IMG/VR virus record: IMGVR_UViG_3300021387_000118 | Location: 77,168 to 141,167 of that record | DNA: 64,000 nt | Source of the DNA: a virus | Direction: 5' to 3' (one strand) | In this document: piece after piece, positions 1 through 64,000 of the stretch | Position numbering within the stretch: position 1 is the first letter of the stretch | How the letters are laid out: each line of letters opens with the position of its first letter | Translations under genes and position numbers: made by a program | The notes under the pieces: generated by a model | Database searches by the model: none | What the model was told of the DNA's origin: nothing | The model's input: the letters and a program-made list of their open reading frames with translations, nothing else

Positions 1-3000
1 ATTCTAAGACCGGCTGCATCACTCGCAGCACCATTCTTATCCCCATATATTTCGCCCAATGCATATTTTGATTCGGTCACTTCAATCGCTAATTTTTTTA
101 CACTATCAGTTGCATTATTAATGTAACTCGAAACTTCTTCTATATTACCGAATTTTATCATAGATATAATTTGCAACGCTTTTGCAATTTCCTGTGCCTA
201 ATCAAATGAATAACCATATTTGACCGAATTTTCTCTTTGCGATGTAACATATTGATTAATTGCATCTATCTCATTTTGTTTAAGCCCATTTTTCCATTCT
301 CCAGCAGAAGATTTCTATAAAACTGTATTAAACGAATCTTGAATAGACTACTTAGCTTTATCAACAGCATCTGGTATATTAATCCCAAAAGCTTCACAAA
401 TATTTGAAATAATATTCATTAAATGGGACGAATCAATATTTTCAGAAAATAACGCTTTAATCTTGGTTGAAGCATCTTCTATTTTTTCATCGTAATCAAA
501 ACCATCTTCTTCAAATGCTGGAATAATTTGCTAATTAACTCCCTTCCCGAGATTTATTAAGTCAGATTGCATTTTTTGCAATTTTTCCAATAAACCAACA
601 GGACTACTTGTCCCGTAAGTCTTCTATAATGCATCAGCATAATTATTAGCCTTTTCACCACTTAACGAACTGAATTCTTCCATTCTCTATTTCAGCGTAA
701 TAATCTGTTGTAAACGATTAATCACATCTTCTGATAAAATCGGACTTTCACTAGAAGCATTATCTAAATTATTAGCAGAAGAAGAAAGCCGAGTCCATCC
801 TTTTTCTGCTTCATCAAAGGTATACCCAAGCTCCTTTGCTTTAACATTTAAACGTTCAATCGCTTCTTCAAATGGCATACCCTATGTTGTTATAGCAGCT
901 TCCAAGTCTTCAACAGTTGATTTTAACTCTTCTGGGGCAGTAGCAGCACGTAAATCAAAACTAGAACTCACTTCGGCCAAAGATTCTTTTGCTTTCTGAG
1001 CAGCATTTGGGATTTCTACTCCAAATATTTTCAAAACATCCTATAATACATTTGTAGAAATTTCTTTTCCGAAAACATCTTGCCCCCATTTGCTTAGATC
1101 ATAATCATCAGGAATATATGGAATTAAATCTTGCATATAATCTCTTTGATCTCTGTCAACCCCATTGTTTTTAGCATAATTAATTACCATATTTCTCAAT
1201 AATTCATACCGTTCTTTTAATGCTGCATTTGATTTTTCGAGCTACTGCTATTCTTCTTCGTATAATTTGTTGTTATCCAATACAGATTGTGAATCCGTAA
1301 TAACCTCTTGCGCATATGCCTTAAAATCCTTTGTTAATTTTTGCACAACGACATCAAGAGTTTCTAAATACTATGGATCAAGTCCACTATCAAGAGAAAA
1401 TTGTTTTTCTCCATCATTATATTGTGTAACAAGTTCATGATAATTTTGAGCATAAGCTTTAAAATTGTCAATTAATCTTTCTTGATCTGTGCTAGTATAT
1501 TGGATACCTTTATAGTACCCATTATTATTTTTAATTGCAGATGTTATTTTCTTATAAAGATTATAGATTTCCATCATCTTTGTACGAGTATTTTCAATAT
1601 TTTCTTCTGTTGCATGTACGCTATCATATTCTGACAAATCAATTCCTTCAACACTATCACGTACTTGATCTATGTATTGACCACCATACTATTGTGAATA
1701 TTTTGCTGGCTATATCTTTCCATATATTTCTTCCAATTCTTTAACAGCCGATATTAATTCTTCTGTTGATGTAATCGCTTGCTGTGTCCCATCTGATATT
1801 TCTTGACTCATCTACACAGCAGCCTAGCTTGCCTTTTCTTCTGATTCAGCAACTTCATTTACTTTCTCAGAAATAGCTGTGTTCTCCTAAACAGAACTAT
1901 CAACATCCTATTCAAGATGATATGGTTTACTGTTTATATGCTTTTTTATATAATCAAATTCAAGATTAGGATCATACTCAAAGTAATCCTACATATTAAG
2001 ACCTCTTTGTTTCATCACTTCGTTCATTCGATTAAAAGATTCAACAACAGAGTTCGCCATCTCACTATACTTCTTCTAAATAGTATCAGCAATTTCATTG
2101 TAAACACCAACCGCATCAGAAGAATAATTAATCCCATCATCAGTAAATAAATTTTCATTTACATATTTGATTTTGTCAAACAGATCCTATGCTTCTTGTT
2201 CAGTAAGATGATACATATCTTTTAATTCGTCTTTTGTTTTATCCGCATCAAATACGTTCAACATAGATTCATGATCTGTTGCACGAAAAGCGTTCTCTAT
2301 TTTATCTAAATTACTTTCAAAATCATTTATTGATTTGTACAATTCATTATATTGTAACGAAGCTTCTTTGATTTTTTTTGGATCTATACTTTGAAGCATT
2401 TCATCAAAGTTATCAGCGTTTGCTATAATTTCACTGCCATCTCGAAGAACAATTTTTAACGATTGATATTCCTCCTTAAATTCGCTAATTTTTTCTTCAA
2501 GTTCTTCGAGTTTTAATCCTAGTCTTTGAGCCTTATCTTCATACTTGCTAGATTCGTCCTCATCATCAGAATACTGTGCGGCTTCCTCAGCTTCATCAAA
2601 CTCAGCTTCAACTTGTTTATACTATTGTACCGCCTTAACCAATTCTTTTACTTTTTGTAATTTTTCTTTTGGATCTAAAAAAGTATCGTCAATCCAATTT
2701 GCGTTTTGTACTTCTGATAATTCTTTCCATTCACTAGTTAGTTCATCAAAAACAAAACCAAGTTCTTTAGCTCTAGATATTAAATTTTCTAATAAATCCT
2801 CTCTAGGAGAAGTATCAGTAATAATCTAATCAAATATATTACTAAAGGCATTATCATTATCCATTTCTTTTGGTATCTTATCAAACATTGAAATAAATTT
2901 TTTAGTAAATTCCTCTTTGGATATTCCTGAATCGTTAACCTCATCATTGATTTCTTTTACTGCCTATTTTAATTCTTTAGCCGCTTCAGTACCCTTTTCA

Positions 3001-5126
3001 AAAGGTGTTGTATATGAATTTTCGCCAAACTCGTCCCTTAAAAAATCATCAAAATAATCAGGTGCCATATCCTAAGATTTTATTTTTGCATCAGGATTAA
3101 TTTTGCGAATACCTTCTTTTAATATACTTTCAAAATCAAAATTATTTGTTTCTATAAGATAATCTACCAATTCTGCTCCAGCTCTTTCCGTAGATGCGAC
3201 AGATTCTTTTATTGTATTAATTAATCCACTCCACACGTCTCCTGGAGAACCGTCAGCATTAAGTTGTGTACCAATCGCGTTATTCATTTCTTGAATAACA
3301 GAAGATAAATCTTCTCCACCTTTTTTTGACATTATATTAAAACCAAGCATTCGAGAAGCATCTTTATAATCATCTCCAGATTCAGATTTATAATCCGGCA
3401 AGTATTTTATTTTCTTTCCCTTCAAAAATGACCTGATCTATAATGCAACATTGCCATCTTTAGGGTTTGCTTCATTGATAATATTAGCGTCTGTCGCAAT
3501 TAAATCTCTAAGGACTCCAATATTACTAAGTTCTCCGGTTTTTTCTGCATCTTTCATTATTCCTTCAATTTCTTCTCGTAATTGTTTGATAGTATTTTTT
3601 GTTAGATTAAACTGTTCTCCGATTTCTTTGGCTATATCAGTAGCAATATTAGAAAATTTATTACTAGAAAATGTATCCTGGATTTCCTTTATCACATCAG
3701 TTACTTCAACGCCTTCTTTTTCGAGTTGATCAAAGTATTGTTGATATCCTCCTAAAAACCCATCTAAATCTTTTTTATTATTTTTTTTACCTGTAAACCC
3801 GCCATTTTCTAGCAGCCAACTTCTCAATTCGTTGCGTTTATTATTTAGCTATTCTATTTTCTATAGTTTTTCTTTTCTATCTAATAAAGATTTTTCAAAT
3901 TCTGAATATAGAGCATCAATATCTGTTGTATCGTCTTTCAGCTTCTCTTTATATTCATCTAACCAGTCTCTCTAGCCATACTTTTCAAAATCTTCATGAG
4001 ACATAACTCTGTTAATAAAATCATCTGTTCTTTTTTGTATTTTTGCTTGTGCATCTGACTGGGCTTTTTCCATATTAGATATCATTTCATTATACGCAGA
4101 CTAAACCTACGAATCTAACATAGAGATCATGCTATCTATATTTCCCAACAACTAATTATTACTCTAAACTTTCTCGCCAAAAGTTTTGTCAAGTTGTGAT
4201 ACTCCAAGATCAGACATTTCATCTTTAAGTTCTTGCATTTTTTGTTTCGTTGCTTCAAGACCTTTTAATTGATTATCATAATATTCTTTATCCTAACCTA
4301 CGTCTACTCCTTCTCCAAGTTTTGTACCAACATCTCTTAGTAGTTGTGCAGCTTCCGATTTTACTTTTTCTAATCTATTATATATTTCTTCGTTTCTTTT
4401 TGCCAGTTGTTCTAATTCTTTGCCAGAAGCAATATCTGCTGCCACATCTGCCTCTTTTAATTCTTGTCGCTTTTTAGAACGAACTTTTTTTTCTGCAATC
4501 CCATATCTTTTTTCTACTTCTTCATTTGCTTCTGAATATGCACTCCAGTTTGGATTATTTATTTGTTTTTTTAAATATTTTCCCGTATCAACATTTTTTA
4601 CAATGTTTTCACTATCAATATAATCAAATATATCTTTAAATGCAGATTGAATTTCAAACTAAAATTTTTCGGCATATTTACTATACTAAATATAGTTTTT
4701 AACATAATCTTCCGCCTGTTTATCAGTAAGTAAACCGCCTCCAAGCGTTTTATCAGCGGCGGTCTATAATTTAGTATATAAACGTTCAATAATTTTATTC
4801 ATTCCATCTTCAAAATGAACATCATCTGGAGTAATTGTTATCTAACGTTTTTTTGAATTCATTGCTTTCTATATTGATTTATCAACTTCCTAAACATTTG
4901 ATTTGACTGGAATATCAATACCTTTCTTAGCTTCTTTCTGAAGATTTTCAATCTTTTTTTTTGATTTATCTATCTATGAATCGTCTATATTGACAGTTCC
5001 ATTTACTTCAATATCTCCACCTAATCTTGAATTAACATCATTCATAGCATTTTGAATAGCTTTCATTAGATCCTAATCTCCAGCATATCTATTACCGCCG
5101 CTTCCACTAAACTTTTTATCTGCCAT
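1..5126 (-). CDS. tail tape measure protein (5' complete, continues past window start); single frame with many in-frame TAG codons
   Basis: ORF fragments 687..878, 1371..1637, 2187..2399, 3072..3425, 3438..3827 and the ATG at 5126 all share one frame (coordinate = 0 mod 3). Junction 3425/3438 is a single TAG. Coiled-coil-rich with a 'GFNIMS...AIGTQL' region. SD AGGAGGTG lies 7 nt upstream of the ATG. Confidence 0.6.
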
Positions 5127-5226
5127 TTATTTCACCTCCTATTCATAAATTTTTTAGCGCCACAAGAAACGCATCTTCAAAAGGTTTTCTTAACATTTTT
5201 TTTTCTTCTATATATTCCTATGTTTT

Positions 5227-5742
5227 CTAATCTATATATCCATCTGGATCAGCAGCAACTAATTCTTCAAGGGGAGATGGACCTCTTGCAGCAGGGCTTT
5301 TCCAATATGTTAATTGCGGAAATGGCGTTCTCCACCATGGAGTCCCAGGCTCTGGATGTTCTGGACCATTAATGGCACCACCATGCCATCCTTTTTCAAA
5401 AGAATTAATGTATATATACTCAGCTCCAGCTTCATAACTGCCAGTCATAAATTCCGGGCCAACCTCGATTTTCCATTCATCATCATTTGCAGTAACTTTA
5501 AATGCTGAAAGCAGTCCCTCTTGTCTGCTATAAATAAAAGGACTATATGAATCATAAAATGCGGTTACCGCATTTTCTCCCATTAATTCCAAATCAAATT
5601 TTACCCTTCTATTATATTTGGCGTTTAATTTTTTGGGTATAATGTCAATAGCCGTTAAAAGATTTGATCCAGCATTAAAAAAATTCTATAACTTTACCGG
5701 GTCAACTCTTGGAATTTTTGCTTTAAATTTTTTTGTAACCAT
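5227..5742 (-). CDS. late hypothetical protein (172 codons, one in-frame TAG)
   Basis: ORF 5227..5592 extends in frame through a TAG to the ATG at 5742, with GAGGTGG as SD. Confidence 0.45.
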
Positions 5743-5825
5743 AAAAATAACCACCTCATTATAAAATCATAATAACTTACTATCAAACAAAATCATTTAT
5801 CCATAAATGCAAAAATGAGCATTAT

Positions 5826-5874
5826 AAAAATGGTAAAAAATGGGGTTGCTATACCTCGCGATACAGTAACCCCG
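5826..5874 (-). terminator. rho-independent terminator, conserved ACCCCATTTTTTACCATTTTT motif
   Basis: On the minus strand a GGGGTT..AACCCC hairpin is followed by a T-run. A second copy of the same motif lies at 12377..12438. Confidence 0.5.
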
Positions 5875-5879
5875 TAACA

Positions 5880-6440
5880 TTATTTAATTTCATTTAGAAT
5901 ATCTTGAATTTTCCCAAAATCCAAGTGTTCTAAAACAGGTGTGAGAACCACACCTATTAATTTTCCAAATCTCTCAACTTGACTAGATATGAATGCATGA
6001 TTTTCATATTCATTTGTCATAACATCATCACAAGCCAATTGAAGAATAGTATGAAATTCACTTAGTTCTCTTTGATCTATATTCTTAACAAGCAAATCAA
6101 AAATGCCGGAAGAGTTAAGTGTATTAAAATCATCTAGCATATTGCCCTTTGCCTTGGATCTTTCAATATCAGTAAATAAATCAATTAGAGTTATACAAGT
6201 CAGCATATATTTTGCCACAGAATCGACATGCAAAACACGCTGTTCTGTATCATTTACAATTTCTTTTTTATAATAACAACTATTAACTATTCTTAAAGCA
6301 GCATCTAATTTTTTCTCATATGGAATATATTCGTCAATAATATGTTCCATCAAAAACGCCGCTTTATCTTCAATACTTTTTTTATTTTTAAACACTGTCA
6401 TAAAAGCTGTTAATTTCATTATTGGTCTCCTTTTATTCAT
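5880..6440 (-). CDS. hypothetical protein
   Basis: 186-aa intact ORF. The terminator lies directly downstream. Confidence 0.5.
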   Translation of the reverse strand: MNKRRPIMKLTAFMTVFKNKKSIEDKAAFLMEHIIDEYIPYEKKLDAALRIVNSCYYKKEIVNDTEQRVLHVDSVAKYMLTCITLIDLFTDIERSKAKGNMLDDFNTLNSSGIFDLLVKNIDQRELSEFHTILQLACDDVMTNEYENHAFISSQVERFGKLIGVVLTPVLEHLDFGKIQDILNEIK

Positions 6441-6529
6441 AAAAAATAGGGTGACCGAGAATATACAGTCACCCTAATTATATAAACAAATTGAAGACGA
6501 TTATCTTGTTTTAATAAATTAAATTATAT

Positions 6530-6961
6530 TTAGTTTTCGATTTCAGTAATAAGTCGTTGAATAGCGTCTTTATCTTTCTGATCAGATGCTTCCATCATTA
6601 AATTATGAAGTTTATTTACCATATGAGCCTTGCTGTCATCATAACTATATCCACGACTTCTCCTTGAATAATTTCCATTACTCATAGAACGGTTACTTCT
6701 ATAGCTATTCCCACCATCTCCATAGTAAACAGGCATTCTTCTCTAAGAATAGCCACCATTACGACCATAACCGTTTGCATAGGAATATTCATCTTCTTGA
6801 ACATCAATACCTTCTTCGAACATCTCAACTGAACCGATATCCTTAAGAATATCAACAAGTTCGCCAAGAACTTTTACAGTATTCATATCAAGCTTTCCCT
6901 ATCGAGAAATTTCATCAATTTCACAATAGACCATATCCTTAATATTATCAAATTCCATCAT
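6530..6961 (-). CDS. late hypothetical protein (144 codons, in-frame TAG)
   Basis: ATG ATG at 6961 with AAGGAGGTG as SD. Same frame as ORF 6530..6736 through a TAG. Confidence 0.45.
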
Positions 6962-7126
6962 ATCAATTACACCTCCTTATCAACGACTCATAACAAGATC
7001 AGGGCGAGTAATTATAATATTCGCATTCTGAACTAAAATAGGCTGATCACTAGTATTGCGAACAGCGATTGTTTCACAACAACCTCTCCATATTTGAGCA
7101 TTAGTAGCCCTAGAAACATTAAAAAA

Positions 7127-7447
7127 CTATTCTACTGCCGCAGGAGTGGCAATCATAGTGGAAGAGGGAATGGTAGAGCCGTCAATTTGAATAGCAACCG
7201 ATATTTCTCCAGGTGTTCCACCTGTCGGAACTGCAATGTTTGCTCCAAAATCAACTAAATAATTAGCAGAGTTATTTCTGCAACAACAGCAACCACCAGT
7301 ATAAGGAACATAACCGCTTAATAAAAAATTCCCCGTGTCATCACGGTGTCTTACGAATCCTCGTCTACATGGCACCGGAGTTTCAGTAAAAATAATCGTT
7401 TCTCCAGGTGCTACAGTTTGGACGGCATTAGAAGAATATTCTGCCAT
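7127..7447 (-). CDS. Cys/Gly-rich structural protein (possible fiber tip)
   Basis: ATG at 7447 with GGAGGTG as SD. Contains a CCCC motif and a 'TGGTPGE' segment. Confidence 0.45.
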   Translation of the reverse strand: MAEYSSNAVQTVAPGETIIFTETPVPCRRGFVRHRDDTGNFLLSGYVPYTGGCCCCRNNSANYLVDFGANIAVPTGGTPGEISVAIQIDGSTIPSSTMIATPAAVE

Positions 7448-7465
7448 TAGTAACACCTCCAATCA

Positions 7466-8224
7466 ATTACCACATCCACATCCATATCCATAGTTCTAAG
7501 CACAACAGTTAGGGTTCTATACCACATAGGCCGGAATTGGTGACGGATTTAAGTATTGTTCTAAAGCTGCGGTTTGTGCCGCCTAACCAGCAAGAATAGC
7601 AGCTGTCTGAGCATCCTGGGAACCACGAAGATTTGCAAGATTCAGCTGAGTTTGAAGGTTGGCGTTCTAAGTCTTAAGTGCGTCTATTTCCTGCTAACAG
7701 AGTTTGTCTTGGATCGATTGAATTCCACCATTTATTGTATTAAGCAGTGCCTGAGTATTAGCGGTGTTTGCCGCCATAATATCACGAACACCATCATTTA
7801 CCGCCTGACGATCTGCACATGCTTCTTGGGCGATAGTAGCACCAAGATTTGCTGTTGCCAATCTGTTTTCGCAACAACAACTCTATTGAGCCATCGCAAT
7901 AGTATTCATCTGATTCGTGAGATTAGCAAGGGTATTAGCTCTGCTTATTTCAGCGTTGGCAAAACCATTAGAAACAGCATTTGTAATTCCATTAATCCCA
8001 GCAATAACCGCAGCCTGATCAAAGCCAGACTATACGTCAGCCTACGTGGCATAAGCTGGAGCATAACCATTACCGCCAAAACCATTATTATTACCCCATC
8101 CATTATTTGCGAAAATCAGCAGAATGAGTAACCACCAGGCACCATTTCCTCCAAAATCGTTATTATTGTTATTACCTAATACCGCAGCAAGATCTGCCGC
8201 ACTTAAATTCTCTCCAGACATCAT
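7466..8224 (-). CDS. Gly/Asn-rich tail fiber-like protein (approximate extent, TAG read-through assumed)
   Basis: ORF 8042..8242 (GNNNNNDFGGNG, GWGNNNGFGGNG) ends at a TAG. The antisense plus-strand ORF 7574..8131 is a compositional artifact. Confidence 0.3.
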
Positions 8225-8619
8225 AGCTAGATCTCCTTTCATAAAAAAACTATACTATAAAATTTCAAAAAAAGATCCTTTTAGTCCTACCAATAAAACA
8301 AGATAATTATTCTTCAATTTATTCACTTAGTTACATTATTTGCCAAATTTCTCATTGGCTTCCTGTTGTGCCATATTAATCTCGTTAGACCTACCATTAT
8401 TAATTAAATACTAACCAATCAATACTGGATTGTTTTTATATGGCTACAACTCATTATATTGCTATTGGTTAATTTTCTAATTTTGTAATAAAATGTCCAA
8501 AATTAATCCGGGGTTTTTATTAACCATAGCAAGCTAATTAAAAATATTTGGTTTGTTAGTCTAATAATTATAAGAATTACTAGACTATCTGTTCAACATA
8601 TTAAATAAAGGGATTGGCA

Positions 8620-8976
8620 TTATTTATTCCCCCTTCTGTTATTTGAATTAGTAGAAGATTGCGGTTTGCCGAAACTTGTAATTCGATTTTCGATTTCCTC
8701 AATCTGACCACTCAACTCATTTATATGAGAACTAAGATCATCAAATTGATCTTTAGTTACAAATTTATTTGACTTACCAAGCTTATCAGTAATAGAAGAG
8801 AACTGTTTGCTTAACTCATCCATCTGCTCCTTGGTAGCATATTCTATTTGCTGAGTTTGATTTTTATTATCCTCAGCATTTCTATCAACATAATCTAGAA
8901 TAGTAAGCGATGGCTTACCTGATGCATCTACTGATTTAATATAGATACACGGGTTTTCACTATCAAAAAATGCCAT
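8620..8976 (-). CDS. coiled-coil hypothetical protein
   Basis: 118-aa intact ORF. Confidence 0.45.
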   Translation of the reverse strand: MAFFDSENPCIYIKSVDASGKPSLTILDYVDRNAEDNKNQTQQIEYATKEQMDELSKQFSSITDKLGKSNKFVTKDQFDDLSSHINELSGQIEEIENRITSFGKPQSSTNSNNRRGNK

Positions 8977-9239
8977 ATTGCAACCGTTCTAAACCTAAGC
9001 TGCTTTAGCACCTTCTAGTCCCTATACCCAATTAATATTAGTATTATTTATTGGCTATGAAACCTATTGATACTGTGGTACAGCAGAAGTTTGCTACGGT
9101 TGTTGATATGGCTAATTCCAATTCCTACTTTGATAAACAGGAAGCCCTGTTTGTTGATAATAATTTTGCTGAGGCTAATACGATGGGTAAACAAAACCGT
9201 TATAATTATCCATTATCATCCATCTCCTTTACATAATAA

Positions 9240-9607
9240 TATGTTACTATCTCATCCCGACTGTCCCATGAATCATAAACGGATCCATCACACACAGCAC
9301 AAACATGAGTCCCAGTTGCTACAATATACTATCCATTCGGATAATCATTACAAAAATTATTTAGAGTATAACAGTCAGGACATGTATCAGGAAGATTTTT
9401 TCGTACAAACCCATTCTATTTTAAATAATATCCCCATACATAATTAGAAGATGGCATATCACACAAATGAAAACCAGTAAGTGCAACTTCCGTATATATA
9501 GTTTCCCAACTCTTATTTAATGTCTTACATAATGCTCGTATGACACAATCTCCGACAAATTTCCCCGCCGGATTTGGATTATAAAATACATATCCCATTT
9601 TAATCAC
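9240..9607 (-). CDS. late hypothetical protein (approximate, TAG read-through)
   Basis: ORF 9416..9607 continues in frame past a TAG into a Cys-rich segment. Confidence 0.3.
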
Positions 9608-9846
9608 CCTTTTCCTTTGGCAATTTCATATATTTAATCTGTAGTTTAATGATTAAAGAATTAAGCTGTCTAGCCCATCCAATTCCATAATCATCAATCA
9701 ATGCAGATGATAAGTAATCCTAAAAATTATCAAGAAATTCATCTTCTTCATCTGTTGTATCAATAGAAGATGATAACATTTTTTCTTGCAATTCATTATA
9801 TCTATCCATACATCTGCGAGTATTTTCAAAAAAATCTTTCATTCTT

Positions 9847-10287
9847 TTAATCCTCAATTGTTTTAATTATTATTTCAGTTCGCGGATTATCTTTATCATA
9901 ACCACCTCTAAGCAGAAGAGAAGTCATATTTGTATAATTATCATCGACAATAAAACCAGCGTCCGTAAAAGCATCCCATAAGAATTTCTCATTACAAAAA
10001 TTATCAAGATCAAATTTTCGTCTTGTTGGCATAAATACCGATACTTCTGCCGTAAATTTGTCAATCATAAGTCCGTCATATCCCATTTTTTTACATAACC
10101 ATATACCGAATTCTTTCCACGTCTGTTTTAAAGAATTCATATGTGGCCTTTTTAATATCATCCATGTATTTAAACTTGGATGTATCGGCTTTTCGATTGG
10201 TTTTTTCTTAGCCCTTGGATGCAACTTAAAATAACAATCAGCATATTCATCTATAAGCTATTGATCTAATATTAGTTTGTATTCCAT
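9847..10287 (-). CDS. rusA: RusA-like Holliday junction resolvase (one in-frame TAG)
   Basis: FIVDDNYTNM...DKDNPR motif typical of RusA. ATG at 10287 with GGAGG as SD. Confidence 0.5.
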
Positions 10288-10503
10288 GTATTAATCCTCC
10301 GAACAAATTGCTAATATAATCTTTGAAACACTTTTCATCAAAGGCTTCCCAAAATCGTCAATCAATGCAATAGCAAAATACGTTATCCAATTATTCATAT
10401 AATTTTCCTATTCAATATTCCAATCTGGATTTTCAATGTTATAATTAAATTTTTCAATATAATTATTGATATTTGTTAAATTTGTTGGCATATATCTTCT
10501 CCT

Positions 10504-11508
10504 TTAGGTTATTCCAAACATTTCATTTATTTTATCTTCGGTTTCATCTTTTAAGTATCCAGATGTCGTGGTCAAATCAGAGTGATGGGCAAATGCTTGA
10601 ATTTGATCTAACTCAAATATTTTATTATTACCATCCTCGTCCTTTAAACGGTCATCCCAACCCTTTTTTAATGCCTGAAGCCGTGAATGGCGACAGCTAT
10701 GAGGAAAGATATTAACTTCTTCTCCACGAACTTCTGATAGTATTTTACTAATACTTACAATGCGATCATATAAAGCAGAGCAGTCCACCTCTGATGCGGT
10801 TTCTCCGTGACCTTTTATCCATAAAGAATCAACGTTATCGTCTCCGCGCCACTCAAGATATTGCCTAATAAGCTCTTTAGTATCATTCAAATATATGAGG
10901 GGAAACTGTTTACCACGTTTGCCTCTGACAATATTTGTTTTATTGCCATCAAGTAGTCCCTGTTTCTTTACCTGATATACTTCATTTCTCCGTGCGCCTG
11001 AATCATACATCAACGACCAAAGAACTGCATCTTGGAGTCTGCCACGTTCTATAAGAATATCTCTTGTTTTAATAAATTCATCATATGTAAAGAAAAAATC
11101 ATCATCATTTGTCTTGACTTTTTCATTTGGGATACCCTTTACTTTTTTGCTATAATTAACTTCATAATCATAATCATCATCTTCTTCGCAAAATGTAAGC
11201 ATGGAATTGATAGAAGAGTGAAGCCGATTGCATCTTGCCGGAGACATTCCAGAGTCATCAAACCATATATTTAAACGGCGAAAATCTTTCTTTGTCATTT
11301 CCAAAACAGACTTGTTGTCAAAATCTTCCAGGATCTTAATGAATATAAGCTTAAGATCATGCCTATACGCATTAATAGTATTAGGACTCTTTTTTTGTTG
11401 GCGAAGTTCGGTAAGAAAATCTTCCATTATGGACTTATTTTCTTTATTAACCTGTTCCCATTTTTCATCTGTATATATTTTATTATAAACACCACGGCTA
11501 CGACCCAC
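10504..11508 (-). CDS. tyrosine recombinase / integrase family
   Basis: R..HSCRHS..Y catalytic pattern (ARRNEV, HSCRHSRLQ, SGYLKDE). GTG start with AAAGGAG as SD. No TAG codons. Confidence 0.7.
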   Translation of the reverse strand: MGRSRGVYNKIYTDEKWEQVNKENKSIMEDFLTELRQQKKSPNTINAYRHDLKLIFIKILEDFDNKSVLEMTKKDFRRLNIWFDDSGMSPARCNRLHSSINSMLTFCEEDDDYDYEVNYSKKVKGIPNEKVKTNDDDFFFTYDEFIKTRDILIERGRLQDAVLWSLMYDSGARRNEVYQVKKQGLLDGNKTNIVRGKRGKQFPLIYLNDTKELIRQYLEWRGDDNVDSLWIKGHGETASEVDCSALYDRIVSISKILSEVRGEEVNIFPHSCRHSRLQALKKGWDDRLKDEDGNNKIFELDQIQAFAHHSDLTTTSGYLKDETEDKINEMFGIT

Positions 11509-11579
11509 GCTATCACTCCTTTCTATATATTTAAAATACTAATATATTATTTAATAAACAAATATATGTCAATCAATAT

Positions 11580-12089
11580 TTACTTTTTTTCAACAACATC
11601 TTCTTCTGTTTTTATTTTGATATAATTTTTAATTTTAGCTATGGTATTATTCAGAGCATTAAGAAGCATAGAATTATTAACAGAGACAGTTCCATATGTT
11701 CCGTTTATTTCACAATTCTCAACAATAGTATTTACAATGCTTTCAATGATATCAACCAAATTAACATCATCAGGACAATGTTCATTCAAATGATGTCTTT
11801 CAAGTTGAAAATGATTTCGTCTCCATTCCGTAGAAGAGAAGTCAACTCCATTTTCAATGCTATTACATAAATCAACATAATAATCGCCTTTATATTGATC
11901 CCTAATCTTTGTATAATCATGATCTCGTCCGGCAGCAATTATTTCATCTGCAATTGCTTGCATTATATAACGAACATTATCTATATGTTCTTTATTAATG
12001 CTTTCAAATTCAGTTAATTTCGGGGCTGTTTGACGTGCTGGATTTAAAAAATGATTTGGATTGGGTTTTATTACCAATTTTTCATTCAC
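11580..12089 (-). CDS. hypothetical protein
   Basis: 169-aa ORF with a GTG start. Confidence 0.4.
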   Translation of the reverse strand: MNEKLVIKPNPNHFLNPARQTAPKLTEFESINKEHIDNVRYIMQAIADEIIAAGRDHDYTKIRDQYKGDYYVDLCNSIENGVDFSSTEWRRNHFQLERHHLNEHCPDDVNLVDIIESIVNTIVENCEINGTYGTVSVNNSMLLNALNNTIAKIKNYIKIKTEEDVVEKK

Positions 12090-12091
12090 TA

Positions 12092-12355
12092 TTAATCACC
12101 TCCAATGATATTATGATCACGCTCACACCACAAATTATATGCTTCTTTACTTTCTTCTTTAGAAAAACAGAAGAGGACCATCTTTTTCCCTGGTCTCTTC
12201 CTATCATCAGTAAGCATTATATCAAGTGGCATAATACCACACTCGTTCATATAAAAATCAACCTATGATAAGTTAACAATATGTAATACGTCTTTGCTAA
12301 AATAATTATATTTTCTTCCCGTTACTGGACTTCTTTTCCAAAATTCTGTTCCCAT
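12092..12355 (-). CDS. small hypothetical protein (one TAG)
   Basis: ATG at 12355 with AAGGAGAAAACGG as SD. 88 codons, in frame. Confidence 0.4.
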
Positions 12356-12376
12356 CCGTTTTCTCCTTTTCTTCCT

Positions 12377-12438
12377 AAAAATGGTAAAAAATGGGGTCCC
12401 TTGCTTCAAATACGTATATTGAATGCGAGGCTACCCCG
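12377..12438 (-). terminator. rho-independent terminator (second copy of the ACCCCATTTTTTACCATTTTT motif)
   Basis: Same motif as at 5826..5874, a hairpin followed by a T-run. Confidence 0.45.
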
Positions 12439-12439
12439 T

Positions 12440-12987
12440 ATAGTTTTTTTATAATCACATTCACAATCTTTTATAGCTCACTGGCTTAGTAATAAGACCA
12501 CCAACTTTGACATTGATAGCCCCAATAATTATTTCTTTCTAGAAGCTTTCGTTCTAGTAGAATTCTTTTCTTTTGAAACTTTAATTTCTTCTGATCCTTC
12601 CGTAGTAGCTAATTGCTCATCGGTAAGGATAGATTCCTCTTTAACATCAACATCTTTCACTTCTTCTGCCTTTTCATCAATATCGAAAATTTCTCTAATC
12701 TCTCTAGCGGCACCAGAAGTATATTTTAATACATCATCAATATTTGGTTTTAATTCACTCATTTTTCTTTGAGCTTCTTTCTTAGAGATTTCATTTCCAC
12801 GATATGCATGCCAAAGATCACTTAACTCCAAACATTTTCTATCATGATATAAAAAACGCCACATCTCATCTGGTTTACTTTCTTTACAGTGAGGACAGAA
12901 AGAATAATGAGTTCCGCACATTAAACAAATTCGTTCGTTTCTCATGTTGACCTCCTTATAGTTTAGTTTGTCTATTTTAAATAGCAA
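12440..12987 (-). CDS. zinc-ribbon protein encoded downstream of the intron-associated HNH gene
   Basis: CLMCGTHYSFCPHCKES motif. The annotated stop at 12529 is a TAG, and the frame continues to a TGA near 12440. Confidence 0.4.
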
Positions 12988-13912
12988 TTAAGCTATAATT
13001 ATTTTCAAGTTTACATTTTCTAATTGTATCAAATATCCATGGTGGATCTATTTCGAAAGATATGTCTCCAGGATGAAGAATATTGCCAGACAAATATGAA
13101 TCTATACTAAATGGTATATCTATACCTAAAGATTTTCTTTTACTATTAATATATTCTTCTAACTGTTCTGGAGTGTTATTATGTGTTCCATAAAGATTAT
13201 GAAAAGAGCCAATACATTTTATGTGATGGCAATTAGAACATAATAGTATTCCATTTAATATATCATATTTAATATCTTCATGCTCCGCAAAGTTATTAAT
13301 ATGATGGGCGTTCTTTTCGATATTTGAATATTCTCCACAGCATTGACAAGTATACCAATCCTTAGCATAAATAGCATCTCTCCATTTATTATAATTATCA
13401 GACATACGATCCGATATTAACTTTGGAGTAATTCCACCTTTCCAGTTAGAATTATTATTCCCAGATCTATGAACTTTTCTATCTCCGCATGTGACTTGTT
13501 TCCCATCTTTTAGGGACCCAGCAAATACAGAAACTTCGTTTCCACATGAACACAAACATTTCCAATATGTTCCATTTCCGTTATGGTTGTTGGTTGCATC
13601 AAAATCTGGACCAATAACTGTTAATTCTCCATAAACATTACCAGTAATATCTTTCATAATTGGATATTCTTTCATACATTCAACACATCTAAAATTGCGT
13701 TGATCCGCATTTTTATTAGTAATAACATATACAAGTCTTTTAGAACTTTTATGAATATTATTAGGACATTTAAAATACACTGGTTTTGCTGAGGCATATG
13801 TAATATCATTTGGTCCAAATCCAGTCATATCATAATCCCATCTATCTAATAAATCATATCGATTATTATCAATGCACCATTGATAAAAAGTATATTTTTG
13901 TTTTTTAGCCAT
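12977..13912 (-). CDS. HNH homing endonuclease
   Basis: HHINNF...LLCSNCHH HNH motif with multiple Cys/His zinc knuckles. Lies just downstream of group I core R1. Confidence 0.7.
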   Translation of the reverse strand: MAKKQKYTFYQWCIDNNRYDLLDRWDYDMTGFGPNDITYASAKPVYFKCPNNIHKSSKRLVYVITNKNADQRNFRCVECMKEYPIMKDITGNVYGELTVIGPDFDATNNHNGNGTYWKCLCSCGNEVSVFAGSLKDGKQVTCGDRKVHRSGNNNSNWKGGITPKLISDRMSDNYNKWRDAIYAKDWYTCQCCGEYSNIEKNAHHINNFAEHEDIKYDILNGILLCSNCHHIKCIGSFHNLYGTHNNTPEQLEEYINSKRKSLGIDIPFSIDSYLSGNILHPGDISFEIDPPWIFDTIRKCKLENNYSLIAI

Positions 13913-14149
13913 AATTCATTTCTCCTTTAATGAAATCTCCTAAAAATTAGATAAAAGAGAGGGTAGGAGTTCCCTCTCTTATCGATCTGGATCGCGACTT
14001 CCAAATCTATTTATTCTGGATCGTGCCTAATAGAAAGTATCTATCAGGCACGACTATATTATAGTTTAATAAATGATATTTATCAAGCTATAGAAGTTCC
14101 ACTAACCACGAGATCTTCATCTGGATAGTAGATGTAATAGAGGCTAGAC

Positions 14150-14535
14150 GTACCAGCACAATACCAAATGTTCACATGAGGTCGTTAATCTCATGCGGTT
14201 CTCTAATGAACTCCTTATTATTTCTAATAAGAGCAGACTATATCTTTCTCCAAAAATGGAGTTACCCACTTCGATACACTTGTATCTACTTCCTTACGGA
14301 ATAGTCGTTGAGGTTTATCCTATTCGGATCTTACCTGCTGATTACCCATTTATATTAATGTTTAGGATTTAACCATGCATCATCTTATAATTTTTTTCTG
14401 TTTTCACAACATTCACGTTTAGACATGTTTCATTCTTCCGTTGTAGTATTATAAGCTTTAGGGGGTTCCAGCATTTCAAGTAACACGCTGTATATAAATA
14501 CAATATGCACATTACTGTACATACGGACCATTGTG
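14150..14535 (-). ncRNA. group I intron ribozyme core (R1)
   Basis: On the minus strand the R element UCAACGACUAU (plus 14291..14301) precedes the S element AAGAUAUAGUCU (plus 14235..14246), with P7 pairing GACUAU/AUAGUC. Starts at the TAA of the upstream structural ORF. Confidence 0.6.
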
Positions 14536-15126
14536 TTAATCCACGTTAAGATTTCCGCTGAAATCAATTTCCTGAGTCTCTGCATCGAGAGAGATCGTCA
14601 TGGAAGGATCAGCTGCAAATCTCGGAATTACAACATAGCAAGGACGAAGAGAATCCTCACAGGGATCGCCCATTGCACAGAACAGAGTAAGCTTAACAAG
14701 ATCAGAACTTACAGCTGTCGTATTCTGGAGCATAGCACCAGAAGTAACATTTCTTTCCCACTTTACAAGATACTGAGTGGGAGCATTTGTATCACCTTCT
14801 GCCCTGGGAGGAAGAGTGATCTTAGTATTAGAACCAGTACCAGAAATCTTATCCTCAACAACACTAACATCAAGAGCAACATCATTTGCTCCATTGCCGA
14901 ACAAACCGATTACACGAACAGAACCATGGGTGTATTCTGCAATGTTAACTTCCGAACCAGCGGGAGCAACAACAATCTTAGGCATAATGATAGACTGTCC
15001 GCTACCAGCACCAGCATACTGAATAGCATGACCGGACTGAGCATTAATAGCCGCCGGATGAAGCAGTGCGTTCGTAGCGGTAAAGGTACCAGTCTTAGAA
15101 CGATAAGTTGTACGGATAATATTCAA
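14536..15126 (-). CDS. structural protein, probable 5' exon ahead of intron R1
   Basis: 196-aa ORF. The terminal TAA sits at the intron boundary. A stop-rich 230-nt gap separates it from a small upstream ORF. Confidence 0.45.
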   Translation of the reverse strand: MNIIRTTYRSKTGTFTATNALLHPAAINAQSGHAIQYAGAGSGQSIIMPKIVVAPAGSEVNIAEYTHGSVRVIGLFGNGANDVALDVSVVEDKISGTGSNTKITLPPRAEGDTNAPTQYLVKWERNVTSGAMLQNTTAVSSDLVKLTLFCAMGDPCEDSLRPCYVVIPRFAADPSMTISLDAETQEIDFSGNLNVD

Positions 15127-15359
15127 TATGTGTTATCACATAAACTTTTTATTTTATGTTTCTTGTGATTCTTTTTCTCACAAGTTCAGCATATATTTTC
15201 TTCTTGAGGAGGATATACAAGAAGTCGGACACTCGTGGAGATATTATTTCAATCTCTATGCGTTACACTATATGAACAGTTCGGTATTCACAATCACAGT
15301 GTTTACCGATTTTGCCCGATTATCATTTATACATCACTATATAAAGGAGCAATATTAAT

Positions 15360-15510
15360 TACCCTTCTTATCCGTAATATCAGTGGAATCAGCACTGATT
15401 TCGATCTGAGCAGAACTCAGCTAATCAAGAGCGTACTCGATATTGCCGTTCTTCTCAGCTACACCATAAAGAATTTCATCAATATAATGATTACCAAGTT
15501 TAAAAGCCAT
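15360..15510 (-). CDS. small ORF (MAFKLGNHYIDE...), possibly the N-terminal part of the same structural gene
   Basis: ATG at 15510 with AGGAGG as SD. End approximate. Confidence 0.3.
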
Positions 15511-15773
15511 AGTATTTTCCTCCTTACATTATTAAAAAGAGCCAGTTTTCGCTGGCCCAATATCAATACGAATAATTTTTGTCCGTTAGCGACTATGTCA
15601 AACCATAGCCGGATATATCAGCCTTGATCCTTAAGATTCTTGGCTTTGGAGACACTGTTATTAGTATCTCTTACAATTTCTCTCATAAAATTATATTCTT
15701 CTGGTTTGATATCTTTTGCGGATATAAACCCAGAATACATACCCTTCATTAGAGCAGTAGCCTATTCATATAT

Positions 15774-16229
15774 CTATAATCTGCTTACAGAATCATAAAA
15801 TTCCATTACTCCAACTTCGTTTAATTCACTTAACTTATACTTAAATCCAGGATGATTAACACAAGCTGATATAAGAGGTTGAATGGAAAAAGATTTATGT
15901 TTTCCCTTCTCAGCCTCTTTCTTTGCCCTTTCGGCAGCTCGTCTATCTTTCGATATATACCAGCTTTTCAAATTGTTATCATGAGTTATTTTTTCTTCAG
16001 GAAACATATTAAAAACAGCGCGAAGATATTGAGAAAAATGATTATGTACATCTGCATTAATCTCAACCTGGTCCTCGTTATTCCACATGACAATTTCTCC
16101 GATTTGGTCTTCGTCATCGGACTGGGGTTGCTGTTGTTTTACCATTACTTCAAATTTCTGCAAATCTAAATCGCCAAAAATTAGTTTGCATACTTCTGGA
16201 TCTATTTGTTTGTATAACATCGTAAACAA
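15774..16229 (-). CDS. hypothetical late protein (fragment of a longer TAG-containing gene)
   Basis: ORF-track fragment only. Upstream extent not resolved. Confidence 0.3.
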   Translation of the reverse strand: MFTMLYKQIDPEVCKLIFGDLDLQKFEVMVKQQQPQSDDEDQIGEIVMWNNEDQVEINADVHNHFSQYLRAVFNMFPEEKITHDNNLKSWYISKDRRAAERAKKEAEKGKHKSFSIQPLISACVNHPGFKYKLSELNEVGVMEFYDSVSRL

Positions 16230-16286
16230 CTAAAAGTCAGAAATTTCATTCCAATCAATATTAAATTCCCATAGCATTAGCCTATA

Positions 16287-16619
16287 CTATGTAGTATTTC
16301 CAATAATAATATTTAATGACTGATAAAATTTTTCTTCACCTACATCTACAATATCTCCTATGGTAGGAGAGTAGATAGTAACACTTCCAACGGTATTTTC
16401 TAAGTCTATGACATATGGTCGCCCAAAATACATTTTGAGCATATCAAATTCAACTTTTGGATTACGTGGCATTAATTGACCTCGGAATAATCTAAGCTGT
16501 ACCATTTCGTGTTTTCGCAAGGTTATTATCAGTAAGCTATTCAAATATAATTGTTCTAGTAGCATAATCATTATCTGTAATACTAGGGATGTCAGATACG
16601 CAATGAATCTAACCGCCAA
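16287..16619 (-). CDS. hypothetical late protein (fragment)
   Basis: ORF-track fragment. Confidence 0.3.
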   Translation of the reverse strand: MAVRFIAYLTSLVLQIMIMLLEQLYLNSLLIITLRKHEMVQLRLFRGQLMPRNPKVEFDMLKMYFGRPYVIDLENTVGSVTIYSPTIGDIVDVGEEKFYQSLNIIIGNTT

Positions 16620-17046
16620 ATAAATTACTCCAATTAAACATATCCAGTATTAATGCACCAAGCAAATCATGCCTTGCGATCCCAGTATGTTTTTCAATAT
16701 TATTCTTCTCCTCACATAAAATATAAAACGTGATCTGCAATAATTTCATTTTGGAGTTGTAACGTTCAAGTTCTCTAAATCCTACTTCGTAACAAATAAA
16801 ATTCTAAACATTATGTTGTGTTGGATGAATTTGGTAAGCCGGAAGCAAGTTAATGCCAAGATAGTCGCTCGGATCTGCCTCAACATCCTATAGCTCCTTA
16901 TTATTTAATAGATATATAATTAGTTCGTTTTCTATGAGTTTTTTTTTAATAATTTCCTTGATTCGAATATCATCAGAATCAACAGTATTTTTAAGATTAA
17001 GGAGAGTTTTAAGTTGTTCATCATTCAATTCCATATTATCCCTCCT

Positions 17047-17619
17047 TATAATGGCAATAGTTCAACGTCAAGAGTTGAAGTAATATCACCAGATGTGTTT
17101 TTAATTGTCAGTATTTTACCTATGTATGTATCATCGCCAAGAAATTTAACTTTAACTCTATTTCCTGTATACGTCAAAGTTAACAAGTCAATTGGAATAT
17201 CTTCACCATCTATGAAAAATTCCCAAGTTCCGACTGGATGATCTTCGATTATTTCATTTTCATAATCGTAATAATTAATAGTAAATGTTTTTGCCGACCC
17301 GCCAATTCTAATTTGACTACGACCTGAACACGTAATCTTTGATGTGATAGAAGAGTAGGCATCATTATCTTCAATAACTTGAATAGGATCAATGTTACTA
17401 GAATAGTAGTTTGCCCATTTGCCTATTACATTTCCGTCGTCATCTCTTTCTATATAATCGTTATGTTGATCAAATACGTCCTAAGTTAAAGTAACCCTAC
17501 AAATTCCATTTGGAGAAATACGATTAACTTTTGATATGAGCCACGCACGAGGCTCTGTTTCAACATTTGCATCAATGATCATACGAATATTATAAAATAA
17601 TGTTTCGGTATCTCTAGTC
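17047..17619 (-). CDS. late structural hypothetical protein (191 codons, one TAG)
   Basis: Translated by hand. ATG at 17619, TAA at 17047, one in-frame TAG. Confidence 0.45.
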
Positions 17620-17989
17620 ATTGGCACAGCAAATTTTTGCTAGTCTTCGACCGTCTATATTTTATAATCTAACCAGATTCCAGAATTGTTCTCGATGTTA
17701 CTTTATCAGTTCGTTACTCTGACAAAGGAATAACTATATCATTATAATTTACTTTATACTTTTCATATTTTCTTTTTAAATACATATCTGCGTCCGTGTA
17801 AAGCCAATCTAAAAATTTCTTCACTTGTTTTGTTCCGCTAAAAGACAACACTTTTGTAACACCATTATGACATGAAGCATCATAAATATTTCCACACGGA
17901 ATATTTAATTCATTTCTCAAATATTCCTATAAATCTCTACAAAAAGACTCTGTAGATGTAAATGTAATTAATGGTTGAAATTTTCCGCT

Positions 17990-18655
17990 CTATGTATAAT
18001 GTGGACAAAATGAACCGTCGCCATCAAAATAGCCAAGGACAAAAAATTTTAATAACTTGTCTGGAACACAAGTTGGAAATTCCAAAATCAAACTTTTATT
18101 TTTTACCACTCCATTTTCAGACAACTTGTCACTAATATGTTTGCTAAATATGCTCAACCTATATTGATTAGAATAATTATAACCAAAATCATGTTTATTG
18201 CTATAATCTATATATTCTAACGGTCTTTCATACTTTAATTCTTCTCGCATACGTTCTAATATATATTTATCTTGTTCTTCTAAAGATATAGTAACGGTTT
18301 GCTTTGGCGTATAATTAGACCCATCAGCATAAAGAAATCCCAATATATAAGCCTTGTTTGGTGTATCAATAACGTCAAAATAATTTTCATCTAATGAATA
18401 TTTTCTTTGCCCATTGCCAACTCTCTTAACACCATATTGATCCAGTACTTTAGCAATAACTTTATGCCCAACATTATATTGTTTACCAATATAAACTGTA
18501 GACTTTCCATTTTTATACATATCCACAATATCTTGTTTTTGTTCGTCTGAAAAATCTTTATATGTAAATATTTTACTCATATTATTCCTCCTAAAAATAA
18601 TTTGATATATAAAAACAGTAATCTTTGTATTAGGAGTACAAAGAAAGGAGGCCAA
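17990..18655 (-). CDS. LAGLIDADG homing endonuclease (double motif)
   Basis: Two motifs: LGFLYADGS and LGYFDGDGS. An N-terminal HTH. Immediately downstream of intron core R2. Confidence 0.75.
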   Translation of the reverse strand: MASFLCTPNTKITVFIYQIIFRRNNMSKIFTYKDFSDEQKQDIVDMYKNGKSTVYIGKQYNVGHKVIAKVLDQYGVKRVGNGQRKYSLDENYFDVIDTPNKAYILGFLYADGSNYTPKQTVTISLEEQDKYILERMREELKYERPLEYIDYSNKHDFGYNYSNQYRLSIFSKHISDKLSENGVVKNKSLILEFPTCVPDKLLKFFVLGYFDGDGSFCPHYT

Positions 18656-18661
18656 TCCCTG

Positions 18662-19009
18662 TCCTGTTTTTTACATTTTAATAGTTATTCTTTCTTATAT
18701 TTTCATACAAGAGCAGATCATATCAATACCATATCTTACGACTTAGGTAGTTCCCGTTACCTCACTTGAGGACATGATCGTTGAACTTTACCCTATTCGG
18801 GTCTTAGCTGCGAATTATCCAATCCAATAATTTTTTGACATTCACGCATAGTTATATTTCATACTTACGTTGTAGTATATTGGCTCTAAGGAACTCCTCG
18901 CAATTAGAGAACTTTCGACATTAACTTTCATTAATGAAGCGCACAAATTTTACGAATTCTGGCTTCTTAGTACAGCTGGACACTAATATTTACGTCCGTT
19001 AAAAATCCA
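18662..19009 (-). ncRNA. group I intron ribozyme core (R2)
   Basis: R element CAACGAUCAUG (plus 18772..18786) and S element GAUAUGAUCUGCUC (plus 18715..18724). P7 is GAUCAU/AUGAUC, covarying relative to R1. Shares 5' motifs with R1 and R3. Confidence 0.55.
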
Positions 19010-19502
19010 CTACATAAGATAATCGCATCTTAATATTTCAAATGTAGGAAATTGATTACCATTATAATTTGCCTTATCAACAACAAGCCATTTGTTGTAA
19101 GTACCATCTTCATGCATTATATCCACATAACATCCAATTGGGAAAATTGTGTCATACCGATTTCCCAATACTTCTTCGTAATATTCTAGATTACATTCTT
19201 GTCCAGGCTGCATTTGCAACCAAAATGTTACCTAATCTTTATCATATGTCTGTTTGGCATGACGAATAAATTTGATATTCAACGCTGTTTTCTCCATATC
19301 ATCTTCTGGATGTAAGTTATTCAACTTAAGAGCCTCATAAGATTTTTGGTCGTGATAGTAATCATAAATATAGCATATCTATGATTGGATATCCTGATCC
19401 CAAGTACCGATCATAATTTGATCGCTTTGTTTTTTTCTAGCCCTACCAGGAGTATGAGATGACCCATGGATACTCTGAAAATTTTTAAAAGTGATTGCCA
19501 TA
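19010..19502 (-). CDS. late hypothetical protein, candidate host gene of intron R2 (two TAG)
   Basis: ATG near 19502. ORF 19010..19219 shares the frame. The terminal codon is TAG. Confidence 0.35.
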
Positions 19503-19948
19503 TCAATCACCTTCCTTTATTTTCATAATTTCAGATCCAGCATCTAATATCAGTTTTCTATAATTAGACCAGTTAAAACATTCGCTATTATACTCAATTA
19601 GTGCAGCCTATAATAAACTCATTGTTTCCACAAGTTCTGGCGGCTCAAGTAAAATACTGTTTAGACCGTTAAGCCTATTTTGTAAATCACGGAATGCTTC
19701 CGCGACATTAATATCTGGATAGTTAGATTTTGTATTTCTATCTACATATAGTAATAAGAAAAAAATAGACTTTCTTAAAGAAGCCTTAGTTTGATGGATT
19801 TGTTTAGAAGAATAAGAACCGTAGAGTGTTTTCATGAAGTTTCCACCCCGTTTATAACACTAAGAGAGTACGCACGATCTCTAATAAGTTTTCGAAGATC
19901 AGTTTGGGACTTAGTATATAAATCTTTCATTTCAGCTAAGTGTTGAGC

Positions 19949-20299
19949 CTAGCTAAAAAACTTTTGTTCGCTATTTGACAATAGTTGACTTGTCAAAAGC
20001 GTAGAGTGGTAACGTGGAGATGCCCATTCACTTACCATTCCCAATCCCAAAACTTCCTCTACAAAATCCTTATCAGAATCTTCATCTAAAGCGTCTCTTA
20101 ATTCATATTCAACTTCTTCCATATCATCATCCATCACTACAGATAAAAACAGTCTACGTACCATTGGTTTAGATAACGTAGACCGCAGATATCCATTCAG
20201 CACTTCTTTTACCAATTTTTCACTTAATCCAGACATTTCATAATCTTTAACTCGTAAATAAAACCGAGAATAGATTTCATCGTATTCCGAGGCTGCCAT
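19949..20299 (-). CDS. hypothetical protein
   Basis: 116-aa ORF. Confidence 0.35.
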   Translation of the reverse strand: MAASEYDEIYSRFYLRVKDYEMSGLSEKLVKEVLNGYLRSTLSKPMVRRLFLSVVMDDDMEEVEYELRDALDEDSDKDFVEEVLGLGMVSEWASPRYHSTLLTSQLLSNSEQKFFS

Positions 20300-20465
20300 A
20301 ATTCAACCCCCTTTAATCAGCGATAACACTTCTAAAATCTGTCCCATAAACATCATCGATGATTTTAATTTTCTTCAGAGAATCAAATGTGCCATCTTCA
20401 ATCTTTTCTGCAACATGAACCTGTAAAGACTTAGCAAGTCCTTTTGGGAGTTGTTCAAGAGCAGA

Positions 20466-20885
20466 CTAGAAAACATTAACCGGAAGATTAAGAATTTCAT
20501 CCAAATCTTTTACAGAGTAAACCTCTTCCTCATAGAACTTAGCCACATCAGCCCAGCGAGGATTTTCCAGCAGTTCCTCATCTTCAATGATAAAATGAGG
20601 GGCATAAATATAATTGGATCTTCTACTCTTTAAAGCAAATAGGTCTTGATATTCAATTTCACATTCATCTCCGAAATTTTCAAAAACATAATACTGCCCA
20701 GATTTACCAGCACAACCAAGCCATCCAGTAGTTACAGAACGACAAAGAATAAGATCATTTTGATTAAACTGTCTAGGCTCTTTCTTTTTCGGTTCCTTAA
20801 CAGTTGGTTCTTCGGCAACATTTGTAACCTTCTCAGTTGTTTCTGGCACAGTTTTAGCTATTTTTCTTTTTGCAGTTGTAGCCAT
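20466..20885 (-). CDS. head-module hypothetical protein (ends in TAG, probably longer)
   Basis: 139-aa ORF directly downstream of the MCP gene. Confidence 0.35.
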   Translation of the reverse strand: MATTAKRKIAKTVPETTEKVTNVAEEPTVKEPKKKEPRQFNQNDLILCRSVTTGWLGCAGKSGQYYVFENFGDECEIEYQDLFALKSRRSNYIYAPHFIIEDEELLENPRWADVAKFYEEEVYSVKDLDEILNLPVNVF

Positions 20886-20911
20886 ATCCTTTTAGTCCTT
20901 TCAAATAATTA

Positions 20912-22030
20912 TTACTGAGTGATAACCCAGGTACCAAAATATCTGCCAATAAGCGTAGAAACACCAAGCTTAGTAAGATACTTAACCTCATAGGTCATAT
21001 CCTGGTTAACGGTATTATCAGTAACTTCTTTGATCATAGCATCTCCCTCATAAACGAGTTTGACAAATCTGTTATCAGCAACAGGCATGATCAGAAGGAA
21101 GTCAAGATTATTCTGACCATACTTAACAAGCTTCGTAGTAGTATCATTCTTTGCAAATACTTGCGGAATCTCTACAACACGAGTTCCTTCAAATACGCCA
21201 ACATGACCAAGGTTTCTATGGTCGGTTCTGTCTTCCTTAGCAATCCAATTTACATCAGCCAGATTCTTCAGCTTGGAAAGAGCAGACTTCGTTCCCATAA
21301 TAACAACTTCAGTGCCACGGTTTGCAGCCTGAACATCCTCTACCATAGTTACAAAAGTATCATGAGCAGCAGCATCAAGAGCAGCAGTCTTATAGAACTG
21401 ATTAGAGCCAGGAAGAACCTTCTGACCAGCTTCCATAACGGCCTTGAATACAACCTCATCAACATACTTATCCATTGCTTCATAGATCGCATTTACAAGA
21501 CGAGTCCAGTCAGCACGACCAGTCATAACACGCTCAAATTCCTCGTACACTCCAAGACCAACCCAATATGTCGGAACACGGAAAGTCTCGCCAATTCCAA
21601 GGCGCTGTCTGTCAATATCCCAGTGATCGCCACTGAGCTTACCGACCGTCAGAACTGTTTCGTCTGCCGTCTCAAATTCGTTGGTATCACCAAGAGCAAG
21701 ATTCTTAACTTCTACAAAGTCGCGGAAGAACTCATTATCAGTCCAACCAGAAGTAAGCATATTATCAACTGTATCCTCGATAACCTCGAAGATCTCATTT
21801 TTATGACGATTGATTGCTCTACGAATTTCCTTCTTAGAAGCAGTCTCATCAATACCCATAATCAGGCGGAATTTCTCCTTGATCATAGCGTCAGCATCAG
21901 CCTTGGTAATACCAGACTGGAAAACTCCTCTGTTGTAATCAGCAAGAAGCTGAGAGAAGTTCATATAGGTAGACTCATCATTATCAAATGCGGCCTAAGT
22001 AGTAGCAGCAAAATTCATAAATTTACTCAT
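20912..22030 (-). CDS. major capsid protein (HK97-like), one in-frame TAG
   Basis: 373 codons in frame. ATG at 22030 with AAAGGAGGG as SD. TAG at codon 12. Capsid-like composition. Confidence 0.7.
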
Positions 22031-22048
22031 ATCATTTCCCTCCTTTCA

Positions 22049-22579
22049 TTAACCATTCTTGCGTACAAAAATCTTATAGAATTTTCCATTAGTACGAGTA
22101 ATTACATCAACAATTTCACCATAGAAAGCAACGGAAGCAGCTGGCTTTGCAGCCTATGCTTTCAGATCATAACCATCAGCAACAATATACTGACCCTTTG
22201 CAAGAGGAGTACTTGTGCCAATAGCGGTAATACCATTTTCAGATACAGTGAACTTGTCACCAACAAGAAGATCATAAACTCTCATGATCTCATCTTTGCC
22301 ATTGTAGAAATTGTGTTCATATGTAGCCGCCTTGGGTCTTTCATCAGGACCAATCGGTACACTTAAAATAAGACCAACTCTAGAAGTAGAAGTTGGCTGA
22401 ACCATCGTGAAATATTCGTTGTCAACCCAAGCCATATCATCAAGGTTAACAAGTTTGCCGTTGTCGATATCAGCGCCAGCACGCACGTTAAATATATGCT
22501 TTGCATCATATGTAGCCTAGAGATTGGTACTCTCAGCCACAACATGCTTATTAACAGCCTGTAAAAATGCATTAATCAT
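22049..22579 (-). CDS. head auxiliary/decoration-like protein (177 codons, two TAG)
   Basis: ATG at 22579 and TAA at 22049 in one frame through two TAGs. Confidence 0.45.
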
Positions 22580-22627
22580 AGCTATTCATTTCTCCTTTCC
22601 TTAATAAATAAATATTATTGTTTAATA

Positions 22628-24478
22628 TTATTTCTTTTTAAAATTTTTAAAAAGTCCACCATAAGGAGACTTTTCTTCTTCATTATTATTGCCAGTTGTC
22701 ATAAACACCATACCGCGTTTCTTCTCGTGTTTACCAGAGAAAGTACTGTAGTTGGATTTCATAAACTTGGCATAAACAAGATCAGCTTTATTAGTGAGAT
22801 CCTCAACGGAATACTCATCCATATGATCTTTGAGTTCCTTGAACTCTTCAAAATCTGCCATTACGGAATAATCCTCCGCAGTAAGAACTGCTTCACGAGC
22901 GGAATGGAGTTCTTTGGCTTTATAAGAATTAAGTTCGGTTTCGATAGAAGAGTAGTCTGACTTCATCTTATCAAGTTTTGCAATCTCGTCCGCCGTTAAA
23001 TACTGAGCATATACTTGAACTCTGTCGCCTTTAAGAGAGTACACATCTTTCTTCACAGAGTATTCTTGGCGATAATGTCTATCACCCCAGAAATCATGCA
23101 TCACGCAATAGCGACCATCATCCTCAAAAACATCGCAATAATACCAAGTATTATCAGACTCCGAATATGTATCATTAACGAGAGTTGTTACGGCATTAAT
23201 CTTATCTGCAAGAGATACTGCAAAATCTTTCTTGACTCCGTCAATAGTAACAGAATAATTAAGACTATTCTCAACTCTTGTACCAGTAGAATCTTCATCC
23301 TCAATAGCAGAAACAGTCTGATGTTCTTCTTCGTCTTCAGACTCATCATCAGCAATATCACCAGCGGTAGAACCGTTGTTAGCAGAACTATCACCTGTGT
23401 TATCATCAGCCGGATCTTCATCAGCAAAATCATCAACCACTTCAGGAGTTTCTGCGGTTTCTTCAGTCACTTCCTTTTCAGAAGCTTCCGTTTCAACTAC
23501 GGGATTTTCCTCTTCTGCAGAACTTTCATTTTCCTTGGAAGAAGAATCTTCGGAGTCATTGGCAGTTTCAAACGCATTAGCAAAAGCAGTTTCAAGTTCC
23601 TCATCACTCATGTTAGAATAATCAAAAGTAACATCATCAACTGTTTTATTATACTTCGCCAGAAGTTCATTAAACTTGTCCATTTCTTTCGGTTTACCTC
23701 CTTCCTTAGAATTTTCGGCAAAAGCCTCTATATAATCAAGCTTCGACATTATCTCAGCAATGATTTCTTCTTTTAACTGTGCTTTATTAATAATAGAATT
23801 ATTATCAGCACTAAAATCTTCAATTTGCAAATATGCGCCTTGCATCCCTTCTTGGACTTCTTCGCCAGTATCTGGATCGGTTCCAAGTAAAGTCACGCCC
23901 ATTACATCAACATCTTCTAAAAGAAGACCATCTTCAACTGAGTAACTCATCTCATTGATGCATAATTCGGCGGAAACTTTTGTTCCACCTTTTCTTTCAA
24001 TAATTTCAGCAGCATCAGTATATTCTCTGGGAATTGCAATCTTTGCATAAATATACTAACGATCTTCATGATCTGGATCTTGTTTCATATATGGTTTGTC
24101 AGAGGTGAAACATCCAACTTGTTTCTCAATATATGTCCTAGATCCATCTTCATTAAATTCTATGGCATGATAAGTAAAATCTCTTTCGCCATTCACCTCA
24201 GTAAAATCAGCGAGAACAGGCTTGTAAGCAATCTTAGAAAGACAACTCTTTGCGCCCTTCTCAGTGAGATTAGATTTGTTACGATTACGACCCGTATGCA
24301 TCAGTTTAATATTTCCATAAAATGTTAATGGATCTTCGTCATCAGTGGCTTCAAAATTTTCGCAAGGTATTTGCACATGAATACTATACCCAGAAGTCTT
24401 AGAATTAAACTATGTAAAATTCTAATCTTGACAGAATCTAACAAGATCGTCAATAGTTAATATTTTTGACCTACGCAT
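22628..24478 (-). CDS. scaffold-like acidic protein (617 codons, at least 4 in-frame TAG)
   Basis: ATG at 24478 with AGGAGGTG as SD. ORFs 24056..24376 and 22628..23950 share its frame. Long D/E-rich segment. Confidence 0.5.
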
Positions 24479-24505
24479 ATTTCACCTCCTTATTAATTAC
24501 ATATT

Positions 24506-24688
24506 TTAAAACGTCAAGACATCAGTATAATTCATCTTCATATCTTGAGATGAAAACTGAATTTTATTTGGTTCATTTATAAAAACATATTTGTTGCCAG
24601 ATTTTGGCAGTTCTTGAAAACCAGCATGGCGCAAAATTTCTGCGGTAACTGGATCAGTTGTATTAATAAATTGATTTTTTTGTTTCAT
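24506..24688 (-). CDS. small hypothetical protein
   Basis: 60-aa ORF. Confidence 0.3.
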   Translation of the reverse strand: MKQKNQFINTTDPVTAEILRHAGFQELPKSGNKYVFINEPNKIQFSSQDMKMNYTDVLTF

Positions 24689-24706
24689 ATATATATCACC
24701 TACTTG

Positions 24707-25162
24707 TTAATTCTTTCTTTTGCTAAATGTATCTGTCTGTGAATGACAATTTGGACAAAGAAACCTCAAATTTTCAATCCTGTTATCATTATGAACACCA
24801 TTTATATGATCTAACTATAATGATAGCGGACGATCATTCCACATACCAACATTGCCACAAATGGCACATTTATATTCCAATAAATCATTATTGATAATTC
24901 TAATCTTTAATCTTGATAAATTTTGATATGTAGAATTTTCAACTAATATCTCATCTAATGAATATTTTGTATTGTTTGGATTAAAGCTACCAGAGAAGTG
25001 ACTTGTCGAAATGTTTAATTCCTAACACCTTTTTTTGATTAAGTCGTAAGGATATCTGCCATTCTTCGTATAACCCAATTTTAAGACACATTGCAAATAC
25101 GAAGTAGAATTACTGATTAATTCTTTAAATTCATCATCTGATAATTTATATACTTTATTCAT
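24707..25162 (-). CDS. HNH homing endonuclease (two in-frame TAG)
   Basis: LDHINGVHNDNRIENLRFLCPNCH motif. GGAGGTAAAAGC SD ahead of the ATG. TAA at 24707, in frame. Confidence 0.7.
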
Positions 25163-25268
25163 GCTTTTACCTCCTATAGTAAAATATCCTAGAATTTAAA
25201 TGTGAGAGGAGAGGTCTAGGATCACCTCTCATACATGGTTAATTACTCCATGTATTTCTCACATTTGA

Positions 25269-25555
25269 CAGCCCATCTCCGATTCGAACGGAGGTTACCT
25301 CCTTCAGAGGGATATCACGGTTTTCTTACTACATTATGTTTCCATAACAGCATCTGCTTTGTAGTCTGGATCATCTCTTCAACTCAGAGAGTTGGGAACT
25401 ATATGATCTCTGCGCATTTAAATTAGCTCAGGATTGCCATATGAATAAAATCACTTAGGGTTTTCCTGAATTAGGTTCCTTTACATTTATGTTTCACAAC
25501 ATAACGCTCCACAAATAATGAGAGACCGGTGCACTAGCCGCTGTGCTAATGGGCT
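25269..25555 (-). tRNA. intron-split amber suppressor tRNA (anticodon CUA after splicing); exons 25555..25521 and 25324..25269
   Basis: 5' exon reads AGCCCAT-UA-GCAC/AGCGGCUA/GUGC-A-CCGGU-CUCU. 3' exon reads AAA-ACCGU, a 23-nt variable arm, CUCCG-UUCGAAU-CGGAG and AUGGGCU-G. Acceptor is 7/7 complementary, with a canonical D-arm and T-arm. Splicing gives the anticodon loop CUCUAAA. Confidence 0.6.
25325..25520 (-). ncRNA. group I intron (R3, 196 nt) inside the tRNA anticodon loop
   Basis: P1 pairs exon CUCU with IGS GGAG (25510..25507), giving the U.G pair at the splice site. R element CAGAGAUCAUAU (plus 25401..25412). S element AGAUGAUCCAG (plus 25366..25376). Terminal G at 25325. Confidence 0.6.
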
Positions 25556-25565
25556 ATAAGAAAAA

Positions 25566-25588
25566 AGAGCAGGATAATATCCTGCTCT
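25566..25588 (-). terminator. hairpin terminator after the portal gene
   Basis: 9-bp stem AGAGCAGGA/UCCUGCUCU followed by a U-run on the minus strand. Confidence 0.5.
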
Positions 25589-25594
25589 TAAAAA

Positions 25595-27226
25595 TCATTT
25601 ATCATCAACTATATTTCTAGTCCTTTCTGCACTGCCAGATATCTCATCGTCACTAACGCGATTTCTTCCGGCAGTAGAATCATCATTGCCAGTAGATTTA
25701 CGAGTAGCAGTGGTATCCCCCCATGCAGTATTATAACTAGATAATAATGGCACCATTATATCCTTAATTCCAATAGCATTTTCAAAAATAATCTAGCAAT
25801 ATGCCTCATATGGTGTATATCCTTGCGCTTCCAAATAAACCAAAGCACTAGATCCAAGCGTTGCGGCCTATCTAGTTGCCTCTATAAAAGTATCTTCATT
25901 GTACCATGTTTGTCTCAGTATACTAAATAAATAATTCTCACTGATATTCTTATCTATATAATATTGAAAATTATTCTCTAAACGCTCTACAAGAAGATAA
26001 GCATAAGCGCTGTCATTATTTAATGAATGTTTAATTCCAGCTGCGGAATTTGCATCAGCAGAAGAAACAACTGGTTCACTAACACCAATAGTCTTATATA
26101 AGTTTCTAATACTATTATTTACTATGTCAGTAGTGTCAGCTGTAGAATTCTAGTTAAATGAGACAGTCTCCAAAGACAGTCCTGGTAAAAGTCCAACTCC
26201 TACCAAATCAGGTACTATTGACTGCACCGCATCTTTATAAACAGATGCAATCTCTTCTGATACTTTAAAGTCATCTACTACATCACCATCTATAAGCGGA
26301 ATTCCAAGAAGAAGCAGCTTATAATTGTCCAATTCCGTCTTGTCCGCAAGGAGCTAGGAGTAGTCAATTATATCCAATAAATCAATAAAACTAGAACTTA
26401 AAAACGGTAAAGGATTTTCAAATTCATCGTCCAAAGAAGAGAGGAGAGTAATAGTATATTCACTCGGTATTATAAACCATCTAGTTTCTTGTTTATTCGA
26501 AGAATTCTGATATTCTCTCCATGCGTCCTAAAAACATTGATGCCAACATCCAGACGTATCTCCATTAATACCTTCCACAAATATTACATTTTGACCAATA
26601 CTAAAATATGTAAGATCAAACGCAACGATCCATTGTCCAGCTTCGTTCTTACCTCTTATCTTGCAATACTCCATTGGTAGCATATGCAAGAACATACCGT
26701 CTTCGCCATTATCATAGACAAACCCATAATAAACTCCATCTCTAATCGCAATAGCCATAGCCACTGCAAACTCTGTTTTGAAATTAAATTTATTTATATG
26801 TTTTAATACATTTTCATACTCCTTGATAATCTTATTAGTATTTGGACTCTTTGCAAATTCCATTTTCTGAACTAAATTATAGTTGTATAATGGCATTGTT
26901 GCATAATATAAAATAACCTTTTTATATAACGTTGACATACGCCATAAGAATCTCGAAACACCAACTATTTGATTTCTATAAGAGTATGGATTCGTCAAAT
27001 ATTGCTTGATTAACGATTTCGTATATTGAGTGAAACTCTGAGTACGATTTCTTGCAACATCCTGTAAAATCAATTCCTTTAATTTTTCGGTTTTTTTAAA
27101 ATCAAGGGCCGTAGGTCTACTGACAACCTCTTGCTCATCATTTTTCTTTTTTGGTAGTAAAGACTATGTCATAACTTTACTACGCTCATCAATCAGCGCC
27201 TCTTGCGCTTTAGGTTTTCTAGGCAT
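25595..27226 (-). CDS. portal protein (544 codons, several in-frame TAG), TGA stop
   Basis: ATG at 27226 with AAGGAGG as SD. ORFs 26528..27073 and 26150..26332 share its frame. TGA stop at 25595..25597. Sits between terminase and head genes. Confidence 0.6.
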
Positions 27227-27245
27227 GAAGCGCCTCCTTTCTTTA

Positions 27246-29003
27246 TCAACAATTATAAGTAGTAGAACGGCGAGGTGGAGTTATAGAAATATATTTAAAT
27301 AACTAATTTGTTGATTGCTTTGGTCTTAATTTTAATTCTAACTAACACATACACCAATAATTATAAGCAATAGAAGAATAGCGGTCTTTTCGCATACCAG
27401 ACTATTCTTTAACTTTAATATTACCGTTCTTAACTTCGTGATCTAATTTAATTAATTCATATTCTGCCATAGTGGTTTGTAAATATGGCATTTTTATATA
27501 AGCTCGATCTGTTGGAGAAAGCTTAGAATAAGGCTTATAAGATTTTGAAATCTCTTCTTCGCATTCCTAATCTGAAATAAGAAAACTGATTCTTCCATTT
27601 TGTATCCCGTTTCTTAGTAAAACACATATTTCATTATTAAAATTGGCACCCGCTTTAACGGACCAGACCACTTTATTGGCATCTTTAACCTTACAGCGAA
27701 TCGCCATATCATCATCATTAATACATGTTAATGCCTTATAGGTTTTGCCAGTTGAAGAATCGTATTGATCTTTACAAATATAGTCAAAGATTCCAATTCC
27801 CAAACCTCCTGTATCAACTACTAAATCGGTACATTTATATTCATAAAAATAGCGCATAACAATAATTCCAAGTTCATCTGTTGTCAACCCTTCAAAAGTC
27901 TCTCCATAAACAAAATTTGAATGATAACTTGTATCATCCTATTGGATTGCGCTATTAATATACAAGGCAGCAGCATCGTTTTTCTTTTTCTTTGTTGAAC
28001 CCATAAGAGCAACGTCAACAGAAAGAATTCTTTTTTCTGTTGCAGAAACATCAGGAATTCGAATTTTATCATTATAGAATTTTAATGGTAGTAAAGCATT
28101 TTTGATTTTTCTCTATTTATTTATCTCTTCCCACTTAAAGAGATTATCACCATCATCTCCGACCCACATGCATTCCATTTCCATAGTAAAAGCGAGTTCA
28201 TTAAAGTCCGCCTCTGATTTTTCATCCATTACTTGCTCCCTAGATAAGAGTCCTTCCTTAATACTCAATTGATACGGCAATCCACAACAAAAATATCTTT
28301 TAGAATCATCAAAGAAATTAGCCACATATGCTTGTAGTTTTTTCCATGCCCACGAACTTTTAAAATACGCACTAGACATATATATTTCCTTATTTCGTTC
28401 TTGAAGATGTGAATATTCTGGTTTATTTAAATAACCAGGTTGTCTGGGGCTAGTTAAAAACTTCCTAATAACAAGATTCAAAATAGTTTCATCAACCATG
28501 CGGAATTCATCAACAACAATTATATTTGCCCTAGCGCCACGAGCATTATCGGTACTAGTCCTCGTTGTAATCCAAGATCCATTTTTAAACATGATGATCG
28601 CATCGTTCTATCCTATATTACATTTCTCAATTTCGGTACATAATATAGGTGACATTTTCATTAGTTCATCCTATATTTTTAAAAGCACACCATTAGCCTG
28701 TTTAAGAGTTCCAGAACAAACAACAATCTTACTCCCAGGATATAAAATACATCTTACAACACAGAAGAGCGCAGTAAGCCATGATTTTGACATACCACGA
28801 GCAGCAATGAACATAAAATAATTATAATGCATCATTGCCCATATTAATATTTTCTAAAATAATTTTAAATGTATTCCAAGTACTTCTTCCACAAATCTTT
28901 CTGGATTTGCTCTATAATAAGCTGCTCGAAAAGCAACCGTATTCATTATTTTCTATTCCTTATCCTGAGCAATTTCGCGAATAGTTTTTTTTCTTTCTTT
29001 CAT
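27246..29003 (-). CDS. terL: terminase large subunit (586 codons, at least 6 in-frame TAG), TGA stop
   Basis: Walker-B-like IIVVDEF and nuclease-like VVDTGGLGIGIFDY. ATG at 29003 overlaps the upstream TAA. Fragments 28113..28592 and 27567..27887 are in the same frame. Confidence 0.65.
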
Positions 29004-30061
29004 TATAATTCATCGACCTCAGATCCGAATATTTGATCAAACAAAGTTTCAGAATCCGTATCTTCATCATATTGCGGTTTATCAACTGTATATTTTTTGA
29101 TAAACCTTTCATATGTATGAGAAAATGCATTTTTTAACCCCATCATTCGAGACATATGACCTTTAAAAAATACATCAAGATATAAGCCTATCTTATTAAC
29201 TGAACGAAATTCTTCGTCAGGCTCAGGAATAGGTTTCTCATTTTCCCATTTTTGTATCAGTTGCCCAAACGTTTTTGCTTCCGTAAGTGCATTTGAATTA
29301 TTTTGATTTGGTTTTAAAGACATGCTGCCCATAAGATCCTAAAGTGTTTTATCTAATTCTTTCGTATCTTTTCCGGTTCTTTGAGCCTTATCAATCTCTA
29401 ATTCTTTAAAACAAATTCGTTTAAACAATATTTCTTGCGCCTTATTCTCACAGGCATAACGTTTAATCCAGTCTTGATACTCAGATTCTAAAAATAATAA
29501 ATCTGAATTACTATATCCATCACCAAAACGTTTTTTTGCTTGTTTAAGCGTTCTGGAGTTTTCATTTATTTCTTCTTCATCCTTATCTAAATAATCAGCC
29601 GGAAGTTCTGAATCCTTCCAAGTTTTCCCACGCCAATTTGGAAGCGATTTTATAACCGTTATATAATGCTAATAAGCAGTACTTCTATGTTTATCCTATA
29701 TATCTGCACCGCAAGAAGTGAGAGCAGATTGATACATGGAATCAATGTACGGAAGATCCATCATCTTTAACACATCCATTGTTTTTTCACGATTATCCGT
29801 ATACTGATTTGTTTTCTTATCATAATCACAAGCCATCCCAATCAAACATTTTTTGCATATAGGAAATAATCCGCTTGAGTAGTTCTTATCACTATAAAAA
29901 GCATCAACATTATGGAATTCATTACATTTATGACAAAAGTATAAATTACCATCTAATATTCTATTATAATCTTTGGCGAGATTGTTATAGGCTTGCCTAA
30001 TCTATGCAACGCCAGTTTTACGAACCTCGTCTTCTGTCAAAGCTGGTTTCAGCCTAATCAT
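29003..30061 (-). CDS. late Zn-finger protein (353 codons, 4 in-frame TAG); small-terminase candidate by position
   Basis: ATG at 30061 with GGAGATGAGATA as SD. Continuous frame to the TAA at 29003 through 4 TAGs. CHKCNEFH..CKKC motif. Confidence 0.4.
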
Positions 30062-30304
30062 TATCTCATCTCCTTTTAATCATCATAAATAAAAAAAATC
30101 GCCGTCATATATCCAACGATTAGTATTGACAATCAAGAATGGCATTTTCTCCCCTCCAATAACGGGAAATCTAGGTAACGATCCTAGCTTTTGCGTTTAA
30201 CAGCCGCACGTACTTCCAATGTACTAATTTCCCGACAAAATTTAAAATAGAGAGGGCAGTAGCCCTCTCAAAAAGTATAGTGTTGATAATACTATACTGG
30301 AGAC

Positions 30305-30865
30305 TCAATCAAAGACATACTCACAAAGCAAATCATGAATCATATCATCTGTAAGTTTCTTTGTTCCTCTATAAGTAAACTTATAATGATTGCCATCGGA
30401 GTGATCACAAAAAGTAAATCCATAACCATCATCGGTCTTGCAGACACATGCATTACTATCAGCAGCAGTATCATCTGAATCATGCACGTCATCAAATCCA
30501 AATTCTGTTACCCCGTGAGAAGAATTTGTTTCAAGATACTGGTCTATAAAATCCTCCTCAACAAATGCGTAATCTGTCTCCATCATTAAATAGCAGTCAT
30601 GAAGATCGTTATATATTTTGCCAGTATATATTCCTCCGTCTTGTAATTCAAGATACCACGCATCATCATAGCCATCATAATCATACTCATCTAATTGACC
30701 ACCAACAAAACGAACATCATCAACCATTTTGATAATAGTATTCATGGCTTCTTGAATTATTTCATAATAACCAACAACTACAATTTTTTTGTCGCTATCA
30801 TTATCATATAAATCGATAATGTCACCAATTATTTCATATATATCATCTACAACAATTTTTTTCAT
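30305..30865 (-). CDS. acidic hypothetical protein
   Basis: 186-aa ORF with no TAG. TGA stop. Confidence 0.45.
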   Translation of the reverse strand: MKKIVVDDIYEIIGDIIDLYDNDSDKKIVVVGYYEIIQEAMNTIIKMVDDVRFVGGQLDEYDYDGYDDAWYLELQDGGIYTGKIYNDLHDCYLMMETDYAFVEEDFIDQYLETNSSHGVTEFGFDDVHDSDDTAADSNACVCKTDDGYGFTFCDHSDGNHYKFTYRGTKKLTDDMIHDLLCEYVFD

Positions 30866-30884
30866 TTATTTCTCCTTTTAATCC

Positions 30885-32081
30885 TTAATCAAATTTAATA
30901 TTATAGATACATTCCAGCCCATAATTCTTAGAAATAACAAAAGGAGATTGTTCTGCCTTACCAATTAATCGTCTCGATAAAGCATATTCGTCTGTTCCAA
31001 CAAAAGAACCAGATTGGATTACTTTTGTGTTTCCACTAGTTGTCATAGCATTAAAATGTCTATGTCCAAGAACAATTATATCTGGAATATATCCTAACAA
31101 CTTCGTCATGTTTTTTGTAGCATTATCCATGTTATCTAAATCACCATGTACAAAAACAATCTTTTGATTATCTACGTTTACAACAACAATCCCAGGATCA
31201 ATCTCATTATCATAGCAATGAATATTAGGGTAGTTTTGAAGTTTGGATCTCACGAACGGAACAACGAAATTTTCGATATTCTCATGTGCCAAACTGTCTT
31301 CTTTTTTCGCATTCATACGACCATGATTTCCTGGAGCAACATAGAATTTAACAGAATTAAACATTGTACTTAAAATCATTAAAAAATCACAAACGTAATC
31401 TGTTACTATCAAAAACTGATCAATTAAATCCTGGTTATTTTGTAATCTCAAATTATTATGTATTTGACCACTACACAGTTCACTACCTAAAACAATAACA
31501 TCTTCAGCACCATGTCTAATCGCAATATCATGAATTCTATCAAGATAAGCATTTAACATCTGTCGAAGGATATCTATATCATAATCATTCCAACGATTAT
31601 GAATCTCAATACCGCAGTGGATATCAGTTAAAGGTACGACAAGAGTAGTAGCACCACGAATTATTTCTTTATGACTAGCCGGATCATATTCTAATGGTCG
31701 ATTACTAGCAGCCTCTTCAATTGAACGTACAAACAATTCAAGATAAGATTCTTTCCTAGCTTCCTCACGAATTAGCTTATTGTATTGATTTCTTTCATCC
31801 CGTAGTTTCACCTTTTCTTTTTCGAGTTCTCTACGGAGTTCAATTAAATCATCCTCAGTATTATCAATCATTTCATTCTGAACGGCCTTAATACTTGCGT
31901 ATTTTTTCCTGTAAGCAGACTCTCCCCATTCCTCACCGTCACTACGACAATTCTTATTAAATACATTTGCTAATTCGTGCCATGTTTTATCTATAATCCC
32001 ATCTTCTTTCATAGTTCCAAGACGCTTTACATAATTCAATTCTGTTTCTCCAGGCTTACGACTAAGATCAATATAAGACAT
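30885..32081 (-). CDS. metallophosphoesterase, SbcD/Mre11-like nuclease
   Basis: Motifs DIHCG, GNHG and GHRH of the calcineurin-like phosphoesterases. Confidence 0.55.
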   Translation of the reverse strand: MSYIDLSRKPGETELNYVKRLGTMKEDGIIDKTWHELANVFNKNCRSDGEEWGESAYRKKYASIKAVQNEMIDNTEDDLIELRRELEKEKVKLRDERNQYNKLIREEARKESYLELFVRSIEEAASNRPLEYDPASHKEIIRGATTLVVPLTDIHCGIEIHNRWNDYDIDILRQMLNAYLDRIHDIAIRHGAEDVIVLGSELCSGQIHNNLRLQNNQDLIDQFLIVTDYVCDFLMILSTMFNSVKFYVAPGNHGRMNAKKEDSLAHENIENFVVPFVRSKLQNYPNIHCYDNEIDPGIVVVNVDNQKIVFVHGDLDNMDNATKNMTKLLGYIPDIIVLGHRHFNAMTTSGNTKVIQSGSFVGTDEYALSRRLIGKAEQSPFVISKNYGLECIYNIKFD

Positions 32082-32086
32082 CTATA

Positions 32087-32305
32087 TCAATCCTCCTCAA
32101 ATTCATCGGTAAGATCTTCATCTGTTTTAAGTGCAAGACTGAGTTCAATAGGCTGACCAGCAAACTTTTCAAAGCACTTTGATACGGGGATCTCCATTTC
32201 TTCCTTATCTCCATTAACATAAGTGATTATCTTACCATCATTAGAAAGTTCACCCTTAATACTAAACTTCTTTGTTGTTACCTTATTATACTTATAATTC
32301 TGCAT
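32087..32305 (-). CDS. hypothetical protein
   Basis: 72-aa ORF. Confidence 0.35.
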   Translation of the reverse strand: MQNYKYNKVTTKKFSIKGELSNDGKIITYVNGDKEEMEIPVSKCFEKFAGQPIELSLALKTDEDLTDEFEED

Positions 32306-32334
32306 TTTTATTTTCTCCTTTTAATCCTTAATTA

Positions 32335-32652
32335 TTATTTACTTGACATTTTTAAAGTGACTCCAGAATTTTGCTTTGACCGTTGAAAAGTATTATTTTT
32401 TTCAAATAACGTAATAGCCATAGCTTCTTCTCTGGAAAATCCTGCGTCTTCCAATGATTTGACTTTTTTCGCATATAATTTGGAATCAACCTCAAACCAC
32501 TCATCGTTATCAACTAAATCTTTATAAACGCTCAAAAGTTCTCTGCCAATTGTATAAATTAATCCCTTATATTTCTTAAAAACATCCGATATTATCAGAT
32601 TTAAACTAGTTGGATCTTCCGATAAAAGATCCAATAACGTATTTAAATTCAT
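32335..32652 (-). CDS. hypothetical protein
   Basis: 105-aa ORF. Confidence 0.35.
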   Translation of the reverse strand: MNLNTLLDLLSEDPTSLNLIISDVFKKYKGLIYTIGRELLSVYKDLVDNDEWFEVDSKLYAKKVKSLEDAGFSREEAMAITLFEKNNTFQRSKQNSGVTLKMSSK

Positions 32653-32691
32653 ATCCTTTTAATCCTTTCATATATAAAGAAAGGATGAGAA

Positions 32692-33303
32692 TTAGAGTAT
32701 CTCATCCATATCACAATCTTCACCAATTATCTTATGAACAATTCCAAAACTTTTTGCTTTGTCTGGATACATCCACATCTCTTGTTCATAAACACTATCG
32801 TAAAACTCTGATGTCATAGTAGTTTTAGAAAGTATAAACGCTTTAGCTCGTTCTTCTTGAGAATCAAAAAACTCAACGTTATTCTTTGCTTTACTACGAG
32901 AGTTTTCGATTAATATATCCCCTTCGTGCTGCAAAAAGGCGCTATCTTTGTACGAGTACCTAACGTGACATGCAAGATAGCAAAGATATGCGGCACTAGC
33001 TACAAGGTCAAGAGCAATTCCCCAGATTGGAGTTTTACTGGCTTCAATTACGTCAATCATATTGTTTGCATTAAATACATTTCCGCCAGGAGAGCTAATA
33101 AACAGCTTAATAGGCTGTCTGCTTTCAATGGGCAAGTTTTTATCTTCCTTATTCCATTTAAGAATATACATAATATAATCTTCAATTACATTCTCACTGA
33201 TTTCATCATTCATGAACAATGTTCTATCCTGAAGAAACTCTCTATATAATTCATCAAAAGCACTATCATTATTATTTCCAGCAATAGCAAGTAAATCAGC
33301 CAT
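32692..33303 (-). CDS. ClpP-like serine peptidase
   Basis: ISSPGGNV and DLVASAAY resemble ClpP (S14) motifs. Confidence 0.4.
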   Translation of the reverse strand: MADLLAIAGNNNDSAFDELYREFLQDRTLFMNDEISENVIEDYIMYILKWNKEDKNLPIESRQPIKLFISSPGGNVFNANNMIDVIEASKTPIWGIALDLVASAAYLCYLACHVRYSYKDSAFLQHEGDILIENSRSKAKNNVEFFDSQEERAKAFILSKTTMTSEFYDSVYEQEMWMYPDKAKSFGIVHKIIGEDCDMDEIL

Positions 33304-33309
33304 ATGTAA

Positions 33310-33627
33310 TCACTCCTTTACCGTTGTTAATTCCGCAATCTTCTTGTTTAATTCATCAATCTGTTTTTTAAGATCAGCTGTTTCAGATTGTTCACGAGAT
33401 TTCTTATTTTCATCAATTAATTCCGCGAATACTTTTTGAAATTCATCTGTATCCTTAAACACAAACACACTTCGTTTTCCATCTGGATCTGACCTGTCCG
33501 CCTTAACATCAATAATTTCCTGACCCTTATGCAAAAGCTGTCGTGCAATTTGTGCCTTTCTAATAACTTTACCCTTAATCTCAGGTTCCATATTTTCAAA
33601 CGAATTTTTTGTTGTAATAATATTCAT
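33310..33627 (-). CDS. coiled-coil hypothetical protein
   Basis: 105-aa ORF. Confidence 0.35.
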   Translation of the reverse strand: MNIITTKNSFENMEPEIKGKVIRKAQIARQLLHKGQEIIDVKADRSDPDGKRSVFVFKDTDEFQKVFAELIDENKKSREQSETADLKKQIDELNKKIAELTTVKE

Positions 33628-33642
33628 ATTGTTATTCTCCTT

Positions 33643-34476
33643 TTAATCCTTATTTTGAAACATGTTCGCATAAAGCTGACTTGTTTCACTTCGTACATCA
33701 GCATCTAACGCAATACATGCAAATAGTTTGTTACCTTTTAATTCATTACACATTTTAACTAACGGATTATTAGACGAAACATCTAATAATGATTGTTTAA
33801 TATCTCCATTCCAAAAAATTCTTCCCTCTTCACCAATTCGAGTTCCGATTAATCTAATTTGTTTCTCTGTCAGATCTTCAGCCTCGTCGATGCAAATTAT
33901 GCAGGAAGGATAGGTGGTCCCTTTCATATATGTTGGAATATTAAATTCAATAACACCTTGGTCTTGCAACCTATCTACTTCATATTCTTGACCCTCAAAT
34001 TGCTGTTTTATAGGTAATGACCAAACAGAATGTTTTTCTTCAAATGTACCTTTCAGATATCCCTCGGATCTACCTTCTCCCCACGGCTCGCGAACAAAGC
34101 AGATTTTGGACTGCCACCCTTTTTCTCTTACGCAGTAATCAGCCATCCTAGTAACTAAATAACTTTTTCCTCCACCAGGCACTCCAAGAATTGCACATAC
34201 AGTAATATCTTTATTATTCAACATATCTAATGCGCATCTCTGTAATGCGTTTTTACCTTTGATAATTTTCGATGGTGGAAGTTTTAAACTAACAAACTTT
34301 TCACCGTCAAACCGCATTTCCTTTTCTGAATTATCATCCGTGTTTTTGATAATTAAATATTCATTACAATACCAATCATCAAGACTCATATCATTCATAT
34401 AGTCATTTATCTCATTAGTATTTCCAGAAATTGACTTATAACCTTTATATATAGACAAATCCTCACTTCCCCTCAA
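33643..34476 (-). CDS. P-loop NTPase (PhoH-like)
   Basis: Walker A motif GVPGGGKSY. Confidence 0.5.
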   Translation of the reverse strand: MRGSEDLSIYKGYKSISGNTNEINDYMNDMSLDDWYCNEYLIIKNTDDNSEKEMRFDGEKFVSLKLPPSKIIKGKNALQRCALDMLNNKDITVCAILGVPGGGKSYLVTRMADYCVREKGWQSKICFVREPWGEGRSEGYLKGTFEEKHSVWSLPIKQQFEGQEYEVDRLQDQGVIEFNIPTYMKGTTYPSCIICIDEAEDLTEKQIRLIGTRIGEEGRIFWNGDIKQSLLDVSSNNPLVKMCNELKGNKLFACIALDADVRSETSQLYANMFQNKD

Positions 34477-34672
34477 CAGTATATGTATGGTCTTTCCTAT
34501 ATTGATTCAATAATTTTACTGCTTTAGGACTAGTTGTTAAAAAATAAGTCTTCGCATTTTTTCCATGACTCCTAGAACTCATATGAACATCATGCCCAAG
34601 TCCGGCCTCACGGATCATAAAAGCCTCTGCTTTTGTAATATCTATCATATATATTGATTCCTTTTCTTTCAT
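34463..34672 (-). CDS. small hypothetical protein
   Basis: 69-aa ORF. Confidence 0.3.
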   Translation of the reverse strand: MKEKESIYMIDITKAEAFMIREAGLGHDVHMSSRSHGKNAKTYFLTTSPKAVKLLNQYRKDHTYTVEGK

Positions 34673-34687
34673 TTTATTTACGCAACA

Positions 34688-34713
34688 AAAATAGGAGAGT
34701 GGTATACTCTCCT
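34688..34713 (-). terminator. hairpin terminator after tRNA-Pro
   Basis: 8-bp stem AGGAGAGU/ACUCUCCU followed by a U-run on the minus strand. Confidence 0.4.
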
Positions 34714-34740
34714 TAAAACTTTACGCATAATGTTTTTTAG

Positions 34741-34812
34741 TTGGGATGACTGGAGTCGGACCAGCCTGATCTAGTTCCCAAAACTAGGGCCTAACCGCTA
34801 GGCTACATCCCA
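34741..34812 (-). tRNA. tRNA-Pro (anticodon UGG)
   Basis: Hand-folded cloverleaf. Acceptor UGGGAUG/CAUCCCA, D-stem GCCU/AGGC, anticodon stem CUAGU/ACUAG, loop UUUGGGA, T-stem GCUGG/CCAGU. Confidence 0.6.
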
Positions 34813-35077
34813 AAAAATGTCGGGTGAGTGCACGTAAACTCACGCTTCTACTTCTGGATTTCACAAACTTTATTATGGAGTTATTCCTCCGGTGTTCCAT
34901 ATAATAGCTATATTTTCTTCTCGGCTTTTTAACTCTAAGAGTCGCTACCTTGCCTACCGACATAAATAACTAGACACTATGTTAATTCAATCTTTCTTTG
35001 AAACAGTTCTACGCATTAACCTATATTTGTTCATATAATATAATTTTTTGCTGTTAGTGTCTAAATAATATTTCCAA

Positions 35078-35350
35078 TTAAAGAACTGCTTCCTTAAATT
35101 TCTTTCCAAACTTTGCCTTTGGAACATTTTTTGAAGCAACCATCATCGTCTCACCTGTGCGAGGATTACGACATTCTCTAGCATTCTGTTCCCTTACTTC
35201 GATACTAAGACCATTAAAAAGCTGCACCTTGCCAGTATCCTTAAGCGAGTCTACGACAGTATCTTCCAAAATCATATAAAGTTCCTTCGCATCTTTCTTT
35301 GTAATATGAGCATTATTCGCAAACGCATCAATAAGTTCTTTTCTATTCAT
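35078..35350 (-). CDS. HU/IHF-family DNA-binding protein
   Basis: 90 aa with an RNPRTGE arm motif. Confidence 0.7.
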   Translation of the reverse strand: MNRKELIDAFANNAHITKKDAKELYMILEDTVVDSLKDTGKVQLFNGLSIEVREQNARECRNPRTGETMMVASKNVPKAKFGKKFKEAVL

Positions 35351-35600
35351 ATATATTTTTCTCCTTTTAATCCTTAATGTTTAATTTTATAACATAAGCG
35401 CTTATTAGGTGTTTATTCCCTACCACACCCAAAGACTGTTCAATTGTTATATTAAATCATGATTCCGTATTTATTAACACCGCACTCGGCAATAGCGGTG
35501 GAGAGGATATATGATAATACATCAAAATCTCCCTCATATAACGGATTTTAGCACAAGTGTAAAATTTGGTAATATATAAAGAAAATTTGCGCTTCATATT

Positions 35601-36527
35601 TTACGATGCTAAACCGTTTTTAAAGCAATTTAAGAACTTTTCTTTATTTGTCTTATATAAAACATTCAACATTTTTCTTGTATACTTTGTTGCGCTTTTA
35701 TATAAATACTTAGTATTTGTTTTGCCGTCTATTCCCAAAGATGTTTCGATTAATCGATAAATAGTTGCATTGCTGATCTTCATATGAGAAACACGTTGAA
35801 TAATTTCTTCAGTCTTTTCTAGCAGAGGATATATTTCCATATCATCATCGTCATGCCATAATTGAAGAAAATGTTTTACATAATTATCATATTCTTCTAC
35901 GGCCTTTCTAATTTTTCCCATCTGAGTTGCTTTAGGTGTTCCAGGTGGTTTATCTGATAAAAACGAATATGTATCAACAATGTTATCACGATCCGCACCC
36001 TGTATTTTATCTAATGCATCTTGTAACCAATTCATTGGACATATCAATTTATCATCAATCCTTCTTTGAACTTTATCTTTATCCTTTTTTATTTCAGACT
36101 GTGGACGTTCCTTCCCATTCTTTGTATAAGCAATTTTATGGGTCCATTTCATAAATTTAGGATAATCCTTTTTCCTATTCATGCATGGTTGTTGCCTTAT
36201 GCGTTGAATGTCATTGTTGACATCCACGGAATATTCGCGTTTACACCCATCGATCGCGAGCTGGGCACATACTGCCAATATCACGGTGTTTTCATAAAGT
36301 TGTTTACAGTCATTATCAATTTCACCGTTTGCAATTTTAGTCCAATAATAACTCTGACTTAATTGGGCGCTATCAGAAGATCCACCAATCGCTTTTTGAG
36401 CACCTTGCATTGCAGAGTCCATTTTCGCATAGTCAGTCATCGTATTATTATAAATGACTCCACTTTCCGGTACCTCATTGACAACAGTAGGATATTCTTT
36501 ATATGCTATTTTCGCAGACTTAACCAT
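35601..36527 (-). CDS. hypothetical protein, possible 3' exon of a split replication gene
   Basis: 308-aa ORF. Its frame is open from about 36588, immediately after intron core R4. Confidence 0.4.
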   Translation of the reverse strand: MVKSAKIAYKEYPTVVNEVPESGVIYNNTMTDYAKMDSAMQGAQKAIGGSSDSAQLSQSYYWTKIANGEIDNDCKQLYENTVILAVCAQLAIDGCKREYSVDVNNDIQRIRQQPCMNRKKDYPKFMKWTHKIAYTKNGKERPQSEIKKDKDKVQRRIDDKLICPMNWLQDALDKIQGADRDNIVDTYSFLSDKPPGTPKATQMGKIRKAVEEYDNYVKHFLQLWHDDDDMEIYPLLEKTEEIIQRVSHMKISNATIYRLIETSLGIDGKTNTKYLYKSATKYTRKMLNVLYKTNKEKFLNCFKNGLAS

Positions 36528-36539
36528 CTCTGGTTGATT

Positions 36540-36820
36540 AGTAACAAAATTAAAATCTGAATCAACATTTTCTTATATCCTGGCTCTTTATCCAGGAACT
36601 CTTCTTTTTCGAAGAGGATGAGACTATATCATGACCCTCGTTTAACGTTAGGCGAATGCTATCCTATATATAGCAGTCTTGGGATTTCGTGTCTGGATTA
36701 TTGTTTGTCTACTCACCAGTTAGTCGTTTGACCTTCTTGCTACCTCAGTGACTTTCACAAGCTTGGTTCCGAGTTTATTCATTCTCGGAATTAACCCAAT
36801 ATTTTTTGAACTGAGTTTCC
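36540..36820 (-). ncRNA. group I intron ribozyme core (R4)
   Basis: R element GUCAAACGACUAACUGG (plus 36717..36734) and S element GAUAUAGUCUC (plus 36622..36632). Begins at the UGA of the upstream 596-aa ORF. CUGAG-GAAA-CUCAG hairpin at the 5' end. Confidence 0.5.
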
Positions 36821-38611
36821 TCAGAACCGACCCTGATTATTTGAGTCCATACCATTCATACGTGCCTGAACATCTGTATGAATGCAATTTACAGCCATAA
36901 TATTGTTACTAAATTCAAAATATTTCTCCATTAGAGGATGTTTAACATTTTTAAAATATCCTAGATTATTACTACTATTGTGAGGATTACGTATACCACA
37001 CAAATATTCTCCATCACAAAATCTAGGAGTATATACTTGAATAACTCCATCATCCTGCAAAAGAGTTGGATCTTCTTCCCATGATTTCCCAACAGTATAT
37101 AATAATAAAGCATATGGATTTCCGCACACCGTCAAGTTATCACCGTGAACCGTAATTTTACCTTTACGAAGTTTTGCCACATAATCATTAATAATTTTTG
37201 ATTTATCTACTTTCCACATTTTGCTATTTTCGAAATCATTATTCCAGGCATATAAATCTGCAAGCATTTCATAGTGATTAACAGCAGTAGCATTTTTTCG
37301 TAAAAATTTTTCAAATTCATGATTGTTAGATTTTAATAAATTTACATAGTCAATACTTGTCTGAGCAATCTTATGTATATCATCAGATGTACAAGGTAGC
37401 GTGTTAATCATTTGATATGACATCTGTTGAACATCATTTAATTTTGACGGATGATCCGTTTTGACAATGCCCCATGTGCAATTATCTGCTCTGACATGAT
37501 TGCACCAATAGTCATAAGCAAGCGGCAGAGTACCACCTATAAGATCAACAAACTTTTTAAATTTGGTTGCATTATCAGTAGTAATCATTTTTATGTTCTT
37601 TGCCAAATGCCTATTGCCGTACATATCAGTAATTTCATAAGTATCATAATCTATATTATTATCTTGACAATAATCTTTGATAAACTGTTGAATACGAGTT
37701 CTAAACGCACAGGCTTTAAAAAAGTGATTTCTTAACAACGCCATACCATTGCACCAATCTGGCATAACAGTTGTTTCAATTAATGCCATTCCGTCCCATA
37801 AGGTATTCTTTACATTTGTTTCTTCTCTATGAACAGTACACCTTTTTCTTATTTCTTTTTCGCCATTTTTTAATGTTACCTCATAATCTTCGGCCCTTAC
37901 TATGTCAGCTATAGTATTGAAAAAACTATCTTTATCTTCCAGGATCAAAACATCTTCAACAGGAATGTTAATCGTTCCCTCTATCGCAGAAGTTGATAAT
38001 GGGGCATAGGCGGAAATTTCCACGATCTTTGCCCCATGATCTGGGAGAAGCTTTCCAATCCCCATAGTTAACCAGTTATATGCTTTATCATATAATTCAT
38101 CTCTAATAAACATGACACTACCTTGTTTCGCCTTAGATGGATTACGATAAAGCATCTTATAATAGATTGTTTCTTCCGTTACTTCGCCAGTTTTATTATC
38201 AACTTTATTATATGTAATATGGGTCCCTTGTTCATAAAAAATCCGGCGTATATCATCCTTTGATAGTTTCTTATATAAGTTCTTTTTAGATTTTACTTTT
38301 TCTTCCAAAGTATCAATTAATGCAAGCTGCTCCTGATTATCTTCAGCCTCTTTCCTCATTGAAGCAATATGACTTAGTTCTTCTTTGTAACTTCTCAAAC
38401 CAAATTGAAAGTCTATGCAGATAATATCTCTAGTAGACTCATCTTTTTTATCTGTTTGCATGCCATTATTTTTTAGCCAATGAGTAAATAAAGAATGGTG
38501 CAACATAGCTTCAGTATAGTCATACCTATCTCTGATGCCAGTATTTTTGCCGTAAACAGTAGCAGCTTTATAGTTTCTTATTTTCCATCCATATTGTCCT
38601 ATAGAGATCAT
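36821..38611 (-). CDS. large replication-associated protein (possible TOPRIM/primase-like), candidate 5' exon
   Basis: 596 aa with an IEG...LEDKD pattern. The UGA stop sits at the intron R4 boundary. Confidence 0.35.
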   Translation of the reverse strand: MISIGQYGWKIRNYKAATVYGKNTGIRDRYDYTEAMLHHSLFTHWLKNNGMQTDKKDESTRDIICIDFQFGLRSYKEELSHIASMRKEAEDNQEQLALIDTLEEKVKSKKNLYKKLSKDDIRRIFYEQGTHITYNKVDNKTGEVTEETIYYKMLYRNPSKAKQGSVMFIRDELYDKAYNWLTMGIGKLLPDHGAKIVEISAYAPLSTSAIEGTINIPVEDVLILEDKDSFFNTIADIVRAEDYEVTLKNGEKEIRKRCTVHREETNVKNTLWDGMALIETTVMPDWCNGMALLRNHFFKACAFRTRIQQFIKDYCQDNNIDYDTYEITDMYGNRHLAKNIKMITTDNATKFKKFVDLIGGTLPLAYDYWCNHVRADNCTWGIVKTDHPSKLNDVQQMSYQMINTLPCTSDDIHKIAQTSIDYVNLLKSNNHEFEKFLRKNATAVNHYEMLADLYAWNNDFENSKMWKVDKSKIINDYVAKLRKGKITVHGDNLTVCGNPYALLLYTVGKSWEEDPTLLQDDGVIQVYTPRFCDGEYLCGIRNPHNSSNNLGYFKNVKHPLMEKYFEFSNNIMAVNCIHTDVQARMNGMDSNNQGRF

Positions 38612-38628
38612 CTCCCATCATTATATAT

Positions 38629-39378
38629 TCATTGTTTAACATCAACAATGTTATTGCTATTGTATTTTGCCAAAGTTCCACGAACAAGACTGCGGATTAT
38701 CATATTGCTTTCTTCCGAGTTGGGAGAGTTGTAAATATTATTACAGACAATATCTGTAACGCATGAGTTAAACTCAGATGGCAACATGTTACCTTTCATC
38801 CTGTTACATGTTTTATGAGCCGGATATAAGTTGTCCATATGATTTGTTCCGCCACGACTCAACGGAATCAAGTGTTCCAATGTCCAATCTTCATCAGCAA
38901 TAGGTTTGCCGCAATAGATACACACATTGGATTTTTTTGCCACAGCACATTTTGTGACTGGACTAATTTTAATCCTTTTACTAGAATCAATATCTTCCTG
39001 AAGCTGTTTCTTAAACACTTCGGGATGTTTAAATCTTCTGAAGTTGCTATCAATCACAACTGGGTTGTCAATATTCTGAAATGAACCCCCATGTTCTTCA
39101 ATGTAATCATATGCGGCGTTAACCGTGGCGAATGTCATCGCACCTTTATAGCTAGAAGTTATTTCTCCATCTTTGCCGACAAAATACTGTTTTGTTGAAA
39201 CAACGTAACCTTTGTTCTTTGAATTACCATGTTTAAAAACCATATGGTCGGGATGGACGCTAACGTACCTTTGCGCCTCTGACTGTTTCATATGAGTAGC
39301 AGCAGAAGGACTAGTATAAAGGTTGCCGAGTCCCTGGATAAACATGATTTCATTTGATATACGATAATTGACAGCCAT
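38629..39378 (-). CDS. HNH endonuclease
   Basis: CIYCG...EHLIPLSRGGTNHMDNLYPAHKTCN motif. Confidence 0.7.
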   Translation of the reverse strand: MAVNYRISNEIMFIQGLGNLYTSPSAATHMKQSEAQRYVSVHPDHMVFKHGNSKNKGYVVSTKQYFVGKDGEITSSYKGAMTFATVNAAYDYIEEHGGSFQNIDNPVVIDSNFRRFKHPEVFKKQLQEDIDSSKRIKISPVTKCAVAKKSNVCIYCGKPIADEDWTLEHLIPLSRGGTNHMDNLYPAHKTCNRMKGNMLPSEFNSCVTDIVCNNIYNSPNSEESNMIIRSLVRGTLAKYNSNNIVDVKQ

Positions 39379-39412
39379 TATAATACCTCCTTTAATAAAA
39401 AATAATGTTACG

Positions 39413-40330
39413 TCAATTATTATTGCTTAATTCATCATCGATCATTTTTACCAAATTTTCATAACCATTTGTGGAATAAAGGATTGCAAAACCTTTATTG
39501 ATGTTTTTGTAGTTGGTTGATTTTTTTGTTGTTTCAACTAAGTACTTAAGATTCTGGTGGGAATTAAACAGTTTATACAGCTGAGTAATGTCATAATTAT
39601 TTGCCACCTTTTTCCTGGCAAGACGAGCGGCGAGTTCTCTAATCAATTCAGGACATCTCATAGCATCTACAGAATTGAAGTCACGTTCAGGACTGTCAAT
39701 GGCGAATGATGCCATCAGATGCTGAATAGCCTGTTTGAAATAACCCATCAAAACATCACTATTGGAAACCATATTAATAGCTGAAGTCTTGATTTTGCGG
39801 GTTCTCCTCAATTCATATACATCAATGCCGGAGATCTTCTTCATGGTATCATATACTTTATTATATGTATCCTGATGCGCAAGTCCTGATAAAACCGCAA
39901 GACTCCGTACCTTTTTATTATATTCTTCCCGCCACTCATATTTCTCCTTGTCACTAAGCTTGCTTACAAACTGGAACTTTCCGGCAGATTCTGCTTCAAC
40001 ATCTGATCTGGCATTAGCAATATTAGATAAGGAATCTTTTAATTCCTTAACGGAGAAAACGATATTGTCAATCTGGGCAACATTTGGAACACTCGTCTTA
40101 ATACCACAAATATCTACTCCCATGTTAGAGATATTCGAGGAAATTTTTTCGAGGATTTTATTCTGTTCATCAAAACTTTTTTTCAATTTGTCTGTAATTG
40201 CTGTTGCTAAATTGTCAACATTAAGAGAAAGATCCTTATTGAATTTAACAAGATTATCTTTAAGATCACTAGTAACAGCAGTAAAATACATTGCAATTTC
40301 TTCATTGGTCAGAGGTGTTTTATTATCCAT
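39413..40330 (-). CDS. hypothetical protein
   Basis: 305-aa ORF. Confidence 0.4.
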   Translation of the reverse strand: MDNKTPLTNEEIAMYFTAVTSDLKDNLVKFNKDLSLNVDNLATAITDKLKKSFDEQNKILEKISSNISNMGVDICGIKTSVPNVAQIDNIVFSVKELKDSLSNIANARSDVEAESAGKFQFVSKLSDKEKYEWREEYNKKVRSLAVLSGLAHQDTYNKVYDTMKKISGIDVYELRRTRKIKTSAINMVSNSDVLMGYFKQAIQHLMASFAIDSPERDFNSVDAMRCPELIRELAARLARKKVANNYDITQLYKLFNSHQNLKYLVETTKKSTNYKNINKGFAILYSTNGYENLVKMIDDELSNNN

Positions 40331-40362
40331 AGTATTATTCCTTTCTAATTAATAAATGATAA

Positions 40363-41592
40363 TTAATAGTCAATGACTACTTCATCATCAATGATGGCAA
40401 CATCCGTTATGCTTGCTTTTTTAATTACGCGATCTAGCGAATCGATCATAGATTTGCAAGTGTTGTAGAGACGCTGGTATAGTATATTGTTGTTCACACA
40501 TTGTGTGAGAGAATCGCCGTTTTCAATTGGAGCAATAACCGTATTTTGAAACTCAACGCATTTCTTACAAAAATCAAATACAATATCTGAAGTGACGCAA
40601 TTGTCATATGTTGGCTGCACTTCCTTGCGGTATGTTTCCATCTGAAGTTTGATACTATCTCGTTCATTCTTAAGAGCTGTAATTTCATTAGAACGAGAGA
40701 GAAGATCATCTTGTAAAACATCTACCTGTCTTGTAAGATCGGCAATTGTCTCATATGCTGAATTAAGCGTTCCGGTTAATTTATTTTCGGTTTTATCATC
40801 ATCCTCTTTAATAGCAGCCTTAATAGCATTCAGATCATCATCGGAAAGTTTTTCAATAGTTACTGGAGACTGTAGCTGCGCTTTGAGAGATTCTTTTTCT
40901 TTAACAAGTTGTTCTTTCTCATCAGAAAGAATTTTGACCTTATTAATATAGAAATCAATTTCTTTGTTGCTAACTTTCCCATCTTTCTCAGAAAGTTGAT
41001 CTGCAAGTTCTCGTTGCTCATCTTCGGATAATCTCTTCACAATCGCTCTTGCCGTAGTTGCTGTAACATTGCCCGTGTTAATCAAATCCTGAATTTCTGG
41101 GATCATGGTGGCAAGTTGCTTGTAGTTCTGAAGAGACTGCCTGGTAAGTCCAAGCTGGGCGGCGAGGTCTGATTCGGTAGTAGGAGCTTCTTCAATCAAA
41201 GTAAAATTATTTGACTTTGATTTTCTATCACCACCATGTTGAATTCCATAAATCCGTTCTAGTGTTTGGATGCATCGCCCGAACTTTACCGGATTTGGGT
41301 TGCCGATGCCACGCTGGCGAATGTTCGTTTCTATTAAATCTTTTAGCATCTGCTCATCAGAATTATACTGCTTGGTTTCGGTCATTACCTCCTTAATCCC
41401 AAGTTCTTTACATGCTCGAATTCTTTGATGCCCAGATATTATCATTTTATTCTGATTAATAATAATTGGTTCAATAACGCCGGAAGTTTGAACGGAGCGA
41501 AGAAATTCATCCCAGGCTTCTCCGGTAATATCATCAAAATAATAATCATTCTGCGGATGCGGTACAAGATCTGCTACTGGCAATAATTGCAT
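40363..41592 (-). CDS. ParB/Srx-like N-terminal domain protein with coiled-coil C-terminus
   Basis: IINQNKMIISGHQRIRAC motif. No ParA partner nearby. Confidence 0.55.
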   Translation of the reverse strand: MQLLPVADLVPHPQNDYYFDDITGEAWDEFLRSVQTSGVIEPIIINQNKMIISGHQRIRACKELGIKEVMTETKQYNSDEQMLKDLIETNIRQRGIGNPNPVKFGRCIQTLERIYGIQHGGDRKSKSNNFTLIEEAPTTESDLAAQLGLTRQSLQNYKQLATMIPEIQDLINTGNVTATTARAIVKRLSEDEQRELADQLSEKDGKVSNKEIDFYINKVKILSDEKEQLVKEKESLKAQLQSPVTIEKLSDDDLNAIKAAIKEDDDKTENKLTGTLNSAYETIADLTRQVDVLQDDLLSRSNEITALKNERDSIKLQMETYRKEVQPTYDNCVTSDIVFDFCKKCVEFQNTVIAPIENGDSLTQCVNNNILYQRLYNTCKSMIDSLDRVIKKASITDVAIIDDEVVIDY

Positions 41593-41757
41593 GTAAACCT
41601 CCTTACTGAATACAGTATTTAATAAATGATATTTAGTTATTTAGAATAATAATTGATCTGACGAATCTTGTCAAGCACAATTTATTTGTTAAGAAAATCT
41701 TAATAATTAGGTGAAGTGCAAAATCTGTTAATATGGCGAAGAAATATTCCCTTGAGG

Positions 41758-41862
41758 GATTGTGAGTGCACCGCACTTTAGCGCACTGAAGTGACTGTGA
41801 GTGCACCTTTTTTGCCATTTAGGGGACTGTGAGTGCACCTCACGAAACTACAAGTTTCGTAA
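41758..41862. repeat. iteron array (3x GAYTGTGAGTGCACC) plus hairpin
   Basis: Copies at 41758..41772, 41793..41807 and 41825..41839, spaced 32-35 bp. Half-site AGTGCA at about 41714. Hairpin ACGAAACU/AGUUUCGU at 41840..41862. Confidence 0.55.
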
Positions 41863-41937
41863 GTATATTAACAAAAATTGACCATTTTTTTGGTTGGGAT
41901 CCTTCTATGTCTTACCGAGTAGTGTCTTAATAAAGTC

Positions 41938-42504
41938 TTAAGAATTATTCTGTCTCATTAATAGTTCTTTCCAGCCACTTGAATTATAAAAAGAATGAAT
42001 TGTTTTATTGATATCATTACCTCTAAAATAAATATATGGATTAACTGTAAATACTGTTTGGTTAGGAACATCTTCATATAAAATATTTCCAGATTCATGT
42101 TTGCCGATAACACCCTTATGCTGAAGAGCAGCCATTAATTTTTTAGCATAATCATATTTGTATCCATGAATCTCGGCAAGTTCTTTTATGGATAATATTT
42201 TACTTCTTCTATCCATTGTTTTTCTTATTATACAATCTTCAAATGATACATGAGGAGTTAAACATATTGCAAATTTAAATTCTGGAAGAGTCAGATATTT
42301 TTCTAATAATGGTACTACTTCATCATATATTTTTACAAACGATTTATCTCTATTAAAGTCTATTATTCTTGAGTCTATATAATCTTGTTGTTCTTTACGG
42401 CGAACAGATAACTGATCTCCCTGATAGTATTGATCGATGATTTCTCCGGTAGATGTACTTATTAATACTCTTTCTGGGGTTTTTTCTATTTGATTTTCGT
42501 TCAT
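41938..42504 (-). CDS. Rep-like/regulatory DNA-binding protein next to the iterons
   Basis: 188-aa ORF immediately upstream of the iteron array. Confidence 0.35.
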   Translation of the reverse strand: MNENQIEKTPERVLISTSTGEIIDQYYQGDQLSVRRKEQQDYIDSRIIDFNRDKSFVKIYDEVVPLLEKYLTLPEFKFAICLTPHVSFEDCIIRKTMDRRSKILSIKELAEIHGYKYDYAKKLMAALQHKGVIGKHESGNILYEDVPNQTVFTVNPYIYFRGNDINKTIHSFYNSSGWKELLMRQNNS

Positions 42505-42707
42505 TATTATATTCCTTTCTTTGGTTATTTATACCTATAACTGACGTTTGTCTTTTACTACATCCAAAGTAGTAAAAATATTTTTTTGATAGATGACGAT
42601 GTAAAACAGTTGAAAATATATTATATCATGTTAACTAGTGCCAATGGTTTAATAATTCATATCCGCATTTATGTTATGATTGTAACGGCGGAAATAGCTG
42701 TATCATA

Positions 42708-42738
42708 CGCATTAATATATTGGCCGCCTTTGTAAATT
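42708..42738. repeat. direct repeat flanking the GIY-YIG gene (copy 1)
   Basis: ACGCA..TGGCCGCCTTTGT. Second copy at 43645..43675. Confidence 0.45.
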
Positions 42739-42766
42739 CAATACTGTCGTATATGAATTTACTAAC

Positions 42767-43519
42767 TTATAATAATATTTTTTCTATGTCGTTTTTAATA
42801 TTATTATTAATAGCAGTAATATATGATTGAAAATTATTCTTTGTCAACCATTCTGTATAGATTTCTATGTCATTAATTATATATGTTGTTTTAGTTATCA
42901 GATCATTATTTTTAATATAAGATATGTTTCTTTTTGTCAAGTAGCTATCAGGGCTTTTTTCGATCAATTGTTTTATTTTTGAAGATGTTTTTCTGCTACC
43001 TTTATTCTTTTTCTCAGTAATGTCGTTTAATGTTGGAACTCTTATTATCATAAATTTATCATCAACCAACTCTATATTATGGTTTGACATTATTGATATT
43101 ATGTATTTTTTAATTGCTTCAGCAGAATATGATTTGTCATAATATACTAATTTCTTGTTGTATAGGATATTATGTAATGTATCTTCTATGTTGTATAATT
43201 TATAATTTTTAGAATAATGATTAATATATTCGTATTCTAATATGATTAATTCTGCTTTTGTTCTCATAGAATTATAGGATAAATGCGGCTGTATAATTTT
43301 AAATTCAAAAGAATCAATTCCATAATTTATACAATCATTCTGTATCTGTTTATTGTAATGGTTTCCATTTATTAATAAATCATAATGTTCTTTTCTACGA
43401 CGTTGTATGTTCATACTTTCACCTATATAAAAGACATTTGTTTTTCTATTAATTATTGTATAAATTCCTGATAGATTTGCTACTTCAAACAAATTATTGT
43501 TTATAAATGAGATCGGCAT
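42767..43519 (-). CDS. GIY-YIG homing endonuclease
   Basis: GIYTIINRKTNVFYIGESMNIQRRRKEH motif. Confidence 0.7.
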   Translation of the reverse strand: MPISFINNNLFEVANLSGIYTIINRKTNVFYIGESMNIQRRRKEHYDLLINGNHYNKQIQNDCINYGIDSFEFKIIQPHLSYNSMRTKAELIILEYEYINHYSKNYKLYNIEDTLHNILYNKKLVYYDKSYSAEAIKKYIISIMSNHNIELVDDKFMIIRVPTLNDITEKKNKGSRKTSSKIKQLIEKSPDSYLTKRNISYIKNNDLITKTTYIINDIEIYTEWLTKNNFQSYITAINNNIKNDIEKILL

Positions 43520-43644
43520 AATGAATACTCCTTAATAATTAATAATTATGAAATACTATCATATTAATTAGTATCTGTCAATTTCAAACTTATAATATGT
43601 ACGCACAAAGATTTCTTATGCGGCGGCAAATGACTTTATTTTAC

Positions 43645-43675
43645 GCAATAAGGTTATGGGCCGCCTTTGTGTTGA
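43645..43675. repeat. direct repeat flanking the GIY-YIG gene (copy 2)
   Basis: ACGCA..GGGCCGCCTTTGT. Confidence 0.45.
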
Positions 43676-43681
43676 TTTGCT

Positions 43682-43710
43682 GCCACCTTAATAGGGTGGC
43701 TTTTATTTTT
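43682..43710 (+). terminator. hairpin plus T-run (plus-strand terminator-like)
   Basis: GCCACC-UUAAUA-GGGUGGC followed by UUUUAUUUUU. Confidence 0.35.
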
Positions 43711-44064
43711 GCTGAAATAGTGGGCGTATGTACTGGCGATTTCGGATGGTGACATGGGAATTATCATGTGGAAATATTTGGCTTATATGTATTGAAATAT
43801 TAAAAATGTTAATAGGATTATCACTATAGACATTGCAATTCAATGCGGGAAATCTTTAGCGTTTCTCATTGATTACGATGTAGGTTTCGATGATTGGAGT
43901 TCGTTGTAAGTTGTGCATTATATGAGGGAGTAATTGGTGAAATTTTAAGAATGAGATTTTTGAAGTAGTGTGTGGATGGAGCGGCTACGTGGCCCCAGGC
44001 GCACATGGGGTCATGATATGCTGAAAATATGCCTTTTAACTAAATTAAACTAAAATTTTACCTA

Positions 44065-44093
44065 TTTACACAGAAAATGCATAAAATGATATT
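44065..44093 (+). promoter_or_regulatory. possible sigma70-like promoter TTTACA-N17-GATATT
   Basis: Spacing is correct. The -10 hexamer is weak. Confidence 0.25.
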
Positions 44094-44793
44094 GTCACCC
44101 GTCAACCACTACGAAGTAGTCACCCCGGCAACGCCGATGCCCGATAGGGTATCGAAGGGAAGAGCGAAGCCATTCGGGAGCAAACCCGGAACACCAAACA
44201 AAAACCCGGTACACCGCTAGACCGTTACAGTAACGCAAGTGCCCATTTGCAGGAGCGTGACAAGAGCAGACGCAAGCGAGTTTTCCCCCTAGTACGTGGA
44301 AAAGGGGCGCGAAGAAGGAGCGATGCGAGAAGAACACAGCCCCGACCGGATGAGTCCCATTTGACAAGGCCGAACCCCACCCGAAACAATAGACCGGCTT
44401 ATGTAAGACCATAGCAGTGATTCACTGCGAGGTTGAGTGCTTCACTTGACCGTTAGCATGGCAGTAAGACGAGAAGAGGAACGGATCGCACTATTGCGAA
44501 ACCTGAAAAGCGCATTGAATGAGATATCACCCCCTGCAGGGGAATGATCAAATTCACGTTGTGGCATGATACGAGCGAAAAACGCCGTCACCCATGACAA
44601 CGAAAAAATAAACCCTTTTCCAGTTTGGCTGGGTTTGCCCGGATTGCGTGAGTTCCGCAATGGTCAGAAACTGGAGCCGTGGAACGTCCCGGAATTGTCA
44701 CCCGGTGAACGCCTGATCAATTCAGACGCTGACCGGGGAACAGTTCCCCTGAACCATTATTCAGAGCGCATAAATGCGCAGAAAGGACGAGAC
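44094..44793 (+). ncRNA. GC-rich hairpin-dense non-coding element (candidate large structured RNA / regulatory leader)
   Basis: About 55% GC in an AT-rich genome. No plausible ORF (the antisense ORFs look spurious). Many short hairpins (CUACGAAGUAG, CCCCUGCAGGGG, AUUGCG-N7-CGCAAU). 17-bp direct repeats at 44119 and 44697. Confidence 0.35.
44766..44779. promoter_or_regulatory. perfect palindrome GCGCATAAATGCGC (operator candidate)
   Basis: Lies 15 nt upstream of the SD of the first early gene. Confidence 0.4.
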
Positions 44794-45663
44794 ATGAAGA
44801 AAGAGTTTAAGAGTACAGAGATCACCTGCAGATTTAATAACCTGCTTAACCCGGAACAGATCGAAAAGGCTACAAATCTTGTAGCATTCAAGATCAGGAC
44901 ATCCGAACTTGAGACACTGACAGGGGATAAAGATTACAGGAGTTATCTTGAATTGCTTTCAAGTAGCTATCCCGGTGTTGAAAGTTACACGGATGCACAG
45001 ATCAAAGCCGTCACAACTACAGATTTTGACCTGTTCAAGGCACACGAAAAGCTGATTTCTGATCTCAAAGAACAGCTTGAAAAGATCCCGGTTAGCCTTG
45101 AAGACTTCAATAGTCTGACTGGTACAGACAAGAGTATCATACTTCTTGAGTGCCATAAGAACTATAAAGGCATCGGGATAGAAGTCGATGGAGACTGGAA
45201 CAAAGCAATCACAGCGTTTTTTAACTCCGGCAGTCTTTCAAAAGTCAAAGACTTGTTCAGGTCTGCTTTCAATGTCGCAGTCGGGAAGCCCGGGGAACTG
45301 TTCGCCGGGTACAAAATCCGCAAATCGGATTTTTCCGATGCTGACATAAGAAAAGCTGTCTCTCTCGCTTGTGGTGGGGCAGGTCGAACAAAGAAGAAGG
45401 TTACAGACCCGAAGACCAAGGAAAAAATCGAGAAGTTGGGCAACTATGATTGGCGGATCAAGACGGACGCCAAGACGGTTTCCCGGATCGCTTCCGAGCT
45501 TTTCGCTGTTGTGATCGAGTCAAGAGCGGACAGCCTGGAACAGATCAGACCCGAAGCAAAGCAGGAAGCCCCGAAGGAAGTCAAGCAGGACACCAAGCCC
45601 GAAACCCCGAAGCAGGAGCAGAAGAAGCAGGAAGCACCCAAGAAGGACAAAACCACGAAGTAA
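44794..45663 (+). CDS. early hypothetical protein with KE-rich C-terminal tail
   Basis: AAAGGA SD ahead of the internal ATG. The annotated upstream extension lies over the GC-rich element and lacks an RBS. Confidence 0.5.
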   Translation: MKKEFKSTEITCRFNNLLNPEQIEKATNLVAFKIRTSELETLTGDKDYRSYLELLSSSYPGVESYTDAQIKAVTTTDFDLFKAHEKLISDLKEQLEKIPVSLEDFNSLTGTDKSIILLECHKNYKGIGIEVDGDWNKAITAFFNSGSLSKVKDLFRSAFNVAVGKPGELFAGYKIRKSDFSDADIRKAVSLACGGAGRTKKKVTDPKTKEKIEKLGNYDWRIKTDAKTVSRIASELFAVVIESRADSLEQIRPEAKQEAPKEVKQDTKPETPKQEQKKQEAPKKDKTTK

Positions 45664-45742
45664 AACCCACACACCCCCGGCGGGATATCCTGCCGGGGAT
45701 GCATCCCGGAAGCCGTAACCGGGTAAACAACAGCTTGAGAAC

Positions 45743-45913
45743 ATGAAAAAATGGGAGTGCTTTAATATTACTGTTGTCGAAGGTAACAGCGTGTATCCCA
45801 ACGCTTGCGTGTGGGATACAGTCCACCAGTCCGAGCAGATTGAAACCATTCGCCGGGACGGCGTGTGGATTGACGAGGACGGTGTGGAATACGTCTTCGG
45901 AGATAACGACTAA
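45743..45913 (+). CDS. small hypothetical protein (56 aa)
   Basis: Hand-translated. Conserved leader AACAACAGCTTGAGAACATGA. Confidence 0.4.
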   Translation: MKKWECFNITVVEGNSVYPNACVWDTVHQSEQIETIRRDGVWIDEDGVEYVFGDND

Positions 45914-45938
45914 AAGAGCGCTGATGCGCTCTTTTTTT
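45914..45938 (+). terminator. rho-independent terminator
   Basis: AGAGCGC-UGAU-GCGCUCU followed by U7. Confidence 0.6.
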
Positions 45939-46079
45939 ATTGCCTTTTTTTTATGATTGAGTTTTTTATATAAATCATCGCATTTATATAAAAACCTGAA
46001 CCATAAAAATATTTTTCCGGGGAGTATTTGCACGTCATTTTTAATGCGTCATTAAATAACCCCCGGCAGGAGGTATGTT

Positions 46080-46280
46080 ATGAAAAGATTTAACATCCAA
46101 GTGATGATTGGCAAAGAAATCATGCGTCAGGATCATGATTTCGCCATGAAATCAGACGAGGCAGTATTTAGCAGAGTTATTGACCATGTTGAAAACAAGT
46201 ATAATGGCGACGTTATCAGTTTTACGGTAGAACTTCCGATTTATGTTACTGAAGCGCTCGCATGGATTAAGACGAAGTAA
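46080..46280 (+). CDS. hypothetical protein
   Basis: GGAGGT as SD. Confidence 0.5.
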   Translation: MKRFNIQVMIGKEIMRQDHDFAMKSDEAVFSRVIDHVENKYNGDVISFTVELPIYVTEALAWIKTK

Positions 46281-46294
46281 TCGGGAGGCATACT

Positions 46295-46855
46295 ATGAAA
46301 GAATATTGCAAAATTGCAACCGCTTACGGGCAGACTATGCCCGGTTTCCCGGTTCGCCGGGGAGCGGTTTATGGTAAAAATTCCGGGAGGCTTTTCGTTT
46401 GCGAGAATTTCGCGGGCTTCCCGGAGGCGTTGCATGTTTACATTAGTCGCGATAATGGCAAACGCTGGGACAGGGAAAAAATCAACCCGGACAACAAGAT
46501 TTTCCGGGCAATCGCTGACACAATCGGCGGTAAAGTTCCGACACTCGGAACATTCACTGACCCGGAAGCAGGACGTAACAAGGTTGTTGGGCAGCCCCGG
46601 TTGCGCTCACCGCAGAGAGATTATATGCGGTACCGGGATACTAACTATCAGATCCGCAAGACTCAGCTTGATAATGCTGACGCAGGATCTGGAGTAGTAC
46701 GCAATCATGAAGCGTATTACTCGGTTGTACACAAAGACATGATGCGTCCGGGCGTAAACAATCCGTTGTTTGCGGATCGCCCGGAGCCGTTCACAAGCAA
46801 CCCGGTAGAAGTCAACAGGAAATACCGGGAAAAACTGGACAACAGGAAAAAATGA
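46295..46855 (+). CDS. hypothetical protein
   Basis: 186 aa with GGGAGG as SD. Confidence 0.5.
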   Translation: MKEYCKIATAYGQTMPGFPVRRGAVYGKNSGRLFVCENFAGFPEALHVYISRDNGKRWDREKINPDNKIFRAIADTIGGKVPTLGTFTDPEAGRNKVVGQPRLRSPQRDYMRYRDTNYQIRKTQLDNADAGSGVVRNHEAYYSVVHKDMMRPGVNNPLFADRPEPFTSNPVEVNRKYREKLDNRKK

Positions 46856-46877
46856 CCGGTTCGCCGGTCTTTTTTTA
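46854..46877 (+). terminator. rho-independent terminator
   Basis: GACCGG-UUCG-CCGGUC followed by U7. Confidence 0.6.
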
Positions 46878-46879
46878 TG

Positions 46880-47367
46880 CTCGAAAGTAGGTGATACAAA
46901 TAATGTATATGCGCCACATTTTTAACCAAAGCGCATAACCGTCTGATGTGCGCTATGACACAAATAACCGTCGGCGGTGCTAGGTTACTGCATAGTGTAA
47001 CACGCACTATACCATGTTGCGTAAGGGCACGGAGTGTTTCTCCTTATAAGTCCCGACATGGTTACGTGAGAAAACACGGCATAAAAATCCGCGATGTCTG
47101 GTAAACATCGTGTTAAATTCCCTGAGTGTGCAATTACCAGTTGCACATATTATTTAAGGCGTTGGGTTGCGTTGCTGCAGGATTTACCACGATCCTAGCG
47201 GTGTAAAATCTGCGTGAGGTGGTACTCACAATGATCACGGATTATCTTTTAGCCATGCATACGGGGATAAGTTTATACCATGATTGAGCGCATAACTTCG
47301 GTTGTGCGCTTTATTGATGTTATAAATTCATCGCAGAAGCTGACTGCGTTAACAACAGCTTAAAAAC
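46880..47367. promoter_or_regulatory. 488-bp non-coding control region with inverted repeats
   Basis: AGCGCAUAAC..UGUGCGCU hairpins at 46930..46954 and 47287..47310. TGTGCAA-N7-TTGCACA at 47127..47147. Confidence 0.4.
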
Positions 47368-47691
47368 ATGACAATTAAAAACTTAACCCCTCACGCTATC
47401 AACTTCGTCAATGCGGACGGGACTCAGCTACTCGCTGTCGAACCGTCCGGCACAATCGCCAGAGTAACCGCAACCACAGTTACCGTCGGAGAGATCGACG
47501 GCATCCCGGTCACAAGGTCGGAGTATTCCGACGTGACGGGGCTTCCGGCTCCGGAGGACGGTGTTGTTTACGTTGTCTCTTCTCTTGTTGCACAGAGATG
47601 TGCTGACAGGGACGACGTATTCATCCCGAACGAGTCAGTTAGGGATGATCAGGGACGCATCATTGGATGCAAGTCCCTAGGAAGGGTGTAA
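47368..47691 (+). CDS. hypothetical protein
   Basis: 107 aa. Conserved leader AACAACAGCTTAAAAACATGA. Confidence 0.5.
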   Translation: MTIKNLTPHAINFVNADGTQLLAVEPSGTIARVTATTVTVGEIDGIPVTRSEYSDVTGLPAPEDGVVYVVSSLVAQRCADRDDVFIPNESVRDDQGRIIGCKSLGRV

Positions 47692-47796
47692 TAGATTGCA
47701 TGTAACCCATTAACCGCCCACAACTACGACGGGGACTGACAAAGTGGGTCATAACCGTTGGATAGGGTCAAAACGTGCCGGAAGGAGAGTGATCAA

Positions 47797-48045
47797 ATGG
47801 CACGAAAGATAGTTACCAGAGGCGAGGGTATCCGTATCCTCGCCGAGGCTAAACACGAGATGAAGTTTAGCCGAACGGCGGATGAAGCAAGTTATGCATT
47901 CCGCAGAGCGTGTAAGTATCAGGGACTCGTTAATCCGCATTACTGCGGGTCCCGTAGTTGCGAGAGTTGCTCGATACATCGGATGTATAACGAGCAGTTG
48001 AGCAAGATAGCATTTATTAATAACATATTAAAAGAGGAGGAATAA
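47797..48045 (+). CDS. hypothetical protein (Cys-rich C-terminus)
   Basis: GGAAGGAG SD ahead of the internal ATG. Confidence 0.45.
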   Translation: MARKIVTRGEGIRILAEAKHEMKFSRTADEASYAFRRACKYQGLVNPHYCGSRSCESCSIHRMYNEQLSKIAFINNILKEEE

Positions 48046-48049
48046 AATC

Positions 48050-48400
48050 ATGACCGAGAATACAAAAAATATTATCTGCGCCATTGGCGCAACAATTTGT
48101 GGAGTTATTGCCCTGAGTGTTCCATCATGGGCAGATGTCCAGATCCCTGATGGGATCTACCCGACGACAGTCAAGATCATCGACATTTCCGATGTCGAAG
48201 TGATTGACGGAGTCGCAGTTACTGAAGTAACCGGATCAGACGTTTGCGGTCGTACCTATTCATGGTACGACGATGCTGACGATCTATTTATAGGTGACTT
48301 GATGGCGCTAATCATGCTTGATGAGTATGAAACGCCTGATAATGTTCTCGACGATCTGGTGATTGATGCCAGATACGTCGGAACCGCTGACATGTTCTAA
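48050..48400 (+). CDS. secreted/membrane-anchored small protein
   Basis: N-terminal hydrophobic signal-like segment followed by an acidic domain. GAGGAGG as SD. Confidence 0.5.
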   Translation: MTENTKNIICAIGATICGVIALSVPSWADVQIPDGIYPTTVKIIDISDVEVIDGVAVTEVTGSDVCGRTYSWYDDADDLFIGDLMALIMLDEYETPDNVLDDLVIDARYVGTADMF

Positions 48401-48419
48401 AATATTAAGGAGGCAGGAA

Positions 48420-48629
48420 TTGTTTACAATTTGGAATTTAAATACTCATGCTGTAGTCTTTAGGACTAATAATCTTGAAGATGCAATAACAAAATTTAAT
48501 CTGTATCGAGTATTTCAGTCATACGCTCTTGAAGCGTATGATCAGTTCTTCGGTACCGATTACTTGTACGAAATGGAGTATTTTAGAACGGCTCTCGCCA
48601 GAGCTGAGAGGAGGTGTAACCATGCATGA
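48420..48629 (+). CDS. hypothetical protein (TTG start)
   Basis: AAGGAGG sits 7 nt upstream of the TTG. Confidence 0.35.
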   Translation: MFTIWNLNTHAVVFRTNNLEDAITKFNLYRVFQSYALEAYDQFFGTDYLYEMEYFRTALARAERRCNHA

Positions 48630-48873
48630 TGCATCATGGAGCCAAATCCTGAGCGCCATTCAGGAGCGCTACGGAAATAAGTGACCCAACAACGCAAACC
48701 TGTATCATGAGCAACTGAGGCGTGAGGTTTGGTAATTAACCAACGGCGTTTTTTGATTAAGGCAAATTGATACGTGGATTGCATTATACAACTTAATATC
48801 AGATTAAGCCCATAACCGGAAATCGGGTTGTGGGTTTTATTGTGCTATTAAATTGTATTCATGGAGGTGAAGT

Positions 48874-49245
48874 ATGAGAAAAGTAGAAAACAAAATTGTC
48901 TATACGTCCACATGGACAAAGGGAACTAAACTCTGCCGTGTCCACAGCGAGCGGGAATCCGGTGATCGAGTCGCCAAGTTCTGGTTTACAGGCTGGAACC
49001 CGTTCCCGTGTATGTATATGACATCAACCGCCAAATGTGTTACCAAATGGCTGATTGATAACGGCTGGACAAGAGAAGTCTGCGCCAGAATTTCCTGGAC
49101 ACATAATGTGATTGATGATTGCACCGGAGAGGTGCTCGATCATTCTGTTTCTGTATACAGCTACATTCCCGTAAGGGAAACCGCACCGGAGGAGGAACTG
49201 GAGTTCGTCGAAGTACTTGAAGATGACGAGGATGATTTTATGTAA
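48874..49245 (+). CDS. hypothetical protein
   Basis: GGAGGTG as SD. Confidence 0.5.
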   Translation: MRKVENKIVYTSTWTKGTKLCRVHSERESGDRVAKFWFTGWNPFPCMYMTSTAKCVTKWLIDNGWTREVCARISWTHNVIDDCTGEVLDHSVSVYSYIPVRETAPEEELEFVEVLEDDEDDFM

Positions 49246-49329
49246 TTTATAGTTAGATCATTGCCCACAAGGGAAATCCTTTGTGGGTTTTTATGTAACT
49301 ATAAAATTAATACACGGAGGGAAAATAAT

Positions 49330-50142
49330 ATGAATCGTGCAATGGAAATCTATTTTGCTCTTGAAGGTATCAACCACGGAAACCGCCAGTGCGAAGAGAA
49401 ATATGCACTGGATGAGGTGCTTGACACAAGCGAAACCAGTAAGGGAACTCGCCGTCCTGGAGATCGTGCATCTCGACGTAAGGCAACTGCACACAAGAAA
49501 AACGCACTCGGACGCAAGTTCCGCTATGCGAACGAATATATTAACGCCTATTTCGTAAAGGGAAACGGGCAGACTCGCTGGATTGACGACATCATCAAGG
49601 AAAACGCCTGGGATGAGTTCGACTCCATTGATTGGAACAAGGTAAAAGGAATTAACCCGAAGAATTGTGGGTATAAGCAGTATAACAAGCGTCCCGAACT
49701 GATCAAGTCCCGTTATAACGCAAGGGAAATCTGCCGAAAGTATTCCGATGCAGATGATCGCGCTATTAACAAGGCGTGGGCGGAATATTATCGCGACATG
49801 GAAGACAGATGGATTGATGAAGACGATTACGATCCGGTCTGCAATCCCTGGGGGTACACCGAGGAAGAGAAACGGAAAATTGATACTAATCATCTCCACG
49901 GAGATTTTGATCATGTCGCAACGGAAATGATATACGAGGATTATCACAATCCGGGATATCTTGATGATGATGATTACGAGTATTATGGTTACGATCCCTA
50001 TCAGTCTGCGATTGATGACAGGGAAGAGGCATGGGCTGCCATCGCCGATCTCGAAAAGGAAATCGCCCGTTACAAAGATTTCCTCGGCGAGTTCAACTTG
50101 ACCACGCTCTATGAGCGTTGGTTAGCCGACAACAATTCATAA
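49330..50142 (+). CDS. hypothetical protein, acidic Tyr-rich C-terminus
   Basis: GGAGGG SD ahead of the internal ATG. Confidence 0.5.
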   Translation: MNRAMEIYFALEGINHGNRQCEEKYALDEVLDTSETSKGTRRPGDRASRRKATAHKKNALGRKFRYANEYINAYFVKGNGQTRWIDDIIKENAWDEFDSIDWNKVKGINPKNCGYKQYNKRPELIKSRYNAREICRKYSDADDRAINKAWAEYYRDMEDRWIDEDDYDPVCNPWGYTEEEKRKIDTNHLHGDFDHVATEMIYEDYHNPGYLDDDDYEYYGYDPYQSAIDDREEAWAAIADLEKEIARYKDFLGEFNLTTLYERWLADNNS

Positions 50143-50216
50143 TCAGACTATGCCGTTAAGGGAAACCTTGGCGGTATAGATGTGACTATGAGTTAGCAAA
50201 TATTAAGGAGGCAAAC

Positions 50217-50927
50217 ATGGGAAAAACATTATATTTTGAAGGTGCCGGATGTGAAGGTACCAACGTAAATGATGTCGAGAATTGCCGGATCAGAACGGCG
50301 TTCCGCACCGATGATGGAAGGGAATTTTATCTGGAACTCATGAGCGGATGTGAAAACTACCGTCCGAATGATATTCCGTGGAATTTATATGGAATTCCTC
50401 GCCAGAAAAAGAAAAGCGGATGGAGTGATTACATCCAGTTCTCCAACATGATAATCGTTGACTTCTGCTTCGAGATCCATGACGGAAACGGAGATTGCAA
50501 TAGTTTTCGGCACGAGATCGAGCGCAAGAGGACTGCGTTGCCTTACACAAAGGCAAATATTCTCCGGCTAGTCAATGAAAACCTCAATTGTAGTTTTGCA
50601 GATGTTGTGATTCTTCCGTGGCTTTCCGGCTACAGAGTTCATTCGGGAGATCCGAAACGGAAATACAATCTGATGGATGACTATGTGGATATACCCGCAA
50701 GAACTGCGGAACGAAACCGGATTTACCACGAAGAAGCGAAACGGTATTTCGAAAAGATTTACCGTCAGCACATCAAGGCAAACCCGCGAGCTGCAAGACT
50801 TATGAGTAACTATGAAACGTGGAGTCTGGTGAAGTACACAGACAAAACGATCACAATCAGATCTCACACATATAGTGAACTGATTGATGATGATCAGAGA
50901 GTTCATACATTTAGAGTTAAATATTAA
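50217..50927 (+). CDS. hypothetical protein
   Basis: 236 aa with AAGGAGG as SD. Confidence 0.5.
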   Translation: MGKTLYFEGAGCEGTNVNDVENCRIRTAFRTDDGREFYLELMSGCENYRPNDIPWNLYGIPRQKKKSGWSDYIQFSNMIIVDFCFEIHDGNGDCNSFRHEIERKRTALPYTKANILRLVNENLNCSFADVVILPWLSGYRVHSGDPKRKYNLMDDYVDIPARTAERNRIYHEEAKRYFEKIYRQHIKANPRAARLMSNYETWSLVKYTDKTITIRSHTYSELIDDDQRVHTFRVKY

Positions 50928-50940
50928 AGGAGGTACGACT

Positions 50941-51183
50941 ATGACAGGAAAACAAAAGGAAATTATCGCGGACAATCTGCGAGCGTTTACCCATAACTTC
51001 GGGGATGTTCGCATTGAAAAGGAAGATTACGGAAAGGGATTTTATGTATTTTATCCAGCCGACTCCACAAGTTGGATTCAGTTCTGCTATGACATTAACT
51101 ACCTGAACGGATGGCTTTATGGAGTAGTTCAGGGAGTAGTCCGAGGTGAGTTCAAAGAGAAAAGAAAGGAGGTGGACTCATGA
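50941..51183 (+). CDS. hypothetical protein
   Basis: AAAGGAGG as SD. Confidence 0.45.
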   Translation: MTGKQKEIIADNLRAFTHNFGDVRIEKEDYGKGFYVFYPADSTSWIQFCYDINYLNGWLYGVVQGVVRGEFKEKRKEVDS

Positions 51184-51359
51184 AGGTAACAATCAAATAC
51201 AACGTTCCCATTGGCGATTTCCGCGCCATTGAACGGAAAGAGACTTTCCATGCTATCAGTTCGTGGGAAGTGCCTGGAACATCACTTGTCTATTTCAAAA
51301 CAGATCGTTTCAATGTACGATCTGTGGCGAAGGACGAGATCGTAAGTATCGAAAATTAA
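51180..51359 (+). CDS. hypothetical protein (59 aa)
   Basis: Overlapping ATGA junction. AAGGAGG as SD. Confidence 0.4.
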   Translation: MKVTIKYNVPIGDFRAIERKETFHAISSWEVPGTSLVYFKTDRFNVRSVAKDEIVSIEN

Positions 51360-51431
51360 CAACTGAATATTGAATTATTAACAAAGCGAAAACAATTTTA
51401 TTATTTATTAAAGAAAGGTTGGTGTTACATT

Positions 51432-52049
51432 ATGATGAACAGCAAAGATATGATGAAGAAGATGGTTAAGGAGTTCGGTTTTGATGCAGTAAAGGAACTG
51501 GCTGCGCGTATGCAGGAAGAGATCAAAAGGGAAGAGCAGCAGTACAAAAGCATCATACCCACTTCCCGTTATGGAGCCAACGGAAAGACAGTAGAGTTTC
51601 CCGATTGGGTCAAAGAAACTGTTGACCGGGTTGTCTCTGAGCTGGGCATAACCATTACCAAGAAGGGAGATGGAAATTCTCAAAATCTTGCCGTTACAAA
51701 CGAGCAGTTTGCTCTGTACATTGCATATACTTGCAATGATGACGGGAGAACCCTCAGAACGGTACTGGAAATCCTGATGTCTGCTCCGGCATGGTGCAAG
51801 GGATATGGCATGACCAGATCTCGTATGGAACTGGTATTCCATATCCTGGTACTGCATAAGGATGCTAGGGTTGCAAGCGAACTGAAATCGTTCCTTGCAA
51901 AGTACGATCCTACTTCGCTCAAGGTGTTTGCCAACGCAGATGAAGCATTCAGGCACACCCTGAACCATGAGTGCCAGATGATTGCTTTCACCGAAAGGGA
52001 AATCTGCAAGGCAATCGGCGATAGTATGCGGTTTGAGTACGCTGCATAA
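51432..52049 (+). CDS. hypothetical protein
   Basis: 205 aa. Confidence 0.5.
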   Translation: MMNSKDMMKKMVKEFGFDAVKELAARMQEEIKREEQQYKSIIPTSRYGANGKTVEFPDWVKETVDRVVSELGITITKKGDGNSQNLAVTNEQFALYIAYTCNDDGRTLRTVLEILMSAPAWCKGYGMTRSRMELVFHILVLHKDARVASELKSFLAKYDPTSLKVFANADEAFRHTLNHECQMIAFTEREICKAIGDSMRFEYAA

Positions 52050-52178
52050 TATCATTCATGCCCATATACACAGCCCACAACTCAACCGCAGTTGTGGGTT
52101 GCAATATGGTTATGAATAATAAAATATTAACCATTGACAAATAAGAAAAAGTATGTGCATAATACAGAAAGGAAAATT

Positions 52179-52544
52179 ATGATGACGATTCGTAATGCTT
52201 TAGATCGTGGCGCAAGAACAATCTATCTTAATAACGGAACTCAAATTATCCATCTTGATCACGGACAGACGTGGGATGCGGTTTGCCCGCCGAAAAAGAT
52301 AAATGGAACTTACCGTTACAGATGGATCTTTTGCCAGATAACCAGAAATCGCGGGCTTGAATACGAAGACATTCTTTACGGAATGGATAAATATCAAGGC
52401 AAAGATAGGCTCTGTTTTACGACAGACGATGCTATTTTTGGTTTTGATTTTATTCTTTCCGAAAGGGATATGAACCGCTACATTAGCTTGTGCGGTGGTA
52501 TTGATGAATACCGTACAGGTTACTGGTGCAATGGTTGGAATTAA
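52179..52544 (+). CDS. hypothetical protein
   Basis: AAAGGAAA as SD. Confidence 0.45.
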   Translation: MMTIRNALDRGARTIYLNNGTQIIHLDHGQTWDAVCPPKKINGTYRYRWIFCQITRNRGLEYEDILYGMDKYQGKDRLCFTTDDAIFGFDFILSERDMNRYISLCGGIDEYRTGYWCNGWN

Positions 52545-52561
52545 AGCGAAAGGAGAACGCT

Positions 52562-52816
52562 ATGGATTGTATGTTTATTGAAAAATGGATGCTTGATGTC
52601 CACGCAGAACATCATGATACGGAGATAATTGGTCAGATGGTTGTAGACGCTCTTGGTATTAAAAGCAGATGTGAAGTGTTTTGCAAATGTAAATCATTTC
52701 CAGATTGTTACAACGTAGGTTGGACTACATCATTTGGAGAAACATATATGGAAACAATTCCTTATGAGCGAATTATTAACGCCATAAGGAAATTAAAATA
52801 TGAGAAAGTGATGTAA
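52562..52816 (+). CDS. hypothetical protein
   Basis: AAAGGAGA as SD. Confidence 0.45.
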   Translation: MDCMFIEKWMLDVHAEHHDTEIIGQMVVDALGIKSRCEVFCKCKSFPDCYNVGWTTSFGETYMETIPYERIINAIRKLKYEKVM

Positions 52817-52832
52817 GCGAAAGGAGATCAAG

Positions 52833-53006
52833 ATGAAAAATAAAAAAGGTTGGCGAAGAGAACTTCTGAGAAACACAAACGGGTTTTGCTTACGGAAACA
52901 AACGATCATTGATATCATGGATGAAGTAGAGGCGAAAGCACAGCCTGGAACAGATGGCGAGATTCTTTATAGAAAAGCATGGCGAAAGATATTTGATATG
53001 ATTTAA
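52833..53006 (+). CDS. hypothetical protein (57 aa)
   Basis: AAAGGAGA as SD. Confidence 0.4.
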   Translation: MKNKKGWRRELLRNTNGFCLRKQTIIDIMDEVEAKAQPGTDGEILYRKAWRKIFDMI

Positions 53007-53015
53007 GGAGATATT

Positions 53016-53177
53016 ATGCAAGGAGCACACGTTGTTGAAGTTAGATTTCAGGATTTATCTAAAGAGAAACAAGAAGAAATTATGAAGATCACTAGCGGAG
53101 AACCGCTCAAAAATCCAGATAAAATTCTGGCAATAATTACAATAGTTGAAGGATTTGATTATCACAGGAGGTATTAA
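53016..53177 (+). CDS. hypothetical protein (53 aa)
   Basis: TAAGGAGA as SD. Confidence 0.4.
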   Translation: MQGAHVVEVRFQDLSKEKQEEIMKITSGEPLKNPDKILAIITIVEGFDYHRRY

Positions 53178-53178
53178 G

Positions 53179-53514
53179 ATGACGCAGAAGGAATTTGCCG
53201 AGAAATATTCTCAGGCTCAGTTAAAGGAAATCGCCCGTGATATTGCCGGATCAATTGTGATCCGCGACTATGTGAACGGAAATTCCCGTGATACCCGCAG
53301 AGAAACGACCGCAACGGAAAAAGAAATCATTAGCAAGATTGCCTATGGTGCAATGATTGCTTACAGTTTTAGAAGCAACGGTGGGTCGATTGATTCGATC
53401 CTTGATGTTGCTGAGTTTACACTTTTACAGTTTATTCCTGAAGCAAATGTTTATGACACTATCTATCTTCCGCTCCGCAAGGTAACGGAAACTAGCAATT
53501 GGAAAGGGTGGTAA
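53179..53514 (+). CDS. hypothetical protein
   Basis: GGAGGT as SD. Confidence 0.45.
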   Translation: MTQKEFAEKYSQAQLKEIARDIAGSIVIRDYVNGNSRDTRRETTATEKEIISKIAYGAMIAYSFRSNGGSIDSILDVAEFTLLQFIPEANVYDTIYLPLRKVTETSNWKGW

Positions 53515-53516
53515 TT

Positions 53517-53783
53517 ATGAAAACATATTCATTAATCAATTACTTTGATGTCTGGGGCAACAAAAAAGATGGTTATGAAATAAATAACCAGTGTGTTGAG
53601 TTTGATGATTTGGTGATTGCAGATGATGCAACACCAAAGGAAATCTGCGCATACCTCAAGTCTATTAAGATGCTTGCAACTGATGATATGCGTAAGCTTG
53701 ATGTTATTGATTGGGGTAGCTTGATTGAGATTTATGAACGGAAATCTGGTAAGCCCCTGTTTGGTCTATATGTGAATTGTTAA
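53517..53783 (+). CDS. hypothetical protein
   Basis: AAAGGGTGG as SD. Confidence 0.45.
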   Translation: MKTYSLINYFDVWGNKKDGYEINNQCVEFDDLVIADDATPKEICAYLKSIKMLATDDMRKLDVIDWGSLIEIYERKSGKPLFGLYVNC

Positions 53784-53802
53784 AGAAAGGAAATTGATAA
53801 CT

Positions 53803-54102
53803 ATGACAAGAGAATATATCATATATATGGCACCTGTAAGCATTGATTACACATTCATGCCGTTCGACTTTGCCATGAAACATAACTGGAGCATGGCAGA
53901 TTATGTTCCTGTATGGAGAGGAACAATCGAAAGCGAAACCGTTAATGGTGCGCTTGAAGAGTTATTCCGTATATTTAACGTAGATCGTCCCGCTGAGTAT
54001 TGCGGAAGATCTCTGAGTATGAGCGATGTGGTACTTCTTGACAAGAAACCATATTACTGTGATCGTTTTGGTTGGAGTGAATGTCCTAGTGAGAGGAGGT
54101 AA
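53803..54102 (+). CDS. hypothetical protein
   Basis: AAAGGAAA as SD. Confidence 0.45.
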   Translation: MTREYIIYMAPVSIDYTFMPFDFAMKHNWSMADYVPVWRGTIESETVNGALEELFRIFNVDRPAEYCGRSLSMSDVVLLDKKPYYCDRFGWSECPSERR

Positions 54103-54107
54103 CCGTA

Positions 54108-54250
54108 TGAGTTACGAAAGACTACTAGAAATCGCCACAACGGCGATGTCATATCTTGCAGACAATGATATGCTCGATGATTTCCTTGAAGATCGTTATA
54201 TTGATTTGGACGATTCAGAAAGGGAATTCTTTTTCCCGGAGGAGGAATAA
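54108..54250 (+). CDS. highly acidic 47-aa protein (DNA-mimic candidate)
   Basis: GAGGAGG as SD. About 40% D/E. Confidence 0.35.
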
Positions 54251-54541
54251 ATGGAAAGAGAAACAGAAAACAAAAAAATTGTAGATGCAATACAATTCTT
54301 TACACACGGAAAGTTCCGTGAAAGGAAACCGTATCTTGCAGAACTACGGACTCCACAAGGAACGTCATATGATGGATTCGTATTTCAAAAAGAATTGTAC
54401 TGTTGGGTTGTTTGGAAACCAACAGATATGGATGCATGTCCACAATTTAAGGGAGAGCCGTTATATAAGGCGATCCCATGTAATGTTCCGGTTAAGAATA
54501 TTCCAAAAATTCTGGATGCACAACCGTGGACATATGTATGA
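54251..54541 (+). CDS. hypothetical protein
   Basis: GGAGGAGG as SD. Confidence 0.45.
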   Translation: MERETENKKIVDAIQFFTHGKFRERKPYLAELRTPQGTSYDGFVFQKELYCWVVWKPTDMDACPQFKGEPLYKAIPCNVPVKNIPKILDAQPWTYV

Positions 54542-54558
54542 CGAAAGTGAGGTAAACT

Positions 54559-55113
54559 ATGTGGGAACTCCGCTCTAAAGACCAGTTTGGTAGGCTGGCG
54601 CAAGTCCAAAAGGAAAGCTGTTTCACCAAACAGCCCGTGTACGATAACATTGATCCTAACGAGATCACATGTGGCTGCAACACGGCAAATCTTAAAGTGG
54701 AATACACCGTGGAATGGCTTCCCGAACGGAACTTCGATGCTTTTGAAAAGGCACAGCTTGCCGGATCGGAGATCAATCCGTGGGAATTGAATAATGAATA
54801 TCTCACGGATTCCCTGGGTCTGGCAATCCGAATGATGATGCTCCGCGAGTTAGACGATAAATCTGGCAAACCTCAGTTATACACATATATTAAAGCCCCG
54901 AACGGAAAGTGTGCTGAGGCTTGCACAGAAATCCCGTCCGACACTGTGCCGATGCTCCGCAACATGGTACAGGACGGTATCAATCGCAAACTGGATAATC
55001 TCCAGAGAACGATTGATGAGATGGGAAAAGAACTGGAACTGTATAAATCATTTATTAATAAGGCAAACGCAAATAAGTTGTTTGATGAATTTAGAAAGGA
55101 GAACATGGAATGA
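54559..55113 (+). CDS. hypothetical protein
   Basis: 184 aa. Confidence 0.5.
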   Translation: MWELRSKDQFGRLAQVQKESCFTKQPVYDNIDPNEITCGCNTANLKVEYTVEWLPERNFDAFEKAQLAGSEINPWELNNEYLTDSLGLAIRMMMLRELDDKSGKPQLYTYIKAPNGKCAEACTEIPSDTVPMLRNMVQDGINRKLDNLQRTIDEMGKELELYKSFINKANANKLFDEFRKENME

Positions 55114-55499
55114 GCCTTAATTGGGATTTTAACAAGAAAGTTGGAGAAGTTGTTTTCACGCAGAATTTCGATGGCAAGGAGCGTAGTTATACAAGCAACC
55201 TTTATAACGGAAACGCTTGTCTGATCATGATATATGAATATCACGATAATAATGACGGCAAAGACAAGTATCAGCTGACTGGATTTTTCGCCGACAAAGT
55301 TCACATGAAGCGTTGTCTCGGAATTGACAAACGCTATAAGTCAACACTCGGCAAGAACATGTATGCAGATCCTGATAGTTATGAACGCCTTACAAAGATC
55401 CGGCTCAATAAGGCAAAATGCCGTGACTGTAAGGATATTGTGATGGCGTTCTATGAAGCATTTGATGATGTAACTATTGAATTGTATACGGAGGAGTAA
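55110..55499 (+). CDS. hypothetical protein
   Basis: AAAGGAGA as SD. Confidence 0.45.
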   Translation: MSLNWDFNKKVGEVVFTQNFDGKERSYTSNLYNGNACLIMIYEYHDNNDGKDKYQLTGFFADKVHMKRCLGIDKRYKSTLGKNMYADPDSYERLTKIRLNKAKCRDCKDIVMAFYEAFDDVTIELYTEE

Positions 55500-55501
55500 T
55501 C

Positions 55502-55873
55502 ATGGATAAATACTACAATGTTGACACTGGAGAGATTTGGACAGAGGAAGAAATCCGTGAAGAGTTCAATGCTCTGAAGAGAAACGGAGAACTTGAGGAT
55601 TTCTATGAGGATGATTTTGAGTATTACCTCAAGAATTGCCAGTTAGAAAACAACGGAAGTCTTGAAAAAATCGCGCCAGACTGGATGATCAATCGGCTAC
55701 AAAGGCAAGTAGCCGAAGATATAGCAACCGCCGATATGCCATATGGTGACGTTCTGGAAGTAATTCAGAAGTACAACTGGTTTGGCAACTGGTCAACTTG
55801 GGAGATTAATAATCGTCCCGTGGATGTTGATGAACTAACGGAAATGGTTGAGGAGGAACTGGGGAGGCGATAA
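55502..55873 (+). CDS. hypothetical protein
   Basis: GGAGGAG as SD. Confidence 0.45.
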   Translation: MDKYYNVDTGEIWTEEEIREEFNALKRNGELEDFYEDDFEYYLKNCQLENNGSLEKIAPDWMINRLQRQVAEDIATADMPYGDVLEVIQKYNWFGNWSTWEINNRPVDVDELTEMVEEELGRR

Positions 55874-55943
55874 TTATGATGGCCCTGTTAATGATTGCAG
55901 TAATACTTGTATCAGTAGTAGAGATTGCATAAGGAGGCAAAAG

Positions 55944-56315
55944 ATGAAGGTATATTACGAAGAGAAATACGGTGGTGTATACGATGTTTCTGATGAGATC
56001 GCAGATAATGATGAAAAATTAACTGATGATCTTATTGAACAGTTTAGTATTCACAATGATTGTCAGGGTAGTACAACAGTGCGACTGATTAGCAACGGAG
56101 ATCCGCAGTACCAGATCATGGGCGGGTTGATTGATGCTCTTGATGATAAAGAAAAAGAATTTTATCTCTGGCATCTTCTGAGATTTTATTACAAACGGAA
56201 ACTCCTGGAAGATAAAAAGAAATATGAAAATGATCGTAGCACGAGACTACAGATTGATCGGATTCTCCGTAACGTAGAGGAACTGGACACACTTCTCTGC
56301 TACGAAATCTTCTGA
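55944..56315 (+). CDS. hypothetical protein
   Basis: AAGGAGG as SD. Confidence 0.45.
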   Translation: MKVYYEEKYGGVYDVSDEIADNDEKLTDDLIEQFSIHNDCQGSTTVRLISNGDPQYQIMGGLIDALDDKEKEFYLWHLLRFYYKRKLLEDKKKYENDRSTRLQIDRILRNVEELDTLLCYEIF

Positions 56316-56399
56316 GATCATGATTAGATTATGCCATCAAGGGAACTTGGTGGCATAGATGTAACCATGAGGAAAAATGATAACGAAAGGAGATTACAC

Positions 56400-56594
56400 A
56401 TGGAATGTAAAGGTTGTGGGTACTTTTGGTACGACGAAGCGGAGGGCTTTGAAATGTGCCACTATCCCGAAGATGAACCGCATGAATGGTCACCTTGCGA
56501 GGCACAGGAAGAGGCAGATCGCATAGCAAGGGAAAAAGCCGAGTGGGAAGACGAAATAAGACAGATTATGGAGGAATACGCAGATGAAGATTAA
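56400..56594 (+). CDS. small zinc-ribbon-like protein
   Basis: CKGCGYF..CHYPEDEPHEWSPC motif. AAAGGAGA as SD. Confidence 0.4.
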   Translation: MECKGCGYFWYDEAEGFEMCHYPEDEPHEWSPCEAQEEADRIAREKAEWEDEIRQIMEEYADED

Positions 56595-56826
56595 GGCAAC
56601 GATCAAATATAAGGTAGACGGAAACCATCCTGACATTCAGTATATTGATAGTAGTCTTTGGTATGATAAGACATTTACTTACGGGGATACATATAGTTTT
56701 GACAACAATGAATGGACATATGAAAAAGCTATCCTTTATATGGAAAAGGATTTGAAACTGGTTGCTGGCGGTGGTTATAATTACGCTCATATATATGATG
56801 TGAGTTTTGATTTTAAGGAGGTTTAA
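56584..56826 (+). CDS. hypothetical protein
   Basis: 80 aa. Confidence 0.45.
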   Translation: MKIKATIKYKVDGNHPDIQYIDSSLWYDKTFTYGDTYSFDNNEWTYEKAILYMEKDLKLVAGGGYNYAHIYDVSFDFKEV

Positions 56827-56828
56827 TC

Positions 56829-56978
56829 GTGTGGAGAATTGTATTTGACTACGGAAATCGCCGTGAATATATAACGGTAAAATCATCAAAATGGGCTGCT
56901 GATTTAATCGCTAATGAATATAGGTTTAAAGCGAATTTGATTGGTAGCAAAATAAATATTTATGTTGAAGAGATTTAA
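56829..56978 (+). CDS. hypothetical protein (GTG start, 49 aa)
   Basis: AGGAGG as SD. Confidence 0.3.
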   Translation: MWRIVFDYGNRREYITVKSSKWAADLIANEYRFKANLIGSKINIYVEEI

Positions 56979-56988
56979 GGAGGTGTGT

Positions 56989-57249
56989 ATGGCAAATTAC
57001 AAATTGAGGAACAGAGATCTGTATGTAGGAAAGGAAATCAGGGCGAAATTTGCGACTAACCCTGATGAATCAATCTTTGGCGGTGTATATCTTCCGCTGA
57101 AGATAGTCGCTGAGTATCCGAAGTGGTGGCTGACAGAAGTTCTTCCGCACCGCAATGAAAAGAGTTGTTATGGTCTTAGTAAACCATACCGCATGACAAT
57201 TCGCAAATGGGACGTTGAATGCGGTGATGTAACAGTAAAGGAAATGTAA
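56989..57249 (+). CDS. hypothetical protein
   Basis: AAGGAGGTG as SD. Confidence 0.45.
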   Translation: MANYKLRNRDLYVGKEIRAKFATNPDESIFGGVYLPLKIVAEYPKWWLTEVLPHRNEKSCYGLSKPYRMTIRKWDVECGDVTVKEM

Positions 57250-57377
57250 TGGCAGATATTGATATTATTAAAGAACTTCGAAAGGAGTTCGGTGAAAAGT
57301 TGGCAAACAAAATTATAATATTAATGACTCTCGGTTATTCTGTTGATGACGCAATTCAAACTGCGCTAGAAAGGTAG
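57249..57377 (+). CDS. hypothetical protein (42 aa), TAG stop
   Basis: Ends in TAG, consistent with standard code in the early arm. Confidence 0.3.
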   Translation: MADIDIIKELRKEFGEKLANKIIILMTLGYSVDDAIQTALER

Positions 57378-57385
57378 GCGAAAAA

Positions 57386-57754
57386 ATGAGCATTATAACA
57401 CAGTATTTCCACATTAAAGGCAAACCCGATAACACAATTCGTGATCAGAATGTTACCGACAACTACATTATGGCAGATCTTGATTATGTGAAAGGTCGTG
57501 GCTACGCATGGTCAATTCGCCCCATCGGTCAGTATACTGCGGGAGATGATAAATACGGTTATTATCTTATGAACAGATTGACCGTGTACATCCTCAAAGA
57601 TAACGAGGAAATCTACAAAGAAATCCTCGTTCCTTGTTCCCGCCGTGGCAAAGCAAAGGAACGTGAAGCAATAGAATTTTTTGATAGCAACGTTGTAAGC
57701 GCGATTATTCACCGTCTTGGATATGACGTGGATCTGGAAGGAGTTGATATTTAA
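57386..57754 (+). CDS. hypothetical protein
   Basis: 122 aa. Confidence 0.45.
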   Translation: MSIITQYFHIKGKPDNTIRDQNVTDNYIMADLDYVKGRGYAWSIRPIGQYTAGDDKYGYYLMNRLTVYILKDNEEIYKEILVPCSRRGKAKEREAIEFFDSNVVSAIIHRLGYDVDLEGVDI

Positions 57755-58173
57755 TGAAATACGGCAGACCTAATCCTTACGTCCCCCTCGAAATTGATTA
57801 TTACATCAGGAGTTGTCTGGTAAAAGAAGGTAAATATAAAGGCGAGCTAAAGCGCAAGCTAGACGAAAGGATCGTCGAGAATAAACGCAAATACCGAGCG
57901 GAACTTCGCCGACGCAATGGAAAGAAATATCTGTATAACAACTACGGCGAAATCGTCAATGGTGGCGGTGATTATGACGGTTGTTGGCAGAAGATCTTCT
58001 TCCCCGGAGAATGTTGGACGGAAGAAGAGAAAAAGGAATTTATAGAGGAGAACTGGACTCATTACAAATGGAGTCCGTATGATTGCACAGGACAGATATT
58101 TACCTGGGCAATAGATGTGTTTAACGTTCCATCTGGTGTGGTTGCTTACATCAGAGAAGCAATGGACGTGTAA
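57754..58173 (+). CDS. hypothetical protein (basic N-terminus)
   Basis: 139 aa. Confidence 0.45.
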   Translation: MKYGRPNPYVPLEIDYYIRSCLVKEGKYKGELKRKLDERIVENKRKYRAELRRRNGKKYLYNNYGEIVNGGGDYDGCWQKIFFPGECWTEEEKKEFIEENWTHYKWSPYDCTGQIFTWAIDVFNVPSGVVAYIREAMDV

Positions 58174-58226
58174 GAAAATGGTATTAGTACATTGAAAATT
58201 TAATAACAGAAAGGAAGTAGTTCATT

Positions 58227-59027
58227 ATGAGCAGATTTATTCAGGGTGTAACTAATTATGAGGATTGGCGTGATCACGCCAAAGATAGTAAGAAATATCT
58301 GGAACGCATGGCACTGATAAGCGAACTGCTTCCAAGAAAAGACAACCTTACTGTAATTGACCAGTATAGATTGGCTAATGCACTTGCAGTGTCGGAGCTT
58401 ACAGGTAAGCTGGAAGATTTCTGGGCAATCAGCACTTCTGTTCTTATGAATCCGATCTGTCAAGCGAGAGCAAAGTGCGAGGGTTGCATCTGCAAAGACT
58501 GTTATGCGGCAGAGGGTGCGTCAAGATTTTCCGGTCTTTCACAGGCACTGGAAACAAATTATCTCATTCTCAACAATTTCCTGTTGGAAGAAGAAGTTCT
58601 GGCAACCGTAGCAATTCCATCAACAAACGGAAAAGCAAGAATCGAATCGCATGGAGATGCTGCGACAGAGATTTGCGCAATCAATCATAAACGAATTATT
58701 AATAGTCATCGGCATTTATTCTTTGCTTTATTCTCTAAGAATTTGAATCTATACAAACCTGTTTTTGAAACAGAGGGAAAACCAGACAATATGAATTTCG
58801 TTGCTTCTTCTCCGATTGTGAATGAGGTAATGGAAATTCCCGACGATTACAAGTGGTTCGTTGATAAGGTATTTACTGTTTACGAGACTGAGTTCGCGAA
58901 AGCAAACAACATCCAGATTAATTGCGGAACATGGAACGCAAAGGATCTGGATCATAGGTGTAAGCTGTGCATGAGGTGCTATGACAAGCACAACACAGAC
59001 TTCTACATTAACGAACTTAAAAAGTAA
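58227..59027 (+). CDS. hypothetical protein (Cys-rich, 266 aa)
   Basis: AGGAAG as SD. Confidence 0.5.
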   Translation: MSRFIQGVTNYEDWRDHAKDSKKYLERMALISELLPRKDNLTVIDQYRLANALAVSELTGKLEDFWAISTSVLMNPICQARAKCEGCICKDCYAAEGASRFSGLSQALETNYLILNNFLLEEEVLATVAIPSTNGKARIESHGDAATEICAINHKRIINSHRHLFFALFSKNLNLYKPVFETEGKPDNMNFVASSPIVNEVMEIPDDYKWFVDKVFTVYETEFAKANNIQINCGTWNAKDLDHRCKLCMRCYDKHNTDFYINELKK

Positions 59028-59051
59028 AATATTAAAGAAAGGAGAATAAAC

Positions 59052-59231
59052 ATGTCACCCGTGGAAATGTTCAATGCGGTAACTGAGAAAGGCAGTTACA
59101 TCGTTGGATACTTATTTGATGGCTGGACGAGGGAAATGAGTATCATTGCTCGTTCCCCGTCTGAGGCAATGATGACCGTGCAGAACATACTAGGCAGTAT
59201 TTGTAATGTAACCTTTGTGGAAAGGAGATGA
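59052..59231 (+). CDS. hypothetical protein (59 aa)
   Basis: AAAGGAGA as SD. Confidence 0.35.
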   Translation: MSPVEMFNAVTEKGSYIVGYLFDGWTREMSIIARSPSEAMMTVQNILGSICNVTFVERR

Positions 59232-59235
59232 TGCT

Positions 59236-59421
59236 ATGAAATTGACAACACCAAGCAAAAAGGAAGATATCCTTAACGCGATCTACACGCTTTATAAGGA
59301 TGTTGATAAGGACTTCGCGTCAAACCCAAACGACAGATATAATTATGGCAGATACACAGCCATGTTGGATCTGCTCCAGATGGTGAAGATATATGATAAG
59401 GAGGATAACAATGCAGATTAA
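59236..59421 (+). CDS. hypothetical protein
   Basis: AAAGGAGA as SD. Confidence 0.4.
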   Translation: MKLTTPSKKEDILNAIYTLYKDVDKDFASNPNDRYNYGRYTAMLDLLQMVKIYDKEDNNAD

Positions 59422-59800
59422 TAAAATTCGTTATAAAGGCATGATTGATTTTGATTACTTCGAGATCTGGCTGAGAACGGAAAGAGAAGGTGATTTCGTC
59501 AGCATTTTTGATCACGAGAATTTTGAGCTTGAAGGTAAACTTGAAGACCGGGCATCATGCGTTAGCACACAGATTTGCCCATGGTGCGTAAAGAAATATG
59601 GCCTATACTCCGAAGTGGAACGTACACCCGAAAGCATTGATGAAGAAATTGAGTTTTATAAGGACGAAAATCCTGAGTCGCTTGATTTCAAATGTGGGGT
59701 TGATGGTTGCAACAATGGAGCCGCAGATTATGTAGATATTAACTGGAAAGATAATTCAGGTAAAGATAACTTTGAGATTATTAAAAAGAAAGGAGATTAA
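59411..59800 (+). CDS. hypothetical protein (Cys-containing)
   Basis: AAGGAGG as SD. Confidence 0.45.
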   Translation: MQINKIRYKGMIDFDYFEIWLRTEREGDFVSIFDHENFELEGKLEDRASCVSTQICPWCVKKYGLYSEVERTPESIDEEIEFYKDENPESLDFKCGVDGCNNGAADYVDINWKDNSGKDNFEIIKKKGD

Positions 59801-59801
59801 T

Positions 59802-59966
59802 ATGACAAAAGATCAGCTTATTAAAAAATATATGAATATTGAATGGTGTTTTCAGGATTTCTTTTATGCATATTGTGAAGCGAGAGGGATTGATGATCCT
59901 GAAGCGATTGAAAGTGATGAAGTATATGAACGTCTTAAAAAGAATGTGAGGAAAAGATTACAATAG
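59802..59966 (+). CDS. hypothetical protein (54 aa)
   Basis: AAAGGAGA as SD. Confidence 0.35.
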   Translation: MTKDQLIKKYMNIEWCFQDFFYAYCEARGIDDPEAIESDEVYERLKKNVRKRLQ

Positions 59967-60052
59967 AACTTTTGAGAGGATTAAGGGATGTGATTACTCA
60001 GGATATTAATGAGAGAATATCATATTTGATGGACTAAAAAAGGAGGTTAACA

Positions 60053-60301
60053 ATGAAAAAATGCGGTAACTGCAAATACAGAGCATACTCCAGTTGGGGT
60101 TGTATTGATTATTGCCTTGACTATGAAATGTCAACAACGGAAGCCGAGGAAATTGCAGCGGCAAAAGATTGTCTCAGGTACGAAGAAGGGGAACCCGATT
60201 GTTTCGAGGATGATTATTATTGTCCGTCATCAACTGGAGGTGATTATTCACCAAGTAACCCGTGGGATGCACCAGGAATGAGCATACGAGATTTTATATA
60301 A
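60053..60301 (+). CDS. Cys-rich small protein
   Basis: CGNCKY...C..YC motif. AAAGGAGG as SD. Confidence 0.45.
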   Translation: MKKCGNCKYRAYSSWGCIDYCLDYEMSTTEAEEIAAAKDCLRYEEGEPDCFEDDYYCPSSTGGDYSPSNPWDAPGMSIRDFI

Positions 60302-60315
60302 GGATGGTGATGCAA

Positions 60316-60696
60316 ATGACATTATACGATTTTCTTATGGAAAATGATAATTGGTATGATTCTTATGATGATGTATATGATGTATCAGTAACCGTAGGTC
60401 CTTGTTCAAATCCTAAAGATGATTACGACGAGTTCTGCGTGGATCTCGCAAAGAAAATCGAAGTAAAAGAAATTAATTCTAACGGAGATCCAATCTGTGG
60501 ATGGTCAGATTATATCAAACGGAATTTGAAAACATTCCGAAAATTCGCCAATGAAAATTGGATTAAGAATAACTACGAAGACGAAGATGATTTTATATGT
60601 GAATGGATAGAAGAACTTCATAGATTCCTCGCTGGGTATGGAGCAGATGATCAGTATTGGTTCTATAAACAGGAACTTGTTGATAATTGCAAATAA
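60316..60696 (+). CDS. acidic hypothetical protein
   Basis: AAGGATGG as SD. Confidence 0.45.
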   Translation: MTLYDFLMENDNWYDSYDDVYDVSVTVGPCSNPKDDYDEFCVDLAKKIEVKEINSNGDPICGWSDYIKRNLKTFRKFANENWIKNNYEDEDDFICEWIEELHRFLAGYGADDQYWFYKQELVDNCK

Positions 60697-60715
60697 TGAA
60701 AGGAATTTGGCAATC

Positions 60716-60907
60716 ATGGTTATTGTTGGTAGACATGTAAACGGAATTACTATTAACCCGCTTGAATATGTTCTTGACGAAGACGGTGATGTAATGGAAT
60801 TCAACACAAAAAAAGAAGCTGTTGAATTTCTTATGGATAATGGGATAACAGACGAAGAAATCCAATATCTTGTATTTAAGGAAGTGCAGAAATGTGATAG
60901 ATTATGA
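60716..60907 (+). CDS. hypothetical protein (63 aa)
   Basis: AAAGGAAT as SD. Confidence 0.35.
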   Translation: MVIVGRHVNGITINPLEYVLDEDGDVMEFNTKKEAVEFLMDNGITDEEIQYLVFKEVQKCDRL

Positions 60908-60929
60908 TGTTTATGTGAGCGGATTTTAA

Positions 60930-61217
60930 ATGGGAGAACGGATAACGAAAAAAATAAATTATTATGTGATTGGCGGTCAATATGACGATTTGAACTATGG
61001 TGGAACGGAAACCATTCTTGGAGCAAAACGTCTCGCTACTAAATGTACGGAGCATTGGGATAATTTCCAGGGATGGCACAAGCCGAGAGTTTTCAAAGCA
61101 GAAGATTGCGTATTAGGTAGAAGCTACTTTGGGACAAATTTGTATCCAAAAGCAAATGCGGTTCCGGTAGCGAGTTGGAATGAGTATACAAAGAAGTGGG
61201 AACATGATTGTTATTAA
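60930..61217 (+). CDS. hypothetical protein
   Basis: 95 aa. Confidence 0.45.
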   Translation: MGERITKKINYYVIGGQYDDLNYGGTETILGAKRLATKCTEHWDNFQGWHKPRVFKAEDCVLGRSYFGTNLYPKANAVPVASWNEYTKKWEHDCY

Positions 61218-61286
61218 TGAAACAACGATTTCATAGGGAAATATAATACAAGATATTGTGGTTTATAATGAAAGGAGATACAAAAT

Positions 61287-61826
61287 ATGGTAAACAAAAT
61301 CATGAACATTACAGAGAAAGATCCCATGTACAATGAACTGGTAAACGAAGTGAGTAACGCAACTGATGACGCGCTTGTTATTGTTGCCAGAAGCTATAAG
61401 AACCGCAAGGATAGTAGAGTAAAACCGATTGCCGTCAAGAACGGAATTTATTTCTATGTTGCCTACGATCTGAATGGAAAGACTGCTTTCCTTGGGAACG
61501 TAACTCCAGAACAGATTTATAAGGCAAAAGCGAATATGGTGAAGAGAGTGAAACTCGGCAACATGGATATGATGACGATTGCAGCATTGGATTGTAACAT
61601 GTACGGAGCTGGTCTTCTGTACTGCGGAGAATTCCTGAAAGCAATGGAACAGAAAATTGGAACATATTACATTCTGCCGTCTTCGATCCATGAGTTGATT
61701 TTTGTTCCGACATATATAGGAACAAAGGATGATCTTGAGATGATGGTAAGAGAAATCAATGCTTCTGAAGTTTCGGGAAATGACTATCTCGCAGATAACG
61801 TTTTTGAAATTGATGAATGGATTTAA
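61287..61826 (+). CDS. hypothetical protein
   Basis: 179 aa with AAAGGAGA as SD. Confidence 0.5.
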   Translation: MVNKIMNITEKDPMYNELVNEVSNATDDALVIVARSYKNRKDSRVKPIAVKNGIYFYVAYDLNGKTAFLGNVTPEQIYKAKANMVKRVKLGNMDMMTIAALDCNMYGAGLLYCGEFLKAMEQKIGTYYILPSSIHELIFVPTYIGTKDDLEMMVREINASEVSGNDYLADNVFEIDEWI

Positions 61827-61897
61827 TATGAAACGGTTATTTCATGAGTAGTATAGACACAATATATAGTGTTCAAATAGAAAAGGAGATACAAGAT

Positions 61898-62170
61898 ATG
61901 GGTAAAGAGTTATTTGTAGTAGTGGTTTTCCAGAGTTTCGATGCAGATACACCAACTTATCTTTTTGATGATGAAGACAAAGCAAATGAATTTGCAAAAG
62001 AGTTGTGGCTTGATGCTTACAAAACCGAAGAAAAGGAAAGTGCGCATGGCGTAGATCCTGAAAGAAGTTATTGGGACGATGAAGAAAACGAAGGCGAAAT
62101 TTATTGGAACTGGGACGATCAGGATTACATTAGATTTTTTGTAACTCAGGTAACTGATAAGCGAATCTGA
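61898..62170 (+). CDS. acidic hypothetical protein
   Basis: AAAAGGAGA as SD. Confidence 0.45.
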   Translation: MGKELFVVVVFQSFDADTPTYLFDDEDKANEFAKELWLDAYKTEEKESAHGVDPERSYWDDEENEGEIYWNWDDQDYIRFFVTQVTDKRI

Positions 62171-62200
62171 TAAAAGATAGGTTTGAAGGGAGATGATTAT

Positions 62201-62437
62201 GTGTTGGGGAATATCGTAACAATCATTATTGACAATCCTTATGGGGTTGAAGAAAAATGGAGTATTAAAAACGAAACCGGCGTGATTGTTGATTTCGACG
62301 AAAGAACCAAACAGTATCAGATTGCAACTGGTAATTATAAGTCTGACGGTTATTGGTTTACAGAAAATGAATTTAGACCAGCCACGGACGATGAATGCAG
62401 AACGACATTACATTCTTTAATAATGAAAGGGAGATAA
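62201..62437 (+). CDS. hypothetical protein (GTG start)
   Basis: GAAGGGAGA as SD. Confidence 0.35.
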   Translation: MLGNIVTIIIDNPYGVEEKWSIKNETGVIVDFDERTKQYQIATGNYKSDGYWFTENEFRPATDDECRTTLHSLIMKGR

Positions 62438-62439
62438 AA

Positions 62440-62568
62440 CATGGTAATTGAACCCAACAAAGACGGAACATATACACTTAGATGCGCTAATGGATACACA
62501 TTCACTGGAACATATCAGGAATGCCAGCGTAAGGTAACTGAAATTCTTGATGGAGCAAGGAGGTGATT
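62440..62568 (+). CDS. hypothetical protein (42 aa)
   Basis: AAAGGGAGA as SD. Confidence 0.3.
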
Positions 62569-62571
62569 GAA

Positions 62572-62733
62572 GTGAAGCCGATTAGAGAGTACCAAGAAGT
62601 AATGCAGAAATTATATAAAGCTGCTATGAAATATCCCGATGAAAAACTTGCAAAAGCCATTGGGGATGTAAGGGATCTGGTTGTGGAATATAAAAACATC
62701 ATTGATTCTTATAGGGGGAAGAATAATGGATAA
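62572..62733 (+). CDS. hypothetical protein (GTG start, 53 aa)
   Basis: AGGAGGTG as SD. Confidence 0.3.
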   Translation: MKPIREYQEVMQKLYKAAMKYPDEKLAKAIGDVRDLVVEYKNIIDSYRGKNNG

Positions 62734-62905
62734 AAACATTACGCTTACTGACGATGAAAGAAAAATCGTTACTAAAGCTTTGATGGATCTCGTAAATAAA
62801 ATTGCGGATAGTAAACGAAACATGAATTGTTTCCCATCGGCAGAGAAAGAGTTGTCAGAAGCGTTTAGAATGGTTGATAATCTTATAGATAAATTTAATA
62901 TGTGA
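62726..62905 (+). CDS. hypothetical protein (59 aa)
   Basis: GGGGGAAG as SD. Confidence 0.35.
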   Translation: MDKNITLTDDERKIVTKALMDLVNKIADSKRNMNCFPSAEKELSEAFRMVDNLIDKFNM

Positions 62906-62925
62906 AATATAAAGGAAATGATGAT

Positions 62926-63147
62926 ATGGAAGAAATTATTCAGCAATGGGAAAAGGAAGCACTTGGGCTTAGAAATGTTTATAAAGACACAACAGTATTT
63001 CATATAGATGGGAATAAATTATATCTGATTACTAAGTATCCTGGTTTGTTTATTGGTTATCACGGAAGATTGGTTTATAAATACGAAGAGAAACTTGGTA
63101 TGGATGTGGAGATGATTGAGTTACGTGATGGTATAACACGGTTTTGA
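62926..63147 (+). CDS. hypothetical protein
   Basis: AAAGGAAA as SD. Confidence 0.4.
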   Translation: MEEIIQQWEKEALGLRNVYKDTTVFHIDGNKLYLITKYPGLFIGYHGRLVYKYEEKLGMDVEMIELRDGITRF

Positions 63148-63164
63148 TGAAGGGAGGAAACACT

Positions 63165-63440
63165 ATGGCAGTAACTCGTACATGGAAGGTATATGGTGTC
63201 GATGGTCATAGACAGCGCGAAAGTTTTTGTCGATCAGCCAAATGGGATTGGTCAAATAAGGCAGATGGCGTTAGAATTTTTGAAATAGAAAATTTCGACA
63301 AGACTGGCACTCATGATTACTCACTTGTTCGCATCACCCGTAATACTTGGGAAGAGTGTGACGAGGAAATGGAAGGTCAGATAACTGATGGGTGTTTTGA
63401 GAACTCAAGAGTTGGTAAAGTAGTTGAGATTTTTGAATAG
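63165..63440 (+). CDS. hypothetical protein
   Basis: AAGGGAGG as SD. Confidence 0.45.
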   Translation: MAVTRTWKVYGVDGHRQRESFCRSAKWDWSNKADGVRIFEIENFDKTGTHDYSLVRITRNTWEECDEEMEGQITDGCFENSRVGKVVEIFE

Positions 63441-63462
63441 GATTAAGAAAGGAGACGGTAAT

Positions 63463-63675
63463 ATGAAGAACAACACCGTATGGAATTTCGCAAAGCATTG
63501 TATGTCTGATCCTGAATTCCTGAGAGGTGGCATCCCCACAAAGGAAAAAATGTACTTCAAGAAACTCGGATGGAAGGAGGGTGATGAGAACTCTTGTAAG
63601 TTTTACGAAGCAATGTTTACTTTGTTAAATCTTGATGCAACCGTAAATGGATTTGAAATTAATCCTATGTTATAA
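63463..63675 (+). CDS. hypothetical protein
   Basis: AAAGGAGA as SD. Confidence 0.45.
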   Translation: MKNNTVWNFAKHCMSDPEFLRGGIPTKEKMYFKKLGWKEGDENSCKFYEAMFTLLNLDATVNGFEINPML

Positions 63676-63690
63676 GAAAGGAATTTAATT

Positions 63691-63909
63691 ATGGTATATG
63701 CATGGAGAAAACCTACTCTTACTGTTAATGGAAAAGATTATGAAGAGGGTGATACTGTTTATCTCTTATTAAAATCTGGTGAAGTGATTACTGGAAAAAT
63801 TAAACGCATTAAATTTCCAATTGGACCAGGAGCAACAATAGAATTTTTTACTCCTTCAGATAATAGAATAGTTGAGATTACTGTAGATATGATTGATGAT
63901 ACAATTTAA
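63691..63909 (+). CDS. hypothetical protein
   Basis: AAAGGAAT as SD. Confidence 0.45.
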   Translation: MVYAWRKPTLTVNGKDYEEGDTVYLLLKSGEVITGKIKRIKFPIGPGATIEFFTPSDNRIVEITVDMIDDTI

Positions 63910-63920
63910 AAGAGGTTTAT

Positions 63921-64000
63921 ATGGAAAATATTGAAGAATATTTCGGAACTTGTGTAGCATATTGGATGTCAACTGGAGTAAGCGAAGGGGTTGCAACATG
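63921..64000 (+). CDS. hypothetical protein (5' partial, runs off window)
   Basis: ATG preceded by AAGAGG. Confidence 0.3.
   Translation, partial: MENIEEYFGTCVAYWMSTGVSEGVAT

Follow-up and report, generated by a model that had tools for sequence, protein, structure and literature searches.

Stop-codon recoding in phages has already been described (Borges et al., bioRxiv 10.1101/2021.08.26.457843; Babkin et al., PMC10607447; Peters et al., PMC9523058), and proteomic proof that a code-15 phage reads TAG as glutamine was provided by Peters et al. (PMC9523058). Code-15 gut phages are found in crAss-like, Lak and Firmicutes-infecting clades (bioRxiv 10.1101/2021.08.26.457843; Yutin et al., PMC7886860). 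Gut viromes yielded phAss-1, of the proposed Phassvirus, a ~136-kb phage whose predicted hosts are Clostridia (Babkin et al. 2023, PMC10607447). Group I introns have been found in bacterial tRNA anticodon loops, namely in cyanobacterial tRNA-Leu(UAA), tRNA-fMet, Azoarcus tRNA-Ile and tRNA-Asn/Asp of Patescibacteria (PMC13011429). According to a 2014 review, the phage group I introns then known all lay in protein-coding genes (PMC3984707). The tRNA introns of Lak phages have been called 'enigmatic' and, as far as the text shows, are not in a suppressor (PMC6784885). Theta (HDV-like) ribozymes adjoin suppressor tRNAs of recoded gut phages, in a paper that leaves introns unmentioned (PMC10879173). 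Here we describe a phage in which TAG recoding of this known kind is combined with something new, a suppressor tRNA gene located within the late block and interrupted by a group I intron.

The DNA analysed, hereafter the window, is a stretch of 64,000 nt (IMG/VR record IMGVR_UViG_3300021387_000118), and it is probably part of a large SPbeta-like siphovirus of the gut or rumen with a genome of 110-200 kb. Its large terminase (TerL) was 42% identical to YonF of SPbeta, and the closest named INPHARED phages were SPbeta-group phages with the same TerL identity. Syntenic genes of relatives matched the SPbeta families YonG, YonJ, YonB and YomW, and the block running from YonG through YonF (TerL) and portal to YonB (MCP) showed SPbeta-like homology and synteny. 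Because the identity is ~42%, the phage belongs to a lineage related to SPbeta and not to the genus Spbetavirus. Relatives in MAG bins were mostly from Clostridia/Lachnospiraceae, and prophage relatives were found in Coprobacillaceae and Thomasclavelia genomes; judged from these bins and relatives, the host would be a Clostridia-type Firmicute. The initial annotation had suggested an SD-using, Firmicutes-like context. SD-like sites ahead of most starts agree with the former, and the TerL identity and MAG bins with the latter.

Late frames were drawn from stop to stop with only TAA and TGA taken as stops, and such frames tiled the minus strand from 1 to 30079. The features of this part were as follows:

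1..30079, minus strand: late (packaging, head, tail) module; 123 in-frame TAG in 8,958 codons
1..5126, minus strand: tape-measure gene, truncated at the edge of the window; 1,708 codons, of which 41 are TAG, starting with codon 18
9847..10287, minus strand: RusA-like gene, 1 TAG
10504..13912, minus strand: nearly TAG-free island, from TAG counts; Pfam Phage_integrase and SAM-like domains
10504..11508, minus strand: tyrosine-recombinase-like gene in the island, no TAG
12977..13912, minus strand: HNH-like/Zn-finger gene in the island, no TAG
15510..15361, 15123..14539 and 14163..14083 (span 14083..15510), minus strand: tail-tube-like gene, three exons (tblastn)
14164..14538, minus strand: group I intron of the tail-tube-like gene (Rfam RF00028, 53.4 bits, E 9e-11, match 14548..14214)
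20912..22030, minus strand: MCP (YonB-like), 372 aa, 1 TAG at codon 12 (phrog_4088, E 4e-74, residues 30-370)
22049..22579, minus strand: decoration-like gene, 2 TAG
22628..24478, minus strand: scaffold-like gene, 3 TAG
24707..25162, minus strand: HNH endonuclease gene, 2 TAG (Pfam HNH), ~105 nt downstream of the suppressor tRNA gene
25595..27226, minus strand: portal, 543 aa, 6 TAG (phrog_2739, E 4e-69, residues 52-515)
27246..29003, minus strand: large terminase TerL (YonF-like), 585 aa, 10 TAG (Pfam and PHROG terminase matches)
29003..30061, minus strand: YonG-like Zn-finger gene, 352 aa, 4 TAG, the first recoded gene of the module (phrog_3314)

The results confirmed that the late genes of the window phage read TAG as a sense codon. 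The module contained 33 coding segments, 27 of them interrupted by TAG. As the initial annotation had stated, TAA and TGA were never internal throughout the 8,958 codons, and the terminal stop of all 33 segments was always one of the two. Its claim that TAG is sense in the whole late module has to be narrowed, since six segments carry none (5880..6419, 10504..11508, 11580..12089, 12529..12945, 12977..13912 and exon 2 of the tail-tube-like gene). In the remainder of the window, which is also phage, none of 8,939 codons was an in-frame TAG. TAG made up 31% of the glutamine-equivalent codons in the packaging, head and tail genes, the +4 context of TAG codons was as for CAA/CAG, and they were evenly distributed along the genes. 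The tape-measure gene, previously read as one frame of more than 1700 codons broken only by TAG, was indeed free of TAA and TGA (P ~1e-53 given the base composition), with 79 and 230 TAA/TGA stops in the off-frames, and its 3425/3438 junction was a single in-frame TAG at 3440..3438. The TAG numbers reported earlier for the MCP, decoration-like, Zn-finger, RusA-like and HNH (24707..25162) genes matched ours, and the ten in TerL and six in portal agree with 'at least 6' and 'several'; the scaffold-like gene held three, where at least four had been given.

Homology was kept past the TAGs in portal, in MCP and in TerL, whose full-length identity to hundreds of database proteins was 70-91%. By tblastn, portal matched portals of Firmicutes siphoviruses. 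Syntenic genes of relatives matched Pfam YonG_N and YonG_C for the YonG-like gene and, in L001, Pfam YonB for MCP. TerL of relatives L001, L004, L005, L006, L008, L028, L056, L067 and L068 carried 5-15 TAG each, several at shared columns. Since these are independent assemblies, the TAGs are not assembly errors, a possibility that had been raised with the original claim.

The island 10504..13912 had its sole TAG in 12092..12355 and also holds two genes listed as unknown. The exons of the tail-tube-like gene were set with unsplit homologues from L036, L068 and L073 (tblastn); the one TAG in exon 1 aligned with glutamine, and homology and frame suggest the 3' boundary given for the intron. Outside the late module the features were:

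30162..30234, minus strand: tRNA-Asn(GUU)-like gene where early and late genes meet (ARAGORN)
30305..43519, minus strand: early/middle genes without TAG, intact under code 11 (ParB-like, HNH, PhoH, ClpP, YonJ-like phosphoesterase, GIY-YIG)
34740..34812, minus strand: tRNA-Pro(UGG) (ARAGORN and Rfam, 51 bits)
44566..63909, plus strand: ~45 small early genes, 0 in-frame TAG

At most four of the early genes in 44566..63909 could have TAG as their stop. The tRNA-Asn(GUU)-like gene gave no Rfam match at E<=1, and its position was conserved in L005 and L087.

We then compared 41 TAG sites with relatives using the standard code, a status that was checked on DNA. Close relatives used TAG as a stop, and 51 of 80 IMG/VR TerL genes had no TAG; the gene of P0063, a TerL homologue 71% identical, contained none in L002, where neighbouring genes end in TAG. 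Glutamine was enriched 8-fold at the 41 sites, with summed log-odds of +5 bits against -114 or lower for all other residues. In the TerL columns glutamine reached 52% (background, 4.9%) and was present in 51-73 standard-code relatives. Three TAG columns with at least 37 relatives were invariant, and all were glutamine (37/37, 73/73 and 70/70), the last at residue 241 of the YonG-like gene. Among recoded relatives, TAG and CAA/CAG swapped at shared TerL columns. These comparisons identify glutamine as the predicted meaning of TAG in the late genes. Together, homology, glutamine columns and code-11-intact early genes support the proposal of code-15-type late-gene recoding in a Firmicutes phage.

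Suppressor tRNA(CUA) genes were present in recoded relatives. The initial annotation had mentioned neither such a tRNA nor the introns and the TAG-free island. In the window, a suppressor tRNA(CUA) gene was absent from the output of default ARAGORN and of whole-window Rfam scans, and was found by ARAGORN with introns allowed and by homology to intronless suppressors:

25555..25269, minus strand: suppressor tRNA(CUA), whole split gene, between portal and the HNH gene inside the late block
25521..25555, minus strand: 5' exon, ending ...GGUCUCU after anticodon position 35
25325..25520, minus strand: group I intron of 196 nt in the anticodon loop (RF00028 match, P1, homologous introns)
25269..25324, minus strand: 3' exon, with A36, long variable arm, T arm, acceptor 3' strand and G73; CCA not encoded
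25565..25589, minus strand: terminator-like hairpin at the 3' end of portal, preceding the tRNA by 9 nt

The intron lies between anticodon positions 35 and 36 (U35 / A36). The exons aligned with intronless suppressor tRNAs (L005:6833-6924 and L087:10718-10811), and, when spliced in silico, were called by ARAGORN as tRNA(cta) with a cloverleaf. The window intron scored 43.3 bits against RF00028 (E 7e-10 in a 421-nt search), short of the gathering score of 50, and its homologue in L089 scored 50.5 bits. In P1, CUCU of the 5' exon pairs with GGAG of the intron, the exon-terminal U forming a U.G pair; the intron ends in ...GUAAG, with G as its last base. Homologous introns occupied the identical site in the suppressor tRNAs of L089, L004 and L172, and the U.G pair, terminal G and group I core were kept in all four diverged copies, with compensatory changes in 18 of 46 predicted pairs. 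At the same locus L087 carries an intronless suppressor (47.3 bits against Rfam tRNA). The exon junction is fixed by such intronless alleles; intron excision would restore a tRNA whose intron-minus allele exists, and the intron would presumably splice itself out in vivo. Intron presence is polymorphic among suppressor loci: 12 of 14 metagenome loci were intronless, and 2 of 14 had an intron at the identical site.

The 1:72 position was A1-U72, U1-A72, a U.U mismatch or an A.C mismatch across suppressor copies, G73 was found in every copy, and U35 lies within the anticodon CUA. A weak 1:72 pair, G73 and U35 are identity elements of E. coli GlnRS; the suppressor appears to fit these rules, which are those of E. 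coli and may not be the host's. No release-factor or aminoacyl-tRNA synthetase (aaRS) gene was found in the 64-kb window. No sigma-70-like promoter was found on the strand of the tRNA, and with the terminator-like hairpin directly upstream its transcription is unexplained; L087 has the same hairpin-tRNA layout. In L084 a homologue of the 24707..25162 HNH gene adjoins a tRNA array.

The TAGs could be seen as nonsense mutations of a prophage in decay, or as sequencing or assembly errors, with the long frames left untranslated, and the late genes do appear broken up under code 11. However, a single stop codon type is affected and there are no frameshifts, the chance probability of the tape-measure frame is very small, at least nine independent assemblies show the same pattern, and TerL is strongly conserved. 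Frame statistics and conservation rule out this origin, which we regard as practically impossible. It is also very improbable that TAG is decoded as another amino acid (Ser, Leu or Tyr). The evidence for this comes from the variable arm, which was long, helical and class-II-like (~20 nt) in 10 of 10 suppressors of the clade, none having the short class I loop expected of a tRNA-Gln. SerRS has a long variable arm as its main identity element, Leu and Tyr tRNAs carry such an arm as well, and it is atypical for Gln; SerRS and LeuRS disregard the anticodon. Serine was also the majority residue at 3 of the 41 TAG sites, in 15/15 relatives at one. Yet over the 41 sites glutamine was ahead of serine and all other residues by more than 100 bits, the invariant columns were all glutamine, and CAA/CAG interchanged with TAG in recoded relatives. 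The 4-bp D stem, moreover, resembles that of class I tRNAs, and the weak 1:72 pair and G73 are kept though the acceptor stems differ, which fits the E. coli GlnRS rules.

The split gene might be a copy that is dead or selfishly invaded, with the working suppressor elsewhere in the genome or replaced by a host factor and the intron playing no part in the code switch. The genome exceeds 100 kb and the window covers 64 kb of it, so an unsplit suppressor could lie elsewhere; phAss-1 has three suppressor genes, relatives L005, L028 and L056 hold one at a second site, in a tRNA cluster upstream of TerL, and alleles with the intron are a minority. We nevertheless consider a dead copy unlikely. Neither exon is damaged, and together they form a canonical cloverleaf; the group I core, P1 U.G pair and terminal G have been retained in four diverged copies. 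A search of the window, even at relaxed thresholds, turned up no further CUA tRNA, none was found in the 10 kb beyond its right end, and no suppressor was found at the syntenic tRNA-cluster site of the window.

We consider it highly probable that this is a two-state coding phage, whose late genes read TAG as glutamine through a phage tRNA(CUA) freed by group I intron splicing. The TAG-free early/middle genes and recombinase island would be translatable by an unmodified host, in which RF1 stops at UAG. Without suppression the late genes would be truncated, in most key cases within the first 12-21 codons. The switch would be the phage tRNA with anticodon CUA, encoded in the late block just after portal, whose 196-nt intron would have to splice itself out, with P1 formed by exon CUCU and intron GGAG, before an anticodon loop exists between U35 and A36. 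The predicted mature tRNA of 91 nt, which has an extra variable arm that is helical alongside weak A1-U72, G73 and U35, would then presumably be charged with glutamine by a host enzyme. The timing of the switch is likewise inferred.

Compared with code-15 gut phages, the window phage likewise uses TAG as glutamine mainly in late/structural genes, has low GC, has early genes and an integrase without TAG, nearly lacks TAG stops and encodes a CUA suppressor; both the bias towards late genes and the absence of TAG from the integrase agree with what Borges et al. modelled (bioRxiv 10.1101/2021.08.26.457843). It differs in its SPbeta-like lineage, in a late-block suppressor with a group I intron and a long variable arm, and in that its 64 kb yielded no RF2 or aaRS gene. 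phAss-1 also has TAG in TerL, portal and tape measure, aligned with glutamine, and has tRNA-Sup-CTA genes and no dedicated aaRS; in contrast, by its description, its three suppressor genes were seen directly by tRNAscan and no intron was reported (PMC10607447). SPbeta (SPBc2) and its relatives share a large genome and frequent group I introns and homing endonucleases, but SPbeta uses the standard code, and the window phage has a tyrosine-recombinase-like gene and a Clostridia-type predicted host range. Like the introns of bacterial tRNAs, the intron is a small (173-231 nt), ORF-less group I intron in the anticodon loop, with a terminal G, a 5' site after U and a U.G in a P1 formed partly by the anticodon stem-loop, in a gene overlooked by standard tRNA finders; here, unlike there, the gene that harbours the intron is an amber suppressor of a phage and bears a genetic-code switch. 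Theta ribozymes likewise represent a ribozyme physically coupled to the maturation of a code-switching tRNA (PMC10879173), but they sit beside suppressor genes, whereas in the window the anticodon loop itself contains the ribozyme, a group I intron.

We re-derived the open reading frames with TAA and TGA as the sole stop codons and picked the late start sites by SD-like motifs. With these stops, the minus-strand frames of 1..30079 form a conventional packaging-head-tail block. The results showed that the 33 late coding segments hold 123 in-frame TAGs in 8,958 codons and no internal TAA or TGA, and that every segment terminates in TAA or TGA, indicating that TAG is a sense codon in the late module, as the initial annotation had claimed. 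Its wording that the "whole" late module is recoded was slightly too strong, since six of the segments lack TAG. The tape measure had been read as one frame broken by TAG alone, and this was confirmed: from 5126 past position 1 the frame runs for 1,708 codons with 41 TAGs and no TAA or TGA (79 and 230 TAA/TGA in the two off-frames; a probability of ~1e-53 for none by base composition), and the junction described there is the TAG at 3440..3438. The per-gene TAG counts were also right, except that the scaffold-like gene has three instead of the "at least 4" reported.

TAG accounts for 31% of the Gln-equivalent codons of the late genes and is distributed evenly along them. No special sequence context was found for it, the +4 context matching that of CAA/CAG. 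TAG is densest, at up to 7.4% of codons, in odd low-complexity late proteins at 6980..9213 (-), which are either Gly/Asn-rich with CCCC and CGCGC motifs (6980..8224) or Gln/Asn/Pro-rich (8336..9213). The YonG-like (29003..30061), TerL (27246..29003), portal (25595..27226), scaffold-like (22628..24478), decoration-like (22049..22579), MCP (20912..22030) and tape-measure (1..5126) genes all have their first TAG within codons 12-21, and most recoded TerL relatives likewise have a TAG within the first 35 codons, at varying positions. Such N-terminal TAGs could act as a "gate" against long truncated products; their enrichment was noticed post hoc and is not significant (12 of 26 genes, P = 0.054).

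Outside the late module, no in-frame TAG was found in 8,939 codons, and TAG is a possible terminator for no more than four small ORFs. TAG-free early codons beside a TAG-rich late module thus define two coding states, which meet between 30305 and 30061. The GC rise at 44-52 kb and the strand switch at ~44 kb had suggested a prophage beside host DNA. This was rejected, because the right half of the window consists of phage genes: it carries ~45 small phage early genes, GP88 and DUF5688 among them, and the contig beyond the window holds further similar phage genes. The region 30305..43519 encodes ParB, HNH, PhoH, ClpP, a YonJ-like phosphoesterase and GIY-YIG. ARAGORN places a tRNA-Asn(GUU) (30162..30234, -) precisely where the early and late regions meet. 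Its T loop is atypical and its anticodon stem contains a G.A pair; the Rfam tRNA model gives no match for it at E<=1. In two relatives, L005 (7802-7874) and L087 (4791-4863), a tRNA-Asn(GUU) found by ARAGORN likewise lies upstream of the late genes. Within the late module, a tyrosine-recombinase-like gene (10504..11508, -; Phage_integrase and SAM-like N domain) lies without TAG between tail tube and tape measure. It resembles the TAG-free integrases of recoded prophages (Borges et al., bioRxiv 10.1101/2021.08.26.457843) and hints at a temperate lifestyle. A 486-codon frame without any stop also runs at 20909..22366 (+), antisense to the MCP and decoration-like genes, and is probably not a gene. 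Because it is codon-aligned, those genes lack TTA, CTA and TCA there, which at a genomic GC content of 36% implies a strong codon bias.

We then turned to the read-through products. The portal protein matched phrog_2739 over residues 52-515 and the MCP matched phrog_4088 over residues 30-370. TerL has thousands of database relatives, the best 120 of which are 69-91% identical and nearly all full-length, so the homology search upheld the read-through proteins. Pfam was mostly uninformative on the late proteins, and PHROGs were needed. TerL matches three partial PHROGs of "unknown function", phrog_15503 (12-217), phrog_26582 (232-570) and phrog_24618 (360-554), which look like families derived from code-11 fragments of recoded terminases, an annotation artefact.

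As some database TerL proteins had been translated with TAG as Q, TAG status was checked at the DNA level. By this check the TerL gene of L001, a recoded relative, has 11 TAGs. That of L002 (P0063, 71% identical) has none, and 4 of its 21 neighbouring genes terminate in TAG. Among 80 IMG/VR loci, 10 are recoded, with 4-15 TAGs in TerL, and in 51 the TerL gene is free of TAG. When only standard-code relatives were aligned, 6 of the 10 TerL TAG columns were overwhelmingly Gln, two of them at 50/51 and 49/51; over the TerL TAG columns of the whole recoded clade, Gln reached 52% against a background of 4.9%. Across 41 TAG sites in 15 late genes, Gln was the majority residue at 15 sites and was 8-fold enriched, no other residue was enriched beyond 1.4-fold, and by summed log-odds Lys and Ser trailed Gln by more than 100 bits. 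These alignment statistics favour Gln, so that reading TAG as Ser, Leu or Tyr is disfavoured.

Default ARAGORN and Rfam searches of the window returned only tRNA-Asn and tRNA-Pro. Recoded relatives (L005, L008, L028 and L056) carry tRNA(CUA) genes of 89-92 nt. The stretch beside tRNA-Pro, syntenic to the L005 suppressor site, holds no suppressor, and neither the pattern CTCTAAA..TTCGA nor ARAGORN at relaxed thresholds revealed an unsplit CUA tRNA in the window. With introns allowed, ARAGORN reported a split tRNA at 25556..25267 (-) whose exons are clearly homologous to the L005 suppressor. The key intronless allele is that of L087, which sits in the same place, after the same portal terminator, and scores 47.3 bits against the Rfam tRNA model. 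Comparison with intronless alleles placed the splice junction (...GGUCUCU / intron / AAAACC...) between U35 and A36; joining 25555..25521 to 25324..25269 gives 91 nt, and ARAGORN calls this spliced construct tRNA(cta).

In all 10 suppressors the tRNA body has a D stem of 4 bp and bears a variable arm that is helical and ~20 nt long. The long arm is present across three suppressor sequence families, with differing arm sequences, and the acceptor stems differ widely. Position 1:72 is weak or mismatched (A-U, U-A, U.U, A.C) in the copies whose acceptor end was read, and G73 occurs in every copy. A weak 1:72 pair, G73 and U35 are elements used by E. coli GlnRS. A long-armed tRNA that inserts Gln is unusual. 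When the suppressor was compared pairwise with the remaining tRNAs of L084, a relative of 173 kb whose array counts 27 tRNAs, no clear parent emerged: the best was Leu(UAA) at 69%, followed by class I tRNAs at ~65%. In the L084 array, ARAGORN also finds a tRNA-Gln(UUG) at 954-1480 (-) split by a 450-nt protein-coding-looking insert, and a second split tRNA lies at 6964-7510.

The 196-nt insert matched Rfam Intron_gpI in a search of 421 nt (43.3 bits, E 7e-10; gathering score 50); the search of the whole window at E<=1 missed it. The 5' exon ends in U, a GGAG located 15 nt inside the intron is able to pair with CUCU to give the P1 U.G, and the last intron base is G. Three other suppressor genes (L089/L171, L172 and L004) carry homologous introns, 173-231 nt long, at precisely this site; that of L089/L171 scores 50.5 bits against Rfam group I. 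In the RNAalifold consensus built from the four copies, 18 of the 46 pairs show compensatory changes, which with four sequences is no more than supportive. Among 14 metagenome loci sharing an exon-2 25-mer, 12 are intronless, so the intron is a presence/absence polymorphism, as expected of a mobile element. L004 is the closest relative, and its exons belong to a different suppressor sequence family from those of the window. When the split tRNA genes of L004 (13881-14198) and the window (25269..25555) are aligned, the introns are clearly more conserved than the exons around them, a sequence pattern suggesting that the intron passed from one suppressor gene to another through recognition of the anticodon stem-loop that they share.

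The window has a high density of homing-endonuclease-type genes, all on the minus strand, and two of them adjoin intron-containing genes.

Introns and homing-endonuclease-type genes in the window
12977..13912, minus strand: HNH/Zn-finger gene, 0 TAG
14083..15510, minus strand: tail-tube-like gene in three exons, unsplit homologues in L036, L068 and L073
~14538..14164, minus strand: group I intron in the tail-tube-like gene, Rfam 53.4 bits
15360..15124, minus strand: second intervening sequence found in the tail-tube-like gene, ~237 nt
17714..18580, minus strand: phrog_4645 endonuclease gene, 2 TAG
24707..25162, minus strand: HNH gene, 2 TAG
38629..39378, minus strand: HNH gene
42767..43519, minus strand: GIY-YIG gene

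In the tail-tube-like gene, a stop codon stands directly or one codon after each 5' exon, and the exon 1 TAG aligns with Gln in two of three relatives. Rfam gave no match in 15050..15450, which spans the intervening sequence lying first in the gene. The HNH gene at 24707..25162 was considered as the homing enzyme of the tRNA intron and rejected as more than a lead, because its homologues do not track the intron and are absent beside the L004 copy; one homologue adjoins the L084 tRNA array (229-672).

The position of the tRNA gene bears on how the code switch may work. It lies inside the late block, where a terminator-like hairpin precedes it by 9 nt, and its strand showed no sigma-70-like promoter; suppressor supply therefore probably depends on late-region transcription, read-through or processing, and splicing. 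Early genes and the recombinase island (10504..13912) would be translated in the host's standard state, and late mRNAs would be unreadable until the CUA tRNA accumulates. If the tRNA forms only once a late-region transcript has spliced itself, splicing would set both the timing and the sharpness of the UAG change from stop to Gln. On the same reading, the extra arm would shield the suppressor from nucleases or enzymes of the host, or bring in a specific partner. The joint reading, in which the intron is part of a code-switch timer, the tRNA is an undescribed class-II-shaped Gln suppressor and intron-split suppressors explain part of the ~60% of TAG-recoded phages without a detected suppressor tRNA, is a tentative and rather unlikely one. 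The locus is tractable: its predicted self-splicing intron is small, and alleles with and without the intron occur naturally at one and the same place. It allows tests of whether RNA processing controls the timing of the genetic-code switch and of the way in which Gln identity arises in a class-II-shaped tRNA.

TerL shares 42% identity with SPbeta YonF, syntenic genes of relatives match the YonG, YonJ, YonB and YomW families, and the portal protein is 22-28% identical to portals of large Firmicutes siphoviruses. MAG bins with relatives are mostly Clostridia/Lachnospiraceae, with obvious mis-binnings present. Identical contigs occur in rumen or gut runs, among them SRR873601, ERZ12302816 and JGI 3300002641, and the closest relative, IMGVR_UViG_3300031867_000003, measures 202 kb. 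The initial interpretation as stop-codon recoding was correct and the finding is real, but the phenomenon was already known and is seen here in a new lineage.

Recoding of TAG to Gln that is biased to late genes and accompanied by phage suppressors has been established for crAss-like phages, Lak phages and several Firmicutes-infecting clades (bioRxiv 10.1101/2021.08.26.457843; PMC7886860). It has been confirmed by proteomics in crAss-like phages (PMC9523058), and the phAss-1 group (136 kb) is recoded with predicted Clostridia hosts (PMC10607447). A suppressor tRNA has been detected in only ~40% of TAG-recoded phages (Borges et al., bioRxiv 10.1101/2021.08.26.457843; Yutin et al., PMC7886860), and undetectable non-canonical tRNAs have been proposed for the rest (bioRxiv 10.1101/2021.08.26.457843; PMC7886860). 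Here, a group I intron and an atypical long arm make default tRNA finders miss the suppressor, a concrete cause visible in this window, and annotation of this clade requires code 15 and intron-aware tRNA searches. Theta ribozymes adjoin suppressor tRNAs, in a paper that does not mention introns (PMC10879173). A 2014 review placed all phage group I introns then known in protein-coding genes (PMC3984707), and "enigmatic" tRNA introns were later reported in Tyr and Thr tRNAs of Lak phages (PMC6784885). Our full-text literature search, of incomplete coverage, turned up no account of a phage suppressor tRNA interrupted by a group I intron. Late-gene TAG-to-Gln recoding is thus known, and to it the window mainly adds an SPbeta-like lineage; what is new is that the recoded block itself contains a suppressor tRNA gene that has a long arm and is split by an intron.

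Follow-up and report, generated by a model that had tools for sequence, protein, structure and literature searches.

The 64,000-nucleotide stretch of viral DNA analysed here (the window) carries on its minus strand a probable tail-tube gene that appears to be split into three exons by two ORF-less group I introns, followed downstream by a free-standing HNH endonuclease gene and a Zn-ribbon gene (Table 1). Taken jointly with the collaborative-homing account of the HNH gene given below, we put the probability of this three-exon, two-intron reading at about 0.9.

Table 1. Features of the tube gene locus, with positions in the window, and predicted elements of intron 2
Feature	Position	Strand	Details and basis
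Exon 1, probable tail-tube gene	15510..15361	-	codons 1-50, MAFKLGNHYIDEIL...DKKG; translation and blastn to L003
Intron 1 (IVS-A)	15360..15124	-	predicted group I, 237 nt, no ORF; absent from L003, covariation
Exon 2	15123..14539	-	codons 51-245; the 196-aa ORF minus its spurious TTG start
Intron 2	14538..14164	-	predicted IA-type group I, 375 nt, no ORF; RF00028, blastn, covariation
P1	14542..14538 / 14529..14525	-	
P10	14535..14530 / 3' exon 14162..14157	-	
P2	14524..14517 / 14510..14503	-	
P2.1	14502..14498 / 14493..14489	-	
P3	14484..14478 / 14267..14261	-	
P4	14473..14468 / 14341..14336	-	
P5	14465..14463 / 14347..14345	-	plus 112-nt P5 extension
P6	14335..14333 / 14314..14312 and 14329..14326 / 14320..14317	-	
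P7	14308, 14306..14302 / 14240..14235	-	
P7.1	14301..14298 / 14293..14290	-	GUAA loop
P7.2	14286..14282 / 14277..14273	-	
P8	14260..14257 / 14252..14249	-	
P9	14233..14225 / 14220..14211	-	GAAA loop
P9.1	14195..14190 / 14180..14175	-	
omega-G (terminal G)	G14164	-	
Exon 3	14163..14083	-	codons 246-271, YCAGTSSLYYIYYPDEDLVVSGTSIA and TGA stop; 26 codons
Promoter-like site (putative)	14058..14086	-	TTGATA-17-TATAAT, 11/12 matches; consensus scan
Free-standing HNH endonuclease gene	12977..13912	-	311 aa; treble-clef zinc-finger N-terminal part and HNH motif; Pfam and PHROG
Zn-ribbon gene	12529..12945	-	138 aa; own ribosome-binding site

The comparison with homologues, which the first-pass annotation had named beforehand as the refuting test, found the 196-aa ORF incomplete, with its C-terminus missing. 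Among 164 homologues (E <= 0.001), the full-length proteins (262-275 aa) extend beyond the ORF by about 50 residues at the N-terminus (MAFKLGNHYIDEILYGVAEKNGNIEYALDQLSSA.IEISA.STDITDKKG) and by 26 residues at the C-terminus (YCAGTSSLYYIYYPDEDLVV.G... tail), and translation showed that the window encodes both of these termini in the same frame. The 50 N-terminal codons that the ORF also lacks lie upstream of the second intron, IVS-A, and the TTG "start" of the ORF consists of the last three bases of that intron. Blastn against L003, an intron-less metagenome allele (protein P0010), aligned the window over three exon blocks only, with exon 1 matching L003 5976-6158 (84%), exon 2 matching 6151-6749 (75%) and exon 3 matching 6769-6829. 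The predicted spliced junctions are ...CTTAACGTGGAT|TATTGTGCTGGTACG and ...GATAAGAAGGGT|AATATTATCCGTACA, and the resulting 271-aa product aligned end to end with 17 full-length homologues, gap-free at both junctions. The intron-less allele and the 17 gap-free homologues together indicate that the flagged intron is intron 2 of Table 1, and on these alignments we regard the exon/intron boundaries of the gene as established. The first-pass annotation had suspected a very short 3' exon, which its 26 codons bear out, but had left its position unresolved; the homologues place it directly behind the ribozyme. A separate candidate for the 3' exon at ~12524..12462 (WAINVKVGGLITKPVSYKRL) was rejected: it is absent from homologues, a construct carrying it found nothing among phages by tblastn, and most protein matches covered only 91% of the construct. 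Unspliced RNA would give a protein without its last 26 residues.

The flagged intron and its predicted fold

The 5' splice site of intron 2 is placed between U14539 and U14538, so that TAA 14538..14536 forms the first triplet of the intron, in agreement with the earlier proposal of a stop codon just inside it. The R and S elements named in that proposal were likewise found where it had put them: UCAACGACUAU at 14311..14301 and AAGAUAUAGUCU at 14246..14235 of the minus strand, separated by 54 nt, together make up P7 within a fold supported by covariation. A covariance search with RF00028, the check that had been suggested, was run on 401 nt (14150..14550) and returned 53.4 bits (E 5.9e-13) over the full length of the model (1-253), matching window positions 14548..14214, a score that passes the gathering threshold of 50 by just 3.4 bits and carries a high composition-bias term. 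The view of a td-like phage group I intron interrupting a structural gene is upheld.

Larger scans missed the intron. When the whole 64-kb window was searched with Rfam at gathering thresholds, one tRNA only and no group I match was obtained, and a search of the 2.4 kb from 12300 to 14700 at E <= 10 also returned no group I match. These misses look like losses to the speed and bias filters on an A+T-rich target, and the Rfam group I model is known to under-represent phage introns (PMC11878797). Taken alone, the lack of a group I match in the large scans would have led to a wrong refutation of the finding. The whole-window scan detected none of the window's three introns.

Nucleotide similarity points the same way. 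Blastn matched window positions 14551..14168 to 306 phage records at 67-74% identity, including Clostridium phage D-1873, in which the matching stretch is annotated as "Group I catalytic intron". The closest relative, L002 (Alicyclobacillus phage KKP_3916), has a core 74% identical to that of the window and scores 70.2 bits on RF00028.

For analysis of covariation, relatives were gathered with the pattern AATCAGCAGN{15,40}TCAACGACTAT, which gave 120 viral loci, and the window was aligned with 13 full-core relatives (alignment A1). RNAalifold recovered P3, P4, P5, the P5 extension, P6, P7.1, P9 and P9.1 from this alignment, with compensatory changes at 44 of 62 pairs. After the P7 pseudoknot, P7.2 and P8 were added to the RNAalifold helices, the full structure of 77 pairs had 95.1% of its alignment cells paired, compared with 32-46% when the partners were slid, and compensatory changes at 52 pairs; none of 500 shuffles matched the observed pairing values. 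Within A1, four of the six P3 pairs covary, while P4 and P7 are invariant. P7.1 is 100% paired with three of its four pairs covarying, and P7.2 is present in a gappy part of the alignment in which 70% of the cells pair.

The helices at the splice sites were read from the sequence and from introns at the same site. In P1, the exon sequence GGAU and U1 of the intron face G10-G11-U12-C13-C14, with U(-1).G11 at the splice site, and P10 comprises 6 bp between AUUGUG of the 3' exon and CACAAU (C4-U9). Introns at the same site, codon 245, are 91% (L150), 86% (L140 and L166) and 76.5% (L168) identical to intron 2; all five, counting that of the window, keep U(-1), the terminal G, P1 and P10, and compensatory changes occur among them in P2, P2.1 and P9.1. 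P7.1 and P7.2 are listed as features of the subgroup IA class (PMC3984707). Their presence between P7 and P3', together with the GAAA loop of P9, places intron 2 by its sequence features in the phage IA group, and the choice between IA2 and IA3 is left at the IA level.

From its boundaries, fold and homology, we infer that intron 2 is self-splicing. The RNA would adopt the IA ribozyme fold and excise itself by the two-step, guanosine-initiated pathway, with the exon-end GGAU paired to the internal guide G10-C14 and a U.G pair at the 5' splice site. After the first step, AUUGUG of the 3' exon would pair with C4-U9 to form P10 and G14164 would fill the G-binding site in P7. Ligation would then produce ...AAC GUG GAU|UAU UGU GCU..., by which the in-frame UAA would be removed and the 271-aa protein restored.

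A compact second intron

IVS-A shows the same hallmarks at its ends, with U.G at the P1 splice site, G15124 as the last base and P10 formed by AAUAUU/AAUAUU. RF00028 gave no match to it in a 321-nt scan at E <= 10, and the only phage matches were unannotated stretches in large Clostridioides difficile phages. A strict regular expression retrieved just two copies of the small intron, and manual extraction with an nhmmer profile was used instead. Family members were found at tube codon 51 also in L129, L154, L160 and L161, at tube codon 6 in L161 and L140, and in other genes of L131, phiCD211, pCD1602_4 and Bajarodcaudo virus 2.

A model containing P3, P4, P5, P6, P7, P7.1, P8, P9 and P9.1 with the P3/P7 pseudoknot was built by hand. 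In alignment A3, comprising 10 family members, 96.9% of cells are paired under this model, compared with 32-44% for slid partners, compensatory changes occur at 29 of 52 pairs, and 0/500 shuffles were as good. Changes in the guide sequence go with changes in the exon (AAGGGU/GCUCCUU at codon 51, CUUGGU/GCCAAG at codon 6), P10 covaries as well, and the terminal G is kept in all 10 members. On this comparative evidence we conclude that IVS-A belongs to a compact (~237 nt) family of group I introns.

The tube gene family as a whole accommodates introns at no fewer than seven sites (codons 6, 51, 62, 230, 245, 254 and 257), and truncated gene calls suggest a further insertion site near codon 96. 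In L166, an internal exon measures 27 nt.

The HNH gene and its association with introns

The HNH ORF starts 170 nt past the tube stop codon (14083) and thus outside the intron, which ends at 14164. The spacer between the tube and Zn-ribbon genes measures 1,122 nt in the window compared with ~57 nt in L003, and the HNH gene is part of the ~1.07-kb insertion responsible. Its product matches HNH homing-endonuclease families, and the search of PDB gave marginal matches to the DotN/IcmJ zinc finger only. The putative promoter precedes the HNH gene and overlaps the stop codon of the tube gene. A single-sequence search of viral contigs with the HNH protein retrieved N-terminal zinc-finger fragments only; full-length relatives were found with an alignment query.

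A survey anchored on the tube gene found an intron at codons 245-257 in 7/8 loci with HNH (the window, L127, L140, L146, L150, L166 and L169) and in 5/27 loci without it (Fisher's exact p = 8e-4, uncorrected for relatedness). When all HNH loci were combined, 10 of 13 had a group I intron among the final ~40 tube codons, at a distance of ~300 nt or less. The search anchored on HNH recovered the order tube-HNH-Zn in all seven loci with a full-length relative, five of which carry an intron of the same family just upstream, and the pairing persists in loci whose tube protein shares no more than 36-41% identity with that of the window. The HNH proteins fall into three clades. Clade A (the window, L150 and L166) occurs with the codon-245 intron every time and clade C (L127, L146 and L169) with the codon-257 intron every time, whereas the two members of clade B, 98% identical to each other, differ, L140 having the codon-245 intron and L164 no intron.

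A free-standing endonuclease adjoins a gene with an ORF-less intron, and both are missing from some relatives, as in collaborative homing (PMC3984707), in which a nuclease of this kind and an intron without an ORF come together at a common site; PMC2790892 and PMC6083498 give examples. By this account the HNH enzyme would most likely cut tube alleles lacking both HNH and intron near codons 245-257, and with the donor genome as template for repair, the nuclease gene would be carried over along with the intron close to it. As the target would be split by the intron, the carrier would be protected. The co-occurrence is observed; the target site and the co-mobility of the two elements are what we infer from it.

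It is also possible, though we consider it rather doubtful, that the intron splices and the HNH gene is a selfish element with no functional relation to it, homing to the tube-Zn spacer on its own, so that their co-occurrence reflects linkage and ancestry only. Physical linkage within ~300 nt and common descent could alone give the correlation, and plain linkage stays a live alternative because the HNH gene is found without a 3'-end intron (L164, L175 and L179, the last two with the most distant tube genes of the HNH-anchored search) and a 3'-end intron without HNH (L129, L141, L159, L168 and possibly L134). The near identity of the L164 enzyme, which has no intron beside it, to the intron-adjacent one of L140 fits an independent insert, as does the constant position of HNH in the spacer whichever intron site is filled. 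Against it stand the excess of introns near HNH over loci without it, the ties of two HNH clades to one intron site each, and the retention of the pairing across widely diverged tube genes.

Gene identity, the TAG codon and neighbouring genes

The gene probably encodes a tail-tube protein of the YomU_Tube type in an SPbeta-like rumen or gut phage. The tail-tube assignment rests on precomputed Pfam matches to PF27173 (YomU_Tube) that are marked weak, on the tail-module neighbours YonD_N, YonB and YomW, and on the position of the gene. Local searches of Pfam and PHROGs gave no match for either the 196-aa ORF or the spliced 271-aa protein, and an AlphaFold model of the homologue P0006 (pLDDT 58) was too poor for use.

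Exon 1 contains an in-frame TAG (15423..15421) at the position of the invariant Gln30, where relatives have CAG. The same TAG is present at the same Gln codon in seven loci, including L150, L128 and L127 (72-85% identical), and many in-frame TAGs occur in the long structural ORFs of the window. A TAG shared at an invariant Gln, together with the many TAGs in structural ORFs, argues for recoding and not for decay, and this phage probably reads TAG as glutamine. The in-frame TAG at codon 30 would suit a reading in which the introns have decayed into relics that no longer splice, and in which the tube gene is a pseudogene of a defective phage, or a mis-assembly, with TAG as a second lesion. We consider this very improbable: all core helices are intact and covary, as do the U.G pair, the terminal G and P10, the exons show no other damage and are 100% in frame, the TAG is better explained as glutamine, and an identical locus (L004) was assembled independently.

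The Zn-ribbon gene is, judged from its conservation, an ordinary phage gene outside the intron. It comes next after the tube gene in nearly all relatives with downstream sequence, with or without introns or HNH, and the gene downstream of the tube gene in L003 aligns with it. The least probable alternative, a single ~2.1-kb group I intron spanning 12440..14535, with both the HNH ORF and the Zn-ribbon ORF held in a peripheral loop on its 3' side and a very short 3' exon beyond the latter, could appeal to the homing-endonuclease ORFs commonly borne by phage introns and to an in-frame 20-codon stretch (~12524..12462) before a terminator-like hairpin, but is already refuted by the homologue alignment, in which the proteins end in the peptide encoded directly after P9.1. 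Relatives without intron and HNH also have the Zn-ribbon gene next to the tube gene, and the 3' splice site with its terminal G and P10 is kept in five same-site introns. The first-pass annotation had given this larger extent and had placed both ORFs after the core; by our boundaries the intron ends after 375 nt at G14164, and both ORFs lie downstream of exon 3 and the tube stop codon.

Known systems and significance

To our knowledge, an ORF-less intron with a free-standing endonuclease gene as its neighbour and partner is known from few cases. Two such collaborative pairs are the psbA intron of cyanophage S-PM2 with F-CphI and the nrdA intron of Aeromonas phage Aeh1 with MobE (PMC3984707, PMC6083498, PMC2790892). 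As in those systems, some relatives of the window lack both elements. In those pairs, cleavage by the endonuclease at the site of intron insertion has been demonstrated; for the HNH enzyme of the window a cut near that site is a prediction, and three HNH loci related to the window have no intron. The enzymes also differ, the window encoding an HNH protein with treble-clef zinc fingers and S-PM2 the Endo VII-like F-CphI.

For the arrangement of the introns, the nearest analogue, compared by description, is orf142 of Staphylococcus phage Twort, which carries three small IA2 group I introns and has since been recognised as encoding a tail tube protein (PMC11878797). Both cases have several small ORF-less group I introns in one tail-tube gene, very short internal exons occur in relatives of the window (27 nt in L166), and introns of Twort-like Staphylococcus phages are 68-69% identical to the window core by blastn. 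The tube gene of the window is, however, probably of the SPbeta YomU type, from another phage lineage and with other insertion sites, and is flanked by a free-standing HNH gene.

The td intron of phage T4 (IA2) resembles intron 2 in the stop codon directly inside its 5' end, in P7.1 and P7.2 between P7 and P3', in P9 followed by P9.1 and in near-consensus R and S elements; unlike intron 2, which is ORF-less and has a 112-nt P5 extension, td carries I-TevI in the P6 loop. The closest relatives of the core, at 71-74% identity over ~312 nt, are the introns of Alicyclobacillus phage KKP_3916 and of Bastillevirinae, such as that in the portal gene of Bacillus phage vB_BceH_LY2 (PMC11878797). They differ in the genes that they interrupt, and a transposase or nuclease ORF is present in some of them.

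Intron 2 itself is of a well-known phage type, and the added interest of the locus lies in its pairing with the HNH gene and in the small intron that Rfam does not see. In annotation, the tail-tube gene in this group of phages is routinely broken up into erroneous calls of 146-196 aa, owing to the two to three small introns and the in-frame TAGs that it contains. We tentatively suggest, as a possibility that we rate below even odds, that HNH clade A is tuned to the insertion site of its partner intron at codon 245 and clade C to that at codon 257, that the series of loci with the intron only, HNH only or both represents natural intermediates along the collaborative-homing route to mobile introns, and that this takes place in a gene that also hosts the Rfam-invisible ~237-nt family, in a phage with probable reading of TAG as glutamine. 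The gene family has at least seven insertion sites and three HNH clades, with intron and HNH present or absent in every combination, and these natural variants could serve to examine how mobile introns come to be assembled.

Group I introns in the window and their detection

The probable tail-tube gene carries, besides its 375-nt group I intron at codon 245, a second intron, IVS-A, at codon 51, and a third core of the same family was located by nhmmer upstream of the tube gene (see the table). The third core and the LAGLIDADG-type ORF directly downstream of it together resemble an intron that houses its own homing endonuclease, inserted in another late gene; the small IVS-A-type intron of the related locus L131 appears to occupy the same exon site. 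Bajarodcaudo virus 2 and the phiCD211-like phages of Clostridioides difficile also carry members of the IVS-A family.

When 401 nt (14150..14550) were searched, the Rfam group I model RF00028 (gathering score 50) scored the 375-nt intron at 53.4 bits; no match to this intron was reported in searches of 2.4 kb or 64 kb, and the compact IVS-A-type family was not detected by RF00028. A+T-rich phage group I introns are under-called by whole-window Rfam scans.

Features of the window in and around the tail genes
Feature	Position	Strand	Remark
Tyrosine recombinase or integrase-like ORF	10504..11508	-	Phage_integrase and SAM-like N-terminal domain; ~1 kb downstream of tail genes
Two strong hairpins	within 13950..14050	-	After promoter-like site, before HNH ribosome-binding site
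Near-consensus promoter-like site, TTGATA-17-TATAAT	14058..14086	-	Overlaps tube stop codon
Group I intron IVS-A, 237 nt, no ORF	15124..15360	-	Same gene as 375-nt intron
LAGLIDADG-type ORF, motifs LGFLYADGS and LGYFDGDGSF	17990..18655	-	Directly downstream of third core
Third group I intron core	18693..18913	-	Same intron family; nhmmer E 2.5e-21

The leader of the free-standing HNH gene has its 3′ 105 nt kept in other HNH-bearing loci.

Multiple introns in related phages

Two or three introns interrupt the tube gene in relatives, at codons 245 and 254 with a 27-nt exon between them in L166 (368..1165), at codons 230 and 245 in L150 (1288..2123), and at codons 6, 51 and 62 in L161 (100..1125). 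A further putative site near codon 96 is suggested by the protein databases, since many proteins of 146-175 aa begin with MPKIVV.

In phiCD211 (L170), the annotated Intron_gpI is immediately preceded by a member of the small intron family (~1380..1625 and 1647..1912 for the pair). The ORFs on either side are labelled "minor tail protein" and "tape measure", and the arrangement suggests tandem introns within one tail gene annotated as two genes. In Clostridium phage D-1873 (L001), the annotated group I intron (2949..3265) is followed by a transposase gene (3619..4749, PF01385/PF07282 matches), just 3′ of which a RAGATH-18 RNA match was found (4802..4871, 61.7 bits).

In-frame TAG codons

In the window's tube gene, the codon for the invariant residue Gln30 is an in-frame TAG (15421..15423, minus strand), as it is in L004, L127, L128, L129, L150 and L154; CAG is found instead in the intron-less allele L003 and in L130, L131, L140, L142, L143 and L161. 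No suppressor tRNA was seen in the window, where the only tRNAs are tRNA-Asn and tRNA-Pro. Many long structural minus-strand ORFs from ~30079 to 15618 contain 1-10 in-frame TAGs each. TAG is probably read as Gln by this phage.

Follow-up and report, generated by a model that had tools for sequence, protein, structure and literature searches.

The window analyzed here is a stretch of 64,000 nucleotides from the virus record IMGVR_UViG_3300021387_000118 (positions 77,168 to 141,167 of that record). Up to about 42 kb, its genes are encoded by the minus strand. One of them, a late gene, is interrupted by an element called R2 hereafter, which carries a gene encoding a LAGLIDADG homing endonuclease. 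Exon 1 of the late gene extends from 19501 to 18952 (minus strand, ATG at 19501-19499), R2 from 18951 to 17690 (minus strand; 1262 nt, starting with AAAAUUUGUGCGC and ending with UAACAUCGAGA) and exon 2 from 17689 to 17046 (minus strand; 214 codons, stop codon at 17048-17046). R2 is very probably a mobile phage group I intron of IA type belonging to the family of Twort nrdE intron 2. The window holds three further group I introns (R1, R3 and R4). A regex screen of the window for extra introns retrieved R1 to R4 only, and a candidate near position 6900 was ordinary coding sequence.

The gene at 20915-21964 encodes the major capsid protein, which shares 27-31% identity with its counterparts in large phages of Firmicutes, including Bacillus phage Kirov, PBC2 and SPbeta-like phages. 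The phage is distantly SPbeta/Kirov-like. A megablast search of 14 kb against GenBank phages gave no match, hence no close relative there.

Many minus-strand ORFs are interrupted only by TAG, and their homologues mostly have Gln at these positions. With TAG read as a sense codon, ORFs cover 0.76 of the minus strand instead of 0.62; the in-frame TAGs, 72 in total, all fall in ORFs located below about 32 kb. The window also includes a tRNA(CUA) gene, itself split by a group I intron (precursor from 25555 to 25270). This TAG usage corresponds to 'code 15', a pattern of recoding in late genes that has been described for other gut phages. When viral contigs were scanned for the tRNA(CUA) T-arm and acceptor, none matched, and a PDB sequence search with the R4 host protein was uninformative.

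Exon 1 includes four in-frame TAG codons and ends with ...CCAGAAUUCG-U (3' end ...CCAGAAUUCGU), U 18952 being the first base of a Tyr codon. Exon 2 begins at 17689 with ACAAUUCUGG, i.e. AC-AAU-UCU-GGA, which completes this Tyr and continues with NSGIW. The predicted spliced product has 397 aa and matches phrog_5251 over aa 39-265, a region spanning the junction. A tblastn search of the host protein against phages found no match. The Tyr at the junction is invariant among all homologues compared, down to 34% identity.

Limits of R2 within the late gene

In two homologues devoid of intron (L022 and L023), the gene is continuous at the R2 site: the sequence across the insertion point is uninterrupted (...CDYVMQWIFNGYKYQCPAVLRSQNSYNSGIWLDYKIQSVED...) and encodes ...RSQNSYNSGIW.... 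Removal of R2 restores the frame. Exon 1 is colinear with both intron-less homologues through ...RSQNS-Y. Therefore, the stretch 19009-18952 is exon. The predicted splice junction is 18952|17689, with the 5' splice site at 18952|18951; it is pinned by the intron-less alleles, by orthologous introns inserted at the same site and by the covariation of P10 described below. Since the endonuclease ORF moreover runs past the TAG at 17990, R2 extends from 18951 to 17690.

The initial annotation had placed the intron at 17990-19009, with a 196-aa endonuclease ending at the TAG at 17990. In favour of these limits, both ORFs stop at a TAG when the sequence is read with the standard genetic code. However, 19009-18952 encodes WIFNGRKYQCPAVLRSQNS, a coding sequence conserved in L022 and L023, exon 2 begins only at 17689, and both the endonuclease ORF and its homology extend through the TAGs, 17990 belonging to an in-frame TAG read as Gln. 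These limits therefore have almost no chance of being right, and the junction 19010/18660 proposed for RT-PCR was misplaced. The proposal that R2 is a group I intron carrying a LAGLIDADG gene with two motifs is itself well founded, given the intron-less alleles, the covarying fold and the matches of the endonuclease to profiles.

Four other structures or junctions were considered and rejected. An initial hand-drawn P1 (UGGAU/GUCCA, splice site 19005) was dropped since the stretch is exon in the intron-less homologues. The junction AAUU|...CAUCG|AG, predicted to encode Asn-Gln(TAG)-Asn, relies on a G that the intron of contig L021 does not have, and the junction CAGAAU|...GAG|AAC leaves the protein one residue short and has no P1. 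Finally, a rival hairpin AAUU/GAUU at the 5' splice site is not kept in L184, L196 and L208.

RNA fold and covariation

We aligned seven introns inserted at the same site, after removal of the ORF region, on a hand-drawn P1-P10 structure with P3/P7 as a pseudoknot. With this fold, 95.0% of the cells are paired versus 35-42% when the partners are slid by 1-3 columns; the set is small (seven related sequences), and the window sequence served to draw the structure. Changes on both sides of a pair occur 16 times and involve P2, P3, P4, P5a, P6, P7, P8, P9 and P10. None of 500 shuffles reached the values observed for the fold.

The internal guide UUGU-GCG (18940-18946, minus strand) is predicted to pair by GCG with CGU of exon 1 (P1) and pairs by UUGU with ACAA of exon 2 (P10). 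P1 (CGU/GCG), with the U.G wobble at the splice site and U at -1, is invariant in the seven introns, its helix including only 3+1 bp. Since its three exon base pairs never vary, P1 has no support from covariation. For P10, column 23/336 of the seven-sequence alignment is AU in three introns, GC in three others and GU in the last one. Furthermore, the exon-2/guide pairs of 24 distinct same-site introns are in register (ACAA/UUGU, AUAA/UUAU, ACAC/GUGU, AUUC/GAAU and AUAC/GUAU). The guide bases thus covary with the first four bases of exon 2, which fixes the register of the 3' splice site.

All the following helices are given on the minus strand. The P2 hairpin (CAUUAA-UGAAAG-UUAAUG, 18919-18936) is paired in 100% of the cells, with three of its six pairs changed on both sides. 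Covariation is also found in P3 (5' strand at 18912-18907), in P4 (18902-18898 with 18813-18809) and, within the P5/P5a/P5b extension (18892-18818), in P5a. The domain including these three elements (18809-18912) is about 80% identical to its counterpart in Twort nrdE intron 2. The P6 hairpin (ACCC-GAAUA-GGGU, 18790-18802) is 100% paired, two of its pairs being changed on both sides. The P7.1 hairpin (CCUC-AAGU-GAGG, 18771-18760) has CCUC/GAGG in the clade of the window intron and GGUC/GACC in the sister clade. Both the 3' strand of P3 (GGGAAC, 18755-18750) and P8 (18749-18727) are 100% paired and covary. The P9 hairpin (UCUUGUAU-GAAA-AUAUAAGA, 18693-18712) pairs in the clade of the window intron, its overall value of 66% paired reflecting a helix that aligns poorly in the sister clade. 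At the other end of the intron, a 3'-terminal hairpin of 9 bp (CUUUGUCAG-AGUAACGAA-CUGAUAAAG, 17701-17727) extends over the final codons of the endonuclease gene and its stop. It is 98% paired in the seven sequences, mostly invariant, and kept in the ORF-less derivatives L183 and L184.

P7 is formed by the R element (CAACGAUCAUG, 18783 to 18773) and the S element (GAUAUGAUCUGCUC, 18724 to 18711), both on the minus strand. Its 5' strand (C-GAUCAU, 18774-18780, minus strand) lies within R and pairs with 18721-18714; its 3' strand (AUGAUC-U-G, 18714-18721, minus strand) lies within S, U 18715 being bulged. Hence, the R/S pairing GAUCAU/AUGAUC that was reported for R2 is indeed present. The alternative form GACUAU/AUAGUC, attributed to R1 and R4, was found in R1 (14301-14311 and 14231-14245, minus strand) but not in R4, which has GACUAA/AUAGUC, i.e. 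5 bp and an A-A mismatch. In the seven introns, the C-G, G-C and A-U pairs and the bulged U of P7 are invariant, and the next two pairs switch jointly (GC in four and UA in three; UA in four and CG in three). The G-C pair (columns 193/259, GC in all seven) is the one that we take to bind guanosine, by analogy with G264-C311 of Tetrahymena.

P7 was also compared in 71 distinct related cores, from which R and S were extracted by their flanks alone, complementarity not being required. Both variable pairs are intact in 62 of them; with shuffled partners, the mean is 22.6 and the maximum 34. Six combinations were found: CU/AG (27 cores), UC/GA (16), CC/GG (8), GU/AC (6), GC/GC (4) and AC/GU (1). 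The compensatory changes that the initial annotation took as evidence of a real RNA structure are thus corroborated by this set and by the 95% paired cells and 16 double changes of the same-site alignment. GAUCAU/AUGAUC is the second commonest P7 variant (16 of the 71 cores); hence, it is a neutral covariation that is in no way special to R2.

Taken alone, the short R and S motifs are within chance (28 matches of the R motif with up to two mismatches, for 20 expected), so that the weight is borne by the family alignments. Two 5' motifs had been described as common to R1, R2 and R3. One of them, CGTTGTAGTAT, is exact only in R1 (14439) and R2 (18868), and the other, TTTCACAACAT, only in R1 (14402) and R3 (25492); neither is therefore shared by the three introns. 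With up to two mismatches, TTTCACAACAT has 42 matches for 43.6 expected, i.e. no enrichment. R and S had been written in minus-strand letters, but these 5' motifs were given in plus-strand, i.e. antisense, letters. What R1 and R2 share there is a block of 41 nt with 83% identity that is, in the RNA sense, part of the P5 extension.

The Rfam model RF00028 did not match R2, either over the whole window at the gathering score or over 17000-20000 at E values up to 10. As a control, the same model misses the Twort nrdE intron, and the intron of the SP-15 capsid gene scores below the threshold. The lack of a match therefore says little about R2.

Homing endonuclease and spread of the intron

The endonuclease gene (17714-18580, minus strand) encodes 288 aa, starts at ATG 18580 behind the ribosome-binding site AGGAGG and ends with TAA at 17716-17714. 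The protein has two LAGLIDADG motifs in a single chain (LGFLYADGS and LGYFDGDGS), each with an acidic residue, in agreement with the double-motif ORF announced downstream of the core. Two in-frame TAG codons are read as Gln (17992-17990 and 17929-17927); the orthologue of L021 has Lys and Gln at these positions. When both are read through, the 288-aa protein scores 29.1 bits with Pfam LAGLIDADG_3 (cut-off 22.5), the best stretch being aa 180-257. The version truncated at the first TAG reaches 20.6 bits, below the cut-off. It also matches phrog_4645, annotated as 'endonuclease' (8e-57, aa 13-277). A PDB sequence search retrieved no solved structure matching it.

Because of the two in-frame TAGs, the full-length endonuclease would require decoding of TAG as Gln, i.e. 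a late stage of infection. A delay of this type was proposed by Borges et al. for recoded stops in an intron endonuclease, whose production would thereby be postponed until late infection (10.1101/2021.08.26.457843). The presumed intron-less target, CCAGAATT-CGTAT-AATTCTGG (CCAGAATTCGTATAATTCTGG in the intron-less allele of L022), is nearly palindromic and the intron is located at its centre. Such a target suits a LAGLIDADG enzyme.

Introns inserted in the same codon were collected by pattern scans of viral and metagenome contigs. The introns of the window and of L021 both carry an intact 288-aa endonuclease gene and are 87% identical, whereas the proteins encoded by their exons 2 are only 50% identical, with saturated dS. 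Hence, the intron moved between diverged phages. Moreover, the P1-P2 module and the 3' module occur with several catalytic cores at this insertion site, which indicates recombination between introns. Four derivatives have no ORF (L183, from Ga0247608_10080620, L184, L178 and L060). A scan of viral contigs with the 14-mer GTTCAACGATCATG gave mostly chance matches. Since a scan of genome contigs with the 3' module gave no match, no cultured host or prophage was found.

Taken together, the elements described above suggest the following cycle. The late pre-mRNA would adopt the P1-P9 fold, including the P3/P7 pseudoknot. The conserved G-C pair of P7 would bind a free guanosine, which would attack after U 18952, the base that forms the U.G wobble with the guide. 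The guide would then align exon 2 by P10 (UUGU:ACAA), and P10 and the 3' hairpin (17727-17701) would present the 3' site. The exons would be joined at 18952|17689, restoring the UAC (Tyr) codon and giving the 397-aa product (phrog_5251). Meanwhile, the 288-aa endonuclease carried by the P9 region would be translated from its own ribosome-binding site, only once TAG is decoded (two read-throughs). It presumably cuts the near-palindromic intron-less site CCAGAATTCGTAYAATTCTGG of related phages infecting the same cell; the intron would then be copied into the cut allele by repair (homing).

Terminal A and comparison with known systems

A 3'-terminal G is nearly universal among group I introns. 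R2 departs from this omega-G rule: 17691 is a G, and the last nucleotide, 17690, is an A. No junction other than the one after this A agrees with the intron-less allele and with the covarying P10 while restoring the conserved Tyr codon. Among 25 distinct introns at this site, five end with A and the other 20 with G. The A ends are ..CAUCGAGA|AC in the window, ..UUUAGA|AC in L021, ..UUAAGA|AC in L173, L179 and L183, ..UUCUCA|AC in L184 and ..UUCUGA|AU in L196; L182 ends with ..UUAAAG|AC. The A-ending introns span three core types (P7 GAUCAU, GACCAG and GAACAA). Since each of these core types has G-ending relatives (L060, L185/L232 and others), the terminal A was gained at least three times. The presumed G-binding pair of P7 is unchanged in the A-ending introns. 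A link between P7 GAUCAU/AUGAUC and the terminal A was considered and rejected, as L060 has the same P7 and ends with G; likewise, L184 and L185 have identical P7, yet end with A and G respectively.

In Tetrahymena, according to work by Been and Perrotta in 1991 and Price and Cech in 1988, changing the terminal G to A reportedly blocks ligation unless the G-C binding pair is also changed. R2 and its A-ending relatives may then be crippled introns, unable to ligate the exons, residing in a broken or decaying host gene and heading for loss. The near universality of the terminal G while the G-binding pair is unchanged would fit this fate, as would the minority status of the A (5 of 25) and the case of L184, where the endonuclease gene is lost and the 12 nt next to the junction include no G. 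Nevertheless, the A is common to diverged members of one clade (window, L021, L173/L183) residing in phages whose exon-2 proteins are 50-73% identical, which indicates that an A-ending intron spread and persisted. Between the window and L021, both A-ending, 20 paired columns differ, including seven compensatory double changes, six single changes of G.U type and no broken pair, and the endonuclease ORFs are intact. Furthermore, exon 2 is open over 214-240 codons in the frame of the A junction in all carriers. Its dN/dS is 0.11-0.25 in comparisons with the other carriers of an A-ending intron, a weaker evidence of splicing than these values imply since much of the conservation is older than the arrival of the intron. 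Finally, a natural intron with a terminal A does splice: the hexacoral mitochondrial ND5-717 ends with A and its exons are ligated in vivo (PMC6545197, PMC8146996). Decay is therefore unlikely. The evidence on A-ending introns, although indirect, favours function and, from these comparisons, we take it that exon ligation still works in their lineage.

The terminal A might also be only apparent. If the 5' cut occurred after UUCG (18953), G 17691 would be the terminal G and Ser-Asn-Asn-Ser would replace Ser-Tyr-Asn-Ser in frame; a G does precede the terminal A in the clade of the window intron and in L196 (AGA|A and UGA|A). This junction would nevertheless require a cut after the G of a G-C pair instead of the wobble-forming U, shifts P10 from its register and loses the Tyr that is invariant down to 34% identity. 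It is also inapplicable to L184 (UCUCA|AC), and the G-ending sister introns must cut after UCGU. More generally, any junction using G 17691 has to shift the frame, to place the 5' cut behind a G-C pair or to lose the invariant Tyr. We thus regard this alternative as very improbable, even more so than the decay of the intron.

There remains the reading in which phage introns swapped omega-G for A at least three times at one site with the P7 pair intact and, with this A, splice accurately, keep a selected fold and home across diverged phages. From the sequences compared here, we hold this reading, taken as a whole, with about even confidence. If true, the second splicing step would not need recognition of a terminal G in this ribozyme family, and P10 may position the 3' site together with the 3' hairpin. 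The A may instead be adaptive, for instance by slowing ligation or by preventing hydrolysis and circularisation at the 3' site, as the authors of the ND5-717 studies suggest for that intron (PMC6545197, PMC8146996).

The closest known system is intron 2 of Twort nrdE (AF485080), a self-splicing intron carrying the HNH endonuclease I-TwoI, according to Landthaler et al. 2002 as listed among the references of PMC3984707. According to its annotation, the Twort nrdE CDS is assembled from three spliced segments. Over the P4-P6 region, R2 shares 73-80% identity with introns of Twort nrdE, Bacillus phage SP-15 and other phages, and the Twort nrdE intron and R2 have the same core blocks (GAAUUGCUGGAA..CUUAGAGCC..ACUACAACGUAA..GCGUGAAUGU..AAUCAGCA..AAGUUCAACGA..GAUAUAGUCUG). 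Both have extra hairpins between P7 and the 3' strand of P3, reside in a protein-coding phage gene, carry a homing endonuclease gene and are missed by RF00028. However, the endonuclease is of the LAGLIDADG family and located in the P9 region in R2, whereas Twort has an HNH enzyme in the P6 loop. The P7 helix has GAUCAU/AUGAUC in R2 and GACUAU/AUAGUC in Twort, and the host gene is a late gene (phrog_5251) in the former and a ribonucleotide reductase gene in the latter. Moreover, unlike Twort nrdE intron 2, R2 has recoded TAGs in the endonuclease ORF and a terminal A, and its splicing is predicted while that of Twort has been demonstrated. More broadly, R2 is close to the subgroup-IA introns of phages, i.e. 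those of T4 td, SPO1 and Twort. R2 is thus a further member of a known family, its oddities being the terminal A and the recoded TAGs of the endonuclease.

As first described, R2 was one more phage intron with a homing endonuclease, useful for annotation and unsurprising. With standard tools, the late gene appears as two fragments and the endonuclease as a half-length protein, since Rfam is silent and the standard code truncates both ORFs. The recoded TAGs are reminiscent of the case of Borges et al., in which an intron-borne homing endonuclease gene also has in-frame reassigned stops. In that case, TGA is read as Trp and the intron of 'Agate' phages is located in an early gene, whereas in R2 TAG is read as Gln and the host gene is late. 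Ribozyme splicing, code switch and intron mobility may hence be linked in time, as the recoded endonuclease and the intron-split tRNA(CUA) suggest.

As regards the terminal A, no bacterial or phage intron ending with A was found in the open-access full-text literature, and the only earlier data from nature concerned an organellar intron of a peculiar type. Like R2, ND5-717 is a group I intron found in nature with A, in place of G, as its last nucleotide. It is, however, obligatory, vertically inherited, non-mobile, organellar and partly back-spliced, with host genes in P8. The phage A-ending introns, unlike it, are mobile, carry endonuclease genes, have G-ending sisters and gained the A at least three times. 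The adenosine-specific Tetrahymena ribozyme engineered by Been and Perrotta in 1991 is said to need a change of the P7 G-C pair to A-U for ligation at A. An A is present at the 3' site in both this ribozyme and R2, but the R2-type P7 pair stays G-C in every sequence. Same-site introns ending with G or A, with a constant G-binding site, form a natural replicated series on the need for a terminal G during the second splicing step.

A split amber suppressor tRNA gene and in-frame TAG codons

The minus strand of the window carries, at 25270-25555, a tRNA gene with the anticodon CUA (amber suppressor) that is interrupted in its anticodon loop, between CU-CU and A-AA, by the group I intron R3. This compact intron of 196 nt (25520 to 25325, minus strand) has the same P7 pairing, GAUCAU/AUGAUC, as R2, the LAGLIDADG-encoding intron of the window, and its last nucleotide is a G. 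It matched Rfam RF00028 with 43.3 bits (E 7e-10), i.e. below the gathering score. ARAGORN detected the tRNA, which is 94 nt long with a long variable arm and G73, only after in silico removal of the intron. Since the gene is split by a group I intron, ribozyme splicing may be a prerequisite for TAG decoding in this phage. The class-II shape of the tRNA is an odd fit with the alignment of TAG to Gln.

On the minus strand of window positions 1-42000, ORFs of at least 150 aa include 72 in-frame TAG codons, all of them confined to ORFs located below about 32 kb, which correspond to structural/late genes. None was found in ORFs of this size at 33-42 kb, the early genes that include a polymerase-like gene.

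A stem-loop upstream of the R2 endonuclease gene and introns of related contigs

A stem-loop (ACAGGACAGGGAUUGGCCUCCUUUCUUUGUAC..GUACAAAG..UACUGU; 18600-18662, minus strand) lies between P9 of R2 and the ribosome-binding site of its endonuclease gene. It is kept in three related loci (L021, L185 and L196) and may control expression of the endonuclease. Rfam gave nothing there beyond a CyaR match at chance level.

In relatives (IMG/VR contigs L024/L025, L190 and L194), the gene that hosts R2 has a second group I intron inserted just 8 codons downstream, between WLD and YK. Some of these genes contain the two introns in tandem, with a 32-nt exon between them in L190. Furthermore, the A-ending intron of L196 (IMGVR_UViG_3300028833_000086) has a 3' tail, ACAUGUUCUGA, that is almost a second copy of the P7 3' strand of this intron, AUAUGUUCUGC, and could compete for the P7 5' strand.

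Early-gene repeats and a shift in composition

Four copies of TTCTCCTTTTAATCCTTAAT (plus strand; ATTAAGGATTAAAAGGAGAA on the coding strand) are found at 30868-35395, 1.3-1.7 kb apart, with the start of a minus-strand gene immediately downstream of each. They look like a ribosome-binding and regulatory block common to early genes. Near 42-44 kb, the coding strand switches and the base composition jumps: GC is 0.28 in the 42-44 kb segment and reaches 0.43-0.48 between 44 and 52 kb. The stretch 41749-41840 contains CTGTGAGTGCACC three times, at intervals of about 35 nt, and short tandem repeats of the AAGCAGGAAGC type are located at 45559-45650.

Introns R1 and R4 and their host genes

R1, a 375-nt group I intron without ORF that ends with a G (14164-14538, minus strand), interrupts a gene starting at 15126, which for this reason seems to stop at 14536. 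Its 5' site is predicted, from P1/P10 pairing only, between GUGGAU and UAAC (14539 and 14538), with CAAUG-GUCC as guide and UAUUG of exon 2 as the partner. The predicted splicing would extend the host protein by ...NLNVD-YCAGTSSLYYIYYPDEDLVVSGTSIA.

R4, also a group I intron (278 nt, last nucleotide G, guide AAUCAG-GGUC; 36566-36843, minus strand), interrupts the gene of a 910-aa early protein within a motif, between NGMD and FDSDF. This protein matches phrog_8308 and has weak similarity (38% over 76 aa, E 1e-5) to Thomasclavelia phage proteins annotated as 'RNA-dependent RNA polymerase'. Possibly, it is a YonO/QDE-1-like RNA polymerase whose metal-binding motif is split by the intron.

Follow-up and report, generated by a model that had tools for sequence, protein, structure and literature searches.

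It is known that the tRNA clusters of phages can harbour homing endonuclease genes (HEGs) and that group I introns can split tRNAs within the anticodon loop, and collaborative homing has likewise been described before. Group I introns interrupt the anticodon loops of the Synechocystis tRNA-fMet, of tRNA-Leu(UAA), of tRNA-Ile and of tRNA-Arg, and the Synechocystis tRNA-fMet intron encodes I-Ssp6803I, a nuclease of the PD-(D/E)XK type. SegB, encoded in the tRNA cluster of phage T4, cuts inside tRNA genes and drives the inheritance of the tRNA region (PMC2330249). Collaborative homing has been described for F-CphI together with the ORF-less psbA intron (cyanophage S-PM2) and for T4 MobE together with the I-TevIII intron (PMC3984707). 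Borges et al. (bioRxiv 10.1101/2021.08.26.457843) described phages that combine standard-code early genes with recoded late genes, and reported that the TGA-recoded Agate phages have, in an early gene, an intron-encoded endonuclease ORF statistically enriched in the recoded stop; the same authors proposed that, owing to its recoded stops, a homing endonuclease would not be made before the late phase of infection (10.1101/2021.08.26.457843). Kienbeck et al. (2024) described theta (HDV-like) ribozymes that adjoin the suppressor tRNAs of gut phages with a recoded genome; neither a tRNA intron nor an HEG is mentioned in the phAss-1 paper, which also deals with recoded gut phages. A code-defining suppressor tRNA that a group I intron splits at U35|A36, combined with an HNH clade dedicated to it, free-standing or intron-encoded, and with natural variants for every intermediate state, was not found described in the searchable literature.

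Such a combination is present in the stretch of viral DNA analysed here, 64 kb long and referred to below as the window. All coordinates are those of the window, and related loci are designated by handles (L001, L002, etc.).

Genetic code of the phage and the HNH gene

TerL of the window is 42% identical to YonF of SPbeta, and the window is therefore assigned to an SPbeta-like phage, the host of which presumably belongs to the Firmicutes. The minus-strand ORFs of the region 1-30080 become long once TAG is taken as a sense codon (a 1708-aa ORF contains 41 TAGs, TerL contains 10 and the portal gene six), while the ORFs of the region 30305-43531 are essentially TAG-free. In codon-level alignments with relatives, TAGs of the window are matched by CAA/CAG 34 times and by TAG 15 times, and the next residue, Thr, is found seven times. 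The window phage uses the standard code in its early genes and reads TAG as Gln in its late genes, as do the phages of Borges et al. (bioRxiv 10.1101/2021.08.26.457843); the features that define code 15 in late genes were all found, including TAG in essential late genes, TAG opposite Gln, a tRNA(CUA) and the lack of any ORF terminated by TAG.

The HNH homing endonuclease ORF (24707..25162, minus strand), recognised by translation and profile matches, starts with an ATG at 25162, comprises 151 sense codons down to 24710 and is closed by a TAA at 24709-24707. The ATG is preceded at a distance of 7 nt by the gene's own RBS, AGGAGGT, and the ORF lies outside any intron or intein. An earlier note on this DNA had reported an HNH gene about 100 nt past the tRNA 3' exon with two in-frame TAGs, one of them before the motif LDHINGVHNDNRIENLRFLCPNCH, and these statements hold: the gap to the ATG is 106 nt, and the TAGs occupy codon 47 (25022..25024, minus strand), a variable position across homologues, and codon 116 (24815..24817, minus strand), immediately before LDHINGVHNDNRIENLRFLCPNCH, where homologues have Gln (LSLQLDHING). 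The HNH gene of L010 likewise has TAG at codon 116. After re-translation with code 15, the frame is unbroken over both TAGs, and profiles and homologues align through them; an alignment of 46 homologues is ungapped at both positions, and its consensus at position 116 is Gln.

With TAG read through, the Pfam profile PF01844 matches residues 99-142 with 27.4 bits, above the cut-off of 21.4. The profile phrog_10822 ('HNH endonuclease') covers amino acids 1-151 (E=1.1e-47), and the database contains 6193 homologues at E<=1e-10. Among 55 sequences, residues C99, D118, H119, N131, C136, C139 and H140 are invariant and C102 is present in at least 90%. AlphaFold 2 modelling (pLDDT 90.4) predicted a three-helix domain at the N-terminus (aa 9-48), joined by a linker to a Cys4 beta-beta-alpha HNH domain at the C-terminus (aa 96-141), with strands at 116-119 and 132-135 and a helix at 137-140. 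A Foldseek comparison of the model with PDB folds gave weak matches throughout (E of at least 0.03), most of which, including the top two, are HNH nucleases. A sequence search of the PDB with the HNH protein returned no match, the NCBIfam search gave weak partial matches alone (ZorE, IscB), and in a blastn comparison of the locus with cultured phages the HNH domain was the sole match. The dN/dS value is about 0.1; in the HNH clade, pN is 0.18-0.29 while pS is saturated between more distant members, which indicates purifying selection on the protein. Translated with code 11, the ORF falls into pieces of 46 aa and shorter, and the public gene call P0122 for this protein is 46 aa long. The ORF probably encodes a functional free-standing HNH homing endonuclease, with cleavage as its predicted activity.

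The HNH gene has the same TAG content as its surroundings. Late genes other than the HNH gene contain 110 TAGs in 8128 codons (1.35 per 100), which make up 30% of their Gln codons, and the HNH gene contains two in 151 codons (1.32 per 100), or 40% of its Gln codons; for the nine genes of the HNH clade, TAG is used in 14 of 53 Gln codons (26%). The recoded stop is thus not enriched in the HNH gene or its clade relative to late genes, and, as the density equals that of the late module, the need for suppression is the same as for every late gene. The positions of TAGs in homologues vary (codons 4, 6, 24, 81, 110, 116, 142 and 155), and Gln is found at these residues elsewhere. In-frame TAGs are also carried by GIY-YIG, HNH_2 and PD-(D/E)XK genes located behind other tRNA(CUA) genes, and 78 of 80 more distant HNH relatives in standard-code phages have no in-frame stop. 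The simplest reading is that CAA/CAG and TAG swap freely once the gene resides in a recoded late module.

The earlier note had gone further, suggesting that synthesis of the nuclease depends on the spliced suppressor tRNA and that its expression only under active recoding may limit host or self damage. The dependence itself is retained, since the full-length HNH protein needs TAG decoding and the only tRNA(CUA) gene in the window is the split one, but it is not specific to the nuclease. A special tie between nuclease expression and recoding is not borne out, given the lack of a TAG excess, the varying positions and the TAGs in other HEGs. It is unlikely that selection keeps the TAGs as a dedicated timer, by which the nuclease would be made only under suppression and early damage would be limited. 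Such a timer would agree with the proposal of Borges et al. for the Agate intron endonuclease, in which enrichment of the recoded stop was found, and with the occurrence of at least one in-frame TAG in all ten clade members examined; however, with about 1.5 TAGs per gene, ten out of ten genes with at least one TAG are expected in about 8% of cases (Poisson), and neither the TAG density nor the share of Gln codons in the window gene and the clade sets them apart from late genes in the way a timer requires. A TAG at codon 6 is common to five homologues, even though 31-51% of their codons differ at identical residues, so that an early stop may be under some selection; on the other hand, the CAA at codon 24 is equally conserved among the five, homologues place their TAGs at differing positions, and the early TAG is absent from the window gene. 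The need of the nuclease for TAG suppression is an expected consequence of code 15; no sign of a dedicated safety switch was found, and the dependence is probably a by-product of the code.

The intron-split tRNA(CUA) and the edges of the slot

The tRNA(CUA) gene upstream of the HNH gene is divided into a 5' exon (25521..25555, minus strand), ending with ...CCGGTCTCT (C34 U35), and a 3' exon (25269..25324, minus strand), which runs from A36 through a long variable arm, the T arm and the acceptor to the discriminator G73. Between U35 and A36 of the CUA anticodon lies a group I intron that contains no ORF and measures 196 nt (25325..25520, minus strand). The splice junction was set at this point because intron-less alleles (L002, L007 and others) read ...CACCGGTCTCT|AAAACCGTGATATCCCTCTGAAGGAGGT; at the junction, the 3' exon is identical, base for base, to the L002 and L007 alleles, and ARAGORN calls a tRNA(cta) in the spliced exons, which together measure 91 nt. 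Intron-less tRNA(CUA) alleles of the L007/L002 type carry GCACCGGTCTCTAAAACCGTGATATCCC, and those of the L003 type carry ACAGCAGACTCTAAATCTGTAAGC. Splicing of the intron is predicted, and its 196 nt leave no room for an endonuclease such as the 151-aa HNH protein.

Standard scans of the window pass over this gene. Neither the intron nor the split tRNA was detected in the window by Rfam at gathering thresholds, and default ARAGORN did not detect the split tRNA; when introns were allowed, ARAGORN found a split long-arm tRNA, with misplaced splice sites and the label Leu(aag). A local Rfam search placed RF00028 at 25532-25353 with 43.3 bits (E=9.8e-10), under the gathering score of 50, and the homologous intron of L009, with 50.5 bits, attains it. 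At this same site, homologous introns are present in L009, L011, L013, L096, L097 and L121. An RNAalifold fold of five introns contained covarying conserved helices, not the canonical group I fold, and was not used as evidence. The split gene is the sole tRNA(CUA) in the 64-kb window; related phages bear suppressors at other places, as in the L002 array, and the window phage may have further suppressor tRNAs beyond these 64 kb.

Upstream, the slot is bordered by the portal gene (25595..27280, minus strand; phrog_2739, E=7e-71), which represents the backbone and carries the six in-frame TAGs mentioned above. It is followed by an intrinsic terminator hairpin (25565..25589, minus strand), which ends 9 nt before the tRNA; the interval from this strong terminator to the tRNA showed no sigma-70-like promoter. 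The downstream edge is formed by a 60-aa backbone ORF (24506..24688, minus strand), the RBS of which lies directly after the HNH stop codon and which also exists in L001, where the cassette is missing. The junction CTnTAGGAGGTAAAA, upstream of the HNH or GIY-YIG gene, and the junction AATTAACAAGTAGGTGATAT, downstream of the HEG, are common to the window, L121 and L003.

The spacer between the tRNA and the HNH gene, which forms the 5' leader of the latter (25163..25268, minus strand), contains, at 25268-25190, a Y-shaped element composed of an outer stem and two hairpins, then TAGGA and the RBS TAGGAGGT. The 106-nt spacer has a minimum free energy of -35 kcal/mol (z=-4.9), and compensatory changes were found in 14 of 21 pairs across nine loci. 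The Y-shaped element also precedes the GIY-YIG gene of L003, and in L005 the nucleotide similarity to the window spacer extends up to an HNH_2 gene. The element may serve in processing or in translational control. A theta/HDV-like tRNA-processing ribozyme was considered as its identity and rejected, because the topology is that of a three-way junction and no HDV-family match was obtained.

Mobility of the HNH gene and its association with tRNA(CUA)

Collinear relatives differ in the content of the slot. In L001, the portal of which is 89% identical at the amino acid level, 26 bp stand in place of about 930 bp of the window; in L003, with a 97% identical portal, identical junctions enclose a tRNA(CUA) of another kind, which has no intron, together with a GIY-YIG gene. 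The 112-kb contig L121 has backbone genes 78-82% identical to those of the window at the nucleotide level and an HNH ORF that is 98.9% identical, and the identity breaks at the RBS on one side and at the HNH stop codon on the other, which points to a recent transfer of the ORF alone. In cassettes found in unrelated contexts, the nucleotide similarity spans only the part from the tRNA to the HNH stop codon. Two marks of a free-standing HEG, sporadic presence in collinear relatives and horizontal movement, were thus found. Nuclease, intron and tRNA each behave as a mobile part of its own.

The closest HNH clade (63-99% amino acid identity) includes the genes of the window, L010, L011, L013, L095-L099 and L121. 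In all ten contexts, a tRNA gene with the CUA anticodon either precedes the HNH gene by about 110 nt or encloses it, and the flanking genes vary widely (portal, aminotransferase gene, tube genes). In L099, the HNH ORF is situated in a peripheral loop of a tRNA(CUA) intron having the core sequences of the window intron, i.e., in the classical intron-encoded arrangement. A locus consisting of a tRNA(CUA) followed by a 74-aa MKDYY ORF occurs with neither intron nor HNH gene (L106, L111, L119), with the intron only (L009/L108) and with both (L011, L096, L097). The HNH clade therefore appears in free-standing and intron-encoded forms, and natural variants span every intermediate state.

For the tRNA family of the window, the table obtained after the removal of duplicates has four loci with both intron and HNH gene, none with the HNH gene only, one with the intron only and 15 with neither (Fisher p=0.001, a value subject to ascertainment bias and shared ancestry); L096 and L121 are two further cases with both, beyond this table. 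Beside an intron-less tRNA(CUA), the HNH gene was found only with divergent tRNA types (L098, L010, L095). The near-identical HNH genes of the window and L121 adjoin two types of tRNA(CUA), the anticodon stems of which differ and which have only CTCT|AAA in common, so that the recognition sequence is expected to be short or degenerate, or to be located elsewhere.

More distant HNH relatives (at most 54% amino acid identity) also reside near tRNA genes: in 54 of 80 cases, a tRNA on the same strand ends within 350 nt upstream, at a median distance of 94 nt. The homologue in Pakpunavirus LCK69 lies 92 nt past a tRNA-Gln, a relative in an Enterococcus phage is annotated as hegA/F-TflIV, and in the standard-code phages L040 and L090 the tRNA ahead of an HNH relative contains a group I intron scoring above the Rfam gathering score. 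Four endonuclease families were found behind tRNA(CUA) genes, namely HNH, GIY-YIG, HNH_2 and PD-(D/E)XK.

The main rival to homing with tRNA(CUA) as the target is a reading in which the HNH gene is mobile and the flank of the tRNA is only a tolerated landing place, the cut site being in the neighbouring backbone. The identical junctions that the window, L121 and L003 have around an HNH or GIY-YIG gene speak for it, as do the exchange of the ORF alone between the window and L121, the proximity of the same HNH gene to two different tRNA types and the neighbourhood shared by four HEG families. This reading is nevertheless improbable: the HNH clade tracks tRNA(CUA) genes into unrelated contexts, one homologue is encoded within the tRNA intron itself (L099), the HNH gene is missing beside all 15 intron-less alleles of the window tRNA family, and SegB, a tRNA-cluster HEG studied experimentally, cuts within tRNA genes (PMC2330249).

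Two further explanations are excluded by the mobility of the gene, its absence or replacement in relatives and the purifying selection on its product. Decay of a standard-code HNH gene through two nonsense mutations could account for the ORF broken under code 11 and for the 46-aa call P0122, and it is very improbable, as the surrounding essential genes are TAG-rich, TAG faces Gln and never terminates an ORF, dN/dS is about 0.1 with all catalytic and zinc residues intact, and a phage that is 20% diverged (L121) has a copy 98.9% identical in which these TAGs recur. It is scarcely conceivable that the HNH protein is a packaging accessory, partnering the terminase and portal as HNH proteins of cos-type phages do, since, despite its place in the packaging/head module, one gene from the portal and two from TerL, L001 lacks it and L003 has a GIY-YIG gene in its stead though the portals are 89-97% identical, its relatives occupy tRNA arrays rather than terminase neighbourhoods, and its extra N-terminal helical domain is typical of site-specific HEGs.

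Proposed homing on the suppressor tRNA gene and comparison with described systems

The gene is probably a free-standing HEG of a widespread phage family whose members dwell directly behind tRNA genes; it occupies a slot behind the tRNA(CUA) of an SPbeta-like gut phage, uses TAGs as ordinary Gln codons and takes part in collaborative homing. The proposal of collaborative homing is based on the analogy with SegB (PMC2330249) and with the described cases of collaborative homing (PMC3984707). The two TAGs would have been gained while the gene resided in recoded phages. The full-length nuclease would appear only once transcription, self-splicing, processing and charging have yielded a usable tRNA(CUA), a requirement that the terminase, the portal and all other late proteins would share. 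During a mixed infection, the nuclease may cut a rival's uninterrupted tRNA(CUA) gene in the DNA of the anticodon loop or close to it, and repair off the HNH-carrying genome would copy the HNH gene, often with the intron and the tRNA, into the rival; in the carrier genome, the group I intron would split the target and protect the carrier's own copy. The locus fits collaborative (trans) homing on the suppressor-tRNA gene, with a predicted cut site, predicted immunity due to the intron and predicted timing; we infer the cut site from the co-occurrence and from one intron-encoded homologue. Avoidance of self damage, which the earlier note suggested as a possible benefit of expression under active recoding, is probably an unnecessary rationale, as the carrier's own tRNA is split and, in this tRNA family, the HNH gene stands beside split alleles only.

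Perhaps the intron and the HNH clade constitute a selfish system specialised on the amber-suppressor tRNA genes of TAG-recoded phages and shuffling the determinant of the code, an extension that is tentative and rather doubtful. If this were true, homing would spread and shuffle the very determinant of the alternative code among phages, the element could tolerate TAG codons since a decoder would always be provided in cis at the site to which it homes, and intron-split suppressor tRNAs would account for some of the TAG-recoded phage genomes, approximately 60% of the total, that have no detected suppressor tRNA. The locus marks the suppressor tRNA responsible for the code change as a hotspot of mobile elements, with an intron at U35|A36 and four endonuclease families, and the natural variants display all the stages predicted by the collaborative-homing model. 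The locus suggests a route by which suppressor tRNAs, a first step towards recoding, may move between phages. Splitting by an intron also explains in concrete terms how the suppressor tRNAs of recoded phages escape standard tRNA scans, and standard gene calling truncates such TAG-containing genes, as exemplified by the 46-aa public call of the HNH gene.

The closest arrangement among the described systems is that of SegB of phage T4 (GIY-YIG) and F-TflI/II/IV of phage T5 (HNH), which, like the window gene, are ORFs of their own, encoded on the same strand as the tRNA genes that they separate or follow, and are absent from close relatives. The product of T5 hegA (F-TflIV) shares the HNH catalytic domain with the window protein (aa 84-149, 42% identity) and does not share the N-terminal domain. 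In contrast to SegB and F-Tfl, the neighbour of the window gene is a code-defining amber suppressor tRNA split by a group I intron, and the nuclease gene contains the codon that its neighbouring tRNA reads; cleavage by SegB is known experimentally, and cleavage by the HNH nuclease of the window is predicted.

The independent variation of intron and HEG among relatives is a feature in common with collaborative homing, and the predicted end product of that process, an intron-encoded version, is present in L099. Unlike in the F-CphI and MobE systems, the host gene here is a tRNA rather than a protein-coding gene, the same HNH goes with two types of tRNA(CUA), and a match between cut and insertion sites is only presumed. 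As in the Agate phages, a homing endonuclease with in-frame recoded stops belongs to a phage that switches its code late, and late production is a proposed consequence; unlike in the Agate case, the HNH gene is located in the late module, has no enrichment in the recoded stop and stands beside the suppressor tRNA itself. The similarity to theta ribozymes consists in a structured RNA that directly adjoins a phage suppressor tRNA at its 3' end, but the spacer of the window folds as a three-way junction, not as a nested double pseudoknot, and travels with HEG ORFs.

The position of the intron recalls the Synechocystis tRNA-fMet, where a group I intron likewise occupies the anticodon loop of a bacterial-type tRNA. 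In contrast to I-Ssp6803I, the nuclease of the window is of the HNH type and is encoded outside the intron, in a recoded phage rather than in a bacterium.

Endonuclease genes and a structured element behind the suppressor tRNA

The niche behind the tRNA(CUA) gene or the Sup-Thr array is occupied by four families of homing endonuclease genes, including the HNH gene of the window. The three others are placed behind tRNA(CUA) genes or a Sup-Thr array in related phages, and each contains in-frame TAGs: a GIY-YIG gene in contig L003 (7009-7737), a gene encoding a DUF4379+HNH_2 endonuclease in L005 (from 4074, reverse strand) and a gene encoding a PD-(D/E)XK+NUMOD1 endonuclease in L006 (from 11199).

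The window contains a Y-shaped structured element (25190-25268, minus strand), composed of an outer stem and two hairpins and located between the 3' end of tRNA(CUA) and the endonuclease RBS; its predicted folding energy is -35 kcal/mol (z=-4.9). The element is also found 5' of the endonuclease start codons in L003 (6897-6975, 5' of the GIY-YIG gene), L010, L011, L013 and L095-L098, and a comparison of nine loci indicated compensatory changes in 14 of its 21 pairs. In L005, the nucleotide match to the spacer of the window, which separates tRNA(CUA) from the HNH start codon, extends as far as the HNH_2 gene. An Rfam search revealed no match for the element, and its topology differs from that of the HDV-like and theta ribozymes. 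A role of this element in processing or translational control is possible.

TAG codons in HNH homologues and relatives lacking them

Five HNH homologues (L011, L095, L096, L097 and L098) have a TAG at codon 6 in common, while 31-51% of their codons at identical residues otherwise differ. The CAA at codon 24 is, nevertheless, just as well conserved in these five genes and, therefore, the conservation of the codon-6 TAG does not demonstrate selection for an early stop. The HNH homologues of L010 and L095 are preceded by an unusual tRNA-like sequence (L010, ~3830-3900; L095, 2304-2374) whose anticodon loop reads CTCTAAA; ARAGORN made no tRNA call for it, the Rfam tRNA score of the L095 copy is 33.2 bits, and the sequence may represent a non-canonical suppressor.

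HNH relatives with neither TAG nor TGA in frame are located in L040 and L090, immediately downstream of a tRNA with a group I intron (L040, 2172-2455; L090, 2170-2453; 62-63 bits, above the Rfam gathering score). The contigs L061, L063 and L069 carry the same array together with HNH, but their tRNA-Leu(UAA) is intron-less. Another phage tRNA array, in L072, includes a ROOL RNA (836-1470, 318 bits), followed about 1 kb downstream by a long-arm tRNA(CUA) and a relative of the HNH gene.

Code-usage boundary and gene calls

Code usage in the window switches sharply at ~30080-30305, around tRNA-Asn (30162-30234): in-frame TAG is abundant in the minus-strand ORFs below 30080 and absent from the ORFs of 30305-43531, with the sole exception of one TAG in 30885-32096. 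The public protein entry P0122, a 46-aa gene call, is the HNH of the window cut off at its first TAG, because the standard code was used in gene calling. Standard-code gene calling appears to have divided TerL, too, between two PHROG families in such phages, since the TerL of the window matches both phrog_15503 and phrog_26582, which are labelled 'unknown function'.

The intron-split suppressor tRNA and its detection

The spliced tRNA(CUA) (25269-25555, minus strand) is 91 nt long and class II-like, with a 23-nt variable region, discriminator G73 and an A1-U72 pair; despite these features, TAG positions pair overwhelmingly with Gln in alignments. A tRNA(CUA) of the L003 type (cf. L003, 6805-7008) in L121 (2606-3000) carries a group I intron homologous to that of the window and inserted at the same U35|A36 site, and thus the intron has invaded two or more distinct tRNA(CUA) lineages. 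Because the intron splits the gene, the suppressor tRNA at 25267-25556 of the window escaped detection by standard scans for tRNAs and Rfam families. Among the TAG-recoded phage genomes of Borges et al. (bioRxiv 10.1101/2021.08.26.457843), only 40% had a detected TAG suppressor tRNA, and intron-split genes may explain part of this gap.
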